DNA of 64,000 nt, taken from contig CAVUVW010000014.1 in the NCBI GenBank assembly GCA_963745035.1, positions 288,001 through 352,000 of the forward strand, in the 5' to 3' direction. The translations under genes were made by a program, and so were the position numbers. This document shows, in pieces, positions 1 through 64,000 of this stretch. The number at the start of each line of letters is the position of its first letter. Within the stretch, counting starts at the first letter, position 1. The notes under the pieces are model-generated. The model did no database searches and was not told where the DNA came from. It worked only from the letters and a program-made list of their open reading frames with translations. This DNA comes from an uncultured delta proteobacterium (lineage in GTDB: Bacteria > Desulfobacterota > Binatia > UBA9968).

Positions 1-24
1 CAACGGCACTAAGGAGGTCAAGTG

Positions 25-1029
25 ATGAAGAAACGACTCTCAGCCGTAAGGGAAAATGTCGTATTGGGCATATTGTTCCTGTGCGTCCTATTCGGAGCTT
101 CGTCCGCATGGGCCGCCGCGGCGCGCACCAAAATCATCGTGGTGGTGCCACATCGCATCCTGTTTACTGTCGCGCTGCCGGTTTACATCGCCCAAGAAAA
201 AGGCTTCTACAAAGAAAATAATATCGACGTCGATGCCGTCTTCACGCGCGGCGGCGGTGAGAACGTCCAGGCCGTGGTTTCCGGGGACGCCCAGATCGGT
301 CTTGGCACGGGTACGCTGGCCGTCATTACCGCCTTCGTCAAAAAGGCACCGATCAAGATCGCCGCCGCCGAGATCACCGGCATGGACGCCTTCTGGTATG
401 TGCAGAGCAATACTTCGATGCGCAAATTGGAAGATCTCTCCGGGAAAAAGGTCGCCTACAGCCGGCCGGGCGCTTCCAGCCACATGGCGGTGCTCGCCAT
501 CGCGGATCAGGTCAAAGCCAAAGGTTTGAAGCCCGCAGAGCCGGTTTCTCTGGGCGGCATACCCGAGGTCTACACCGCGGTGCGCACCGGCCAGGCCGAT
601 GCCGGCTGGTCTGTGGCGCCGTTTCAACTCGATCGAGTGGAGAAGGGCGAGCTGCGCGTCGTGGTCAAGGGCGAGGAGATCGCGGCGATGAAGGAGATCA
701 CCCCGCGAGTGCATTTTCTCAACAACGACTTCGCGGCGAAAAATCCCGACGCCGTGCGCGGCTTTTTCCGAGCCCAACAAAAGGCCCTCGACTACATGTT
801 CGAGAACAAGGCGGACGCCGCGAAAATCTGGATCAAAAGAGCTGATTTGAAATTTCCCGAGTCCGCGGTGTTGAAGACCTGGGATTATTACAATCGAGCG
901 GCGATGGCGCTGAAACCGATTCGCGGCCTGCAGGCCACCATCGAAGACGGCATCCGCAATAAATTTCTGACGCAGCCGCTGTCGCAAGCGGAGATCAACG
1001 CGCTCATCGACTTGACCTTTTTGCCGTAG
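25..1029 (+). CDS. ABC transporter substrate-binding protein, NMT1/SsuA/TauA-like
   Basis: AAGGAGG RBS at 11-17, signal peptide, IAQEKGFY/GGGENVQAVVSGDAQ motifs; permease genes follow. Confidence 0.9.
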   Translation: MKKRLSAVRENVVLGILFLCVLFGASSAWAAAARTKIIVVVPHRILFTVALPVYIAQEKGFYKENNIDVDAVFTRGGGENVQAVVSGDAQIGLGTGTLAVITAFVKKAPIKIAAAEITGMDAFWYVQSNTSMRKLEDLSGKKVAYSRPGASSHMAVLAIADQVKAKGLKPAEPVSLGGIPEVYTAVRTGQADAGWSVAPFQLDRVEKGELRVVVKGEEIAAMKEITPRVHFLNNDFAAKNPDAVRGFFRAQQKALDYMFENKADAAKIWIKRADLKFPESAVLKTWDYYNRAAMALKPIRGLQATIEDGIRNKFLTQPLSQAEINALIDLTFLP

Positions 1030-1041
1030 GAAAATGAACGC

Positions 1042-1074
1042 CCACGAAGTGATTCATGAGCTTACGCTCGCCGA
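1042..1074 (+). repeat. 33-bp dispersed repeat (copy 1)
   Basis: CCACGAAGTGATTCATGAGCTTACGCTCGCCGA is the exact reverse complement of 3920-3952. Confidence 0.9.
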
Positions 1075-1120
1075 AAGAGAATGAATGCGAGGAGTTTCTC
1101 CCAGACTCTTCCACGCGACC

Positions 1121-1224
1121 CGTCATTCCCGCGCACGCGGGAATCCAGGTTTTTCCGCCCCAATTAGCCTGCATACCCGCCTCCGCTTTCGCGAGGGCAT
1201 GCTTTCGAATCGCGGGTATGACGG
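1121..1224. repeat. REP-like palindromic doublet with ATTCCC-N8-GGGAAT core
   Basis: GTCATTCCCGCGCACGCGGGAATCCAG followed by degenerate complementary arm CTGCATACCCGCC...CGCGGGTATGACGG. Confidence 0.7.
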
Positions 1225-1381
1225 ACGGCGGGCGGTTGCGTAACTTGCTCGGAGTTTTCATGCTATGGCTCAGCAATCCGCAATTTTCGAGGAGTCGTGA
1301 AGCCCACGAAGATAAGAGAATCATGTCACTCGGCACGCATCGCGTTCTTTCGTGACTCCGAGGTGAAGTCGGATTTTGCCG

Positions 1382-2128
1382 ATGTCTGAAAACACACGGC
1401 TCACGGCCTGGCGTTTAGGGATCATCTTCGCGGTCGTCATCGTCGCCGAGTCCGCTGTCAGATTGGGTTGGATCAGCGGCTTTTTTCTCGCCGCGCCGAC
1501 GCGGGCGGCGGTGGTGCTCTGGGAGCAGATCGTCCACGGCAACGCGCTTTGGTTGACGGCGATCACGCTTTTCGAGATCGCCGCGTGTCTGCTGATTTCC
1601 ACCGTGGTCGGGGTACTCGCCGGATTCTTCCTTTGGCGCTACAAGCTCATCGGCACCAGCTACGAGATGTTTCTCGCGGCGCTGTTCTCGTCTCCGGTGA
1701 TTCTCGCCTATCCGATTTTTCTCGTCACCTTCGGCAGGAGCAGCGCGGCCGTCATCGCGCTGTCTTCGATCTTCGGCTTGATTCCGATCATCATCAACAC
1801 CAAAGGAGCCTTCCAGAACGTCAATCCGATCCTGCTGCAAGTCGGCGCCAGCATGAATCTCACCGGCAAGCAGATGTTTCGGCATATTCTCGTGCCGGCG
1901 GTCGCGCCGGCGATCTTCAGCGGCTTTCGCCTAGCGCTGACTTACATTCTCAAATCGGTTCTCGGGTTAGAATACGTCGCGCAGGTCGGCGGCGTCGGCA
2001 TGTGGCTTTCCGACGCCGCGTTCAAGTTCGAAGTCGAGGAAGTTTACGCCGGTTTGTTGGGGACGATCACCTTGTCGATCCTGTTTCTCTACTTGATCAA
2101 CCGCAGCGAAGTTTTGGTGCGCAGATAA
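1382..2128 (+). CDS. ABC transporter permease (SsuC/TauC-like)
   Basis: Multiple TM segments, EAA-like loop (LLQVGASMNLTGKQMFRHILVPA). Confidence 0.9.
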   Translation: MSENTRLTAWRLGIIFAVVIVAESAVRLGWISGFFLAAPTRAAVVLWEQIVHGNALWLTAITLFEIAACLLISTVVGVLAGFFLWRYKLIGTSYEMFLAALFSSPVILAYPIFLVTFGRSSAAVIALSSIFGLIPIIINTKGAFQNVNPILLQVGASMNLTGKQMFRHILVPAVAPAIFSGFRLALTYILKSVLGLEYVAQVGGVGMWLSDAAFKFEVEEVYAGLLGTITLSILFLYLINRSEVLVRR

Positions 2129-2130
2129 CC

Positions 2131-2946
2131 ATGGCCGGCTCCCCACAGAATGCGCTGTTCCTCGGCGGATCGATCCGGACGCCGCTCGGCGTGCAAACGC
2201 TTACGCTACTCCTGGTGATCGCCGTCTGGGAAATCATCGGCCGCACCGGCATTCTCTTCGCCGAGCTGTTTCCACCACTCGTCGAAATCCTCCAATCGCT
2301 TTGGCGCTACCTGACGACGCCGATAATTCTGCCGCACTTGCGGGCCAGTCTCTACGAAGTCGGCGGCGCGCTCGCGCTCGCAGCGCTTTCCGGCATTCCC
2401 TTGGGGATTCTCTGGGGCAGCCGGAAAAGCTGGCTGGAAATCGTCGAGCCGCTGATTCTTTATGCAGCGGTGGTCCCCAAGATCGTGATCTTTCCGGTGT
2501 TCATTCTCTTCTTGGGCATCGACGTTCACTCCAAGCTCGCCGTCGGCGCCATCGCCGCATTCTTTCCCATCTCGCTGTTGACGATCGCCGGCATGCGCGA
2601 GGTCAAGAAAGTCTATATCGACGTGGCGCGCACCGCCGGCGCCAACGCCTATCAAATCGCCACGCGCGTTTATCTGCCGGCCATCGCCGGGCAGGTTTTC
2701 ACGGGCATTCGCATCGGCATGGGCGCGGCAGTGACCGGCGCGCTCTTGGCCGAAACCAAGATCGCCAAAGCCGGGCTTGGCTTCATGATCGTTGAATACT
2801 ACGGCCAGTTCCGCATCGCCGACATGTACTCTTTATTGCTTTTTATTTTTATCCTGGCCGCCCTGGCCAATTGGGCGATGAAGGCTTTGTTTGCCCGGCT
2901 ATCGCCGAGCGCGCGCGCCGCTCAGGATGCCGCAATGTACTTCTAA
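2131..2946 (+). CDS. ABC transporter permease (SsuC/TauC-like)
   Basis: TM segments, YIDVARTAGANAYQIATRVYLPA loop; ATG 2 nt after the upstream stop. Confidence 0.9.
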   Translation: MAGSPQNALFLGGSIRTPLGVQTLTLLLVIAVWEIIGRTGILFAELFPPLVEILQSLWRYLTTPIILPHLRASLYEVGGALALAALSGIPLGILWGSRKSWLEIVEPLILYAAVVPKIVIFPVFILFLGIDVHSKLAVGAIAAFFPISLLTIAGMREVKKVYIDVARTAGANAYQIATRVYLPAIAGQVFTGIRIGMGAAVTGALLAETKIAKAGLGFMIVEYYGQFRIADMYSLLLFIFILAALANWAMKALFARLSPSARAAQDAAMYF

Positions 2947-2960
2947 CGATCGAGCGCACT

Positions 2961-3734
2961 ATGAAAGAGCTTTTCATCATGCTGCGCCAGCGCCTGGGCA
3001 CCACGCGAATCGCGCGCCGGCTTTATCGTCTGCTACCGTCGGGCAAACGCTGCAAGGAATGCCTCGTGCCGTTTCTCGGGCTCTGCTCCTTGCCGTTTCG
3101 TCTGTTACAGATCCGCCCGTCGCGGAAGAATCCCAACCTCTGCACGCTTTGATACGAGCTGGCTCCTCCGGGCGGGGAGACGCTCAACATTTCGATTTTG
3201 TTCGCCGATATCCGCGGCTTTACCGCCTTCGCCGAACAGCTCCATCCCGCGGACGTGGCGGCGCGACTCAATCGTTTCTACGAGCTTGCTTCGCGGGCGA
3301 TCTTTCGCCGCGACGGCACCCTCGACAAGCTCGTCGGCGATCAGGTCATGGCATTTTTCGGTGCGCCCATTGGCCGCGATGATCATGCCGGGCGAGCGGT
3401 GGCAACCGCGCGAGAGATCATGCGCGCTCTCGCCGCGCCGGAGGCGGGAGAGCGCTTGAGCGTCGGCATCGGTATCTCCACCGGCGAAGCGTTTGTCGGC
3501 AACGTCGGCGGCGGCGAGGTGGCCGACTACACCGTGCTCGGCGACACGGTGAACGTCGCCGCGCGGCTGCAAGGCGAGGCGGCATCCGGCGAAATTCTTG
3601 TATCGCACGAAACCTATGCGCGGGTCGCGACGGAATTTCCCTATGCGAAACGCCGCGAGCTCTTGCTCAAGGGCAAAAGCGAGCCGGTGATCGCCTGGGA
3701 GATCATGCGAGACGCGCTGCGGCGCGGTAGGTAG
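2961..3734 (+). CDS. Putative selenoprotein: class III adenylate cyclase with N-terminal CxxC...CxxU domain (257 aa, U64)
   Basis: ORFs 2871..3152 and 3198..3734 share a frame and are separated only by TGA 3150-3152 (NPNLCTL-U-YELAPPGG); cyclase motifs FADIRGFT, DKLVGDQVMA, GDTVNVAARL. Confidence 0.85.
3153..3185 (+). promoter_or_regulatory. Bacterial SECIS-like hairpin (cyclase)
   Basis: GAGC/GCTC lower stem, CTCCTC/GGGGAG upper stem, loop CGGGC starting 17 nt after UGA. Confidence 0.65.
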
Positions 3735-3827
3735 CTAGCGTGATAGGGCGTTTCATGGGGATTAAGCACCTTCACCACGAAGGTGCGAAGGACAGGCGGT
3801 GGTTGAGTTTTTTAACCGGAAAGAGAA

Positions 3828-3896
3828 AGATTTCTCACTTCGTTCGAAATCACAGCGTCTACTATTGTTGTCATTCCGAACAGATGTGAGGAATCT
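3828..3896. repeat. REP-like inverted doublet
   Basis: AGATTTCTCACTTCGTTCGAAATCACA pairs imperfectly with TGTCATTCCGAACAGATGTGAGGAATCT. Confidence 0.65.
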
Positions 3897-3919
3897 ATCC
3901 GGAGGCTTTCATTATTTTG

Positions 3920-3952
3920 TCGGCGAGCGTAAGCTCATGAATCACTTCGTGG
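3920..3952 (-). repeat. 33-bp dispersed repeat (copy 2, inverted)
   Basis: Exact reverse complement of 1042-1074. Confidence 0.9.
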
Positions 3953-4029
3953 TTGGGGTAACCTTGGTTGACACCGCTGATCGCTCTCAATTAGTGTGAA
4001 ACTATCGCCCGGCGCAAAGGAGAAATCCT

Positions 4030-5128
4030 ATGGAAAATAACAAGGATCTCGTGATCGATGCCGATGCTCACGTCGTCGAGTGCGCGCGCACGTGGGAGTT
4101 TATGGATCCGTCCGAGGAGCGCTACCGGCCCATCCCGCTCGAAACCCGCGAGGAGGCGGGTGTCCGGCTTCAGTTCTGGGTGATCGACGGCAAAGTCAAA
4201 GGGTTTCGCTTCCCGGCTTTCTCTGCTGACGAGCTGGCCAAGCGCGCCCAACAAGTCGGCCGCAAGTTTGCCGACGCGCAGGAGGCGCGCGAGCTGGGCA
4301 ACGTCGATCTGCGGTTGGAGCACATGGACGAGACCGGCGTCGACGTGCAGGTGCTGCACAACACGATGTTTATCGAATCCGCCACCGATCGGGCCGCAGT
4401 CGAAGTCGCGTTGTGCAAGAGTTGGAACCGCTGGCTGGCCGATATCTGGAAGCGCGGAAAGGGACGGCTCCGCTGGTCCTGCATGGCGCCGACGCTCAGC
4501 ATGCCGGACGCCCTCGATCAGATTCGCTGGTCGCAGGAAAACGGCGCGTGCGCGGTTCTGCTTGCGCCCGATCGAAGGTCAGCGTTTGCTCGCCGATCCG
4601 TATTTTTATCCGATTTATGACGAAGCGCAGAAACTCGACATGCCGATCGCGATTCATATCGCCAACGGCAATCCGTGGCTGACCGACTTGTATAACCATC
4701 CCGTGCGCATCGCCTCGACCTTTCATCGCTTCAGAATCCCCACCGTAGGGGCATTCAATGACATCATCATGAGCGAGATCCACGACGTTTTTCCCAAGCT
4801 GCGCTTCGGCTTCATCGAAGCGAGCGCCCAATGGCTGCCCTGGGTGATGCATGAAGCGAGAAATCGTTTCAAAACGCTCGGCAGGAAGTGGCCGGAAAAC
4901 GCGATCCACGAGTTTGGCATGTATGTCACCTGTGAAAATTCCGATGACATTGCATACATCGCGCGCGAAGCCGGCGAAGATTGTCTCGTCATAGGCACCG
5001 ACTACGGCCATACCGATACTTCCAGCGACGTCGATGCGATCAAGACTTTTCGCGCAAGAAGCGATCTTTCCGGCGCGGTAAAGCAGAAAATTTTAAGCGA
5101 TAACGCCCGAGCGCTCTACGCGCTGTAA
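4030..5128 (+). CDS. Amidohydrolase family protein (Amidohydro_2), frameshift near 4560
   Basis: VIDADAHVVE, IAIH, FGFIEA, GTDYGH motifs across two overlapping frames. Confidence 0.85.
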
Positions 5129-5155
5129 CCGGCATCGTCGACGAGACATCGCCGC

Positions 5156-6169
5156 GTGCGCTTCTACATAAACATTTTGACGACCTACTTCCCGGATCTC
5201 GATCCCGGCTACGACGTTTACTATCGCCAGGTGCTCGAGCAAGTCGAGCTTGCCGAAGAGCTGGGCTGGGAATGTTTCATGTTCAACGAGCATCACTTTC
5301 TCGGCTACGGCGGGCTCGTCGCCAATCCCGCCGTGCTGCTCGCCGCCGCCGCGGCGCGGACCTCGAAGATTCGCCTGGGGCCGTGCATCGCGATTCTGCC
5401 GCTTCGCCATCCGCTGCATAGCGCGGAAGATTACGCGATGGTCGATGCTATTTCCGGCGGCAGACTCGAATTCGGTATCGGCTCGGGCAACACCGAGCTG
5501 GATTACAGAGTCTTCGGCGTCACCCGTGAGAACGATCGTCAGCGCCTCCATGAAGCTCTCGACGTAATCTTGAAAGTATGGAGCAGCGAACGGGCGGGTC
5601 ACGACGGCGAGTTCTGGAAGTTCGACGAGTTGACTCTTTACCCGCGGCCGATCCAGCAGCCGCATCCGCCGATCTGGGTGGCGGGAACTTCCGCCGAAGG
5701 CCTCGGCTGGGCCGGCCGCCACGGCTATCACATCATGACCGTCGGCCACCCGCATCCTCCTGAGAAAGTGCGCGCCGGCGTGGAGGCGTGGAAGCAAGGA
5801 CTGATTGAGGCCGGATACGATCCGCGCGAGAAGCACTGCCAGTTTCACGTCCGCACCCACGTGAACGACAGCGCGGAGCAGGCGCGCTTGATCGGGATGG
5901 CGGCGGTGAAGCGCTACGACGAGATCTCACGCATCGGCCGCAAATCACTCACCGCGCCGCCGGGTGAATATGATTGGGACAAAATGCTCGCCACCGGTAG
6001 AAACAACTACGGTAATCCGGAGCAGTGCATCGAGAATATTCACAACGCGATGAAACATTATTATTTCGACACGCTCACCACTACGTTCAACTTCGGCGGC
6101 ATCCCGCACGCGGAGATTCTTAAATCCATGCGCCTGTTCGCCAGAGAAGTCATGCCGGCGTTTCGCTAA
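5156..6169 (+). CDS. LLM-class flavin-dependent oxidoreductase (luciferase-like)
   Basis: AEELGW..FNEHHF, SGGRLEFGIGSG, PRPIQQPHPPIWVAG, MRLFAREVMPAF. Confidence 0.92.
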   Translation: MRFYINILTTYFPDLDPGYDVYYRQVLEQVELAEELGWECFMFNEHHFLGYGGLVANPAVLLAAAAARTSKIRLGPCIAILPLRHPLHSAEDYAMVDAISGGRLEFGIGSGNTELDYRVFGVTRENDRQRLHEALDVILKVWSSERAGHDGEFWKFDELTLYPRPIQQPHPPIWVAGTSAEGLGWAGRHGYHIMTVGHPHPPEKVRAGVEAWKQGLIEAGYDPREKHCQFHVRTHVNDSAEQARLIGMAAVKRYDEISRIGRKSLTAPPGEYDWDKMLATGRNNYGNPEQCIENIHNAMKHYYFDTLTTTFNFGGIPHAEILKSMRLFAREVMPAFR

Positions 6170-6229
6170 ACGCTAATTTTTGTCGGGCTGACGGGCTTGA
6201 CTGCGTTTGTCCTGTTGGCGGAAGTCAGC

Positions 6230-7261
6230 CTATTTGAGTATCTCCTTCATCTTGCTCACCAGCGCCGGCTCGAGCTTGAATAGCTCCCTTACCTGCTTCT
6301 CGATCTCGGCGCCGTCGATAGGATCGAGATCGAGCTTGGCTTTCTGCGTTTCGGCGAGAAACTCTGGATCTTTCATCGTGTCCATGAAGGCCTTGCGCAG
6401 CAGCCGCACGCGATCTTTCGGCGTGGCGGGCGGCAAAGCGTAAAATCGGTTGAGCACGCCGTTGACGCGCGCCGAAGTAAGAATCATTTTCTTGGCTTCT
6501 TCGGTCTTGGCCAGATCGACTGCCCAGGGCACGTTCGGCACCTCGGGGTGCGGTTTCAGATTGGCCTGAACCAACAGCACGACTTCGCCTCGCTCGAGCT
6601 CCGCGCGCCAGGTCGACTTAAACGATTCCCAGGAATTGCACGAGCCCTGAACTTCGCCGGCGTTGAACGCCAGGCGCACCGGGCCGGTGCCTTTGTAGCC
6701 GGAGACCAACTGCAGCGGCAGACCGAGGGTTGCCTTCAATACTTTTGGAATGTCGTCGGTGCCGCCGCCGGGCGCGACGCCGCCGATCTTGATGACCGTG
6801 CCCGAGGCGCGCCATTGTTCGACGCTGGTGATGCCCGTGGACTTGGCGACGCCGATCATGAAATTGTCCTGCGCCGGGACGCCGAGGAACTCGAACTTCG
6901 GCGCGTCGAATTCCACGCCGGGCAGGCCGAGGATCTGCTGGAACGACAGGCCGCCGATGAAGTTTCCGATGGTGAGGCCGTCCGGCTTGGCGACCTTGTA
7001 GACGTAGTTGGCCGCCAACAGGCTCGCTGCGCCGGGCATGTTTTCGACGACCGTCGTCGGATTGCCGGGGATGTGCTTGCCGATATGCCGCGCGATCACG
7101 CGCGAATAGGTATCAAAGCCGCCGCCGGGCGCCAGACCGACGATCAGTCGAATCGTCTTGCCTTTGTAAAAGAATTCCTGGCCGCCGACCGGACTTGGAT
7201 GAATGTTAAAAAAAAGCGCGATGCCGACAGCAAGGAATCCACGAACGACTCTGCGTTTCAT
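6230..7261 (-). CDS. Tripartite tricarboxylate transporter substrate-binding protein (TctC/Bug)
   Basis: FYKGKTIRLIVGLAPGGGFD, VENMPGA, KPDGLTIG, GYKG. Confidence 0.9.
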   Translation of the reverse strand: MKRRVVRGFLAVGIALFFNIHPSPVGGQEFFYKGKTIRLIVGLAPGGGFDTYSRVIARHIGKHIPGNPTTVVENMPGAASLLAANYVYKVAKPDGLTIGNFIGGLSFQQILGLPGVEFDAPKFEFLGVPAQDNFMIGVAKSTGITSVEQWRASGTVIKIGGVAPGGGTDDIPKVLKATLGLPLQLVSGYKGTGPVRLAFNAGEVQGSCNSWESFKSTWRAELERGEVVLLVQANLKPHPEVPNVPWAVDLAKTEEAKKMILTSARVNGVLNRFYALPPATPKDRVRLLRKAFMDTMKDPEFLAETQKAKLDLDPIDGAEIEKQVRELFKLEPALVSKMKEILK

Positions 7262-7350
7262 GATTGCCTCCCGCGCACATCCCGCAGGTGCGCTTGCATT
7301 GCAATGTCTGGCTGCCAGCGATCCCGTGCCGTGTCGGAATCACGTCGTCC

Positions 7351-7386
7351 CAATACTCCATCACTCCAAGACTCCAGTTCTCCAAT
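7351..7386. repeat. Degenerate 8-bp tandem repeat (CAnnACTC)
   Basis: caatactc catcactc caagactc cagttctc caat; related reverse-complement copy at 63313-63337. Confidence 0.6.
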
Positions 7387-7393
7387 CGTACGA

Positions 7394-8404
7394 CTATTTT
7401 TTCCCCTCCGCGCCGATCCCCAACTCCTGGTGCGCGCGGCGCAGATAGCTCATGTCGAGATATTTTTCCGGCGGCGGATAGGGCTTGCTCTTGAACAGGC
7501 GCTCGCCCATCAAATCGAGCAAGCGCTGGAAGCCGTCGCGGTTGACCGTGCCGTCGCGGCTGATGATGCCCTGGGTCAGGTATTCGTCCACCGTTACGCG
7601 CGTGGCTTTGAGCGGAATCCCGGTGCGCTTGCTCACCAGCTCCGCCGCTTGCTCGCGGTTGGCGTGCGCCCACTGCATCGAGCGCACCATCGCTTTGAGG
7701 TAGCGCACCGTGAGTTGGTTGTGCGCTTCGGCCCAGCGGCTGTCGACGATCAGGCTGTGAAACTGCAGGTTGGGAATGTAGTCCGACAGCTTGGCGATCT
7801 CCAGAAAACCCAGCTCGCGCGAGCGCGGCAGGTCGCCGCCGAGAATCATCGTCGCCGACGTGCTGCAGGTTTTGAGACTGGCGAGGCGTTGTCCCGTCGG
7901 TCCGTTCTGGACGATGGTGTAGTCGCGATTGAGCTCCAGGCCTTCGGCCTTGAGCATCTCGCGCAGAAAAATCGTGCTGCCCGACACCAGACTGACCGTG
8001 CCGATGGTCGTGCCCTTGAGCTCTTTGATCGATTTGTACTTGGGACAGGTGACCAGCGTGTAGGCGGCGACCGGCACCGTGCCGCCGATGATCTTGAGCG
8101 CAGCGCCGCGCTCCACGGCGTTGATCGCCGCCGACGGATCGACGATCGCGACGTTGACGTGATTGGCGATCAGCGCCTGGATCAAGGTGTCGGTGGAGCC
8201 GATCAATACCACGTCGCCCTGAATGCCTTCCTGGGCAAAGAAGCCCTTGTCCGTGGCGGCGTAGTTCGGCAACTGCTCGACGGTGCGCGAAACGTTGCCG
8301 ATCACGACCCGGTCGGCGGCGTGCGCCGGCGAAGAGAGCCAACAGAGCGCCAAAAAACAAACGCCGCGCGCGAGCCATTCAAGCTTCATGATCGCCTCCA
8401 TCAT
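7394..8404 (-). CDS. ABC transporter substrate-binding protein, NMT1/SsuA-like
   Basis: Signal peptide, ATDKGFFAQEGI, ELKGTTIG motifs. Confidence 0.88.
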   Translation of the reverse strand: MMEAIMKLEWLARGVCFLALCWLSSPAHAADRVVIGNVSRTVEQLPNYAATDKGFFAQEGIQGDVVLIGSTDTLIQALIANHVNVAIVDPSAAINAVERGAALKIIGGTVPVAAYTLVTCPKYKSIKELKGTTIGTVSLVSGSTIFLREMLKAEGLELNRDYTIVQNGPTGQRLASLKTCSTSATMILGGDLPRSRELGFLEIAKLSDYIPNLQFHSLIVDSRWAEAHNQLTVRYLKAMVRSMQWAHANREQAAELVSKRTGIPLKATRVTVDEYLTQGIISRDGTVNRDGFQRLLDLMGERLFKSKPYPPPEKYLDMSYLRRAHQELGIGAEGKK

Positions 8405-9273
8405 CAGGGTTTTTCATAATACTTCGCGTAGTAATGATCGGCGATCTCGGCGCCGGTGGTTTTCCAGACGCCATCGTGAGCGCAGATGTATGCGAGCGCC
8501 TTGTCGAGATACTTGACGCGGAACGCCAGGCCGATGACGAACGGATGCAGCGGGATCGTCATCACCCGCCCTTGGGTCGCGCCCTCGGCGTACAACTGGT
8601 CGAATTGATCGCAAACCATTTGCAGCCAGTCCTTCGGCGTGTGGCCGCCCTGGAAAATCACCCGGATGTCGTTGAGACCCTGCTGGTAGGGAATCGCGAT
8701 CATCCGGCCCGATTTCACCCGCATGGCGTGGGGCTGATCGTCGAAGCCCCAATCGCACACATAGTCGAAGCCTTCGGCGGCGAGGTGGTCCAGCGTGTGC
8801 GGGCTTTCGTCGCCGCCGCCCGGACCGAGCCAGCCGCGCGGCGCCTTGCCGCTGGCGCCGGCGATGGTGTCGCGGATCTGCCGAATCACCGCGCGCTCTT
8901 CCTCGGCCGGATACTGGGTCATGCGGATATTGTTGGTCACGCCGTGGCCGAGCCACTCCCAATTTCTTTTGTTCCCTTCTTCGATGATCGCCGGATGATG
9001 GGCGCATACATCGGCGTTGAGCAGCACGGTGGCGCGGATCGCGTGCTTGTCGAGAACTTCCATCATGCGAAACACGCCGATGCGCGAGCCATAGTCGCGC
9101 AGCGCGTAGCCGGTCACGTCGGGCAGGTGCGCGCTCGGCGCGCCGGGAATGACCTTGTCGATATGAAAGAATTCGATGTTCGGCGCGACCATCAAGGCGA
9201 CGCGCGCGTTGTTCGGCCATCTGAAAGGTTTCCGGCGAACGATCGGTGAGTAGTCGTAGCGGTCGGTGTGCAT
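8404..9273 (-). CDS. Polysaccharide deacetylase family protein (PuuE/allantoinase-like)
   Basis: RYDYSPI..WPNNARVA, DYGSRIGVFR, GWLGPG, DDQP, MTIPLHPF. Confidence 0.88.
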   Translation of the reverse strand: MHTDRYDYSPIVRRKPFRWPNNARVALMVAPNIEFFHIDKVIPGAPSAHLPDVTGYALRDYGSRIGVFRMMEVLDKHAIRATVLLNADVCAHHPAIIEEGNKRNWEWLGHGVTNNIRMTQYPAEEERAVIRQIRDTIAGASGKAPRGWLGPGGGDESPHTLDHLAAEGFDYVCDWGFDDQPHAMRVKSGRMIAIPYQQGLNDIRVIFQGGHTPKDWLQMVCDQFDQLYAEGATQGRVMTIPLHPFVIGLAFRVKYLDKALAYICAHDGVWKTTGAEIADHYYAKYYEKP

Positions 9274-9310
9274 GCTCTCGCTCCTTTTGGCTGGCCGGTC
9301 GGCGCGCCAG

Positions 9311-10258
9311 TCATTTTCCCGGCGTGGGAGCGCTCGGGATATGGCTCTCGTGAATTTGCAGGTACCACGTCGCGATCTCCTCGCGGCTGGGAAACCAAAC
9401 TCTGTCGCGCGACGCGGCATACTCGACGAACTCGCGCAGCGCGCCGATCCGATGCGCCTGCCCGATCACGTGCGGGTGCAGCCCGACGTTCATGATGCGG
9501 CCGGTCCGCGCGCCTTCGCCGTAAAGCTGATCGAAGCAGGTCTTGAGAGTTTCCAAACCCGCAGCGGCGGACATGCCGCCGCGGGCGAAGAGGTTAAAGT
9601 CGTTGATGTCGTTGGAGTAGGGCACGCAGACGATCGGGCCGTGCCCGGTGTGAATCAGATAGGGCTGATCGTCGTTCAAATAATCGCAATAGGCGATCAA
9701 GCCCTGCTCTTTCAAGAACGCCGGAGTATGAACGGTGCCGCGGATCGCCGAGGAGAGCCAGGCTTGCGCCGGCCGCCCGACGACTCTCTCGTAGGTTTCG
9801 AGAGTGCGGAGGATGAGCGCGCGCTCCGCATCCGGATCGTGCGCGTAAAAGGCCAGCAGATCGTTTTGCGCCCAGTTGTGCGGCACGAGCTCCCAGCCGC
9901 GCTCATTGCAGGCATCGACGATGCGGCGGCGCTCGGTCATGGTCATGCCGTTGATCGTGCAGGAAGGCTTGACCCCGACCTGATCGAACATGTCGATCAT
10001 GCGCCACACGCCCACGCGCTGGCCGTACTCGCGCCAAGTCCAATTCGCGGTGTCGAGCACGTCGCCGGGCAGCCCGTGCGGTATCGTCATCGGCCCGCCG
10101 GTGAAGAGCGGTTCTTTTTGGCCGGGCCGCGATTTTTCCCAATATTCGATATTGATCGTCAGAATCAGCGCAAGCTGCGCGCCGTTGGGAAAGCGCAGCG
10201 GCTTTCGATCGGGCAAGGGAACGTAAGGATAGTAGGAAGGCGGGGCTGCGTCGCTCAT
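9311..10258 (-). CDS. Polysaccharide deacetylase family protein (PuuE-like)
   Basis: INIEYW, WREYGQRVGVWR, NDDQPY, VGLHPHVIGQ. Confidence 0.88.
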   Translation of the reverse strand: MSDAAPPSYYPYVPLPDRKPLRFPNGAQLALILTINIEYWEKSRPGQKEPLFTGGPMTIPHGLPGDVLDTANWTWREYGQRVGVWRMIDMFDQVGVKPSCTINGMTMTERRRIVDACNERGWELVPHNWAQNDLLAFYAHDPDAERALILRTLETYERVVGRPAQAWLSSAIRGTVHTPAFLKEQGLIAYCDYLNDDQPYLIHTGHGPIVCVPYSNDINDFNLFARGGMSAAAGLETLKTCFDQLYGEGARTGRIMNVGLHPHVIGQAHRIGALREFVEYAASRDRVWFPSREEIATWYLQIHESHIPSAPTPGK

Positions 10259-10290
10259 CGCGAATGCTATCCTGTCGCTTTCCGGTTCCG

Positions 10291-11427
10291 CTACTCGTCT
10301 TTCCGCTTCATCCGGAACTCGCCGCGTTTGGCGCCGTTGAAGGTGCCGTTCACGAGCCACTGATGCGAGGCTTCATGGAGCGCGTCGTGGTTTTTCTCCC
10401 AGACGAGAAAATGCGAGCCGCACGGGATGCTGACAAAGACCTTGTTATCCGTGCCGAGATCTTCGTAAAGCTGCTTGTTCGAGGCGTTGAGCTCATCGAA
10501 CTCGCCGAGCATGACCAAGGTCGGCACCTTGATGCGTTTGGCCTCCTCCGCGTTCCAGCCCCAATACGTTCGGGTCGGCGCGCGCATCACGCCGGGGCCC
10601 CAGGTCATGCCCCGCGGATCGTGCTCTTTGCTCAGCTCCCAGATGCGATCGGGCATGCCCGGCTCGATCTGATCGGGACACTTGGCGAACGGAAACCAGC
10701 GCTGCTTTTCCGCCAGCTCGCGGCTCTGAATCGTGATCGGAAATCCCGGCGCGGGCAGAGAGGCCGGCGCCGCGCTCGGGTTTTTGCGCGAGTAGTTCGA
10801 TGACGCGAAGATTACCAGTTTTTCAACTTTTTCCGGACGCTCGCTGGTGTACGTGCCGATCCGGTAGCCGCCGCCCGACCAGCCGAGCAGGTTGATCTTG
10901 TCGACGCCGCGCAGCCCGCGAATGTACTCGATCACGCGGTCGAGCTCGTCGTGCTCGCTTTGGCGGTTTGCCAATTGAAACGGATACGGCGGCTTGCAGA
11001 CTTCGTCGAGCGTTTTGGGAATAAGCGTCTTTTGCAGCGCGGGACTAACGTTGCAGGGATCGTCCATCATCGGGTGCGCCGATTTGCCGTAGCCGGTCAT
11101 GTCCATGGCGAAGACGTCGAATCCGGCGCGCGCGAGATAGGCCATCCAGCTATACGTTTCATGCTCGACGTCGAAGGCCAACGTCGAAGGCGAAACGCCG
11201 CCGTGAACCATCAAAACCACCGGCCGCGTCTTTTGCTCGTCGCCGGTCATCACCTTCTCGCGCACGAAGATCTGCACCTGCTCGCCTTTGTTGGCGGGCA
11301 CGGTAGAAACGTGGGGCACCTTGTGATCGATGGTGCGAATCCCGTCACTGCCCATATTCAGCGCGCCACAGCCCGACATCGCCGGCAATGACAAGACCAG
11401 CGCCGCCAGCGTAAATCTTTTTGCCAT
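10291..11427 (-). CDS. Alpha/beta hydrolase, predicted lipoprotein
   Basis: MSGC lipobox-like, VLMVHGG, GWSGGG nucleophile elbow, GEFD, GSH. Confidence 0.85.
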   Translation of the reverse strand: MAKRFTLAALVLSLPAMSGCGALNMGSDGIRTIDHKVPHVSTVPANKGEQVQIFVREKVMTGDEQKTRPVVLMVHGGVSPSTLAFDVEHETYSWMAYLARAGFDVFAMDMTGYGKSAHPMMDDPCNVSPALQKTLIPKTLDEVCKPPYPFQLANRQSEHDELDRVIEYIRGLRGVDKINLLGWSGGGYRIGTYTSERPEKVEKLVIFASSNYSRKNPSAAPASLPAPGFPITIQSRELAEKQRWFPFAKCPDQIEPGMPDRIWELSKEHDPRGMTWGPGVMRAPTRTYWGWNAEEAKRIKVPTLVMLGEFDELNASNKQLYEDLGTDNKVFVSIPCGSHFLVWEKNHDALHEASHQWLVNGTFNGAKRGEFRMKRKDE

Positions 11428-11543
11428 CGTTCCATGCTCCAAAGTTGGTTGGGTTCTTATGTGAGGAATGAAAGCCGGTAATGATGACCCGGCACATTTG
11501 CCGCCGAAGCGCCGAGCTTCGCCCGCGCCTTTGGCGGGCAGGC

Positions 11544-12038
11544 TCATTGCGCGGCCTTGTCGATCTGTTCTGCGCTCGTTTCCGGCCGGTGCGGAACCGG
11601 CGATTTCACGATCTCGTCGTAGGTCGGCGTCGGCATCCCGGCTTTCCAGCTCGCGTCGCGCAGCTCGATGCGATTGCCGCTCGGATCGAGCACGAAAAGC
11701 TGGCGGCCGGTGAAAAAGCCGCCGGGCCGGTAATCGACCGGCTCGCGAATCTGGATGCCGAGATCATGAAAAACTTTGCAAGCGCGCACGAACATTTCCG
11801 GGCTGACGTCGAAGGCGTGATGCAAGCGACCGTCTTGCTCCACCGTCCGCACGAGCGGTTCGTTGCGCTGACAAAGAATAATATTATGGTTGCCGAGCTT
11901 GAAACAGGACATGGGCGAGTGGGCGAGCCGGCCGACGTGTTCCAGGCCGAGGATTTCGCCGTAAAACTTTTCCGACTCCTCGAGATTGTTCACCGGAATC
12001 GACCAGTGAACCACGGCATCGAGTTTCAAGAGACCCAT
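11544..12038 (-). CDS. VOC/glyoxalase family protein
   Basis: HWSIPVNNLEESEKFYGEILGL, HHAF, DPSGNRIEL. Confidence 0.88.
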   Translation of the reverse strand: MGLLKLDAVVHWSIPVNNLEESEKFYGEILGLEHVGRLAHSPMSCFKLGNHNIILCQRNEPLVRTVEQDGRLHHAFDVSPEMFVRACKVFHDLGIQIREPVDYRPGGFFTGRQLFVLDPSGNRIELRDASWKAGMPTPTYDEIVKSPVPHRPETSAEQIDKAAQ

Positions 12039-12569
12039 AGGCGTTCTCCTTTGGAGCTTGCCTTATCGCATTCACCGGAAGCTGTCTACAACGACAGCGA
12101 TTCTTTGACAATCGGAAGGCCCGTTCCGCGATGGCCGAGTCGTTTCAGACAACACAGGCGCAGGAAATGACCACTCTGGTCCAAGACGGCGTGCCCAAAG
12201 AACTGCAGGCCGGCACACGGAGAAAAATTGGCCGCGGGCGGGAACGATTGAAAGACCACCTCGGGACCGAAGGTATTGTCCAAAGCGTTGGGACCAAAGC
12301 TGCCAGCATTGAGCGGGCCTGAGCGAATTCCCAGAATGGGTTGAAATCTTTGAACTGAGCCTTTTCCGGGGTGTAGTAAGCGTTTCGCCGCAACCCTGTC
12401 GCGAACGATGGGACAGCCTCCGCGGACAAATTTTATTGACGCACCGTAGACCCTGTGTTAATTGGCAATTTTCGAGACCAATTCGTTCATCGCCAAGACG
12501 GGTTGGCGAAAATCTTTGAGATTCCGCCGCACAAGTTCGCATCGAGCATTCACCTGGAGGTTTAGGAAA

Positions 12570-13631
12570 ATGAAATTATTCAGCGCCAAATTACTCGTGG
12601 CTGCAGTCCTGGTAACCGTTCCTTGCCTTCCCAGCGCATGGGCGCAGGGGAGAACGCCGCTCTCTTCCGGCGAGCTGGCGGCATACAGCGGGCCCGATCG
12701 AGAGCAGCGTCTTGTCGAAGGGGCGAAGGCCGAAGGTAAAGTGGTCTGGTACACTTCCCTCGCCGGCAGTTCTTATAAAGAAATCGCCAAAGGCTTCGAG
12801 ACGAAATATCCCGGGATAAAAGTTGAGACCTATCGCGGCACCAGCACGGACATCATGACCCGGATCAGCGCCGAGGCGCAAGCCAAGCAAACCCTCGCCG
12901 ACGTTCTCGAGACGACCATGCCGCCGTTGACCTATCTGCGCGAAAACAAATTGCTCGCCGCCTACAATTCACCCCATCTCGGCAAGTATCCGGCGAGCAC
13001 AAAAGAAAACGCCGGGCGCGGGCTGGTCTACTGGGTCATCGATCGCGAAACCTACAGCGGCGTCGGCTACAACACGAATCTCATTCCCGCCGCCGCCGTG
13101 CCGAAAAACTACGGCGACCTGCTGAAACCGGAGCTCAAAGGAAAAATCGGATTCGTCTCCAACGAAACCGGCGTGCGCGCGCTGGGTGGGATGCTCAAAG
13201 TGAAAGGGGAAGAATTCGTCAAAAAATTAAAATCCCAGGAAATCGTTCTGCAATCCGTATCGGGGCGAGCGATGGCGGATCTGGTCGTTTCCGGTGAAGT
13301 ACCGCTCTCCCCGACGATCTTTCGCGACCATGCGACGGAGCTCAAAGCCAAAGGAGCGCCGGTGGAATGGGTGCCGATGGATGTAACGCCGACCAACACC
13401 GGCGGCGTCGCGATTATGGCCCGCGCGGCTCGTCCGCATGCAGCCCTGCTGATGGCGGATTTTCTTCTCAGTCCCGAAGGTGCAAAAATTCTCAGCGACT
13501 TGGAATACGGCAGCCCGCTGAAACCAACGAGCTATAAGCTCTGGTATCCCGAAGCCGGCATGTCGATGGCTCAGTACGATAAAGCGATGGAGCGGTGGGA
13601 AAAGTTACTCAGAGAAATCGGCCGCAAATAG
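12570..13631 (+). CDS. ABC transporter extracellular solute-binding protein (Fe3+/thiamine type)
   Basis: GGAGG RBS, signal peptide, GAKAEGKVVWYTS, YNTNLI, PHAALLMADFLLSPEG. Confidence 0.88.
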   Translation: MKLFSAKLLVAAVLVTVPCLPSAWAQGRTPLSSGELAAYSGPDREQRLVEGAKAEGKVVWYTSLAGSSYKEIAKGFETKYPGIKVETYRGTSTDIMTRISAEAQAKQTLADVLETTMPPLTYLRENKLLAAYNSPHLGKYPASTKENAGRGLVYWVIDRETYSGVGYNTNLIPAAAVPKNYGDLLKPELKGKIGFVSNETGVRALGGMLKVKGEEFVKKLKSQEIVLQSVSGRAMADLVVSGEVPLSPTIFRDHATELKAKGAPVEWVPMDVTPTNTGGVAIMARAARPHAALLMADFLLSPEGAKILSDLEYGSPLKPTSYKLWYPEAGMSMAQYDKAMERWEKLLREIGRK

Positions 13632-13936
13632 GAATCGCCACTACGGTCGGCAGCGTGGACGCGACGGTCATCACGAGCCCGGCCGAGTTTGCGGCCGAGA
13701 AGCAGGGACTGCGCGTGATCATGCCGGCGCGCGAGTTGGGAGAGCTCGTGCGCATTCCGATCACCGGCATCGGCGCGACCCAGAAAAAGATGGAAAAAGA
13801 TCCCGATGAGATCGTCCGGCTCCTGCGCGCGCTGCGCCTGGCGACGCTCTATCCGCTGAACAATCCCGAATATCGCCAGTCGGTGTTTCAAAGAATAATG
13901 CGCGTCAGCCCTCCTCTGACCACCGTTGTGTCGTGA
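13632..13936 (+). pseudogene. Internal fragment of an NMT1-type substrate-binding protein
   Basis: GSVDATVITSPAEFAAEKQGLRVI...DPDEIVRLLRALRLA without signal peptide or C-terminus. Confidence 0.65.
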
Positions 13937-14049
13937 GTTTTTAACTTTGTCGCGTTACCGCAAATCGGCTCTTCCCCGGTAGTCAGCCAGCGGTGGACTC
14001 TCGAAATGGCCGCTTCACTTCTATGATCTTTCTTGGCATCATCGCGGGA

Positions 14050-16061
14050 AATGCAAATGCCGCCCGAGTCACATGCTGTTAAACCAGTGTCGTCGCGTGC
14101 TTGGTATTCCTCCTCCATTGAAGATTTTCTAAAAACCCAACCAACTACGGTCATTGGTGAACTGGCGACAAACACAGATTTTACCCTGCTTCCTACGCAG
14201 AAGGATGCTTGGTTACAGCAGCTTGGTTTTCTGCAAGAGCACCTTGTTGGTCTAACCGGTGCGGTGCTTTTAGAGTTCAACATTCCGCGCATGGGTCGGC
14301 GGATTGATACGGTTCTGCTCGTTGGCCCAGTCGTGTTCGTGATTGAGTTTAAAGTTGGTGAGAGCAGCTTTGATCGTGCGGCGTCGGACCAAGTTTGGGA
14401 TTACGCGTTGGATCTGAAGAATTTTCACGAAGCTAGCCATTCTGCTTCAATCGTTCCTGTTCTCGTCGCTACTGAAGCGACGAAGTCGCCTGAGTTGAGG
14501 CTTAGCGCAGACGACGACAAAGTGTATCGCCCCATTTACGTGCATCCCGCTGGTTTTCGAGGCGTCATTGACACTGCACTCCAAACTGTAGGGGACGAGA
14601 TAATCGATCAACAGAAATGGTCGAACGCTCGCTATCGTCCAACGCCGACCATCGTGGAAGCTGCTCGGGCTCTTTATGCTCAGCATTCGGTCGAGGCCAT
14701 CGCCCGTTTCGATGCAGGAGCGCAGAATTTAAGGGTCACATCATCTCGAATCGAAGAACTGGTGGACCAGGCGAGGGCACAGAAGTGCAAGCTCATTTGT
14801 TTCGTCACGGGTGTTCCTGGAGCAGGCAAAACACTCGTTGGCCTTAACATCGCTACCCAACACCGCGATGTAAACCAGCCAACACACGCCGTTTTTCTTT
14901 CAGGGAACGGTCCGCTAGTCGCTGTACTACGGGAAGCGCTGACCCGTGACGAGGTGGAACGCAAAAAGACTCAAGGGGTTCGGGTTCGAAAGGGAGAAGT
15001 CGGCGAGAGCGTAAAGGCGTTCATCCAGAACGTTCACAATTTCCGCGACGAGGCTTTGATCGACTCATCTCCTCCGCCCGAACATGTGGTGATATTCGAT
15101 GAGGCGCAGCGTGCGTGGAATTTGCAAAAAACCGCAAATTTCATGAAGAGGCGAAAAAATCGGCCTGGATTCTCGCATTCCGAACCGGAATTCCTCATCT
15201 CGTGCATGGATCGCCACACGAATGGGCAGTGATTGTTTGCCTTGTCGGTGGAGGACAGGAGATTCACACAGGCGAAGCCGGCATCGATTCTTGGCTTGAC
15301 GCAATAAATGCTAGCTTCCCACGTTGGCACATGCACATCTCATCAAGACTCACCGATACCGAATACGCTGCTGGCAAAGCTTTGGGCGCAGTCCGTCAGC
15401 GCCAGAATACTCACTTCGACGATTGTCTACATCTTGCCGTCTCGATGAGATCGTTTCGGGCCGAGAATGTTTCAGCTTTCGTCAAAGCATTGCTCGACTG
15501 TGAAAAGCAGCAAGCACGCGACGCTTTCGTGCAATTAGTGGATCGTTATCCTATCGCCCTTACTCGGGACCTGCGCCGTGCTAAGCAATGGATTCGTGAG
15601 CATGCTAGGGGAACCGAGAGATTTGGATTGGTTGCGTCATCCAAGGCTCAACGTCTCAAACCTCATGCGATCGATATTCGTGTGGACGTTGATCCGGTCC
15701 ATTGGTTTTTAAATGATAAGGATGACACCCGATCGAGCTACTATCTCGAGGATGCCGCCACGGAGTTTCAGGTGCAAGGTTTGGAATTAGACTGGGCCTG
15801 TGTGACTTGGGATGGCGATCTGCGTTTCACCGGTTCCGGGTGGAGCTATCACGATTTTCGCGGTACTCGCTGGTGTAACATCGCGAACCCGGACAGTCGC
15901 CGCTACGTATGCAACGCCTATAGAGTCCTGCTCACCCGCGCTCGGCAAGGGATGGTAATTTTCGTGCCGCCGGTGACTCAACTGATCCCACTAGGTCTCC
16001 AGCGTTTTACGATTCAACATTTAACTATCTGACCGAGCTCGGCATTCCCGTCCTGCAATAG
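14050..16061 (+). CDS. DUF2075 / Schlafen-group-3-type nuclease-helicase, frameshifts near 15218 and 15972
   Basis: RRIDTVLL..VIEFK nuclease-like N-terminus, GVPGAGKT Walker A, IFDEAQR, TEFQVQGLELDW, NAYRVLLTRARQG. Confidence 0.85.
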
Positions 16062-16093
16062 GCGTTTCGGCCGCGTCTTCAATAGGAGATCAG

Positions 16094-16334
16094 TCAGAAA
16101 CCAGCGGAACCATCTTCCTTAGCAAGAACAACGGCAATTGCTAATGCGTTGCGCAGCATAAAAGCACCGTAAATGTCGGCGAGCTTCAAGAGTTCATGCG
16201 CACCTGACAGAGTCCAATCTGCCGAATCCGCAAGTTCTTTGATAATTCTTGACTCGTCGTATGTGCCATTACTTTGCTCCGCTAAGCGCTGCATATTCGT
16301 CGACCAAAGAATCTACGTGCTCACCCTCTGTCAT
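16094..16334 (-). CDS. Small hypothetical protein (about 80 aa, probable frameshift near 16280)
   Basis: ATG at 16334 joins ORF 16094..16294 after a 1-nt shift (MTEGEHVDSLVDEY...FMLRNALAIAVVL). Confidence 0.5.
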
Positions 16335-16563
16335 AGACTGCTCTTTCCTCTCGTTCGGATTGAGACATTAATACCGCTTTTTGACTAAAGAAGCCGGCGG
16401 TGAGAAGAGGTCAATAGGACAAGCTGTTTTCAAGCAGATCAACGAGCCTTGCCTTCAGTGGCGTCCTACGGCAATACTCCGGTCGATTCTTTTTTTGGCT
16501 GCGTATGGTTCTCAGTCACCTTTTCATACTCCTCCTTCTCGCACACGCGAGCTTCAGCACAGA

Positions 16564-16623
16564 GGCTTCAAGGCTTCAGGGTCACTCCGGCTTCAGTCCG
16601 GCTTCAGGATCAAATCTTGACTT
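16564..16623 (+). repeat. Short GGCTTCA repeats (4 copies)
   Basis: ggcttca occurs four times, followed by gatcaaatcttgact. Confidence 0.45.
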
Positions 16624-16741
16624 AGGTACTCCGGTTTGACGGATTAAGTAACGGGCCCGGGCATGGTCGACTTGCCTAAGTCTCCTCGTAGCGTGGCGAG
16701 GGCTTTCCCGCACACTTGCCGTGGGATTGGAACAGTTATCC

Positions 16742-17143
16742 TTACAGATGTGAGAAGAACGCAGGCGCTTCTTGCCACCTGTCGTTCAGCCCGTCAATGT
16801 ACGTGATCGGCACCTTGGAAAGTTCTTCCTCCGTAACTTCCTCCAGGCAGCCGACGTTCACGCCGTACATCTTGCCGATGGGAGTCTCATTGCCGACGCC
16901 GAAGGCGCGGACGCCGCAGTTTTTGCAGAAGAAGTGCTGGTTCTTCTTGGTATTAAAGCGGTACTCGGTCATCTCGTGCTCGCCCGCTAGCAAGCGAAAG
17001 CTCTCGGGCTTGGCAACTGCCACCCAGAACCGGTTTCTCCTGCAGATGGAGCAGTTGCACCGGTACGTGCTCGCCGTCAAGTCGAGGTCGGCCTCGAATC
17101 GAACCGCTCCGCAGTGGCAACTGCCGCGATAGGTCTTCAACAT
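16742..17143 (-). CDS. GFA (glutathione-dependent formaldehyde-activating / CENP-V) family protein
   Basis: GSCHCGAV, CNCSIC, FCKNCG zinc motifs; GGAGG RBS. Confidence 0.92.
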   Translation of the reverse strand: MLKTYRGSCHCGAVRFEADLDLTASTYRCNCSICRRNRFWVAVAKPESFRLLAGEHEMTEYRFNTKKNQHFFCKNCGVRAFGVGNETPIGKMYGVNVGCLEEVTEEELSKVPITYIDGLNDRWQEAPAFFSHL

Positions 17144-17166
17144 TCATCGCCTCCTGGGTCTGGTCA

Positions 17167-17190
17167 TCGTGTTCGTGTTTCGTGATCGTG
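17167..17190. repeat. 24-bp CGTG-hexamer-type repeat, identical copy at 18303-18326
   Basis: TCGTGTTCGTGTTTCGTGATCGTG at both loci; related array at 28281-28348. Confidence 0.8.
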
Positions 17191-17192
17191 TC

Positions 17193-17564
17193 TTACTGGC
17201 CGACGCCACTTCGATCTGGCGCCGCACCGCGCGCCGATGAGCGTAAGTCAGCTGGGCGGCCATGCACGCAAGCTCCAGGTAGTAGTTTTCTCAAGCGAAC
17301 CTCGCTCCAGTCAAGCACCCGAGCCGCAACCAACGACTGTTGCGCGATCAGGAATCCGCCGGCGAAGAGAAAGACGAGACCCGGTCCGGGAATGAAGAGA
17401 AGAAGGAACCCCGCGGCCATGAGCAAGAGGCCGCCGACAATCAGGAGTGCCTTTTGAATCGGACTGCGGCCGGCGCTATGACGGCGCTTGAACTCTTGCT
17501 GAAAACGCTGCCCCGGGTTAGCCGCTTTGAGACGTAGCCAGGTTTGTTTGAACTTTTCCCACAT
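17193..17564 (-). CDS. PGPGW-domain membrane protein
   Basis: GGLLLMAAGFLLLFIPGPGLVFLFAGG hydrophobic hairpin. Confidence 0.7.
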   Translation of the reverse strand: MWEKFKQTWLRLKAANPGQRFQQEFKRRHSAGRSPIQKALLIVGGLLLMAAGFLLLFIPGPGLVFLFAGGFLIAQQSLVAARVLDWSEVRLRKLLPGACVHGRPADLRSSARGAAPDRSGVGQ

Positions 17565-17758
17565 TGCGACTGACCCTTCGGCTGTCGCGGGTCTTGCCAA
17601 GCAGCTTAGCACCGCATCATACCGATGGAACCGGGTGGGTATGTGGGAAAGATTCAACTACGTTCGCCGCTTGCCGGCCATTATTTCCTTACCAACGACA
17701 TATAACGTTCAACGGCCGTCGCATTAGCCGGCCGATTCCATTCGTGCCATCGTTCCGC

Positions 17759-18330
17759 TCAGATCCCTTCGTTCGGCGGGTCAACCGCGGCGCAGGTGGC
17801 GCGCCATTCTCCCGGTTCGCTGCCGATGAGCGTGAATAATTTCTGGTACTCTTCAACCTCTGCGTTGCCTTCCCAGGGAACGCTCTTGTGAGCGATCGTA
17901 GTGTCGTGGTCTAGTATCCAGAGTGAGCGATAATAAAAACCGCCGTGGTGATGTTCTTTCTCGCGGAGCAGGCCGTAGCGCTGCGCGATGTCGAGATCGC
18001 TGTCCGAACGTAGAGGTAAGGAAGTTCCTCGCCGAAGAGCTTGAGCGCGTATTGGCGGTGTTGTTCGAGGGAATCGGGCGAGATCATGACGAGATCGGCG
18101 CCTGCTTTAAGTATCTTCGTATAATCCTGCTTCAACGAAGCAGCCATGCTCGCGGCTCAGTTGGGGTGATATCGGTAACTATCCTGGCTCGTGAGAATGA
18201 GATTCTTATGCCGCACGGCGAGTTGATGCAGCGAAACCCTGCCATCGGCGGCTTCGATGAAAAACTCGGGAGCCTTCAGGCCGACGTGAGTGCCTTCACT
18301 TGTCGTGTTCGTGTTTCGTGATCGTGGCAT
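17759..18330 (-). CDS. Putative selenoprotein: peroxiredoxin-like (AhpC/TSA) with HPNU, frameshift near 18005
   Basis: VGLKAPEF...RYHPN-TGA(18157-18159)-AASMAASL in frame; ISPDS, SDSDLDIAQRYG, YRSLWILD Prx-type motifs; start uncertain. Confidence 0.75.
18127..18156 (-). promoter_or_regulatory. Bacterial SECIS-like hairpin (Prx-like gene)
   Basis: Perfect 7-bp stem CUGCUUC-GUU-GAAGCAG, loop starting 21 nt after UGA. Confidence 0.65.
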
Positions 18331-18374
18331 AGGTTGCAACGACATAGAAAACTCAAAGCGCTCAGCTTTATTTT

Positions 18375-19055
18375 TCATTTCGCCGCGAAGCAGTAAAAGC
18401 GGCCGGCGCCGCCGCGCGGGGCGGTGTCGGCGCAGCTGCCATTTTCATGGGACGAGTTCCAGATGGCGTATCTCCCGGTCGGGTCGCCCATAGGCCCTAA
18501 GCCGTCGGAGTGGCCCACCTGAGCCTGTTGGTCTGCAGCCTCCGAGGTCCAATCGTTGCACGTCTTTCCCGCCATGACCTTACCGTCGGCGGTCGAGCCG
18601 GTGAGAATGTCATGGGCGTTGGGTCTCGGTGAATCCGGCCAGTTGCCCGGAACGCGCTGCCCGCGCTCGTCGAGGAAAACGTCGGCGTCGCCTTTGCGGC
18701 CGTGCAGCTCGTCGAGATTTTTCGCGATCACTTCGCCTTTGGCATTGGACCACGGGCCGGTGCCGATGCGGCTCCGCGCGTCGGTCGGTTTGTTGCCGTT
18801 GCCGGGATCTCTTTCCGCGCTCAAGTAGGCGCGCCAGGTCTTGTTGCCGAGACCGACGGCGGTCGCGAGCTCCTGGCAAATCTTATCTGCGCCGCGCAGC
18901 CCGCCCAAGTTGGCGGTCTTGTTCCCGGTGCTGGTGACAAAAAAGCTCATGGCCGGACTGGTCTGAGCGCCCTCGGCGCTGATACCTTGGTTTCTGTCAC
19001 TGCTGACGATAGCGAGCGTTAGGACTGCGGCGAGAAGAAAAATATGTCGCTTCAT
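18375..19055 (-). CDS. Secreted lectin/endostatin-like domain protein
   Basis: Signal peptide, SFFVTS..NLGGLRGADKIC, WRAYLS, HDILTGS, GRFYCFA. Confidence 0.75.
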   Translation of the reverse strand: MKRHIFLLAAVLTLAIVSSDRNQGISAEGAQTSPAMSFFVTSTGNKTANLGGLRGADKICQELATAVGLGNKTWRAYLSAERDPGNGNKPTDARSRIGTGPWSNAKGEVIAKNLDELHGRKGDADVFLDERGQRVPGNWPDSPRPNAHDILTGSTADGKVMAGKTCNDWTSEAADQQAQVGHSDGLGPMGDPTGRYAIWNSSHENGSCADTAPRGGAGRFYCFAAK

Positions 19056-19166
19056 AAGAATTTCCTTTCGCGTAAGAATCAGCACGCCTGGCCGTACTGG
19101 GAAAGTAACATTAATTTGCGGAAAAATCCCTGGCCTTCATTTCTTAAATGAAGCGATCGGGCCGGC

Positions 19167-19856
19167 TCATTCCGGTTTATTTCCCAAGCGCCGAAGCATT
19201 CGCTTGATCGCGACTCGGGCGCGGGTGAGAGGTGTGATCTTGCCTCCCTCGAACCGGATTCGGAGTTCGACGTAAAATTTGGATAGTGAATTGAGAATCC
19301 GTTTGAACAGGTCATCCTGGCCGGCGGTGTTACCGCGGCAGATATGGTCGTGGCAGCCGATCGCTACGGCTTGCACGGGCACGAGGAGTTGGATTTTCGA
19401 AAGGCTCTCGAGGTCCAGCGTTTTCTCCGCCGACTCGATCTGCATGGCTTTGCTCCGCACTTCGTGCTTATCGCGCGCATACTCCTCGTAGCGCAGCGAG
19501 ATGAGCTTTTCCCAATCGCGCAGATGCTGGGCCTCTACACCCAGGCTCTTGAGCTGCCCCACATACGCGGCGGGAATCCGGTCTTTCAACTCGGCGAAAT
19601 AATTGCGCAGCTCCGGCGCAACGCGGAGATCGGGCGCCTCGAGCAGAAGCATGACGAGCGCGAGAAACGCGACCACCAGCTCGTTGAAGATCCGGTCCTG
19701 TTCAACCTGGCTCAACCGCTCGAAGTCGACCATGCGGCGGACTTCTTTGTCGCAAAATATCTCGTAGGCTGCCGCCGAAGCCGACTGCGACAGATTCGCC
19801 GCCGTCGCCTGAGCCATTTGATCGGGCGAATCAAATTCCGGTAACCGTGTCTTCAT
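19167..19856 (-). CDS. Hypothetical alpha-helical protein (229 aa)
   Basis: Uninterrupted ORF co-oriented with neighbours; IGCHDHIC motif. Confidence 0.65.
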   Translation of the reverse strand: MKTRLPEFDSPDQMAQATAANLSQSASAAAYEIFCDKEVRRMVDFERLSQVEQDRIFNELVVAFLALVMLLLEAPDLRVAPELRNYFAELKDRIPAAYVGQLKSLGVEAQHLRDWEKLISLRYEEYARDKHEVRSKAMQIESAEKTLDLESLSKIQLLVPVQAVAIGCHDHICRGNTAGQDDLFKRILNSLSKFYVELRIRFEGGKITPLTRARVAIKRMLRRLGNKPE

Positions 19857-19871
19857 GTTGGATCACGTGGG

Positions 19872-22200
19872 CTACCGCGGTTCTCCATGCAGCGGGCCGA
19901 AGGCGCGCGGCGGTCGGCGGTGCTTGGTCGCGGCTTCGTAGGCGGAGGCCGCTTTCAAGATCGTTCCTTCCTCTCCCGGCCCGGCCCAAAACGCCAAGCT
20001 GATCGGCAGGCCCGGCGCGTCGAGCATGGTCTTTTCGATGCCGGAAACACTGCGGTAAGTTTTGGTGTCGTCGCTCAGCGCGAACTTGGGCTCGTAGACC
20101 ACTTGATTGAAACCCGCCGGCACGATGACCTCGGGAATTCCGGCATCGGCCGTGAATGCAAAGCGATTGCTCGGGCGGCTGTTGATCTGCGGCTCCACCG
20201 GGCCGCCGATCTTGGGAATCGGCACGGTGTTCAACGGGTTGACCAGCGCGTCGAGATTATTCTCCCGCATCACCTTGAGGATCACCCGCTGCATGACTTC
20301 TCTCATCTTGATGCGCTCGGTGAGCCCGTCCGAGCGAATGTCCTTCAAGTTTTCCCAGTTGATGAACGCGGCCAGTTTGTCGCCGGAGTAATAGCTCGCG
20401 TTGGCGTTGAGCGAGGGCCAGTCTTTCACCTTGGCGTCGCCGCGGCGCAGCAGGTACTGGCTCAGGTGAAAGCGAAAGCTCGAGGTGCGCGGGAAAAGCG
20501 TGATGCGGCGGAGATTCAAGATTGGGCGGGAAAGGCTCCAATCCTTCGGCGGCGCGCGCCATGTATTCAGCCGGAGCAAGCGTTCCGCCGCCCGCTGTTT
20601 TGCCGACGTTGACGTTGATCCTGCTGGCGAACACGGGAAACTCCGCTTCGCCGGAGCTGGTGGTCTTGAACAGATATTCGGGCATATGGAATGGCAGGAT
20701 CTCGGCGAGCGCTTCCTGAAACGTCGGCTTGAGATTCGGAATCGCCGGATCGTCGGGGTAGAGCGGATCGACCGATTCGAAGAGTTCCGCGCCGAGCTTG
20801 TCGCGCAGGATCGTCTTGATCTCCTTGTCGATCTGATCGCTGATCGCCGCGTCGTTGGGCGTGTGCTTGACCATGAACTCGCGCACGATGCCGATGCGCA
20901 TGCCGCGAAGGCTCTTCTCCCCGGCAAAACTGGCGAAGGGCTTTTGCGGAATCAGCGCCTTGGGCAGCGCGGTATAAATATCACGCGGGTCGTAGTAGCC
21001 GCGCTTGGGGTCTTTCAGCGCATCGAGCACGATCGCGGTGTCTTTGACCGTGCGGCAATTGATGCCGGCGCGATCGATGAACGGGTCGGCGCCGATGCCG
21101 CCGCCGAAGGGAATGATCGCCTTGCCGGTATTCAAGCTCGCGACGCCGTTGTAGGCCGCCGGCACGCGGCATGACCCACCGGTTTCTTCGCAGATCGAGC
21201 AGGTCACGAGATTGGCCGCGACCGATACACCCGATCCCGAGCTCGACGCCGCTTGCGCCGGCGCGCGCTCGGTGTCGTAGGGGTTGCACGGGTTGCCGGC
21301 CCAGGTGCTGCGCGAATTTCCCGCGCCGAGCACGACGGCTTCGGCCTTGGCGCTGCCGCCGGGGTCGCCGCTGGCGCCGTTGTACTCGCTCAGATTGGCC
21401 TTGCCCAAAATGATCGCGCCCTTGGCGCGGAGCTGGGCGACGATGGTCGAATCCGCCGGGGCGGCGTCGAGCGCGTACGCCACGTCGGCGCCGCCGGTGG
21501 AGCGCATGTCTTTGGTGTCGAAGATGTCTTTGATCGAAAACGGCGTGCAGTAAAGCGGCATCGCCGAGAGATTCGGATTGGCGCCGAACCGCCGGTCGAG
21601 CTCGCGCGCCCGCTCCAAGCCGTCGGGCTGGGCGCGAAACGCTTCGCAGGCCGGACTGCAGCCGCTCGGCAGCGGGCCCTTGGACGGATGAAGGTCGCAG
21701 GTGGCTTTGCAAGTCGCGGAGCGCTCGCCGCGGATGTTGACAGTACTGAGCGAGCGGAGCTGTCCGGCGTTTTTCACGCCGCGAATATAGCCGTAGGTCT
21801 GCTGCTTCGTCGGATCGGAAACCGTCGCCTGCATGACGCCGGGCTGAAGCGGCGTGCCAGTGTATTTCGCGACATCGGGAAAAAGGTTTTGCGGATCGTT
21901 GGCGTCGTTGGGATTGACCGGCGCCACGCACATGCCGTCGTAGGCGCGGATGCGGTTGATGTAAGCCTGCACCAGCTTCTCGCAGGTAATTTGCCGAGAC
22001 TTGATGGCGCGGTGAATATCTTCGATGCGCGCCTCTTCGAGGCGAAACTTCCACGGCGCGGACGCGCTGCCGGCCGGCGCCGGCTTGGCGCTTTGCGCGT
22101 CAGCCACTTGCGGATCAAGCGCCCAGAAGATGTGCGACGCGAGCCATCCCGCCAGAGCGATCGATAAACAGCGCCGAACAGCCAATGCGTAACTGGTCAT
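19872..22200 (-). CDS. Secreted amidase-signature family protein, frameshift near 20520
   Basis: SIKDIFD, GAIILGKANLSE, NPYD, SSSGSG, ETGGSCR, C-terminal ASAYEAATKHRRPP. Confidence 0.88.
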
Positions 22201-22382
22201 CTTTGCCTCCCAAAACTCGAATGGCTTTTGCTTATCATGTTTTCTTAAGGCCGTGGGAAGATTTTCGCGGCGCACGGCATAACTTCTTCGACGCGCCGCC
22301 GGATGGCATGATTGGAACGTGTCGACCGGAAAAAATGCGGCGTGTAAACGATCTCGCCGCAAGTGGCGGAACTGAGACGGTT

Positions 22383-22710
22383 CTAGGTTTCTTTCATGCG
22401 CCGCTCGGGGATGTTCGGCCGGCGGTGCGATGAGCATCAGCACGCCGAGCAACACCAGAAGCATCGGAATCAAGACGAACCAGGTCACGCGCCAACGGTC
22501 ATGGAGCGCCCACGCGATGCCGCTGGCGATCAAAAACGGCCCGGAGACGATCGACTTCTTGGTTATTCCATCCAGGAACAAAACCGCGATGCCGGCGAAG
22601 ACCAGGCCAGCGGCGATGATCCAGTCGATGTCGGGAAACAGGCGGAAGTACCAAAGCAGCCAGGCGCTGCCGACGACGATCAGAGTGACGGGCAAACCGG
22701 CGTTTCTCAT
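22383..22710 (-). CDS. Small 4-TM membrane protein (3' frameshift near 22425)
   Basis: Four hydrophobic segments; stop at 22383 restored by a 1-nt shift. Confidence 0.6.
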
Positions 22711-22748
22711 GAAGCCTCTCCGTGCCTGTCGCACCGGTCATTTCCACG

Positions 22749-23549
22749 TCACCGCGCGGCGGCGACGTCGATGGGCACGCCGTCGGGATCGGCGAGTTGA
22801 AACTGGCCGTGCTTGCATTTGGCGAGCAGCTTGAGCCTGATCTCGCCTTCGGTGCCGCCGGGCTTGGGTGAAAGAGCCGGGTTTCTATTGACCAGTGCCT
22901 TGAGATCTTTTTTGAACGACTCGACGTCTTCGACTCTGAAACCGAGATGGTCCATGTGTCTCGGCTCGATGCCGGCGCCCTCGTAATCCGTGATCGCCCA
23001 GGGCGCGACGATGATCGTCACGCGTCCGTCGGACAGATAATGATTCGGATCGTCGGCGGGCTTCTCCATCTCCTGAAGCTCGTAGACTTCCCGGTAAAAC
23101 TTGGCGAGATTCGCCGGGTTGAGCGAGCGCAGAACGAAGTGGCTGATATAGCGATCCTGCTTCCATTCACCCTCGACATACACTTCCGCCCGGTTGGTCA
23201 TCGCTTGCTGCGACAAGTCGAACACGTAGCCGTCGGGATCATGGGTGCTGATGCCGGCGAAAGGACGATTGGTCGGCCGCTTGATCAATTGTATGGAAGG
23301 ATACTTTTCGCGCAGCCGAGCGCTGACTTTTTCCACGTCTTCGACTTCCAGGCCGAAATGCTCCAGCCCGGCCTGCCGTCCCAGTTTCTGCGGGATGATG
23401 TTCATGCCGATGTAGCCGTCGCCGATCGCGACGGCGCTTTCCGGCCGCGGGGATTTCGACGTCTTCATGCCGAACAGCGCTTCGTAAAACCGGCTCAACA
23501 AGACGTAGTTGTCGCTGATGATGGCGAGATGTTTGATCTTTGCGAACAT
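22749..23549 (-). CDS. Two-domain VOC family protein
   Basis: IKHLAI, EHFGLEVEDV, DPDGYVFDL, DHLGFRVED, DPDGVPID. Confidence 0.88.
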   Translation of the reverse strand: MFAKIKHLAIISDNYVLLSRFYEALFGMKTSKSPRPESAVAIGDGYIGMNIIPQKLGRQAGLEHFGLEVEDVEKVSARLREKYPSIQLIKRPTNRPFAGISTHDPDGYVFDLSQQAMTNRAEVYVEGEWKQDRYISHFVLRSLNPANLAKFYREVYELQEMEKPADDPNHYLSDGRVTIIVAPWAITDYEGAGIEPRHMDHLGFRVEDVESFKKDLKALVNRNPALSPKPGGTEGEIRLKLLAKCKHGQFQLADPDGVPIDVAAAR

Positions 23550-23558
23550 GGGCGCTCC

Positions 23559-24564
23559 TTACTTTTTCGCAGGTTCTTTGTAAATCTGGTCGATGAAGCC
23601 GCTTTTTTCCAGCTCGGCGAGTATGCTGTTGTCGATGAAATTGTCGGCGTTCAGTTTGGCCGCGTCGGGAAGTTCTTTGCCCATTTGATCCAGGGCGAAG
23701 CGCACCGCGCGGCGATCGCCGTAGGGAATCTGTTTGTACACCGGCCGGTAGATCTCGTGACTTTTCTCCAGGATCTCGCGATCGGTTATCTTAAGATATT
23801 TGGCGAGCACCTTGACCGAGAAATCTTTGTCGGTCTTGAAAACTTTGATGCCTTCGACCCAGGCGCGGAGAAAACCTCGTGCCACGTCCCGATTGGCCCC
23901 GAGAAATTTCTTGGAAGCGATCACGCCGTTCACGGGATAATAAATCGGCAGCTTGCTGAGATCGATGGCGACGTGATAGCCCAACTTTTCGGCCTGCACC
24001 AATTTATCGCCGGAAAGCATCGCGCCGTCGATGGCGCCCGTGGTCAAAGCGGCGAAGCGGGTCGCCTCTCCTCCGGTCTGGAGTATCGTGACGTCTTTCT
24101 CCGGGTTGAGCTTGTAGTGGCGCAATGCTTCGCGCAGCGCCATGTCCGTGAGCGAGCCGAAGCGGCTGACGCCGATTTTTTTATTTTTTAGATCCGCGGG
24201 GCTCTTGATCGACGGTCCGGTGACCACGGTTTCCAATAGCTGATCGACGCCGCTCGCAATCAAAACCAGATCGAAGCCTTTCGCCCACGCCCCGATCGCC
24301 GACGGCGGCGCCATGTTGGCGATCTTCACGTCGCCGGAAATGATCGCCTGGATGATCGTCGAGCCGCCTGGTATGTATAAAAGCTCCGTGCCGACGTTGT
24401 TGCGCTTGAAGAAACCCGCCTCGTAAGCGATCCACAATGGCCCCGCGGTGGGTGACAGCGAAACGTAAGGCACTCTCAGGCTCTGCGCCTCGACAGTTGC
24501 TCCGCCGAGAAGAAGAAGCGTGAGTAAGCAGCAATGCCGGCATGCGCCGGCCAAGCAAATTCAT
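23559..24564 (-). CDS. ABC transporter substrate-binding protein, NMT1/SsuA-like (start uncertain)
   Basis: PLWIAYEAGFF, DLKNKKIGVSRFGSLTD, LEKSGFIDQIY. Confidence 0.88.
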
Positions 24565-24867
24565 GAAGAATCCCTTTCGTGCGCTTGACTTACGCGGACC
24601 GTACCAACTGGCTCAGCGACCTGTCAATCGCGAGCCAGGCGCGCGATGCTCATCAAGACAACCACGTCTTGTTCAAGGTTCGCCAGAAAGGATCGGATTT
24701 GTTCGGGATAAATGACCTGGCTCAAATTATGGCGGCGATTTTTGTGGACAAGGCAAGGTCAGGCTTGCATAGATGGATAGCTAACACACAAGGCGGCTTC
24801 TAAAGTGGCTGAGTGAAGCGCTTCTGTTGAAGCCGGCCGGCACGATGATCTCCGGAATCCGCGTCAA

Positions 24868-27061
24868 TTAAACATTTCCCGTTGCCCTTTTGACCTCGCG
24901 GCGGCGGGAGTGGAGCACGGATTCGGTGTAGCCGTTGGCTGCATGACGGCCATTCAGGACGAGCTCCAGTGCCGCCCGAAAAGCGATGCTTCGTTCATAG
25001 TCCGGGGCCATGTTGCGGTAGTTCGGATCGCCGCGATTTTGCCGATCGACCACCTGCGCCATGCGCCGAAACGTGTCGATGATCTGTTCCTTCGCGACGA
25101 TGCCATACTTGAGCCAGTTGGCGATGTGCTGGCTGGAAATTCTGAGTGTCGCCCGATCCTCCATCAAGGCGACGTTGTTGATGTTGGGAACTTTCGAACA
25201 GCCGATGCCCTGATCGACCCAGCGAACGACATAGCCCAAAATTCCTTGCGCGTTGTTATCGAGCTCGCGTTGGATCTCCTCCGCCGTGAGCTGCCGCTCC
25301 AATAGCAGCGGCGGCGTGAGAATGTCCTCGAGCCGCGCGCGACCCCGCTGCGCCAGCTCGCGCTGCCGCTTGGCGACATCGACGTAGTGATAGTGGAGCG
25401 CATGGAGGGTGGCCGCGGCCGGCGACGGCACCCAAGCGGTGTTTGCGCCGGCTTGTGGGTGGGCGATCTTCGTTCTGACCATCTCGCGCATCTCGTCGGG
25501 CATGGTCCACATGCCCTTGCCGATCTGCGCTTTGCCGCGAAATCCCGTCTCGATGCCGATGTCGACGTTCCAATCTTCATAGGCTTTGATCCACGGCTGC
25601 GCTTTGATCTCTTCCTTCGGCAGCATCGCGCCAAGCTCCATGCTCGTGTGGATCTCGTCGCCGGTGCGATCTAAAAAGCCGGTGTTGATGAACACCACCC
25701 GATCTTTCGCGGCGCGGATGCATTCCTGTAGATTGACCGTGGTACGCCGCTCTTCGTCCATGATGCCGATCTTGAGGGTTCTGCGCTTCAGTCCGAGAGC
25801 TTCCTCGGTTCTTGCGAAGAGCTCGACCGTGGCCGCGACTTCCTCCGGTCCATGCTGCTTCGGTTTGACGACGTAAACGCTCCCGGTCCTGCTGTTGCGA
25901 TAATTTCCTTTGCCTTTGAGATCGTGAATGGCGGCAAGCGCCGTGATCATCGCGTCGAGAAAACCCTCGGGAATCTCCTCGCCGCTGCGGGTGACAACGG
26001 CATCGGTATACATGTGAATGCCGACATGGCGCACGAGCAGCAGGCTTCTGCCGGACAGGGTGATCTTTCTTCCGGCCGGCGTGGTAAAGACTTTGTCCGG
26101 ATTGAGCCTGCGCGTGAGCGGGCCTCCGAACTTTTCGAAGGTGGCTTCCAGCGTTCCTTTCATCAGGCCGCACCAGTTTCTATAGACCGCGACCTTGTCG
26201 GCGGCGTCGACCACCGCCACGGCGTCCTCGCAATCTTCGATGGTGGTGAGCGCCGCCTCGAGGAGCACGTCTTTCACGCCCGCAGGGTGGAGCTTGCCGA
26301 TCGGATGACCGCGGTCGATTTGGATCTCGATGCGCGCGCCGTTGTTGGTCAACACGATGTCCGTCAACTCGCCGGCGCTTGCGCGATAGCCGAGAAATTT
26401 TCGCGCATCGGCCAGGCGGGTCGTCGCGCCGTCCTTGAGCATCATCGCGAGCCGGTTTTTGCGACCGGTCCGTTCGAGACAAAATCGGACGACGTCCGCA
26501 TATTTGCCGCGTTTCAGCGGCACGACTTGGTCCAAAAACTCCTCGGTGTAGGCGATGACCCTGGCGCCGCGCCGGGGATTGTAAGCTTCGCCCTTTTCCG
26601 CGCCTGCCTCTTCGGCGATCACATTCGTGCCGTAGAGCGCGTCGTAGAGACTTCCCCAACGAGCATTGGCGGCATTCAAGGCATAGCGGGCGTTGTCGAG
26701 CGGCACGACCAACTGCGCGCCGGCGATGGAAGCGATCTCCGGGTCAGACTTGGCCGTGGTGATTTTGAAATTTTTTCCCTCGGGGACGAGATAACCGATC
26801 TCCTGGAGAAAGGCAGCGTAAAGCCGAACGTCAAACGGCTGACCTGATGCGGGCCAGATGCCAGTCGTCGATCTGCTTTTGCAGCCGATCACGCTTGGCG
26901 AGGAGTGCGCGGTTTTTCGGCCCGAGATCTCTTACGATCGCGCCGAGAGATTTCCAAAAGCCGTCGACCTTCACCCCGGTGCCCGGCGCGATCTCTCCGC
27001 GCACCAGACGATAGAGCCGTTCATCGATTTTAAGATCCCCGACCTCGACTCTGCCGGCCAT
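24868..27061 (-). CDS. glcB: Malate synthase G, frameshift near 26850
   Basis: [69 protein letters not shown]. Confidence 0.95.
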
Positions 27062-27235
27062 GGTCAGCTCCGTTTTCCCCGAGGCAGGCACGGGAACTCA
27101 CCGCAAGATGGGACAATCTGGCGTGCTTCGGATCGTCTAGACTTGAGTTCTATCCCGTTTTAGCGCCGAAAGCTGTCAAGCCGCAGCCGTTGACGAAATA
27201 CGACGAGCTGCGGAGTTGGCCGCGCACGGCTGCGG

Positions 27236-28234
27236 TCATTGGAAGAACAGCTTGTGAAATTCTTTGCGCTTTTCGGCGTAGACCTTCTCGCCCAAGTCGT
27301 CCATTTCCACGAACTGAATCTTGTCGGCATCGGGCACCGGCGGGTAGACGCCCTTGCGGTTCACGAACTCGCCGGCTTTGGCCATGATGCGCATGCTTTC
27401 TTCGTCGAGGAAAAAATCGATGAAAGCTTTGGCGGCGTTGGGATGAGGCGCCTTATGAAATAAGCTCAAATAGCTCGCGTCGCCGAGAAAACGGCCGGTG
27501 CGGACGTAGTCGAGCGGCGCTCCTTTGATGCCGTTTAGGTAGACGTAATAAACGTAGGTGATGCCGATGGGAAACTCGCCCGAGGTGACCCGATCGGCGG
27601 CGGGATTGAACGACTCGACCAGAGTCGGTTTCATCGCCGCGAGGTCGCGCACGAACTGGCCGGCCTTCTCTTTGCCGATGAGCTTATGAACATTGGTCAG
27701 CCACTGGGCGGTGGTCGTGTGCAGAGTCGGATCGGCCATGACAAGTTTGCCGCGGTACTGCGGCTTCACCAGGTCTTCGAGAGTTTTCGGAGCGTCACCC
27801 GGCTTGATGATGCTCTTGTTGTAGACGATGCCGACGATGTGATTGCGCGCCCTCGGGCCCAGCTGCGGGTCGATGGCGTCCTTGGGAAAATCCTTCTGCA
27901 TCGGCGATTCGTATTTCGCCAGAATCCCTTCCTTGAGCATGATGCGCATGGTGTCTTCGGTCGACATGACCAGATCGAAGAGCGCCTTTCCGGCGCGCGT
28001 TTCGCTGAGCGCCCGTTCCATCACCTTGGTCGCCGAAGTGCGCCAGTAGTCGATGGCGATGCCGGTCTTTTTCTGAAACGCTTTTTGCAATAGCTCGAAA
28101 ATATCGGTCTGCATGGTGCCGTAGAGCACCAGCTTGCCTTCCTTCTTGCCGGCTTCGATCAGTTGCGCGTCCTGGGCGAAAGCAGGGGATGCAGCACCGA
28201 GCACAATCAGTAGTGCTATCGTTTTAAGTGGCAT
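27236..28234 (-). CDS. ABC transporter extracellular solute-binding protein (Fe3+ type)
   Basis: AGKKEGKLVLYG, APHPNAAKAFIDFFL. Confidence 0.88.
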   Translation of the reverse strand: MPLKTIALLIVLGAASPAFAQDAQLIEAGKKEGKLVLYGTMQTDIFELLQKAFQKKTGIAIDYWRTSATKVMERALSETRAGKALFDLVMSTEDTMRIMLKEGILAKYESPMQKDFPKDAIDPQLGPRARNHIVGIVYNKSIIKPGDAPKTLEDLVKPQYRGKLVMADPTLHTTTAQWLTNVHKLIGKEKAGQFVRDLAAMKPTLVESFNPAADRVTSGEFPIGITYVYYVYLNGIKGAPLDYVRTGRFLGDASYLSLFHKAPHPNAAKAFIDFFLDEESMRIMAKAGEFVNRKGVYPPVPDADKIQFVEMDDLGEKVYAEKRKEFHKLFFQ

Positions 28235-28280
28235 AGATCTCCTGTTGCCGACAAACACTCGCAGCGTACACTTTTAGAGC

Positions 28281-28348
28281 CGTGTTCGTGTAACGTGTCC
28301 GTGCTCATGTAATTTCACGTTCACGTTGCACGGTCACGCGCCACGCGC
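28281..28348. repeat. CGTGnn / nnCACG hexamer-periodic inverted array
   Basis: cgtgtt cgtgtaa cgtgtc cgtgct then tcacgt tcacgt tgcacg gtcacg; arms can form a hairpin. Confidence 0.6.
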
Positions 28349-28358
28349 AGCAGCGCGC

Positions 28359-29399
28359 CTAGATCCGATAGAACTCCTTGGCGTTGTCGTAGAGAATCTT
28401 CTGTTTCGTCGCATCGCTTAGCTCCGGGCGGGCGAGCAGCTCGGGGATGTCTTTCAAAAATTCCCCATAGACGCGCTCGTGCGGATAATCGGAGGGAAAC
28501 ATGAGCCGGTCATCGCCGATTACTTGCGCCACGTAGGCGAGCGAATTTTCCTCCGGCTCGCAAGTGACATACACCTGGCTCTGTTTCACGTACTCGCTCG
28601 GTTTTTTCTTCATGTGCGGGAAGGAGCGGGCGCCGCGGGTTTCGTATTCGTAATCCAGCCGGTCCATCATGTAGGGCAGCCAGCCGCAGCCCGCTTCGAG
28701 AAAGGCGAGCTTGAGGCGCGGGAATTTTTCCAACACGCCGTCGCAGACGATGCTGGTGAACTGAATCATCAGCGGGAACGGATGCTCCAGCGCGTGGACC
28801 TGACCCATGTCTTCGAAGTAGTCGAAGCCGAAGCCGCGGCTCGGCGCGCCGTGGATTCCGAGAGGCACGCCGAGCTCCTCGGCGGCGCGAAAGATCGGCT
28901 GAAAGTCCGGATGGCCGAAGGCCTTGTTCATGACCGTCGCCGATGGGAGAAAGGCGCCGACCATGTCGAGCTTTTCGACCGCGTAGCGAAGCTCTCGGGC
29001 GGCGGCCTCAGGATCCTGGACCGGCAACACGGCGACGCCCTTCAAGCGCGAATCTTTCTTGATGTAGCGGGCGTGAAACCAGTTGTTGTAGGCGCGCGAT
29101 ATCGAACACGCCCAGCCCGGATCCTGCACCAAGCCGATGGCGAGGGCGGCGGTCGGGTAAAGCACGGTGCTTTCGAGTCCCATGGCGTCGACGAACTTGA
29201 TCACGTCCTCGGGACGCGTTTCGGTCACTTTGTCGGGACGCCCCGCGCCGAGACCGCGCGGCCAGCCGTCGAGCGACGGAAAAAGCGCATAGGCCCGCGC
29301 GCGGCGCATGCCGCGATATTGCCCTTCGAAGTATTCTTCGATTTCCTCGTGATTCTCATAGATATGACCGTCGGCATCGATGACTTTGGGACGATTCAT
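28359..29399 (-). CDS. Amidohydrolase family protein (Amidohydro_2)
   Basis: VIDADGHIYE, LGIHG, AFLEAGCGW, SDYPH. Confidence 0.9.
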   Translation of the reverse strand: MNRPKVIDADGHIYENHEEIEEYFEGQYRGMRRARAYALFPSLDGWPRGLGAGRPDKVTETRPEDVIKFVDAMGLESTVLYPTAALAIGLVQDPGWACSISRAYNNWFHARYIKKDSRLKGVAVLPVQDPEAAARELRYAVEKLDMVGAFLPSATVMNKAFGHPDFQPIFRAAEELGVPLGIHGAPSRGFGFDYFEDMGQVHALEHPFPLMIQFTSIVCDGVLEKFPRLKLAFLEAGCGWLPYMMDRLDYEYETRGARSFPHMKKKPSEYVKQSQVYVTCEPEENSLAYVAQVIGDDRLMFPSDYPHERVYGEFLKDIPELLARPELSDATKQKILYDNAKEFYRI

Positions 29400-29553
29400 G
29401 GAGCTCCTCCCGATGAGTTCTCTCATCTCACCGACCGTAGACCGGTCAAATAGCTGGTGTCAAGCAAACAACCGGCGCCGCCGCCGTTACGTTGACAACG
29501 GTCCAGAGCTCATGAATACTCCCGTGCAAGCGACGTTTGGGAGGGACTTGCCG

Positions 29554-30174
29554 ATGTCCGACGCGAAAATCGAATTGCAGCCGGAGTCTACCGGGCTCGT
29601 CATTGTCGACATGCAGGTGGAGGGATGCGAGCGCCACGGTCCCGGGATGAAGCCGGTCATCGGCAACATCCGTCGATTGCTCGATCGTTTCCGCGCGGTG
29701 AACGGAAAAATTATCCACGTCCAGTCCGTTCGCACCAAAGATCATCCCGAGTTCACTGTCTTCGGCCGATCCTACGCGTTACTGCTCGGCAGTCCGGGCG
29801 CGGATTTCATCGAGGAGTTGCGTCCGCTGCGCGGTGAAAACGTCGTGCAGAAAACCTCCCATGACTGCTTTTACAAAACCTCGATGGAAGCGGTGCTGGA
29901 AAAACTCGACCTGCAACCGTGCCGTGACAAGATCGTCGTAACCGGCATCGGCTCGAGCAACTGCGTTTACCACGCCGTCATCGGCTTTCATATCAGGAAC
30001 TATTACAGCATCGTGGCCGAAGACTGCATCCACGGTGTTCATCCGCAGTCGCAGCCGTTCGCGTTGCACCAGTTCCGCTCCAATGCCTACAACTTCAATG
30101 TCACGGTTTCCCACTCCGATGACCTTCAGCTGGTCTCCGAAAGCAATGCGCCCCGGCGCGCCACCGGCCGCTAA
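29554..30174 (+). CDS. Cysteine hydrolase / isochorismatase family
   Basis: LVIVDMQ, QKTSHDCF, TGIGSSNCV (D-K-C triad). Confidence 0.88.
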   Translation: MSDAKIELQPESTGLVIVDMQVEGCERHGPGMKPVIGNIRRLLDRFRAVNGKIIHVQSVRTKDHPEFTVFGRSYALLLGSPGADFIEELRPLRGENVVQKTSHDCFYKTSMEAVLEKLDLQPCRDKIVVTGIGSSNCVYHAVIGFHIRNYYSIVAEDCIHGVHPQSQPFALHQFRSNAYNFNVTVSHSDDLQLVSESNAPRRATGR

Positions 30175-31181
30175 GCTTCCACCGCAGAGCGCGGTCCCAT
30201 GGAAGCTTCTGCCGGCGTTGGCGGTCATTTGGTTGACATGCTCCGGAGCGCCCGCTATGGCGCAAAGTCTGAAAGTTCCATTCGCAGCGCTGTCGCCCAA
30301 CTACGCGCCACTGTGGATCGCGGATCAGGCGGGCCTCTTCAGGAAACACGGCCTGGACGTGCAGTTGATCTATATTTCCGCAGGCTCGGTAATCTTGCCG
30401 GCGATCTTATCGGGGCAAGTGGACATCGCCAATATGAGCTCGGCGCCTGCCCTTGCGGCATGGGCCCGCGGTGCCGAGCTCAGCGCCGTCGGCGTCACAT
30501 CGAATCAGTTGCTGCACGTCATCATGACGCGGAGCTCGATCAAAAGGCCCGAAGAGCTCAAAAACAAAAAGCTCGGCGGAGACCGCTATGGCTCGTTATC
30601 GGACTTGATTCTCCGTGAGGCGCTGCGCCACTACAACCTGGTGCCCGACCGGGACGTGGCGATCATTCAAACCGGCGGCTTGCCGGAACGGCTGGGTGCG
30701 CTCAAGGTCGGCGCAGTCGACGGCGCCATCGTCACCGGTGATACCGCCATCGAAGCGGAGAGACTGGGATTTCATAAGCTCATCGATCTCAGCCAACTGC
30801 CGATCCGTTATCCCAGCAGCACGATCATCGTGAGCAAATCGTTTCTCGCGGCGAAGCGGGACACGGTAAAACGATTTCTACGCGGCTGGATCGAAGGCAT
30901 CAGAGTCGCCAAAACCGACAAAGATACTACCGTCGCGGTGATGCAAAAGTTTCTAAAGACCGGCGATCGATCGGTGCTCGAGCGAGATCTTCGAAGTCTA
31001 CAAAACCGTCCACGAGAGAGTGCCGGTACCGGACCCGAAATTGATGGGAGTCGCGTTAAAGCAGCTCACCGCCGCCGTACCGCAGACCAATCAGCTCAAG
31101 GTCGAGGACTTTACCGACCGGAGTCTGATCGCAGAGCTCGAAAGCGAAGGCTTCATCGCCAAGGTTTACGCCGGTCGTTAG
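30146..31181 (+). CDS. ABC transporter substrate-binding protein, NMT1/SsuA-like, frameshift near 30985
   Basis: PLWIADQAGLF, GSLSD, ends ELESEGFIAKVYAGR in the shifted frame; paralog of 23559..24564. Confidence 0.85.
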
Positions 31182-31216
31182 CCGGCTGCAGAACGCTTTC
31201 GGCAGAACTGACTGCC

Positions 31217-46318: not shown

Positions 46319-47884
46319 CTATTTCGCGTAATCCACTGCGCGCATCTCGCGGATCACCGTGACCTTGACCTGGCCGGGATAGGTCATCTCGTTTTCGATC
46401 TTGCGCGCAACTTCACGGGCCATGCGCGAAGCGTCGTCGTCCGACACGATGTCGTGCTGCACCATGATGCGGATTTCACGCCCCGCCTGCACGGCATAGG
46501 ATTTTTCCACGCCTTTGAACTCGTTGACGATGCGCTCGAGCTCCTCGAGCCGCCTCGTATATGTCTCCATCATCTCGCGCCGCGCGCCGGGCCGCGCTCC
46601 CGAGAGCGCATCGGCCGCATCGACGAGCGGCGCCAAAATGGTCTCCGCCTTCACGTCCTCATGGTGCGCTGCAATGGCGTTGACGATCTTCGGAGACTCC
46701 CCGTACTTGCGCGCCAGCTCCGCGCCGATGATCGCGTGGGAACCCTCGACTTCGTGGTCGACCGCCTTCCCAATATCGTGCAACAACGCGGCGCGCCGCG
46801 CCTGTTTTTCGTTCAAGCCCAGCTCCGCGGCCATCCCGCCGCAGATAAACGCCGCTTCGATGGAATGCAGCAGCACGTTCTGGGCGTAGCTGTAGCGGTA
46901 CTTGAGCCGGCCGAGCAGCTTGATGATCTCCGGATGGACGCCATGCACGCCGACGTCGAAAATCGCCTTCTGTCCGGCCTCGCGGATCGCTTCGTCGAGC
47001 TCTTGCTCCGACTTGCGAACAACTTCCTCGATCCGGCCGGGATGAATGCGCCCGTCGGAGACCAGCTTTTCCAGAGATAACCGCGCGATCTCGCGGCGAA
47101 TCGGGTTGTGACCGGAAATCACAACAGTCTCCGGCGTATCGTCGACGATCAAATCGATGCCGGTTGCCGCTTCCAGGGCGCGAATATTGCGCCCTTCGCG
47201 GCCGATGATCTTGCCCTTGAGCTCATCATTCGGCAACGGAAACACCGTCACCGAGCGCTCGGCGACGAAGTCGCCGGCGAGCCGCTCGATCGCTAACGCG
47301 ATGATCTTCTGGCTCTTGCGCACGGCTTCTTCCTTCGCTTCCTCTTCGATCACACGAATGCGCTTGGCCGACTCATGTTTGGCTTCATCCACCATCTGAT
47401 CGACGAGGCCGCGCCTGGCCTCCTCGCGGGTCAAACCCGCGACTTGCTCGAGCTGCCGCCTCGCCTCGTCAATTTGCCGATCGCATTCCAGAGCTTTGTC
47501 TTCGATGTTCTTTTCCCGCGCTTTGAGCGACTGCTCGCGTCGCCCCAACTCGGCCTCACGCTTATCAAAGGACTCTAGCCTTTTGTCGATCCCCTCTTCC
47601 TTGCCGATCAAGCGTTTTTCTTGATTCTGCAATTCACGGCGAGTGTCTCGCACCTCCCTTTCGAACTCCGCTCTCTCCCTGAGCACGCTGTCTTTGGCTT
47701 GGAGCTCGGCTTCTTTTTTGATCGCCACCGCATCTTTTTTTGCTTCCTCGATGATGCGCTCCGCGCTGTTTTTGGCCGCGTCGGTCTCCGCGTGCGCGCG
47801 CCGGCTTCGGCCCCAAACCACCGCCGCGGCGGCGGCGACCCCGCCAACCAAGCCAATCAATGCCATCCATAAACTCTGTTCCAC
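46319..47884 (-). CDS. rny: Ribonuclease Y
   Basis: N-terminal TM, coiled coil, KH ([12 protein letters not shown]), HD (LLHDIGK). Confidence 0.97.
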
Positions 47885-47905
47885 GGACAACACCCCCTTT
47901 CAGTG

Positions 47906-48520
47906 CTACCGAGCGATCCGTCCCAGCGGCGACTCGCCGCAGTCGATCACTCTGGATTCGGTAATCACATAGTGAACTCTTTCGTCCCACGGCTGCGCCG
48001 GCACGCGATCGATGAGCTGAAATTCGTAAGCCAGCCCGACGTAGACACCGCGTGCGCCCAGTGATCGCAGAGCCCGATCGTACCAGCCGCCGCCCCGGCC
48101 CAAACGGTGGCCGTGGCAATCAAACAGCACCCCGGGAACGATGACAATCAAGCTGTCGCGCGCCGCACCGGTCAACTCGGCCGTGCGTGCCGATCCGGCG
48201 GTTCCAGGAAGTCCCCGCAGGTGATCCTCGTTGGAGAGAATCTGAACAAAAACGCCCAGCTCCTCCCGGCCAAGCTCTGGAACAAAGACTTTTCTGTTAT
48301 GCCCAAGCGCATGGTCGATAATCGCGCTGGTATCGACCTCATTGCCCAAGGCGCGATACGCCGCCACCGAGCGGGCGACGCGATACTGCGGAAGATCGAG
48401 GATCTTGGCTTGGATCGACCTGCTCCAGGAACGGCAAATTGCCGGATCCAGCGCCGCCCGGCGTTTCAACGCCGCGCTACGCAGCCCGTTCCTGGTCTCT
48501 TCCATCGCTGCGCTCGGCAT
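47906..48520 (-). CDS. 5-formyltetrahydrofolate cyclo-ligase
   Basis: NEVDT, IVPGVLFD..G.RLGRGGGWYDR, P.QPWD. Confidence 0.9.
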   Translation of the reverse strand: MPSAAMEETRNGLRSAALKRRAALDPAICRSWSRSIQAKILDLPQYRVARSVAAYRALGNEVDTSAIIDHALGHNRKVFVPELGREELGVFVQILSNEDHLRGLPGTAGSARTAELTGAARDSLIVIVPGVLFDCHGHRLGRGGGWYDRALRSLGARGVYVGLAYEFQLIDRVPAQPWDERVHYVITESRVIDCGESPLGRIAR

Positions 48521-48584
48521 ACATCTGCGAGCGGCCGGAAGAGATGAAGAGAAAAGTTTTCTGGCGGAAAAAGGCGCGGTTAAA

Positions 48585-48762
48585 GATCTGATCGCGGATG
48601 CGGTGCGGTCGGACCCCTCGACAATCGCGTTCCGGCGCAAAACCGGACGCGAACCAGGCATGCCATCGTCGACGGCATGCCCACCGTCATGCTGGGAGTT
48701 TCCGTTATTGGCTGCCGCATTTTACGCGAACGGAAGAACAAAAAAATCCAACGGATCAGATC
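48585..48762 (-). ncRNA. ssrS: Candidate 6S RNA
   Basis: Canonical position between zapA and the cyclo-ligase gene; GATCTGATC/GATCAGATC closing stem spans 178 nt with a central hairpin at 48657-48681; primary consensus not recognised. Confidence 0.45.
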
Positions 48763-48850
48763 CATTGCTATCGTTTTTCCCCATTCCCTCATCTTCCCAC
48801 GCCGCCTCATTAAGGCATTCCCCGATTGGGGAATAATTACCTTAACAGTG

Positions 48851-49129
48851 TTAACCCTCCTCGCTTAACCTCGTCGAAAGTTTCTTCGATAGTTGATCTA
48901 GTCGAGTCAAAATGGCCTCGTGCGTATCCTTCAAGCGATAATACTCATCTGCAATGTTGAGCGCGGCCAGCATCGCGACATTGGACTTCGCCACCGCCTT
49001 GGGCGAACGCATGAGCTCCTGCATTTTTCCATCGACATAGCCGGCCACCTTCAGCATGTAAGCCTCTTCGGCGTCGCTGCTGATGGTGAACTTCTGGCCG
49101 AGAATCTCTACGTCTAACGCCTTTTTCAT
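48851..49129 (-). CDS. zapA: Cell division protein ZapA
   Basis: VEILGQKFTI..VAGYVDGKM..AMLAALNIADE. Confidence 0.93.
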   Translation of the reverse strand: MKKALDVEILGQKFTISSDAEEAYMLKVAGYVDGKMQELMRSPKAVAKSNVAMLAALNIADEYYRLKDTHEAILTRLDQLSKKLSTRLSEEG

Positions 49130-49147
49130 CGAGCCACCCGGCATCGT

Positions 49148-49381
49148 CTACTCCGCAAGCTGCAAATTGGCGAACTGACCGATAATCTTGTCGAGCTTCT
49201 CGCGCAATTCGAGTCGCTCGCGCTCGTATTGCCGGATCTGGCCTTTCAGGTGATGCCATTCGCTCTCTTTTTCCCGCAGCCTCTTTTCGATCGCTTCCTT
49301 TTCCGTCTTCATGCGCTCATGGTTTTCGAGCAATCGGTCGATGGTCGCTTCCAATTTTTCAATGTTGTTATGGGGAGCCAT
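49148..49381 (-). CDS. ZapB-like coiled-coil protein
   Basis: 77 aa coiled coil immediately upstream of zapA. Confidence 0.7.
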   Translation of the reverse strand: MAPHNNIEKLEATIDRLLENHERMKTEKEAIEKRLREKESEWHHLKGQIRQYERERLELREKLDKIIGQFANLQLAE

Positions 49382-49517
49382 GTTTTCGCGTGCGGCAAAA
49401 CTTCATGTTTGAGTTTAGTTTCAACGTTTCACCTTGTCAAGTTGAACCTCAGCGTGACAATCGTCCACAGCGTGGCGTCAAAATCCGGACGGGCGACCAA
49501 ACCGCATGACTTTGCGT

Positions 49518-49955
49518 TCACCGCCTTGTCGCGTCGGTTGCGGTTGGCTCATCGTAACCAAGAACGGTCTCCCACGGCACGCTGCAGTGCGCCACAACCA
49601 ATGTATCGAAGCGCTCCCACCACGCCAGATCTCTCCCTTCTCTACTCAGAAAGCGGACCATTTGCAGCATATCGTTGATCTCCGAGGGGCGGAGCGCCGG
49701 AGCGAAAGCGGGCATGACGCCCGCACCTTCGGCGATGATTTTGCGAATTTGACCATTGCTCTTTTTTTGAACCGTGTCGCGAAAATCGGGAGGCCGCACC
49801 GGCAGTGCCGCCGCCAGGGGACCATCGCCGACACCTCCCGGTCCATGACAATTAAAGCAGCGCTCGGCGTAGAGCGCGTCCATGCGCTCATTCCGCCCGC
49901 AGCCGACAGTCAAAGCGATCAATAGAAGTATCGGCAAAATAAATTTTCCCGGCAC
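49518..49955 (-). CDS. Monoheme cytochrome c lipoprotein
   Basis: LTVGC lipobox, CFNCHG..G.GDGP, MPAF distal Met; start GTG inferred. Confidence 0.85.
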   Translation of the reverse strand: MPGKFILPILLLIALTVGCGRNERMDALYAERCFNCHGPGGVGDGPLAAALPVRPPDFRDTVQKKSNGQIRKIIAEGAGVMPAFAPALRPSEINDMLQMVRFLSREGRDLAWWERFDTLVVAHCSVPWETVLGYDEPTATDATRR

Positions 49956-50009
49956 AACTAAACGCCTAGCACGACGACTCTGGTGATGCCAATCTCCGGT
50001 GCGCGGATT

Positions 50010-50034
50010 TGACACGAAGTGAAATTTCGTGTTA
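50010..50034. promoter_or_regulatory. Putative NikR operator 1 overlapping a TTGACA -35 box
   Basis: TGACACGAA-7-TTCGTGTTA palindrome = TGACA-N15-TGTTA. Confidence 0.65.
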
Positions 50035-50049
50035 CGCATTGGTACGATC

Positions 50050-50466
50050 ATGCATCACTTATCGCGCTTCGGCGTTTCGCTGGAAGAAGATCTGCTGGCG
50101 GCTTTTGATGTCAACATTGCCGGAGTCGGTTATCAAAACCGCTCCGAGGCCATCCGCGACCTGATTCGCGATTACTTGATCCAAAAGAAAATCGGGCAGG
50201 GCGACACGGAGGTAATCGGCGTAGTGACACTGGTCTACGATCATAGAGTCCATCGTTTGAGTGATGTTTTGGCGGACATGCAGCACAAGGCCGAGGTCGC
50301 CGTAAACGCCAGCCTGCATATTCATTTGGACGAACACAACTGCCTTGAAGTGATCGTCATCCGCGGGCGCGGCGACAAAGTTCACGAGATCGCGGGTAAG
50401 CTGATCGCCACGAAAGGCGTGCAGAACGGCAAGCTCGTAACCACCACCGCCGAAATGAAGCACTAA
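50050..50466 (+). CDS. nikR: Nickel-responsive transcriptional regulator NikR
   Basis: RFGVSL ribbon, NRSEAIRDLIR, Ni ligands MQH / HIH / NC(LEV). Confidence 0.95.
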   Translation: MHHLSRFGVSLEEDLLAAFDVNIAGVGYQNRSEAIRDLIRDYLIQKKIGQGDTEVIGVVTLVYDHRVHRLSDVLADMQHKAEVAVNASLHIHLDEHNCLEVIVIRGRGDKVHEIAGKLIATKGVQNGKLVTTTAEMKH

Positions 50467-50482
50467 AATTTTTTGCCGTGGA

Positions 50483-50509
50483 GTAACACGAAATTGCAAT
50501 ACTTGCTAT
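50483..50509. promoter_or_regulatory. Putative NikR operator 2 upstream of the MFS-TonB operon
   Basis: GTAACA-N15-TGCTAT; left half GTAACACGAA is the exact reverse complement of TTCGTGTTAC in operator 1. Confidence 0.6.
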
Positions 50510-50527
50510 TGGACGAGGCCGCTTGAA

Positions 50528-51793
50528 ATGAATCAGCACCAACACCATCACGACTCCGCCACCGGCGGGGGCCGCGACCACGGCGCCTCGGCGCTGACTC
50601 TGGTAAGCCTGGCGCACGGCGTTAACCATGCGCAGTCGGCGCTTAAGCCGCTGGTGTTTCCCCTCGTTCTTCGGGAACTGAATTTCGGCTACAGCGAGCT
50701 TGGCATCATGCTCGGCGTCGCCGCTGCGGTGGGCGGATCGCTGCAACTGGCCGCGGGAGCCCTTGGTCGTATTCTGCCGCGTCATCTCATATTGGGTTTG
50801 GGCAATGCCTCCGTCGGTGTTTGCTTCGTTCTCGTCGGGCTGGCGCAAAATTTTTTCCAATTTTCTCTCTGGACCGTGATGTCCCGGGTCGGTGGCGCCG
50901 CGCAGCACCCGGTGGGCAGCGCGCTCCTGTCACATCATTTTCAACGGAAGAAACTGGGCGTCGCTCTAGCGACGCACTTCACCGCCGGCAATATCGGAAC
51001 CGCGGTGATTCCTTTGGCCGCCGCGATCCTGATCGGCCTGTGGGGTTGGCGCGTCACGACAATTCTTTTTGCGGTGCCGGCGATCCTGGTTGGCGTGGCC
51101 ATGTGCATCTGGCTCAAGGATCCGGCCGCCAAAAGCCTCGGTGAATCCGAAAAACCCGCTTCGTTCTGGCAGGACAGCCGTCATGCCATCGGCAATCGGA
51201 ACCTGCGCTGGATCCTGGCTGCGGCGATCGTCGCCGCAGGCGGATCGGGCCACGGGATTATTTCAAGCTTTCTGCCGCTCTATCTCAATCACAATCTCGG
51301 CATGGATGCCCCGACGGTCGGAGTTATTTTCACGATTATGAGCGTGGGGAGCATCGTCGGCCCGATGCTTACCGGGAAGCTCAGCGATCGATACCACCCG
51401 CAGCGCGTGCTCCTGGTCTGTTACGCGCTCTCTGCCGCAACGGCGTTGATCTTGCCCTGGCTCGGCGCCAGTTTGATGGGCGTCTCGCTGGCGGTGTTCG
51501 CCTTGGGTGTCGTCGCGTTCGGCACGAATCCGATTTTGCAAACGCTCGTCGCGCAGTCGTCGTCCGATCGCCTTCGCGACACCGGTTTCGCATGGTTTTA
51601 TACCGCGACGTTTTTCGCCGGCGCGCTATGGTCTCCTGCCGTCGGCTACCTGAGCGAATGGCTGGGCTTGAAGGCCGCCTTCGGCGCCATGGCGGCGTCA
51701 TTCGTTTTGGCGAGCATGTGCGTCCTGCTCGGTCGTCTGCATGAAATCGCCGTCGATCACGAGCATGGAATCGCCGCACACACTCACCACTAG
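50528..51793 (+). CDS. MFS transporter with His-rich termini
   Basis: About 12 TM segments, GKLSDRY motif, N-term HQHHH, C-term HEHGIAAHTHH. Confidence 0.9.
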   Translation: MNQHQHHHDSATGGGRDHGASALTLVSLAHGVNHAQSALKPLVFPLVLRELNFGYSELGIMLGVAAAVGGSLQLAAGALGRILPRHLILGLGNASVGVCFVLVGLAQNFFQFSLWTVMSRVGGAAQHPVGSALLSHHFQRKKLGVALATHFTAGNIGTAVIPLAAAILIGLWGWRVTTILFAVPAILVGVAMCIWLKDPAAKSLGESEKPASFWQDSRHAIGNRNLRWILAAAIVAAGGSGHGIISSFLPLYLNHNLGMDAPTVGVIFTIMSVGSIVGPMLTGKLSDRYHPQRVLLVCYALSAATALILPWLGASLMGVSLAVFALGVVAFGTNPILQTLVAQSSSDRLRDTGFAWFYTATFFAGALWSPAVGYLSEWLGLKAAFGAMAASFVLASMCVLLGRLHEIAVDHEHGIAAHTHH

Positions 51794-51823
51794 GAAATTG
51801 CATGTACATTTGGAGAGTCGGTA

Positions 51824-53860
51824 ATGCGTTTTGCAGCTTTGATTATTGCGGGACTAATCTCTTACTTTACTCCACTTGACGCGAAAGGAGCCGATGCAGG
51901 TAGTCCGGTCGAAGTTTACGTATGGGAACAGCAGCCAATGTCGGCCGCAACCGAGCAAACAAGGTGGCAAAGAGACTTGGAACTCCGTCCATCGAACACG
52001 CCGAGCGATGTCATGCGGCTAACGCCCGGATTGATCATCGGCCAACATCACGGCGGCGGCAAAGCCGATCAGATTCTTTTTCGCGGTTTCGACTCGGATC
52101 ACGGCACTGATTTCGCGGTCTTCATCGACGGGATTCCGGTGAACATGGTGAGCCACGCCCACGGCCAGGGTTATGCAGACATGCACTGGTTGATTCCGGA
52201 GACGATTGAACGAGTGGAAATCTACAAGGGACCGTACTTCGCGCACCTGGGCGATTTTGCCACCTCCGGAGCGATGAACATCATCACTAAACGGCGCGAC
52301 AAGGACAGCACAATTACTTTGAGCGGCGGCAGCTACAACACTCAGCGTTACGTCGGCATTTTTGCGCCCCCGGAAACAATTCCTCTCCGTCCGTACATCG
52401 CCGGTGAGATCTACCATAACGACGGGCCGTTCAAGAACGAGAACAATTACATTCGCTACAACCTCCTTGCTAAGCTCGGCCTCTATTCCACCGCCAACTC
52501 GAATCTGAATTTCCTCGGCACTTTTTTCAAAACTGACTGGGACGCATCAGGTGAAATTCCGGCGCGCTCCGTGCGCAGCGGCGAAATCGGCCGCTTCGGC
52601 TCCTTCGATCCGAGCGAAGGCGGCAAGTCCGAGCGCCAGAACCTGAGTCTGATCTACAACTACACAGACGCCAATCAGTCGTTTAACGCGCAGACCTGGG
52701 CAGGCTGGTATAGGCTCCAGCTCTGGTCCAATTTCACTTTGTTTTTTAACGACCCGGTCAACGGTGACGGCATCGAACAAAAGGACAAGCGATTCCTCGC
52801 CGGCAACAACATCAATTATCGCCGCAACTACCGTCTCTGGAACCTGCCGATGGAGACGTTCGTCGGCTTTCAGAGCCGCTTCGATCACATCCGCGTCGGG
52901 CTGTTCAACCAGACCGACCGTCGGCGCCGCGAGACCGTGAAAAATAACAATATCGAGCAAACAAATCTTGGCTGGTTCGTGCAGCAGGAGATTCAACCGG
53001 CGTCCTGGCTGCGAACTCAGATCGGCGCGCGTATGGACAACTTCTGGTTCAACGTCGATCAGATCGGCAATGTTACCGAGCCCATCGCCGGCAACGGCTC
53101 CGATACAATCGTCAATCCCAAGCTCAATTTCATTTTCACTCCGTTCAAAGACGGCGAGGTCGCCAAAACCACGAATTTATTTCTCAATTTCGGCGGCGGC
53201 TTCCACAGCAACGACGCGCGCGTTTTCGTGCAAGATTCTAAAAAAGAGATACCGCGCTATTGGGGCGGCGAGATGGGCGCCAAGTCGCGTTTCTTCGATC
53301 GTTTGGACGTGACACTCGCCTACTGGCGGTCGTATCTGGAAAGCGAGCTAGTATTCGTCGGCGACGAAGGCGGATTTCGAGCCGAGCGGCGCGAGCAACC
53401 GCCACGGCGTAGAAAGCGAGTTCCGCTACGATATCCTTTCCTGGCTATCCTACGATCTCGATCTTTCGTACACCTGGGCGAAATTCACCAACGGCGATAA
53501 AGTGCCCTCTCGCGCCGCGTTTTCTCGCGCTCACCGGACTCACTGCGCGCCACGAATCCGGCCTCCAGGCGCGTCTTGCAGATGCGTCACGTCGGCCGGC
53601 GCTACGGCATCGAAGACGGCAGCATCAAGACTCCGTCGTCGACGGTCTTTGACCTCTTCTTGAAATACGTCTGGAAGCGCTATGAGTTTTTCGTCGAGTT
53701 CCAGAACCTGGCCAACACGAAATATCGCGCCGCCGAGCACGTTTTCGAGTCGCGCACTCCGGGCGAAGTGTCCGGCGGGCTGCCGGGAAGGCTCGATTCT
53801 CACTTTACGCCCGGCGACCCGTTTACCGTGAAGGCTGGAATCACGGTTCATATGTGGTAG
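51824..53860 (+). CDS. TonB-dependent outer membrane receptor (candidate Ni/Co), frameshifts at about 53375-53575
   Basis: Plug QHHGGGKADQ..RGF..DHGTD, HAHGQGY, IERVEIYKGP; C-terminal aromatic residue (ITVHMW). Confidence 0.9.
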
Positions 53861-53926
53861 AAAAATGTATTTTTAAACCGCGTCGATCGAGCTTTGCAGG
53901 GATGCGCGTGATTTACGGAAAGCGCA

Positions 53927-54745
53927 GTGAGAGCCGAGAGTTTCAGCATACCGCTCCTTTCATCCATCTCGATTCACGGCTGCGCGATCTTGGTCGCTTC
54001 TTTCCTGCTTCAAGGGAAGGTGCCGCGTCAGCAAAATTATTTTCCGGTACGCTTAATCGAAGCGCCAGAGTTGCAGAATCGGAACCATCTCAAACCTGCG
54101 ACGCGCCAGAAACAAGACCACCGCCGCAGCACAAAGTCAAAGAACGAACCGACAAAGATCACAAAGCCGACCGCGAAGTCCCCAACGGTTACACCGACCC
54201 CGACGCTTCCCGCGACCAAGCCGCAAGAACCGGTAAAGAACGCAGAAACTAAAACAGCCGCGCCGGCAGCGAGCGAGACTCCGGCGAGTGCCATCGTTAA
54301 CAAAGATGGAGAGGACGGCGGTAGCCCTGCCGGCGCAATAGCTTCATCCGGTTCCGGTAATGTGGGAGTCGTTCCCGGCACTGCTACCGGTATAGGCGGC
54401 GGAGGCACAGCGCCTTTAGGTTTAGGCCGCGGTGCCGGCGCGCCAGGATCGCCCGTCCAATCCGTGTTCCGCGCCAATCGCGAAGCCAAGCCGATTCAAA
54501 CCGCGCGGGCGAATTATCCGCCCATGGCGCTGCGGAGCGGCCTGGAAAGCGACGTAACCTTGAAAATCGAAGTCGATCCTCAAGGCAACGTGACCAAAGC
54601 AGAGATTACAAAGAGCGGCGGCGGGGGATTCGACGAAGAAGCCCTCAAGGCGGTAAAGCAGTCGCGCTTCGAGCCGGCGCACCGCGACGGCGAGAATATC
54701 GCGGCCGAATTCACCTATGTCTACCGGTTCCGGATCAGACGATGA
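53927..54745 (+). CDS. tonB: Energy transducer TonB
   Basis: SISIH TM anchor, Pro/Lys-rich linker, YPPMA..G.E..V, FDEEALKAVKQSRFEPA. Confidence 0.9.
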   Translation: MRAESFSIPLLSSISIHGCAILVASFLLQGKVPRQQNYFPVRLIEAPELQNRNHLKPATRQKQDHRRSTKSKNEPTKITKPTAKSPTVTPTPTLPATKPQEPVKNAETKTAAPAASETPASAIVNKDGEDGGSPAGAIASSGSGNVGVVPGTATGIGGGGTAPLGLGRGAGAPGSPVQSVFRANREAKPIQTARANYPPMALRSGLESDVTLKIEVDPQGNVTKAEITKSGGGGFDEEALKAVKQSRFEPAHRDGENIAAEFTYVYRFRIRR

Positions 54746-54774
54746 GACACTGCGTTTCCTGAAAGGAGATCGAC

Positions 54775-55383
54775 ATGGCAAGCTTCTCGCACTCGCATCA
54801 CCACCACCACGATCCGCACGATTGGGCATCAGCCGAGTATGTCGCCAAGTGGGCTAAGGGCCAGGATCCGAAAGAGGCCGGTCGCCGGCAGGCGTTTAGT
54901 TTGCTAGCGGATACAATCCCGTACGAAAAGCAGCAGCCGATCACGATTCTGGACCTCGGCGCCGGTTACGGCGCGCTGACGAAATTTCTTCTCGAACGAT
55001 TTCCACAAGCGACGGCGATCTGTCAGGACGGGTCGGAGGAAATGGCCAAGCTCGGCCGTGAGCGCATGAAAGAATTCGCAGGACGTTTTGAGTACGTCGT
55101 GGCCGATTTCAGCCGTCACGGTTGGAGTAAGCTGGTGCCGGGGCCGTTTGCCGCCGTCGTTTCCTCGATCGCCATTCACAACGTGAATAGTCCAAAGATC
55201 ATCCGCGGAATCTACGATGATGCCTACACGCTGGTTCAATCCGGCGGTTGCTTTTTGAATTTCGATCGGCACGAGCCGCCTATTGACGACCAGATGAAGT
55301 GGCTTCGCGGCGCCGGATTCAAAGACGTGCAGTGTTTCTGGCAGGATGACCATCGCGCTCTGTTCGGCGGCTTTAAAAAGTAG
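54775..55383 (+). CDS. Class I SAM-dependent methyltransferase with His-rich N-terminus
   Basis: AGGAG RBS, HSHHHHHDPHD, ILDLGAGYG, VSSIAIH. Confidence 0.88.
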   Translation: MASFSHSHHHHHDPHDWASAEYVAKWAKGQDPKEAGRRQAFSLLADTIPYEKQQPITILDLGAGYGALTKFLLERFPQATAICQDGSEEMAKLGRERMKEFAGRFEYVVADFSRHGWSKLVPGPFAAVVSSIAIHNVNSPKIIRGIYDDAYTLVQSGGCFLNFDRHEPPIDDQMKWLRGAGFKDVQCFWQDDHRALFGGFKK

Positions 55384-55480
55384 GAATGGAAGCATGGGCG
55401 CTCGGTCTTCACAATCTTCATAACACCGGTCGCTTTCGCTCGTCCAACAATGATGCTTAATACGTCAAGAGGAGAGCAAG

Positions 55481-55903
55481 ATGGCAGGACGCAAATGGAC
55501 TGTTGCGGCTACGTTGATCCTGGTGCTGTCGCTGCCACCTTTCGTCCAGGCGCAGCACGACCATTCAAAAGGCCACCAGCCGCCGACGCAGACTAAGCCG
55601 ACCAAACCGGCAAAACCGGCGCTCAAACCGGCCGAGGGCGCAAGCATCAAGATCGTTGCGCCGAGCAAAGGCCAGGTCCTCAAAGGCGACAAGATCCCTA
55701 TCGAATACAAACTCACCAAGGGCAAGCGCGGACATCACGCTCATGCTTATGTCGATGGTGAATTGATGGGAATGTTCGAAAGCGAAAAAGGCACGCTCAA
55801 CGGCATCAAGCCCGGCAAACATATCCTCGAGCTGCGCGTCGTAGCGGCCGATCACGTAACCGAACTGGACGCCAGCGACAGGGTCGAATTTACGGTCAAG
55901 TAG
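55481..55903 (+). CDS. Secreted His-containing Ig-like candidate metal-binding protein
   Basis: Signal peptide then QHDHSKGH; GHHAHAYVDG and PGKH..ADH motifs. Confidence 0.7.
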   Translation: MAGRKWTVAATLILVLSLPPFVQAQHDHSKGHQPPTQTKPTKPAKPALKPAEGASIKIVAPSKGQVLKGDKIPIEYKLTKGKRGHHAHAYVDGELMGMFESEKGTLNGIKPGKHILELRVVAADHVTELDASDRVEFTVK

Positions 55904-55976
55904 AGCTGCATTTCAAAATCGATCGACCGCTTGCGAACTGCCGGCCGTTCCGCCTAGGATAGTGCTCAGAAACGCG

Positions 55977-56390
55977 ATGAAAGCACGAAGACCAGTTTCG
56001 AAGCTTCAGCGCGGCCTCTACCTGAGCGCCGCTGCCGCGTTTTGTTTCTTCCTGATCGCGTCCGCTCCCCATCGAGTGCATCATTTTTTCGAGCAACTGG
56101 CCGAATCTTCCGAGCATCACGCCGTTCACGCCGAAACACACGAGCACACCGGAATCGCCCATGATCATCACGACCATGATCATCACGGCCGCGATCACGG
56201 TCAACGGCGGCAGCAAGAAACCGACTGTGTGGTCTTGTCCGTCGCGCAGAACGCGCATGCATCTCTCGTGCAACCGTTTAGTTTTGCCATCTTCGAATCC
56301 GAGGTTACGCGCCGGCACGAACCGCGCGTCGTAGACGCGTCATCGTTCAATCCCGCACCTCGCTCTCAGCGCGCGCCACCGCTGGCCTAA
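55977..56390 (+). CDS. His-rich DUF2946/CruR-like leader protein ending in RAPP
   Basis: N-terminal TM, His tract, DCVVL, C-terminal PRSQRAPPLA-stop. Confidence 0.7.
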   Translation: MKARRPVSKLQRGLYLSAAAAFCFFLIASAPHRVHHFFEQLAESSEHHAVHAETHEHTGIAHDHHDHDHHGRDHGQRRQQETDCVVLSVAQNAHASLVQPFSFAIFESEVTRRHEPRVVDASSFNPAPRSQRAPPLA

Positions 56391-56430
56391 GTTTTTCCGA
56401 GCTACTTTCAGTGTCAAGTTAAGTTGTCTG

Positions 56431-56456
56431 CTTTCGACAATATCCTTTGTCGAAAG
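56431..56456. promoter_or_regulatory. Perfect 10-bp hairpin downstream of the RAPP ORF
   Basis: CTTTCGACAA-TATCCT-TTGTCGAAAG. Confidence 0.55.
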
Positions 56457-56608
56457 AGAGCTTACGTATTGGCGCCTTACCACTTAGGGACCGTGTCTGC
56501 TGCTTTCGGGTCATTTGGACCGTCAATCGAGCGAGGTTCGCGTAGTGGTAGGCGCAAAAGCGATTCGCCTGATGATCCATTCATCGGTGATCAGGTAGGT
56601 AATTTTCT

Positions 56609-57922
56609 ATGAGAACGCTAACAATTGTAAGTTGCTTCCTTTTTCTCGGCTGCGGTTCGGAACTGGCCGCGCCGCCGGCGGCCAATCGGGCAGTTCCTCT
56701 CGCCTTCGGACCGGAGATCGCTATCGGCGAACCCGAGGCGAATCCTTCGACACCGTTTCTGCGCCACTCGCCGGACGGACGACTGTTTGCCGTCTGGACC
56801 GAAGACCACGAGACACCTTGGCCACAAGGAAAGCACTCCGCAGGTGGCCACGCGCACATGAAGGGCGACCGAGCGCCATCGCCGATGCGCAACGCTTTTA
56901 TCGCTTCATCGAGCGACAACGGAAAGAGCTGGGCGCCACGGCGGCGGGTGAATAGCGAAGTCGAGGCAGTTCAAGGCGAGGAAAACGGACCTAAGGTCGC
57001 CTTTGACTCCAATAACCGCGCCTACGTCGTCTGGTCCATTCCCGGTGGCAAAGGCGACAAGACGCGCGCAAATATTCGCTTCGCCATGGAAGACAGTAAC
57101 GGCAACTTCACACCGGCCCGAACCTTGAACGAGGTCAAAGACGCCGGCCGCTTTCCGATCATTGAAGCCATGCCCGACGGCAACTTCTTGATCGCCTGGA
57201 TCGACCGCCGGATAGACAACCCAAAGCCACGCCAGCTCTATCTGATGAAGATGGGCGCCACCGGAGAATCGTTGACGAAGAACTACCAAGCCGGCGAAGG
57301 CCTGTGCGAATGCTGTAAACTGGGCTTTGCCTTCGCCGCCGGCGGTAAGACGGTTTACATGGTCGATCGCGAGGTGGATGAAAGTAAAATTCGCAATCAC
57401 GTGCTGCGCAAGTCCACCGACGGTGCCGCCACCTTCGGCGCGCCTGTGGAAATCAGCAACGACGGCTGGCAGGTGCCCTCGTGCCCGCACTCCGGGCCGA
57501 GCATCGGCCGCGACAGCCGTGGCTGGCTCCACGTCGTGTGGTTCACTCTGGGCCGCACCGAAAAGGAAGCGGGAATTTACTACAGCGTGTCGAGAGACGA
57601 CGGCAAAAGCTTCGCGCCGCGCCGGTTAGTCCATGCCAATGCGGCGCCGGAAATTCTCTATGCCAATCTCACCGTCGGTCTCGACGATACGGTCTATCTG
57701 GCCTGGAGTAATTTGGACAAGACCAGCAGAGCACAAATTTTTATGCGCACGATATCGGCCGACGGCCGGACATGGAGCGCCATCCAGCAAGTGAGTAACG
57801 CGAAAGGCAACGCCAGCCGGCCGGTTTTAGCGCTCCGAAACGATCAGTTGCACGTCGCCTGGACCGAAACCGACAGCGAGGACTCGCGAGTTGTCATGAG
57901 AAACGCGGCGGTAAGCCGATGA
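56609..57922 (+). CDS. BNR/Asp-box (sialidase-like) beta-propeller lipoprotein
   Basis: FLGC lipobox, Asp boxes SSDNGKSW, STDGAATF, SRDDGKSF; CECC and CPHSGP. Confidence 0.85.
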   Translation: MRTLTIVSCFLFLGCGSELAAPPAANRAVPLAFGPEIAIGEPEANPSTPFLRHSPDGRLFAVWTEDHETPWPQGKHSAGGHAHMKGDRAPSPMRNAFIASSSDNGKSWAPRRRVNSEVEAVQGEENGPKVAFDSNNRAYVVWSIPGGKGDKTRANIRFAMEDSNGNFTPARTLNEVKDAGRFPIIEAMPDGNFLIAWIDRRIDNPKPRQLYLMKMGATGESLTKNYQAGEGLCECCKLGFAFAAGGKTVYMVDREVDESKIRNHVLRKSTDGAATFGAPVEISNDGWQVPSCPHSGPSIGRDSRGWLHVVWFTLGRTEKEAGIYYSVSRDDGKSFAPRRLVHANAAPEILYANLTVGLDDTVYLAWSNLDKTSRAQIFMRTISADGRTWSAIQQVSNAKGNASRPVLALRNDQLHVAWTETDSEDSRVVMRNAAVSR

Positions 57923-58504
57923 ACACACGAATGACTCAGCGAAACCAGCCGCCTGGCGTGCGATATCGCGCCACTGGCAACATTGTGCTGCGCCGTCCTG
58001 TTGATATCGGCAGCGTCGACCGCGTGGTCGCAACACAATCATCACACCGGCCAGTCCGCCGCGCCGGTAGTCGGCGGCCCAGCGGTACCGTTCGAGCTCA
58101 AGTCACTCGATGGCAAACCGGTCGGCCTTTCAACCTTCCGCGGCAAACCGCTGGTCGTAAATTTCTTCGCCAGTTGGTGCGACCCCTGCCGCGAAGAAAT
58201 GCCATTGATCAACGATCTGGCGTCCAAAGGCGCCAAAGACGGTTACAGCGTGCTCGGCATCGCGGTCGAGGACAGCCGCGCGGCCGTAACAGAATTCGCT
58301 AAAGAGTCCAAGCTCGTTTTCCCCGTCGCCCTCGATTTGAACAGCACCGTCAAGCGCGCCTACCGCATCTTCGGTCCACCGGCGACTTTCTTTATCGACG
58401 GGCAGGGCATCATCCGCGATGTGGTTCTCGGCCCAATCACGCCCGACCGTGCTCGCGCGGCGATGAAGAAAATCAGTGATGAACGATGGATGGAAAAAAG
58501 GTAG
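57919..58504 (+). CDS. TlpA/ResA-family thiol-disulfide oxidoreductase (5' frameshift likely)
   Basis: VNFFASWCDPCREEMP, PATFFID; ATG 57919 overlaps the upstream stop; mature N-term QHNHH. Confidence 0.88.
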
Positions 58505-58638
58505 AATCCGCGGGCCATCGCGACCTGGATAGCGCCGCCGCTGAGGCGGTCAAAAAGTGGCTATTCGAGCCTGCCCGGGCGGGAAAAACACCGGTTGCCG
58601 TCTGGGTCTTACTCCCAGTTAAATTTGAGCTAGAATAG
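58486..58638 (+). pseudogene. Isolated TonB C-terminal fragment (50 aa)
   Basis: MDGKKVESAGHRDLDSAAAEAVKKWLFEPARAGKTPVAVWVLLPVKFELE. Confidence 0.7.
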
Positions 58639-58655
58639 CACACGCCCGGTCTTTC

Positions 58656-59606
58656 ATGAGAAAAACATTTTTCAGATACTTGCTGGTCACTACTTCGGTG
58701 GGGATCGTGCTGGTGGCATTGAATGTGCCAGCCGGTGCACAGTCCGTGGACTTTAATGGAAGGTCTCCAGTAGACGTCGTCAAGGCCTATCTCCGGGCGA
58801 TGCATGCCCGCGACTTTGATACTGCTTATGGCTACGTCTCCGCCAGCGATCGCAGGGTGCGCGGAAAGGGCACCTATCTTCGCTCTCATGAAAATTTCAT
58901 TGGCTTTGCCCTGGATCTCGCCAGGCGGCTCGCCACAGGCATGGAAGTATGGGCAATCAAACAGCAACTCGGGTCGTCGAAGACTCATCTTGAAATCGGG
59001 TATCGCGCGCCAACAGCCGATGAGCTGGCCTTGCAGCTTCTCGATTGGGATCCCGCCAAGCTCAACGCGCTTTCACCCGCTCAGCAATCCGCGCTGTTCG
59101 GAGCTCTCTCCAAGCTCCAAAGCAGCGGGAAGATGATCACCATCGAAGGTCGTGAAAACTTCGACTTGGTGCGAGAACGGGAGGGTTGGAGAATCTTCTT
59201 CGATTGGCAGGCGCACCACCGAATTGTTTTCAAGAGCACCCAGGCCGATCGTCAGGATTTGACGGTACGGTTTTTGCGCAACGATCTTTTCGTTAAACGC
59301 GAAGAGCCCTTTCAAGTAGACCTCGCCGTCACCAACCGTACGGACCGTGCGATTGTCGTAAAACTCAATCATCTTTTCGCACCACGCCAAATAGAGAAAA
59401 ATATCGATATGATCGCCTGCGGCTCCCTTGGGCCCTTGCACCTTCAGCCGCACGAGATTCGGAAGATCTCCAGCGTCTATCTCTTGCGCGGCGCTTTATC
59501 CGACGAAGCGCCGATTGGAATCATTTATGACTTCAATGTCACGCATCCACCGGACAAGAGATTTGCACGCCTGAAAGATCAAACAATGAGGCAACAGTGG
59601 CGCTGA
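58656..59606 (+). CDS. Exported protein: NTF2-like N-domain plus Cox11/CtaG-like C-domain (paralog 1)
   Basis: AYLRAMHARDFDTAYGYVSASDR; WRIFFDW; LNHLFAP..NIDMIACG..LQPHE. Confidence 0.65.
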   Translation: MRKTFFRYLLVTTSVGIVLVALNVPAGAQSVDFNGRSPVDVVKAYLRAMHARDFDTAYGYVSASDRRVRGKGTYLRSHENFIGFALDLARRLATGMEVWAIKQQLGSSKTHLEIGYRAPTADELALQLLDWDPAKLNALSPAQQSALFGALSKLQSSGKMITIEGRENFDLVREREGWRIFFDWQAHHRIVFKSTQADRQDLTVRFLRNDLFVKREEPFQVDLAVTNRTDRAIVVKLNHLFAPRQIEKNIDMIACGSLGPLHLQPHEIRKISSVYLLRGALSDEAPIGIIYDFNVTHPPDKRFARLKDQTMRQQWR

Positions 59607-60502
59607 GGCAGCATCATCACAAGCCAGTCCTCATTAGGCTCGGGATTTTCTCGCAACTGCTGCTGGCTCTGGCGCTCGGGGCTATGAGTAACCGGCCCGC
59701 TTGCGCGTCCGAGGAACCCGCAAAGGTTGTCGAAGCCTATGTGCGCGCGACCTATGCGCGTGACTTTGTCGAAGCGTATCGCTTTATTTCCGCCGATGAC
59801 CGCAAGGCGATGAACGTCAATCGTTATGTTCAGCAGCGCGGCGCCTTCAGCGGCTTCATTCTCGAGGCGGCGAAAAAGCTCAGCGAAGCGGTTGAGATTC
59901 ATCCCTTGAAGCAGCAAGCTCGGGGTAACCGCATGGATCTCTTGGTCAAGTACCGGGTTCCTGATACCAAGAAGATCGCGCCTGTTCTTTTGAATTGGGA
60001 TACGTACCAGTTGAATTCATTGAATCCCGTCGATCGAAAACAACTCCTTGCCACCTTGGAAAAGAAACGACGTGATCGCTCTCTGGAGATGATAGAGGGC
60101 GAAGTCAATTTCGAGCTGGTCAAAGAAGGCAGCGACTGGAGAGTGTTTTTGAACTGGGCTTCCGGCGTTAAGATACCCCTGCGACTTGATCTATCCCAGG
60201 CCGCCGATCTGGACGTGTCTATTTCGCAGCCGGAGGTCATGGTTCAGCCCGGTGAAATCTTTGACATAGTTCTTAAGGTCAAAAACAAAACCAAGGAGCC
60301 CATCACGGCGCGCATCGGCCATTTGGTCGAGCCGCAAGCTCATGCCGACTATTTGGACTTCGTTCAGTGCGGTTTTCTCTTGCCGGTGACGATTCCGCCA
60401 GAAAAAGAAGAACAGTACTTCGGCACTTACATGGTCCGTGGCAGCCTTCCCGAAGGCGTGCGGCAACTAAGTTTGACGTATGATTTTCGCATTCTTCAGT
60501 AA
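59597..60502 (+). CDS. Exported protein: NTF2-like plus Cox11/CtaG-like (paralog 2)
   Basis: AYVRATYARDFVEAYRFISADDR; VQPGE..KNKT..IGHLVEP..YLDFVQCG. Confidence 0.7.
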   Translation: MALRQHHHKPVLIRLGIFSQLLLALALGAMSNRPACASEEPAKVVEAYVRATYARDFVEAYRFISADDRKAMNVNRYVQQRGAFSGFILEAAKKLSEAVEIHPLKQQARGNRMDLLVKYRVPDTKKIAPVLLNWDTYQLNSLNPVDRKQLLATLEKKRRDRSLEMIEGEVNFELVKEGSDWRVFLNWASGVKIPLRLDLSQAADLDVSISQPEVMVQPGEIFDIVLKVKNKTKEPITARIGHLVEPQAHADYLDFVQCGFLLPVTIPPEKEEQYFGTYMVRGSLPEGVRQLSLTYDFRILQ

Positions 60503-61100
60503 GGTTATCGCCGTCGGCGGCCTGTCGCTCGGGCTCCTCTTGCCAGCTTTTCTCTTCGCGCATGTTCCCGACACGCCAAAAAGTTCAAGCAAAAATACCA
60601 CCGCTGTTGGTGTTAGAGTGCTCGATTTTGTTCTGGTGAATCAAGACACTCAACGTCTCGATTCGACGCAGCTCCGCGGCAAGGTGCTGGTGCTGAATTT
60701 TATCTTCACGACCTGCACAGATGTTTGCCCGCTATTCACGATGAATCTCGCCGCGCTTCAGCGCAACCTCAACGGTCGCTTCGGCGGTGATATTTTCTTC
60801 CTGAGCATAACCACCGACCCCGAAGTGGATTCGGCAAAGCATCTGAAAGCTTACGGCCAACGGCACGGCACCGATTTCAAGAATTGGGCATTCTTAACGG
60901 GCTCCGAAGCGCAATTGAAAGCGGTCTGGGACAGCTTCGGTATCACGGTCATCAAGAAGGGCCGCGGGTTGGTGCAGCACACGAGCCTCACCACCGTCAT
61001 CGACCGCCAGGGGGTTCGACGATTCAATTATCTCGGCGAGAAGTGGCGGATCCAAGATCTCGAAAGAGATCTCTTGACCTTGCTCGACAAGAAAGCTTGA
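60480..61100 (+). CDS. SCO1/SenC family protein
   Basis: FIFTTCTDVCP (CxxxC), SITTDPEVD, W.FLTG, VQHTS. Confidence 0.92.
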   Translation: MIFAFFSKVIAVGGLSLGLLLPAFLFAHVPDTPKSSSKNTTAVGVRVLDFVLVNQDTQRLDSTQLRGKVLVLNFIFTTCTDVCPLFTMNLAALQRNLNGRFGGDIFFLSITTDPEVDSAKHLKAYGQRHGTDFKNWAFLTGSEAQLKAVWDSFGITVIKKGRGLVQHTSLTTVIDRQGVRRFNYLGEKWRIQDLERDLLTLLDKKA

Positions 61101-61200
61101 TTTCTCCCAACGCAAATCTAGCGGCGACCCCGGTTTTATGGTTAATTGCTTTTGCCATGAGTTCGAGATTCCGATCGTCTAATCTGCGTCGAGGGGAAAA

Positions 61201-61776
61201 ATGAAGAATATCAGCCGCTGGATGCTCGCAGGACTTTTCGTCGCGCTCACGCTGGCTCCAAGTCGCGTAAGCCTGGAAATATCCGCCCACGCGCAGGATG
61301 CCCCTTTCGATAACAAGAAGATCGTCCCCTTTGTTCCCTCGCCGCAGGAAGTCGTCGATAAGATGATCGAGTTGGCGGGCGTAAAAAAGGGCGATGTCGT
61401 CTACGATATGGGCTCGGGTGACGGCCGCATCGTCATCGCCGCGGCCAAAAAAGGCGCTCGCGCCGTCGGCTTCGAGATCGACGGCGATCTCGTGAAAGAG
61501 TCGCGCGAAAATATTCGCAAGGCCGGCGTGGAGAACCTGGCGGAGATCCGCCAGCAGGACATTCTCACCGTCGATTTTGCTCCCGCGTCGGTGGTGACCA
61601 TGTATCTTTTGCCCGACGTCAATTTGAAGCTCAAACCAAATCTGTTGAAGCAGCTCAAACCGGGCTCCCGCTTGGTCTCGCATTCCTTCGACATGGGCGA
61701 TTGGAAGCCCGACAAGGTCGAGCGCGTGGACGGCCGCACGATCAATTTTTGGACTATTCCCGCCAAGAAAAAGTAG
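61201..61776 (+). CDS. Class I SAM-dependent methyltransferase with signal peptide
   Basis: SAHA-QD cleavage site, VPFVPSP, YDMGSGDGRIV, VTMYLL, RLVSHSF. Confidence 0.88.
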   Translation: MKNISRWMLAGLFVALTLAPSRVSLEISAHAQDAPFDNKKIVPFVPSPQEVVDKMIELAGVKKGDVVYDMGSGDGRIVIAAAKKGARAVGFEIDGDLVKESRENIRKAGVENLAEIRQQDILTVDFAPASVVTMYLLPDVNLKLKPNLLKQLKPGSRLVSHSFDMGDWKPDKVERVDGRTINFWTIPAKKK

Positions 61777-61818
61777 CGCGTTGGGTATTCGCGGAGATTT
61801 TTTAACTTAACTGAGCGA

Positions 61819-62706
61819 ATGCCCGCCGCCATTAAAAGGTCGCTGCTTTTCCTGATCAGCGTCGCGCTCCTGGCCGCGCCGCTGTTCTTTTGGTTCGGCG
61901 TTGAGAGCCGCCAAGAGGAGCCGCTCGACACGCTGGCGAAGTATTTGAAAGTCCTTTACGCCCGGGATTTCCGCCAGGCGTATCGTTTCATCTCCGCCGC
62001 GGACCGCGAGCTGAAAAGCCGCAGCGACTACGTGCGCGAGCGCGGCGCGTTTCACGGGCTTGCACTCGACGCCGCGCGCAAGCTTTCGGATCTCATCGAA
62101 GTTTATCCCGTAAAGCAGGATGTTGATGGAGCGCGCAATCGAGTGACAGTCGCTTTGAAGCTTCCCGACGCCAATGCCGTCGGCGATTTACTTCTCGACT
62201 GGGACGAGCGGCGGCTCGCTGACTTGCCGGTGTCCGAGCAGAAAAAGCTGCTCGCGCGCATCGAACAGCTCGTGCGCGACGATCAGGTGCCGATGATCGA
62301 AGGTGAGGAAGAATTCGTGCTGGTTCAGGAAGGGTCCCAATGGAAAATTTTTCTCGATTGGGCCGCCGGCGTTCAGGTCAAGTTCGCCACCACACTGCCG
62401 TCGAATGGCGCGCTGGCGGCGGAACCGGTGAGCAAAGAAACCGTCGTTCGCTCGGGCGATCTCTTCACGGTGGGCTTCAAAGTAAAGAATCCAGGGAAGA
62501 ATGAAATTCTGACCCGCATCGTTCACCGGGTGGAGCCTAAAGAAATGACCGAATACTTGGATCTTGTGGAGTGCGCGTTGCTGCTGCCGGTGCGCCTGCG
62601 CCCTGGCGAAGAGCAGATTTTCAACAGTACCTACATCGTGCGCGGCGATCTCCCTGACGGCGCCAAATCCATCGCTGTGAATTATGAATTCCAAATCGAA
62701 AATTAA
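61819..62706 (+). CDS. Exported protein: NTF2-like plus Cox11/CtaG-like (paralog 3)
   Basis: YLKVLYARDFRQAYRFISAADR; IVHRVEP..YLDLVECA..LRPGEE. Confidence 0.7.
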   Translation: MPAAIKRSLLFLISVALLAAPLFFWFGVESRQEEPLDTLAKYLKVLYARDFRQAYRFISAADRELKSRSDYVRERGAFHGLALDAARKLSDLIEVYPVKQDVDGARNRVTVALKLPDANAVGDLLLDWDERRLADLPVSEQKKLLARIEQLVRDDQVPMIEGEEEFVLVQEGSQWKIFLDWAAGVQVKFATTLPSNGALAAEPVSKETVVRSGDLFTVGFKVKNPGKNEILTRIVHRVEPKEMTEYLDLVECALLLPVRLRPGEEQIFNSTYIVRGDLPDGAKSIAVNYEFQIEN

Positions 62707-63307
62707 CGGGTGGATTGCGGCTTTTGTGCTTGGCGCAGCATCCCTGTCCGCGACGAGCTCAGCGCATGTTCCGCTACCGCCCAGAGAACCGAGCGACATC
62801 GGCCGGCGTGTGGTCAACAAGCCTGTGCCGGACTTCAAGCTCACCGATCAAGACGACAGGCCGTTTCAATTCGCCGGCGCGCGCGGCAAGGTTGTTCTCG
62901 TAACTTTTGTCTTCACCACCTGCCCGGACGTCTGCCCGCTTTTCACGGCCAACTTCGCCGGCATCCAGCAGCGGCTCAACGAGAAGAAGATAACCGACTA
63001 CCTGCTGCTCACGATCACCACCGACCCCGAGCGCGACAGCGCCGCGGTCCTAAAAGAATACGCCGGCCGCTTCAAAGCCGACTTGAAGCGCTGGTCATTC
63101 CTCACCGGCGCACGCGCCGAATTGAGCAAAGTGTGGAAGATTTTCGGCGTCAACGTGGTCAAAACCGACTCCGGACAAGTGCAGCACACATCGTTCACGA
63201 CCCTCGTCGATCGCCAAGGCAGACGCCGCGTCGATTATTACGGCGACAAGTGGCGGGAGAAGGAGGTTCTCAAGGATATCGAATGGCTGCGCGCGGAGAA
63301 GCCGTAA
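62684..63307 (+). CDS. SCO1/SenC family protein
   Basis: FVFTTCPDVCP, TITTDPERD, WSFLTG, VQHTS. Confidence 0.92.
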   Translation: MNSKSKINGWIAAFVLGAASLSATSSAHVPLPPREPSDIGRRVVNKPVPDFKLTDQDDRPFQFAGARGKVVLVTFVFTTCPDVCPLFTANFAGIQQRLNEKKITDYLLLTITTDPERDSAAVLKEYAGRFKADLKRWSFLTGARAELSKVWKIFGVNVVKTDSGQVQHTSFTTLVDRQGRRRVDYYGDKWREKEVLKDIEWLRAEKP

Positions 63308-63413
63308 GAACTGAAGTGATGGAGTGTCGGAGTAATGCTCAACCCGGCACTTTATTATCAGCCACGCCTAGGTTGTCTAACGAAGCACATACACGCATGA
63401 AAGAATTTCGTTC

Positions 63414-63992
63414 ATGCTGAGCCCGTCGAAGCATTCCTCGGCCCTTTTCGGTGCTTTGCTTTTTTTTGCCTCCTACCTCGTCGCCGATGTGGCAAACACC
63501 GCTGAGCGCGCTCAAGGCGTCTTGGAAATCCGGATCAAAGACCACCGCGACGCCATCGGCGACTTCGCCAAGCTTAATATCAATATCGATAAGATCCTGA
63601 TCAGCCCGAACGTTGGGCTGAAGGTCTGGCAAACCGGTTGGCAAGAACTCACCGCTTCACCCGACACGGTCGATCTGACGAAGTACATTGGCAAGACCAC
63701 AGCCAAAGTATTTCGCTCGAACATCGATGCAGGACCGTTCGATGCCTTTCATTTGAAGCTCAAGAGCATCGACGCCGTGCTCAAAAAAAACCAGAAAAGC
63801 GCACCGGTTAAAAATACGCTCGGGCCGGTGAAGCTCACCTTCGATGTTCCTCCAAAAGGCGAAACAATCCTGGTGATCGACCTGACCGTGGTGGATTTAT
63901 CCGACCACCCGCCGCGCGGCTATGAGCTGGGAATCCGCGGCTACGAGCTCTACACCAACGGCAAGCTCATCGGTAGAATCCCGCCGAATTAA
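63414..63992 (+). CDS. Exported DUF4382-like beta-sandwich protein
   Basis: Signal-like N-term, G.LEIRIKDH, TVDLT, IDLTVVD; SDHPP. Confidence 0.6.
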   Translation: MLSPSKHSSALFGALLFFASYLVADVANTAERAQGVLEIRIKDHRDAIGDFAKLNINIDKILISPNVGLKVWQTGWQELTASPDTVDLTKYIGKTTAKVFRSNIDAGPFDAFHLKLKSIDAVLKKNQKSAPVKNTLGPVKLTFDVPPKGETILVIDLTVVDLSDHPPRGYELGIRGYELYTNGKLIGRIPPN

Positions 63993-64000
63993 GTGGAAGC

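Follow-up and report, generated by a model that had tools for sequence, protein, structure and literature searches.

Within the window, a 64,000-nucleotide stretch of DNA from an uncultured delta proteobacterium, a short cysteine-rich reading frame runs into the frame of a nucleotidyl cyclase with a single TGA between the two. The locus therefore raises the question of whether this TGA ends a small peptide, or whether it is read as selenocysteine (Sec) within one longer protein and, if so, what Sec would be doing in an enzyme that makes a second messenger.

The reading frame and its TGA

The gene and its immediate surroundings are laid out as follows.

2149-2946, + strand: gene for an ABC permease upstream, with its end 15 nt ahead of the cyclase start
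2961-3734, + strand: predicted selenoprotein cyclase coding sequence, complete, with ATG at 2961 and TAG at 3732-3734; 257 residues including U64
3150-3152, + strand: TGA as the predicted Sec codon (U64), kept in orthologues and matched by Cys in Cys-form loci

ATG 2961-2963 opens a 63-codon stretch (M-K-E-L ... N-P-N-L-C-T-L) that is stopped by the TGA at 3150-3152. Past this codon the same frame is free of stops up to TAG 3732-3734, so that reading through the TGA would yield 257 residues, and the TGA is the sole interruption of the frame from ATG 2961 to TAG 3734. An earlier, sequence-only reading of this DNA had described just such an arrangement, in which a 63-residue Cys-rich frame and a cyclase share one frame, parted by a TGA that completes a CxxC/CxxU pattern and is followed by a hairpin with the loop CGGGC. 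That observation is real and is confirmed here. Its remark that the cyclase part alone has only a weak TTG start also holds, as the single table-11 ORF for this part begins at TTG 3198, with D83 of the motif F-A-D-I-R-G-F-T following three codons later.

The genome uses TGA as a normal stop codon, at the end of 104 of 213 long frames. The letters at 3150-3152, on which the whole reading turns, are the same in two independent DNA assemblies that cover them without a listed difference (X1 record 1, 2600-3553; X6 record 22, 2799-3181), although one of these two runs may be the source sample. Furthermore, an RNA-library contig (X16 record 9, 2994-3229) spans the TGA and carries it intact, and the RNA runs X16 and X17 give partial cover of the cyclase gene (8/30 and 9/30 bins, respectively).

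Conservation of the TGA and its exchange with cysteine

The TGA is found at the exact column in 80/80 related metagenome loci or contigs, at 59-81% identity; the patterns used for this metagenome scan carried no bias to TGA, one of them demanding Cys at the TGA site. It is also kept in all 74 unique full-length orthologues (pairwise identity 54-100%), the alignments of which span residues 1-257 with one TGA within, as well as in the 11 genome loci showing the motif and at each of the ten best places across 61 related genomes. Homologues of other lineages carry an R-C-x-x-C ... S-R-K-N-P-x-x-C-x-x-C module, and the TGA column falls on the fourth of its invariant Cys. For example, Cys stands opposite the TGA in ten longer homologues (225-267 aa) of alignment A1, and 21 of the 22 module-bearing genome loci have Cys and one has TGA, the Cys codon at the residue-64 column of these 21 Cys-form loci being TGC in 14 and TGT in 7. 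The expectation that homologues would show either Cys or a conserved TGA at residue 64 is thus borne out twice over, with Cys in full-length homologues and a TGA that is conserved, not replaced, in orthologues. Sec is found at none of the remaining three Cys (C31, C34 and C61), either in the 74 orthologues or in alignment A2.

These comparisons bear directly on the suggestion that the gene is a pseudogene, or that a TGC or TGT has been misread as TGA. A neighbouring gene in the same assembly has a one-base frameshift and degraded copies occur in two relatives (L011 and L016), both of which would fit such an origin. However, amino-acid conservation in the orthologue alignment is strong on either side of the TGA, and the explanation is effectively refuted by the TGA in 80/80 independent metagenome contigs, in 74/74 orthologues and in the two further assemblies over the window.

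A different proposal is that the TGA is a true stop between two genes, one for a 63-residue Cys-rich peptide and the other for a cyclase of about 178 residues with a start of its own. This is how gene callers annotate the family: 110 of the best 120 database matches are 157-197 aa long and align to just 60-74% of the read-through length, proteins of 46-92 aa in eleven clusters terminate just ahead of the TGA, and a GTG or ATG is present at codons 76-80 in a subset of orthologues. Gene callers split any Sec-TGA gene into two pieces, however, and as such the two database pieces are no sign of a true gene split. The frame is retained across the TGA in all orthologues and the TGA lies opposite an invariant Cys. 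Moreover, no conserved start codon was found downstream of it in 72 unique sequences. The first in-frame ATG, GTG or TTG past the TGA is codon 67 in 18 of these and lies within strand beta-1 (codons 76-84) in 44, and the other 10 have it no earlier than codon 90 or lack it; in the window's gene this first start, TTG 3198, would remove most of beta-1. The earlier reading had named homologues that are always split into two genes as evidence against itself, a situation that does not apply given the lack of a conserved downstream start. Frozen synonymous sites in a SECIS-like hairpin, restricted to the TGA-forms and described below, also speak against a true stop, which we regard as very improbable.

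A SECIS-like hairpin and the decoding machinery

3156-3185, + strand: SECIS-like hairpin with a conserved core stem (3163-3168 / 3174-3179) and the apical loop CGGGC (3169-3173)

The hairpin that follows the TGA has the form CUCCUC/CGGGC/GGGGAG at 3163-3179, with a loop starting at the 17th base after the TGA, and a lower stem (3156-3159 / 3182-3185) that is peculiar to the window's gene. The criteria quoted in PMC13188914 for bacterial SECIS elements are a UGA-to-apical-loop distance of 16-37 nt, a G in the first two loop positions and a minimum free energy (MFE) of at most -7.5 kcal/mol. Here, 16 nt separate the UGA from the loop, the loop CGGGC has G in second place followed by another G, and the MFE comes to -14.3 kcal/mol over 41 nt and -8.1 kcal/mol over the core, all within the quoted ranges. 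The stability of the hairpin is unremarkable by itself (z = +0.56 for an 81-nt fold; z = 0.08 for the 24-nt core); for the 41-nt piece from the UGA z is -2.0, with 6/200 shuffles equally good. A search of Rfam over 2900-4100 gave no relevant match.

Synonymous sites were compared by normalised synonymous codon entropy, which has a mean of 0.718 over 151 conserved columns in the 74 unique orthologues. Codons 68-73 (A-P-P-G-G-E) have a synonymous diversity of 0.136, the lowest of any 6-column window of the gene, and their sole variation is CCU/CCC, which exchanges a U.G for a C-G pair in the stem, and GGC/GGU in the loop. The corresponding P, G, G and E codons show ordinary variation in the 21 Cys-form loci, at 0.52-0.83 against a mean of 0.58, and are not frozen. 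The hairpin, with its frozen synonymous sites, is SECIS-like, as the earlier reading had assumed. A SECIS hairpin within codons 68-73 would direct decoding of the UGA as Sec.

The machinery for such decoding, proposed earlier as a check, is present in the genome. The genes selA (523 bits), selB (347 bits) and selD (385 bits) and a tRNA-Sec(tca) are all located on contig C17, and selD itself contains a Sec-TGA, at G-U-A-A-K. This SelA/SelB/SelD/tRNA-Sec system would decode the UGA at 3150-3152. On the strength of these sequence comparisons we predict, with high confidence, that TGA 3150-3152 is the Sec codon of a genuine Sec-containing cyclase, and the reading of Sec in the CxxU of a cyclase is supported, with all of the earlier reading's proposed checks that were run pointing the same way.

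Domain organisation of the predicted protein

3033-3170, + strand: N-terminal Cys/Sec module, about residues 25-70 (alignment A2, 34 sequences)
3051-3062, + strand: first knuckle, C31-K-E-C34 (sequence and A2)
3141-3152, + strand: second knuckle (C61-T-L-U64), located where the predicted helix 62-67 has its N-terminus
3186-3683, + strand: class III nucleotidyl cyclase catalytic domain, residues 76-241 (PF00211, E 1.8e-25)

The catalytic domain is matched by PF00211 with 90 bits against a curated cut-off of 21.9 (residues 76-241). In alignments A1 and A2, D83, D127, K123, T191 and N198 are invariant and R202 is present in at least 90% of rows; we take D83 and D127 to serve the metal, K123 and T191 the base, and N198 and R202 the transition state. 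The Lys of DKLVGD (K123), which had been read as indicating ATP specificity, is present and has T191 as its partner, and this Lys/Thr pair, with Thr and not Asp at the second position, presumably marks the class IIIb (CyaC/CyaB/soluble-AC-like) ATP-specific subtype. A profile search of the PDB matched CyaC and CyaB (E 3.9e-38 and 3.7e-35, respectively). Similarly, Foldseek matched CyaC chains with E about 3e-19, a target-normalised TM of 0.80-0.87 and 38-39% identity, the values for chain 1wc3_B being E 3.3e-19 and a target-normalised TM of 0.83. We predict a product of 257 residues, a soluble adenylate cyclase of class III (Lys/Thr, class IIIb-like) in which no catalytic residue is missing and which presumably acts as a dimer, as we assume for cyclases of this family.

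Ahead of this domain, C31, C34, C61 and C/U64 are invariant in 34/34 sequences of A2 and form two CxxC knuckles, within a set of invariant module residues made up of P26, R30, C31, C34, P37, G40, S54, K56, P58, C61, U/C64 and P69. The AF2 model has a pLDDT of 89.4, and of about 90 over residues 21-60, with C61-x-x-U64 at the N-terminus of a helix. The module sits eight residues ahead of strand beta-1, which bears the first catalytic Asp. Searches of family databases returned no match to the module in NCBIfam and none in Pfam, where PF00211 was the only family at E <= 1 for the read-through protein. Neither by sequence nor by fold did the module match known zinc-finger or redox families, or known zinc-ribbon, treble-clef and rubredoxin-type Cys4 domains, and positions 1-61 of the A2 profile matched no solved structure by sequence. 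A protein-atlas search with the N-terminal module of the natural Cys-form P0005 gave 'hypothetical protein' clusters only (scores 0.85 and 0.75, below the lead level of 0.9), and no paper describing the module was found in the literature on Cys-rich N-terminal domains of class III cyclases.

Proposed mechanism

In the mechanism that we propose, C31, C34, C61 and U64 would bind a metal, probably Zn. Oxidants would turn C61/U64 into a selenenylsulfide with subsequent loss of the metal, and the short linker to beta-1 would alter the geometry of the catalytic dimer and with it the cAMP output. Sec would make the switch faster and readily reversible. Provided that the cyclase genuinely contains Sec, we hold a zinc/redox switch on cAMP synthesis to be close to an even call, leaning a little to the doubtful side. 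The broader role of a sensor, as a redox or metal switch that gates cAMP, is one that we infer.

The same Sec-containing cyclase could instead sense soft metals or metalloids (Hg, Cd, Cu, As), with Sec as a high-affinity ligand and metal binding, not oxidation, switching cAMP synthesis. Four invariant Cys/Sec residues in two knuckles are consistent with this, and so is the description in a recent review of several recently found selenoproteins in which Sec may act as a metal-binding ligand, many of them tied to heavy-metal or metalloid resistance, along with the metal-binding selenoproteins with UxxU and CU motifs included in its Table 1 (PMC13188914). However, no metal-resistance gene adjoins the cyclase gene, the neighbours of which are an NMT1-type ABC transporter (permease) and an amidohydrolase that are common to the closest orthologues only, and the four-Cys module is widespread in Actinomycetota. 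Soft-metal sensing is in our view unlikely.

It could also be argued that the module of the Sec-containing cyclase is a purely structural metal site or a dimerisation element, and that Sec mainly couples cAMP signalling to selenium supply. Full-length synthesis from any Sec-UGA depends on selenium supply and on SelB, and the four-Cys module is constant in every branch of the family, membrane-anchored paralogues included, as would suit a structural site. Independent Cys-to-Sec exchange at one column in at least three lineages is hard to square with an inert ligand, though, and so is the absence of Sec from the other three Cys. We therefore consider a purely structural role quite improbable. The best overall explanation, and one that we judge probable, is a Sec-decoded class III cyclase with a metal-binding module that would act as a redox switch.

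Distribution and origin of the Sec form

On a 63-row tree, the Sec label requires at least three changes, at least two of which are forced by well-supported branches, and the Cys-form family is a sister clade with 99% support. Repeated Cys-to-Sec exchange at a single column has reportedly been described, in the title of a paper, for redox-active Cys. In a further group of paralogues (C-x-x-D ... C-N-R-U) a separate hairpin is present, one pair of which is compensatory; all 36 of 36 cells are paired in this group-2 hairpin, and with 4 sequences its covariation is indistinguishable from that of shuffles (249/500). Soil and rhizosphere metagenomes contain the gene family in abundance. In a phylum-wide sample 0/300 other genomes matched at E <= 1e-44, so that within this sample the family is seldom found beyond family f1. 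One Sec-form (the TGA-form at locus L060) belongs to a cultured Chloroflexota strain with a complete genome, which makes the question accessible to experiment.

We tentatively suggest, as a proposal somewhat more likely to fail than to hold, that the cyclase is the first case of a selenoprotein taking part in second-messenger signalling, in which a selenolate in a Cys3-Sec metal/redox switch would directly gate a class III adenylate cyclase. Starting from an all-Cys form, this arrangement would have evolved on three or more occasions, namely in two paralogue groups of Binatia-like soil bacteria and in SAR202 Chloroflexota of marine origin.

Significance

To our knowledge, nearly all described prokaryotic selenoproteins are oxidoreductases or take part in metal handling. 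Sec in the regulatory module of a cAMP synthase would bring selenium biology into signal transduction, and would mark a widespread uncharacterised Cys4 module of bacterial cyclases, those of mycobacteria among them, as chemically reactive, which gives a testable functional hypothesis. If this is true, bacterial cAMP would report exposure to oxidants (or soft metals) with selenium-grade sensitivity, and signalling would also be tied to selenium supply. In public protein databases the family is stored as truncated cyclases of ~178 aa and orphan peptides of ~65 aa, and because these entries are truncated or split at the TGA, censuses of domain architecture miss the module.

Comparison with known systems

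Cys-form members of the family, for example from Mycolicibacterium chlorophenolicum, Mycobacterium asiaticum, Solirubrobacterales, Sneathiella and Chloroflexota MAGs, are alike in architecture and invariant residues at 42-60% identity, but have TGC or TGT in place of TGA and hairpin codons that are not frozen. The catalytic domain resembles those of CyaC from Spirulina platensis (1wc0 to 1wc6) and CyaB from Pseudomonas aeruginosa (3r5g), with equal Lys/Thr, Asp/Asp and Asn/Arg positions in the alignment, whereas the N-terminal regions of these two enzymes are different and contain neither the Cys4 module nor Sec. The zinc-thiolate switches Hsp33 and the anti-sigma factor RsrA follow the same logic as proposed here, in that oxidation of a Cys-rich Zn site frees the metal and alters activity; we know of none with Sec or in control of a cyclase.

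Table 1 of a 2026 review (PMC13188914) covers 119 prokaryotic selenoprotein families and subfamilies without a nucleotide cyclase among them, and none was found among described selenoproteins in the main texts of the papers covered. This agrees with the sequence-only reading, which suspected that such families include no cyclase. The same table gives two small proteins as predicted selenoproteins, namely an FmdB-family putative regulatory protein (TIGR02605, UxxU) and a 'dual CXXC motif small protein' (NF041197) (PMC13188914). Both are alike in that Sec belongs to a knuckle of CxxC type within a small non-Trx module, which is rich in Cys and presumably binds metal, and neither is among the NCBIfam matches at E <= 1; unlike the window's cyclase, they are stand-alone proteins with no enzyme fusion. 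Canonical genes with a SECIS inside the ORF, such as fdhF and selD, share with the present gene a UGA opposite the Cys of homologues, the 16-nt spacing, a small G-containing apical loop and the SelA/SelB/SelD/tRNA-Sec set. In contrast to their products, the protein predicted here is a second-messenger synthase and not an oxidoreductase, and its Sec would lie outside the catalytic domain.

Gene structure and reading frame

The sequence-only reading described two coding parts in one frame separated by a single TGA, and this arrangement is upheld.

2961 to 3734, plus strand: cyclase gene, ATG 2961 to TAG 3732-3734, one frame whose sole interruption is TGA 3150-3152

From the ATG, 63 codons ending in N-P-N-L-C-T-L lead to the TGA, from which the frame remains open to the TAG, giving a read-through product of 257 residues. 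The cyclase part had been credited with only a weak start of its own, and the only table 11 start available to it is TTG 3198, which lies three codons upstream of the first metal-binding Asp. Across 72 unique sequences no independent start (first in-frame ATG, GTG or TTG) is conserved after the TGA: it falls at codon 67 in 18, at codons 76-84, within strand beta-1, in 44, and at codon 90 at the earliest, or nowhere within 49 codons, in 10. TGA is an ordinary stop in this genome, ending 104 of 213 long open frames on the first six contigs, and is not reassigned as a sense codon; true termination at 3150-3152 is nearly excluded, with a very small probability. The codon itself withstood the read check that had been proposed, as assemblies of two DNA runs from separate studies cover it without any listed difference; one of the runs may be the source sample. 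An RNA-library contig (2994-3229) reads across the unchanged TGA; libraries of this kind can include DNA. A sequencing error or pseudogene is also nearly excluded, its probability being close to nil.

Cysteine and predicted selenocysteine at residue 64

Among the 120 best database relatives, ten (225-267 aa) cover 81-96% of the read-through protein, and 110 (157-197 aa) cover 60-74% and therefore begin after the TGA. Selenocysteine (Sec, U) had been proposed at residue 64, and in protein alignment A1 precisely that column holds Cys in the ten longer proteins, in the context R-C-K-x-C ... S-R-K-N-P-x-x-C-T-x-C-Y-E-x-A-P-P-G-G-E; five short proteins in A1 start at (M/L)-A-P-P-G-G-E. The N-terminal module (about residues 25-70) occurs in 22 of 80 loci from named genomes, once with TGA (Candidatus Lucifugimonas marina JH545) and 21 times with Cys (Mycobacteriaceae, Solirubrobacterales, other Actinomycetota and Sneathiella). 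C31, C34, C61 and C/U64 are invariant in a 34-sequence alignment.

A TGA occurs in all ten best places of 61 related genomes (59-100% identity, own genome included), and C-T-L-TGA-Y-E-L-A-P-P-G-G recurs in eleven genome loci. TGA stands at this column in 80/80 metagenome loci (59-81% identity), 78 recognised by pattern match and two, with Y-Q-L for Y-E-L, read by eye; since one search pattern demanded Cys at that site, the scan carried no bias in favour of TGA. After removal of incomplete and duplicate sequences, TGA was found in 74/74 unique full-length orthologues with pairwise identities of 54-100% (median 69%). One locus from an unpublished genome (L004, in G005) contributes a single row to the related-genome, orthologue and tree counts, and the conclusions do not depend on it.

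Selenocysteine machinery

A check of the genome for the Sec machinery had been proposed, and the complete set was found.

Contig C17, 315468-319742, outside the window: selA, selB and selD, side by side
Contig C17, 371273-371367, outside the window: tRNA-Sec(tca), 52 kb from selA-selB-selD

The matches score 523 bits for selA, 347 bits plus a C-terminal piece for selB, and 385 bits for selD, itself a selenoprotein with a TGA in frame at the canonical G-U-A-A-K site. Of the 61 related genomes, 56 have a strong SelA match (E ≤ 1e-100), among them eight of the nine other genomes in which the TGA orthologue occurs. The predicted signature of UGA recoding as Sec at 3150-3152 is supported by these comparisons.

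Hairpin and codon constraint

The hairpin noticed after the TGA is present at 3163-3179, with its loop CGGGC at 3169-3173. In the bacterial SECIS model as quoted in a 2026 review (PMC13188914), the apical loop lies 16-37 nt from the UGA, the MFE is ≤ -7.5 kcal/mol, and one of the first two loop bases is a G, after which G or U often comes next. The hairpin agrees with this model in its spacing of 16 nt, its loop C-G-G-G-C and its MFE of -14.3 kcal/mol (41 nt from the UGA) or -8.1 (core); Rfam returned nothing matching it. Its stability is ordinary for its composition (z = +0.56 over 81 nt and 0.08 for the 24-nt core), which, like the missing Rfam match, weighs against the Sec reading; only the 41-nt piece from the UGA reaches z = -2.0.

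Normalised synonymous codon entropy, taken over the 151 columns whose amino acid is conserved, has a mean of 0.718 and falls to 0.136 at codons 68-73 (A-P-P-G-G-E), the lowest six-column window of the gene. Codons there vary in two ways only: CCU/CCC, where the pair stays U.G or C-G, and GGC/GGU, in the loop. The corresponding codons (Pro, Gly, Gly and Glu) of 21 Cys-form genes have entropies of 0.52-0.83 against a mean of 0.58, varying like the rest of the gene, so the freeze is specific to the TGA-forms. Two further points weigh against the Sec reading: codons for P-P-G-G are inherently self-complementary, and the Cys-forms too conserve this motif at the protein level.

Catalytic domain

Residues 76-241: class III adenylate/guanylate cyclase catalytic domain PF00211, Pfam E 1.8e-25

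This is the only Pfam domain in the read-through product, for which NCBIfam holds no specific model. By profile search the domain is nearest the soluble cyclases CyaB (3r5g, E 3.9e-38) and CyaC (1wc0, E 3.7e-35), and Foldseek places the AF2 model (pLDDT 89.4, pTM 0.86) nearest CyaC 1wc3_B (E 3.3e-19, target TM 0.83, 39% identity). D83, D127, K123, T191 and N198 are invariant and R202 nearly so; in the literature on the family these are the two metal-binding Asp (D83, D127), the ATP-specifying Lys/Thr pair of class IIIb (K123/T191) and the transition-state Asn and Arg (N198, R202). Since the catalytic residues are kept, an active homodimeric adenylate cyclase is expected.

N-terminal module

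Residues 1-75 have no Pfam match at E up to 1, and the module is unlike described zinc-finger or redox families both by sequence (Pfam, NCBIfam) and by fold. In the full-length model, where residues 21-60 have a pLDDT of about 90, a knuckle C31-x-x-C34 is followed by a helix (41-48), and C61-x-x-U64 lies at the N-terminal end of helix 62-67. Between U64 and strand 73-84, on which D83 sits, there are only eight residues.

When the 58-residue module was searched against 1.84 billion cluster representatives, 168 clusters matched at E up to 0.001. Eleven of 18 fetched module proteins, 46-92 aa long with varied C-x-x endings, stop exactly one residue before the Sec column and are further TGA-forms. 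Eight of ten longer matches scanned have a cyclase domain, in one case together with a cNMP-binding and Crp HTH region, the other two being without a Pfam match, and the module therefore looks cyclase-specific.

One Cys-form protein, P0156 (498 aa), joins module and cyclase to a cyclic-nucleotide-binding domain and a Crp-type HTH, and is predicted to be cAMP synthase and receptor in one. The window's own genome has two all-Cys paralogues (C13:1140251-1141396, 381 codons; C14:882326-883552, a 408-codon open frame), both with the same module, the cyclase and a hydrophobic C-terminal extension that looks membrane-anchored.

Evolution of the TGA-forms

A maximum-likelihood tree (quick method) was built from 63 rows, 19 Sec and 44 Cys; L013, L031, L020, L206, L015, L017, L025 and L030 are absent because the extraction pattern missed these eight rows. 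The cyclase of the window belongs to a clade of 17 rows, all Sec, whose sister group is mostly Cys; a clade of 27 with 99% support encloses both. At least three changes of the Sec label are required, namely in the main clade, in L202, which sits among Cys-forms, and in Lucifugimonas; well-supported branches force at least two of them. The sequence evidence supports recurrent Cys/Sec exchange at a single column, the other three Cys staying the same throughout.

Related genomes hold a second TGA cyclase paralogue group, off the tree, with C-L-A-D ... C-N-R-TGA and thus Asp for the second Cys.

L013, 1609-1653: second-group member
L031, 1244-1288: second-group member
L020, 1565-1609, minus strand: second-group member
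L206, 397-441: second-group member

The group has its own, different downstream hairpin with loop GGC, 36/36 cells paired and one compensatory A-U / G-U / G-C series, statistically indistinguishable from shuffles with four sequences. In the complete chromosome of Candidatus Lucifugimonas marina JH545, a cultured Chloroflexota whose genome has SelA (434 bits), TGA stands at the same column as C-N-Y-TGA (L060:3001-3654); the protein has His in place of transition-state Arg202, and the MFE hairpin has loop CACC, an alternative register by eye giving a GGU loop.

Two degraded copies were also seen, one frameshifted with an extra TAA (L011) and one with two TGA and two TAG (L016, in G029). SelA was not found in the 92% complete genome carrying the former (G027), and both may reflect decay after loss of Sec decoding.

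Surroundings of the gene

A dispersed intergenic repeat of about 130 nt (3822-3955) follows the cyclase gene, with 22-50 blastn matches per position in its own genome and no Rfam match; in three of four runs the contig depth summed over it is very high. Compared with the intact orthologues in L005 and L137, the downstream Amidohydro_2 gene (4030-5128) has one surplus T near 4562 that splits it into two overlapping frames, through either misassembly or a frameshift that arose recently.

Proposed mechanism and comparison with known selenoproteins

According to the title of one study, bacterial Sec evolves from redox-active Cys (PMC1794560). The exchanged position 64 is probably chemically reactive, and a metal-thiolate/selenolate redox switch is therefore the favoured reading of the module, at somewhat under even probability. 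Oxidation would form a C61-U64 selenenylsulfide, a change that the short linker would relay to the catalytic dimer. The same knuckle and C-x-x-U pair could belong to a soft-metal sensor, which is rather unlikely, or the site could be structural, with Sec mainly coupling cyclase synthesis to Se supply, which is less likely again.

The suggestion that no cyclase is among described selenoproteins held for the literature searched, which comprised main texts. The word "cyclase" is absent from the main texts of the prokaryotic selenoproteome papers searched and from Table 1 (119 families and subfamilies) in PMC13188914, and no cyclase appears in the main text of BSepDB (PMC13326102) or among the nine new families of deep-Sep (PMC12013277). 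Searches on selenocysteine with adenylate or adenylyl cyclase returned unrelated papers only, and those on Binatia with selenocysteine returned none. The closest precedents among the listed selenoproteins are small and Cys-rich, namely the FmdB family (UxxU) and a dual-CXXC small protein; the read-through cyclase matches neither (NCBIfam). The predicted Sec decoding is canonical, as is the cyclase; their combination, which would place Sec in a regulatory module of a signalling enzyme, did not turn up in the main texts searched.

Follow-up and report, generated by a model that had tools for sequence, protein, structure and literature searches.

A conserved, putative metal-acquisition island of Candidatus Binatia that joins a NikR-headed uptake unit to a leader-preceded set of copper-chaperone-fold genes

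The window, that is the entire stretch of 64,000 nucleotides analyzed here, comes from an uncultured soil bacterium of the Candidatus Binatia. The window holds the whole gene set of the preliminary description, in the same order and all on the plus strand, and profile searches with Pfam and NCBIfam confirmed NikR, an MFS transporter, a TonB-dependent receptor, TonB, a pair of methyltransferases, a DUF2946 leader with RAPP at its C-terminus, a BNR propeller, TlpA, three Cox11-fold paralogs, two Sco proteins and a DUF4382 protein. The cluster ends at 63992, and downstream of it lie convergent housekeeping genes (ahcY, metK, rapZ, rpoN and lptB). Its beginning needs correction: position 49518 had been given as the start of the NikR-headed cluster, whereas 49518 to 50051 is a minus-strand gene for a cytochrome c lipoprotein (Pfam Cytochrome_CBB3, 41 bits; CFNCH haem motif, LTVGC lipobox) and nikR lies at 50050 to 50466. 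The true start of the cytochrome gene is probably near 49955, which would leave about 95 nt of promoter region shared with nikR; relatives too keep a cytochrome c gene in this divergent position, together with Sco. The locus falls into two control units, one consisting of NikR, its operators and uptake genes, and the other of a CruR/CutF-type arrest leader and periplasmic proteins with chaperone folds.

The nikR product (plus strand, with an alternative start at 50029) matches Pfam NikR_C with 96.8 bits and RHH_1 with 34.3 bits, and its score of 177 bits against NF003381 (cut-off 105) marks it as an equivalog of the nickel-responsive NikR. Its best PDB match is 2bj1 (E 1.6e-36), the YDH and H-x-H-x5-C motifs are conserved, and the four high-affinity nickel ligands, earlier described as intact, indeed align with those of Ni-NikR structures. 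Ligands of the square-planar His3Cys site are retained in all 19 distinct NikR sequences from relatives. The window's own genome, which is 92.6% complete, has a single copy of nikR, at this locus. As to the two palindromic operators claimed for it, only the first is a good inverted repeat. This predicted operator 1 (50009 to 50035; TTGACAC-N13-GTGTTAC) lies in the divergent region between the cytochrome c gene and nikR, is conserved upstream of nikR in L033, L034, L039 and L042, and matches, in reverse, the delta-proteobacterial NikR box GTAACAC-N13-GTGTTAC (PMC545781, Table 4). Predicted operator 2 (50483 to 50509; GTAACAC-N13-TTGCTAT), with the MFS start codon 19 nt further on, has one good half-site; a (G/A)CACGAA(T/A)T core occupies its position in all ten relatives' loci shown, ahead of the receptor gene or ZnuA. 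The same half-sites have been predicted upstream of nikMNQO nickel transporters (PMC545781). The 10-mer GTARCACGAA occurs eight times in 7.43 Mb, twice at this locus, and no convincing further NikR box was seen elsewhere in the genome, the boxes being confined to nikR and the region before the first uptake gene. In every one of the 19 nikR loci where this could be determined, the first gene after nikR in the same direction encodes a receptor, an MFS protein or a ZnuA-like protein.

The uptake genes, all on the plus strand, begin with the MFS transporter (50528 to 51793; MFS_1, 209.8 bits), which has His-rich N- and C-termini and whose orthologs, 74-80% identical, follow nikR in G013 and G008. 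The TonB-dependent receptor (51824 to 53860; plug 61.3 bits, barrel 30.7 bits) shows three apparent +1 frameshifts, its reading frames running 0>1>2>0. These are probably assembly errors, because the short-read contig of a near-identical strain has one base fewer at each of 53378, 53504 and 53574; an intact ortholog of 703 aa is found at L034:1311-3422. TonB (53927 to 54745; TonB_C, 66.4 bits) is followed, as also in relatives, by a class I SAM methyltransferase (54775 to 55383; Methyltransf_25, 45.4 bits) with the N-terminus MASFSHSHHHHHDPHDW, a His tag reading SHSHHHHH. Next comes HisP (55481 to 55903), an exported His-rich Ig-like protein with a signal peptide and QHDHSKGH and GHHAHAY motifs, whose sole Pfam match is a weak one to BiPBP_C (E 0.008) and whose atlas neighbours are Binatota clusters. 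The MFS protein and the methyltransferase have cytoplasmic His-rich tails, as does the ABC ATPase of relatives; such tails fit nickel or zinc better than Cu(I).

The second unit opens with the DUF2946 (CruR/CutF-type) leader peptide (55962 to 56390, plus strand; 25.8 bits, cut-off 23.7). It carries a TM/export segment, 14 histidines within residues 52-79 and an ExxC whose cysteine is C89. RAPP occupies residues 137-140 (codons 56370-56381), 47 residues downstream of the cysteine; the peptide ends in RAPPLA, the stop coming two residues after the motif. A RAPP C-terminus is present in all seven correctly framed homologs of the leader. A spacer of 218 nt (56391 to 56608) separates it from the genes behind, with a hairpin and T-tract at 56366-56385 overlapping the RAPP codons; the RNA fold z-score is -2.3, and an RNA-library contig covers 56297-56479, which is weak evidence. 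The chaperone genes sit behind a leader of their own, and no NikR box was seen there. In relatives, a second leader is followed by DUF4198-CopC-CopD.

Behind the spacer, again on the plus strand, lie genes for a BNR/sialidase-fold propeller lipoprotein (56609 to 57922; BNR_2, 31.4 bits, exactly at the cut-off; HSAGGHAHM and CECC motifs) and a TlpA/ResA-type thiol:disulfide oxidoreductase (57983 to 58504; AhpC-TSA, 98.7 bits), which retains WCDPC and scores 116 bits against ResA NF002854, under the cut-off of 170. Cox11-like paralog 1 (58656 to 59606; motif ACGSLGP), which combines a TM anchor, an alpha/beta domain and a Cox11-fold domain, scores 16.6 bits against Pfam CtaG_Cox11, under its cut-off of 25; paralog 2 (59597 to 60502; QCGFLLP) reaches 30.2 bits and paralog 3 (61819 to 62706; ECALLLP), 31% identical to the first, 41.9 bits. 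An AlphaFold2 model of paralog 3 (pLDDT 89.5) has apoCox11, 1SO9, as its best PDB fold match (E 1.2e-5, TM 0.70). The two Sco1/SenC genes (60480 to 61100, 89.4 bits, CTDVC; 62684 to 63307, 100.3 bits, CPDVC) each overlap the preceding Cox11-like gene, paralogs 2 and 3 respectively, by 23 nt, and both products keep CxxxC and the downstream His. Between them lies a class I methyltransferase gene (61201 to 61776; Methyltransf_31, 43.4 bits), one of a set of 13 or more paralogs that the genome encodes; it is present as described earlier, its export being suggested by a hydrophobic N-terminus alone. The last gene encodes a DUF4382 beta-sandwich protein (63414 to 63992; 41.7 bits) with invariant DHR and SDHP..YE motifs, whose model (pLDDT 84.6) found no PDB match at E<=1e-3. 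The island has a copper flavour in the CxxxC and His of Sco, the WCDPC of TlpA, the Cox11 fold, CFCF in 24 of 67 Cox11-like family members, and the second leader with CopC-CopD in relatives. CFCF, the canonical Cox11 motif, is kept by the more distant homologs of families f2 and f3; the window's three proteins have lost its second Cys and are left with one, while H236 and C252 are invariant in all 67 sequences. Copper-type Cys motifs are degraded in this genus; here CFCF has shrunk to one Cys, and ExxC plus 14 His stands in place of the leader's CXXC.

As reported earlier, no COX1, NiFe-hydrogenase or urease gene was found within the window. The COX1 copies of its genome are on contigs C13, C2 and C27, and in the 92.6% recovered no hydrogenase was found, nor any urease above cut-off. 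Across 61 genomes classical nickel enzymes are scarce, with NiFe hydrogenase in two, LarA in none and urease in 11 (six with nikR, five without), and they are rare in nikR-bearing relatives. This scarcity would suit an all-copper island, in which all genes would help to supply cuproenzymes with copper, and a re-purposed NikR-family regulator would sense copper, or a signal that depends on it, and repress its uptake. All components but nikR have copper precedent (DUF2946 leaders, Sco, TlpA, the Cox11 fold and the relatives' CopC/CopD), and MFS-type copper importers such as CcoA exist. However, we know of no copper-sensing NikR. The equivalog score and the His3Cys site kept in 19 of 19 relatives also speak against such a re-purposing, as do half-sites identical to those predicted ahead of nikMNQO (PMC545781), and we consider it improbable.

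This arrangement is shared among Candidatus Binatia: nikR and Cox11-like genes lie on one contig, at most 22 kb apart, in 17 genomes, and gene order is preserved over these genomes, which represent two families and no fewer than four genera. Among 77 DUF4382 loci, same-strand neighbours are Cox11-like genes in 71, Sco in 73, ZnuA/ZnuB in 40 and VKOR in 44; in family f3 the Cox11-like protein is fused to DUF4382 in a 512-aa ORF (L049:9657-11195). The units are also separable, which might suggest that an ordinary nickel uptake operon merely neighbours an unrelated copper-chaperone operon: G008 has two nikR loci with no chaperone genes behind them, and the chaperone unit occurs in 11 of 19 g9 genomes, G015 and G021, with nikR found in none of the 19 g9 genomes, nor in G015 or G021. 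Yet the preserved order, together with an importer-to-chaperone link that reaches family f3 and Methylomirabilales, indicates that the linkage is non-random; coincidence is accordingly given very little weight. The synteny comparison proposed earlier gave a split outcome, for the chaperone genes do occur without nikR, yet they stand beside cox genes in none of 106 loci (1.67 Mb in total, without COX1). COX1 is present in seven of eight g9 genomes that lack a Cox11-like gene.

Relatives add CopC/CopD and an ABC importer to the island. The importer is closest to AztC/AztA/AztB (175, 170 and 177 bits, all under cut-offs), its binding protein has a His-His-His ligand set when aligned to PsaA, and its ATPase has a His-rich N-terminus. 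These features, the propeller protein and a DtxR-family regulator heading a similar module at a Methylomirabilales locus would fit a system centred on the importer that scavenges another divalent metal, zinc or a broad Zn/Ni/Co/Mn range. In it the periplasmic proteins would play toward the binding protein the chaperone role that AztD has for AztC, and the repressor would vary by lineage (NikR, DtxR-type or none). We regard this as quite unlikely: in the window's own genome, 92.6% complete, no such importer was recovered, and only a generic ZnuA of 26% identity was seen, on contig C15; the thiol-reductant partners TlpA and VKOR, and Sco, have no known role in zinc uptake; and the regulator here is NikR rather than Zur.

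The preliminary description had proposed a periplasmic trafficking and metallation pathway for nickel, or for nickel and copper in cross-talk. In its strict form the receptor, MFS or ABC importer, Sco, Cox11-like, DUF4382, His-rich and propeller proteins would all handle Ni(II), re-tooled copper-chaperone folds catching periplasmic nickel and handing it to the importer or an extracytoplasmic nickel client. Several observations still lend it weight, namely the linkage in 17 genomes of two families, the single nikR confined to this locus, operators matching those of PMC545781, the reduction of CFCF to one Cys beside invariant H236 and C252, the leader's ExxC and 14-His stretch, the several His-rich tails and the invariant His/Asp/Glu motifs of DUF4382. 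In family f2, moreover, a NikR box runs unbroken into importer, Cox11-like, DUF4382, Sco and VKOR genes; since these are contiguous, with neither a leader nor a clear terminator between, the arrangement suggests one NikR-controlled operon. Against it, the module persists where no nikR was found (g9, G015, G021), f2 and f3 homologs retain CFCF, Sco retains CxxxC and His, CopC/CopD lie within the same island in relatives, classical nickel enzymes are scarce, and no client is visible. To our knowledge, periplasmic nickel metallation has no precedent. In the window the NikR boxes stop at nikR and the first uptake gene, and the chaperone genes have their own leader, of a family that responds to copper where tested (PMC9426467). 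A nickel pathway throughout is therefore unlikely, if worth keeping in view.

We tentatively prefer a reading in which an uptake unit repressed by nickel adjoins a relay, probably of copper type, that a leader gates; both would belong to a conserved Binatia metal-acquisition island whose two stacked control layers are read from the sequence and whose functions we infer. Ni-bound NikR would sit on the two GTAACAC/GTGTTAC-type operators flanking nikR, repressing nikR and the divergently transcribed cytochrome c gene to one side and the MFS, receptor, TonB and His-tagged methyltransferase genes to the other, a unit that in relatives also includes the AztABC-like importer. The exported leader, with its His-rich sensor segment, C-terminal RAPP ribosome-arrest motif and 218-nt spacer, would gate nine genes whose products would be anchored to the inner membrane on its outer side: the BNR lipoprotein, the TlpA-type reductase, three proteins of TM, alpha/beta and Cox11-fold architecture, two Sco, a methyltransferase and DUF4382. 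TlpA might hold the Sco CxxxC thiols reduced. Sco, Cox11-like and DUF4382 proteins may relay a metal ion over the membrane surface, delivering it to the importer, receiving it from there, or supplying enzymes whose genes lie elsewhere. The precedent of these families makes copper the most likely metal, with the loss of copper-type Cys motifs in this genus leaving the specificity of the relay uncertain. Against this reading weigh the f2 arrangement, the lost Cys of the Cox11-like proteins and the leader's ExxC with 14 His, the cytoplasmic His-rich tails, the lack of COX1 in all 106 loci, its presence in seven of eight g9 genomes without a Cox11-like gene, and the DtxR-headed module of the Methylomirabilales locus. 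We propose that the two units stay together because one uptake route serves both.

Compared with known systems, the NikR layer would be of the same kind as the Helicobacter FrpB4 route, with nickel repressing uptake across both the outer and the inner membrane. The second layer belongs with DUF2946/RAPP leaders of the CruR/CutF mechanism, which sense copper where tested (PMC9426467) and whose known operon partners are TBDT, Sco, PCuAC, CopC and AhpC_TSA (PMC9426467; 10.1101/2025.02.05.636593). The hallmark of that family is CXXC, whereas the leader in the window bears ExxC and 14 His.

All genes between 50029 and 63992 of the window (G000:C14:288001-352000, from a genome of 7.43 Mb in 28 contigs that is 92.6% complete) lie on the + strand, with intergenic gaps of -23 to 218 nt. 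Their order begins with NikR (nikR, 50050-50466), an MFS transporter with His-rich ends, a TonB-dependent receptor, TonB and a methyltransferase with the N-terminus MASFSHSHHHHH, which together we call the NikR unit. It continues with a His-rich exported Ig-like protein (55481-55903), followed by what we call the chaperone unit, namely a DUF2946 protein (55962-56390), a BNR propeller lipoprotein (56609-57922), a TlpA/ResA-like protein, three Cox11-like paralogs (1, 58656-59606; 2, 59597-60502; 3, 61819-62706), two Sco proteins, a second methyltransferase (61201-61776) and a DUF4382 protein. Pfam and NCBIfam matches for these genes bear out the gene list of the preliminary description. The start that it gave for the cluster, 49518, was mistaken, as a divergent gene for a cytochrome c lipoprotein, and not nikR, ends there. 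The cluster ends at 63992, and convergent housekeeping genes lie beyond.

The receptor gene can be read through only with three +1 frame changes. A short-read contig of a closely similar strain from sequencing run X5 has one base fewer at 53378, 53504 and 53574 and carries the gene intact, relatives have an intact 703-aa receptor gene, and many housekeeping genes in the adjoining locus L001 (G000:C14:351001-371000; ahcY, metK, rapZ, kdsD) appear frameshifted, as the receptor does. Because of these three observations the breaks are likely to be errors of an assembly that seems indel-prone, and not the mark of a pseudogene. RNA-library contigs from two libraries cover parts of both units, a coverage in which DNA carry-over is possible and uncovered parts carry no meaning.

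Upstream of the cluster is a complete rRNA operon (38682-44102, - strand: 16S, two tRNAs, 23S and 5S), and the one copy of the 12-mer GTAACACGAAAT within its 23S gene, at 41060, is a chance match. An Rfam search over 36000-64000 returned only the rRNA operon and the two tRNAs, with no riboswitch in the cluster. At 47906-49381 (- strand) are what we take, from their sequences, to be zapB-like, zapA-like and 5-formyl-THF cyclo-ligase-like genes, among which there is a 190-nt gap at 48662-48850. In E. coli, 6S RNA sits between zapA and the 5-formyl-THF cyclo-ligase gene; none was detected between these genes here at the Rfam gathering score. Promoter and terminator scans gave no excess over shuffles.

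The regulator itself matches PF01402 (34.3 bits), PF08753 (96.8 bits) and NF003381 (177.1 bits, cut-off 105), its best structural alignment is with Pyrococcus horikoshii NikR (2bj1, E 1.6e-36), and it is the sole NikR_C match in the genome. Alignment to the P. horikoshii and H. pylori NikR structures indicates that the high-affinity ligands, the His of YDH and H-x-H-x5-C, are kept, and the same set is kept in 19/19 distinct homologs from relatives. We predict two operators for it. Operator 1 (50009-50035, TTGACAC-N13-GTGTTAC) lies in the ~95-nt stretch that nikR and the cytochrome c gene share and differs by two mismatches from GTAACAC-N13-GTGTTAC, and operator 2 (50483-50509, GTAACAC-N13-TTGCTAT), with one perfect half-site, lies 19 nt upstream of the MFS start codon. 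Rodionov et al. 2004 (PMC545781) describe the derivation of a delta-proteobacterial NikR box, GTGTTAC-N13/14-GTAACAC, and a reversed box, GTAACAC-N13-GTGTTAC, that precedes a Desulfotalea nickel transporter operon; the sites in the window are of this reversed kind. The predicted positions recur in relatives, including before ZnuA in the family f2. Across the genome, the full pattern with at most two mismatches is not rare, with four reversed and six forward sites, counts that are below those of mononucleotide shuffles (1 Mb; ~2.7 matches per Mb). The 10-mer GTARCACGAA has eight copies in the 7.43-Mb genome, where 21 would be expected from its composition, and two of the eight flank nikR. The other copies, found in 23S rRNA, inside ORFs, before an alpha/beta hydrolase gene and near a HerA-like gene, were rejected as NikR boxes since they have no second half-site, and box-like matches with three mismatches within the cluster (e.g. 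58585-58612) were taken as chance. Genome-wide pattern searches gave no further convincing NikR box. A predicted operator directly precedes uptake genes that include the TonB-dependent receptor and TonB, and we infer that these genes are repressed by nickel.

Uptake-type genes follow nikR in relatives as well. We examined 20 nikR loci in 19 genomes, one of them on a contig that stops right after nikR, and in 19/19 loci where the next gene is determinable it encodes a receptor, an MFS transporter or a ZnuA-like binding protein. In most relatives a cluster A-I ABC importer sits between the methyltransferase and the His-rich protein. Its components are closest to AztC/A/B at scores below the NCBIfam cut-offs, its binding protein has His-His-His ligands by alignment to PsaA, and its ATPase has a His-rich N-terminus. 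A search of the 92.6% complete G000 did not find this importer and returned only a generic ZnuA on contig C15. The importer bears on the reading of the island as a scavenging system for zinc or another divalent metal: its nearest kin are zinc importers, and its genes stand behind a NikR box and fall short of equivalog status, and we regard this reading as rather improbable.

At the head of the chaperone unit, the DUF2946 protein (25.8 bits, cut-off 23.7) has an N-terminal hydrophobic segment at residues 18-35 and carries RAPP at residues 137-140 of 142, two residues short of the stop. The RAPP motif is kept in 7/7 correctly framed homologs from relatives. Roy et al. 2022 (PMC9426467) describe CruR as a DUF2946 upstream ORF in which arrest at RAPP is modulated via a CXXC motif 45 residues upstream and controls, in a copper-responsive manner, Rho-dependent termination ahead of the gene for a TonB-dependent receptor. 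Likewise, CutF of Rhodobacter is described as sensing periplasmic copper during secretion (preprint 10.1101/2025.02.05.636593). In the window leader the CXXC sensor motif is missing: a single Cys, C89, stands in an ExxC context with 47 residues between it and R137, and 14 His lie within residues 52-79. The spacer between the leader and the BNR propeller gene is 218 nt, that of the Bordetella pertussis leader being 162 nt (PMC9426467). There are also co-directional genes upstream of the leader, and the RAPP codons lie partly within a candidate hairpin that has a T-tract. Arrest of the CruR type is a predicted property of this leader. Some relatives have a second DUF2946/RAPP leader, of the C-x8-C type, followed by DUF4198, CopC and CopD genes (L038:6895-9791 and L033:9149-11867); the DUF4198-CopC-CopD block is absent from the window.

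Among the proteins behind the leader, the two Sco proteins (89.4 and 100.3 bits) keep the CxxxC motif and the distal His (CTDVC/CPDVC and QHTS). The TlpA/ResA-like protein (AhpC-TSA, 98.7 bits) keeps WCDPC and falls below both relevant NCBIfam cut-offs (ResA model, 116 bits against 170; TlpA model, 66 against 230). The Cox11-like paralogs score 41.9 (paralog 3), 30.2 (paralog 2) and 16.6 bits (paralog 1, below the cut-off of 25) against the Pfam CtaG_Cox11 model. In a structural model of paralog 3, built from a 67-row alignment (pLDDT 89.5), a TM helix is accompanied by an alpha/beta domain (about residues 35-177) and by a beta domain, whose best PDB match is apoCox11 (1SO9, E 1.2e-5, TM 0.70 over 117 columns). 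PMC9172173 gives as hallmarks of Cox11 a CFCF copper motif, a Lys at position -3 relative to it and a conserved Cys that follows the TM helix. The CFCF motif is missing from the window paralogs, which have ECALLLP, QCGFLLP and ACGSLGP, and a single Cys occupies the site in all three and in the rest of the genus of the window. CFCF is present in 24 of the 67 family rows, from f2, from a second family (f3), from the genome group g7 and from Methylomirabilales. H236 and C252 are invariant in 67/67 rows, C252 being the only invariant Cys. The DUF4382 protein is modeled as a beta sandwich (pLDDT 84.6) for which a PDB fold search gave no match at E<=1e-3, and its invariant residues are D43-H44-R45, D50, D156, D161, S163, H165 and E171. 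The predicted complex of paralog 3 with DUF4382 scored 0.04, a value that counts neither way. The BNR propeller lipoprotein has a CECC cluster and an HSAGGHAHM stretch and could itself bind metal. The second methyltransferase, which has a hydrophobic N-terminus, has counterparts 41-61% identical in at least 13 other places in the genome (contigs C2, C5, C8, C9, C13, C15, C24 and C27), often in tandem.

The chaperone unit is widely conserved. A Cox11-like gene is present in 45/61 relatives, a tally that takes in the unpublished genome G005, with 26/30 in the genus, 3/5 in f2 and 11/19 in f3. Related loci were gathered with a DUF4382 alignment, and at 77 public DUF4382 loci (flanks <=10 kb, many cut by contig ends) the same-strand partners are Cox11-like genes at 71, Sco at 73, ZnuA/ZnuB at 40, VKOR-thioredoxin at 44 and a DUF2946 leader at 15. 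In f3 the Cox11-like protein and DUF4382 are encoded as one 512-aa ORF after ZnuC-ZnuB-MFS. Such fusion ORFs are seen at L049:9657-11195 (G058) and other f3 loci, where a 1213-aa fused CydDC-like ABC exporter, ZnuA, an amidohydrolase, ZnuC, ZnuB and MFS are encoded upstream. The f2 arrangement runs nikR, box, ZnuABC, Cox11-like (with CFCF), DUF4382, Sco and VKOR, with short gaps and no clear terminator seen. A similar module on a Methylomirabilales contig (L127, 1353-14931) is headed by a DtxR-family regulator with an FeoA domain, followed by genes for a Cox11-like protein with CFCF, an OmpL-like porin, Sco, cytochrome c, a Cox11/DUF4382 protein and ZnuA/ZnuB. In most relatives a Sco-VKOR pair comes after DUF4382; in G000 this pair is on a different contig, at C15:303877-305292, near two cytochrome c homologs.

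The distribution of the two units bears on whether they form one system. They are linked in 17 genomes (G000, G003, G004, G006, G007, G012, G014, G018, G019, G020, G025, G027, G029, G033, G037, G039 and G041), where nikR and a Cox11-like gene lie no more than 22 kb apart on one contig, and in seven more, including G005, they are on different, mostly short contigs. They also occur apart: nikR was not found in 19/19 f3 genomes, 11 of which keep the Cox11-like module, nor in G015 (98% complete) and G021 (95% complete), where the chaperone unit is kept beside a divergent cytochrome c-Sco pair. G008 has two nikR uptake loci without chaperone genes behind them. In the window, none of the NikR boxes found lies within the chaperone unit. 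The preliminary description held that its nickel pathway would fall if, among other conditions, the chaperone genes occurred without nikR and next to coxAB or nosZ; occurrence without nikR was seen (f3, G015, G021), and cox neighbours were not, COX1 being present in none of 106 loci spanning 1.67 Mb in all. The latter result also argues against a plain role of the chaperone unit in assembly of heme-copper oxidases. COX1 is nearly universal (58/61 relatives) and is found even in 7/8 f3 genomes (group g9) without a Cox11-like gene, and G000 has four COX1 genes elsewhere, yet its only Cox11-family matches are the three atypical window paralogs. The locus may well be a two-layer island, in which a nickel-repressed uptake system is joined to a leader-gated and probably copper-type envelope relay, a reading that we put forward tentatively. 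Its gene content, motifs, operators, RAPP leader, synteny and the fusion are read directly from sequence, and nickel repression, the arrest mechanism, the existence of a relay and the metal it would carry are inferences.

For the metal of such a relay, copper is favoured by family precedent, namely by the leader family, Sco, TlpA, the Cox11 fold, CFCF in distant members and CopC/CopD nearby in relatives. The same precedents would fit a copper island under a re-purposed NikR; the nickel ligands of NikR are intact, and we rank this reading third among the rivals, a shade below zinc or divalent-metal scavenging. The main rival, ranked first among them and still unlikely in our estimation, is a genuine periplasmic nickel pathway. 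In the Binatia genus of the window, copper-chaperone folds (Sco, the domain-extended Cox11, DUF4382, the His-rich Ig protein and the propeller) would then have been turned into a relay for periplasmic nickel, or into a switch between nickel and copper, fed by the NikR-controlled receptor, gated by a CruR-type leader whose CXXC has turned His-rich, and serving nickel import or an extracytoplasmic nickel client; this specific form we likewise consider unlikely. Nickel is supported by NikR together with its box, by the f2 gene order, which runs without a break, by the change from Cys to His in the genus and by the His-rich cytoplasmic tails on the MFS transporter, the methyltransferase and the ABC ATPase of relatives, but the chaperone module persists where nikR was not found and no client is visible. 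NiFe hydrogenase is present in 2/61 relatives, LarA in 0/61 and urease in 11/61 (six with nikR, five without). In the 92.6% complete G000, searches for NiFe hydrogenase, HypA and CbiM/NikM found nothing, urease gave no match above cut-off, and the control of the Ni-SOD search was silent; two NicO-family genes lie on contig C14 outside the cluster. Phylogenetic profiling of the 61 relatives was uninformative: COX1 is present in 58/61, and none of hydrogenase, urease and LarA tracks nikR. Nickel transporters have been noted in organisms without known nickel enzymes, for which facultative nickel users such as GlxI were suggested (Zhang et al. 2009, PMC2667541). It is a puzzle that nikR is kept in 30/61 related genomes while classical nickel enzymes are rare among them.

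Knowledge of how metals are supplied to the bacterial envelope comes mostly from copper (Sco, Cox11, PCuAC) and from the import of nickel into the cytoplasm. The present locus joins copper-type envelope supply and nickel uptake in a conserved arrangement in an abundant uncultured soil lineage. Its predicted NikR regulon is aimed at an MFS transporter and, in relatives, a cluster A-I ABC importer, types that the consulted parts of the cited literature do not tie to NikR. The leader, with its Cys-to-His sensor change, offers a test case for how such leaders read different metals, and the Cox11-fold family, which carries an additional domain and is partnered by DUF4382, gives the latter its first functional context. 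If nickel is what the relay carries, this would be the first pathway of periplasmic nickel chaperones.

Our literature searches, which covered DUF4382, NikR with Sco1 in a periplasmic nickel context, and copper and nickel in Binatota/Binatia, found nothing on this arrangement; individual parts can be compared with known systems. Like the cluster A-I zinc importers AztABCD and ZnuABC, the island of relatives has AztC/A/B-like genes, a His-His-His binding protein and a nearby periplasmic propeller, AztD being a propeller chaperone. These genes differ from the known importers in scoring below equivalog cut-offs and in standing behind a NikR box and not a Zur box, and they were not found in G000. 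The copper uptake or resistance pair CopC/CopD occurs in the island of relatives behind the second DUF2946 leader, with DUF4198 before it, and not in the window. With the FrpB4/FecA3 and TonB-ExbB-ExbD system of H. pylori, as presented in PMC3856676, the cluster shares a NikR gene and an operator directly controlling a TonB-dependent receptor and TonB, the control here being predicted. In contrast to that system, it is without exbBD, has an added MFS transporter (and, in relatives, an AztABC-like importer), is followed by nine chaperone-fold genes, and belongs to a genome in which urease or hydrogenase was not found. With the delta-proteobacterial NikR regulon, as set out in PMC545781, it has in common the half-sites and 13-nt spacing, the reversed orientation of Desulfotalea psychrophila and the site before uptake genes; the targets described there are nikMNQO-type ECF transporters, whereas here they are a TonB-dependent receptor, an MFS transporter and a cluster A-I ABC importer.

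The leader resembles CruR (Bordetella bp2923-bfrG-bp2921) and CutF (Rhodobacter cutFOG), as these are described in PMC9426467 and 10.1101/2025.02.05.636593, in being a small exported protein with RAPP by the stop and a long spacer, in the conserved distance of the sensor Cys and in operon partners that include Sco and AhpC/TSA-type proteins. It departs from them in having ExxC preceded by 14 His instead of the hallmark CXXC, in not being the first gene of its co-directional block, and in the genes behind it, which encode the propeller, TlpA, Cox11-like, Sco and DUF4382 proteins and not a receptor or multicopper oxidase. Finally, the chaperone unit shares with Cox11/CtaG-Sco-TlpA copper delivery to heme-copper oxidases the single TM anchor, the Ig-like Cox11 fold, the CxxxC and His of Sco and a TlpA-type reductant. 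Unlike Cox11/CtaG, the three window copies lack CFCF, the -3 Lys and the Cys that follows the TM helix (features as given in PMC9172173), and the Cox11-like proteins have an extra domain of ~145 aa that separates the anchor from the Cox11 fold, are never encoded next to cox genes (0/106 loci) and are partnered or fused with DUF4382.
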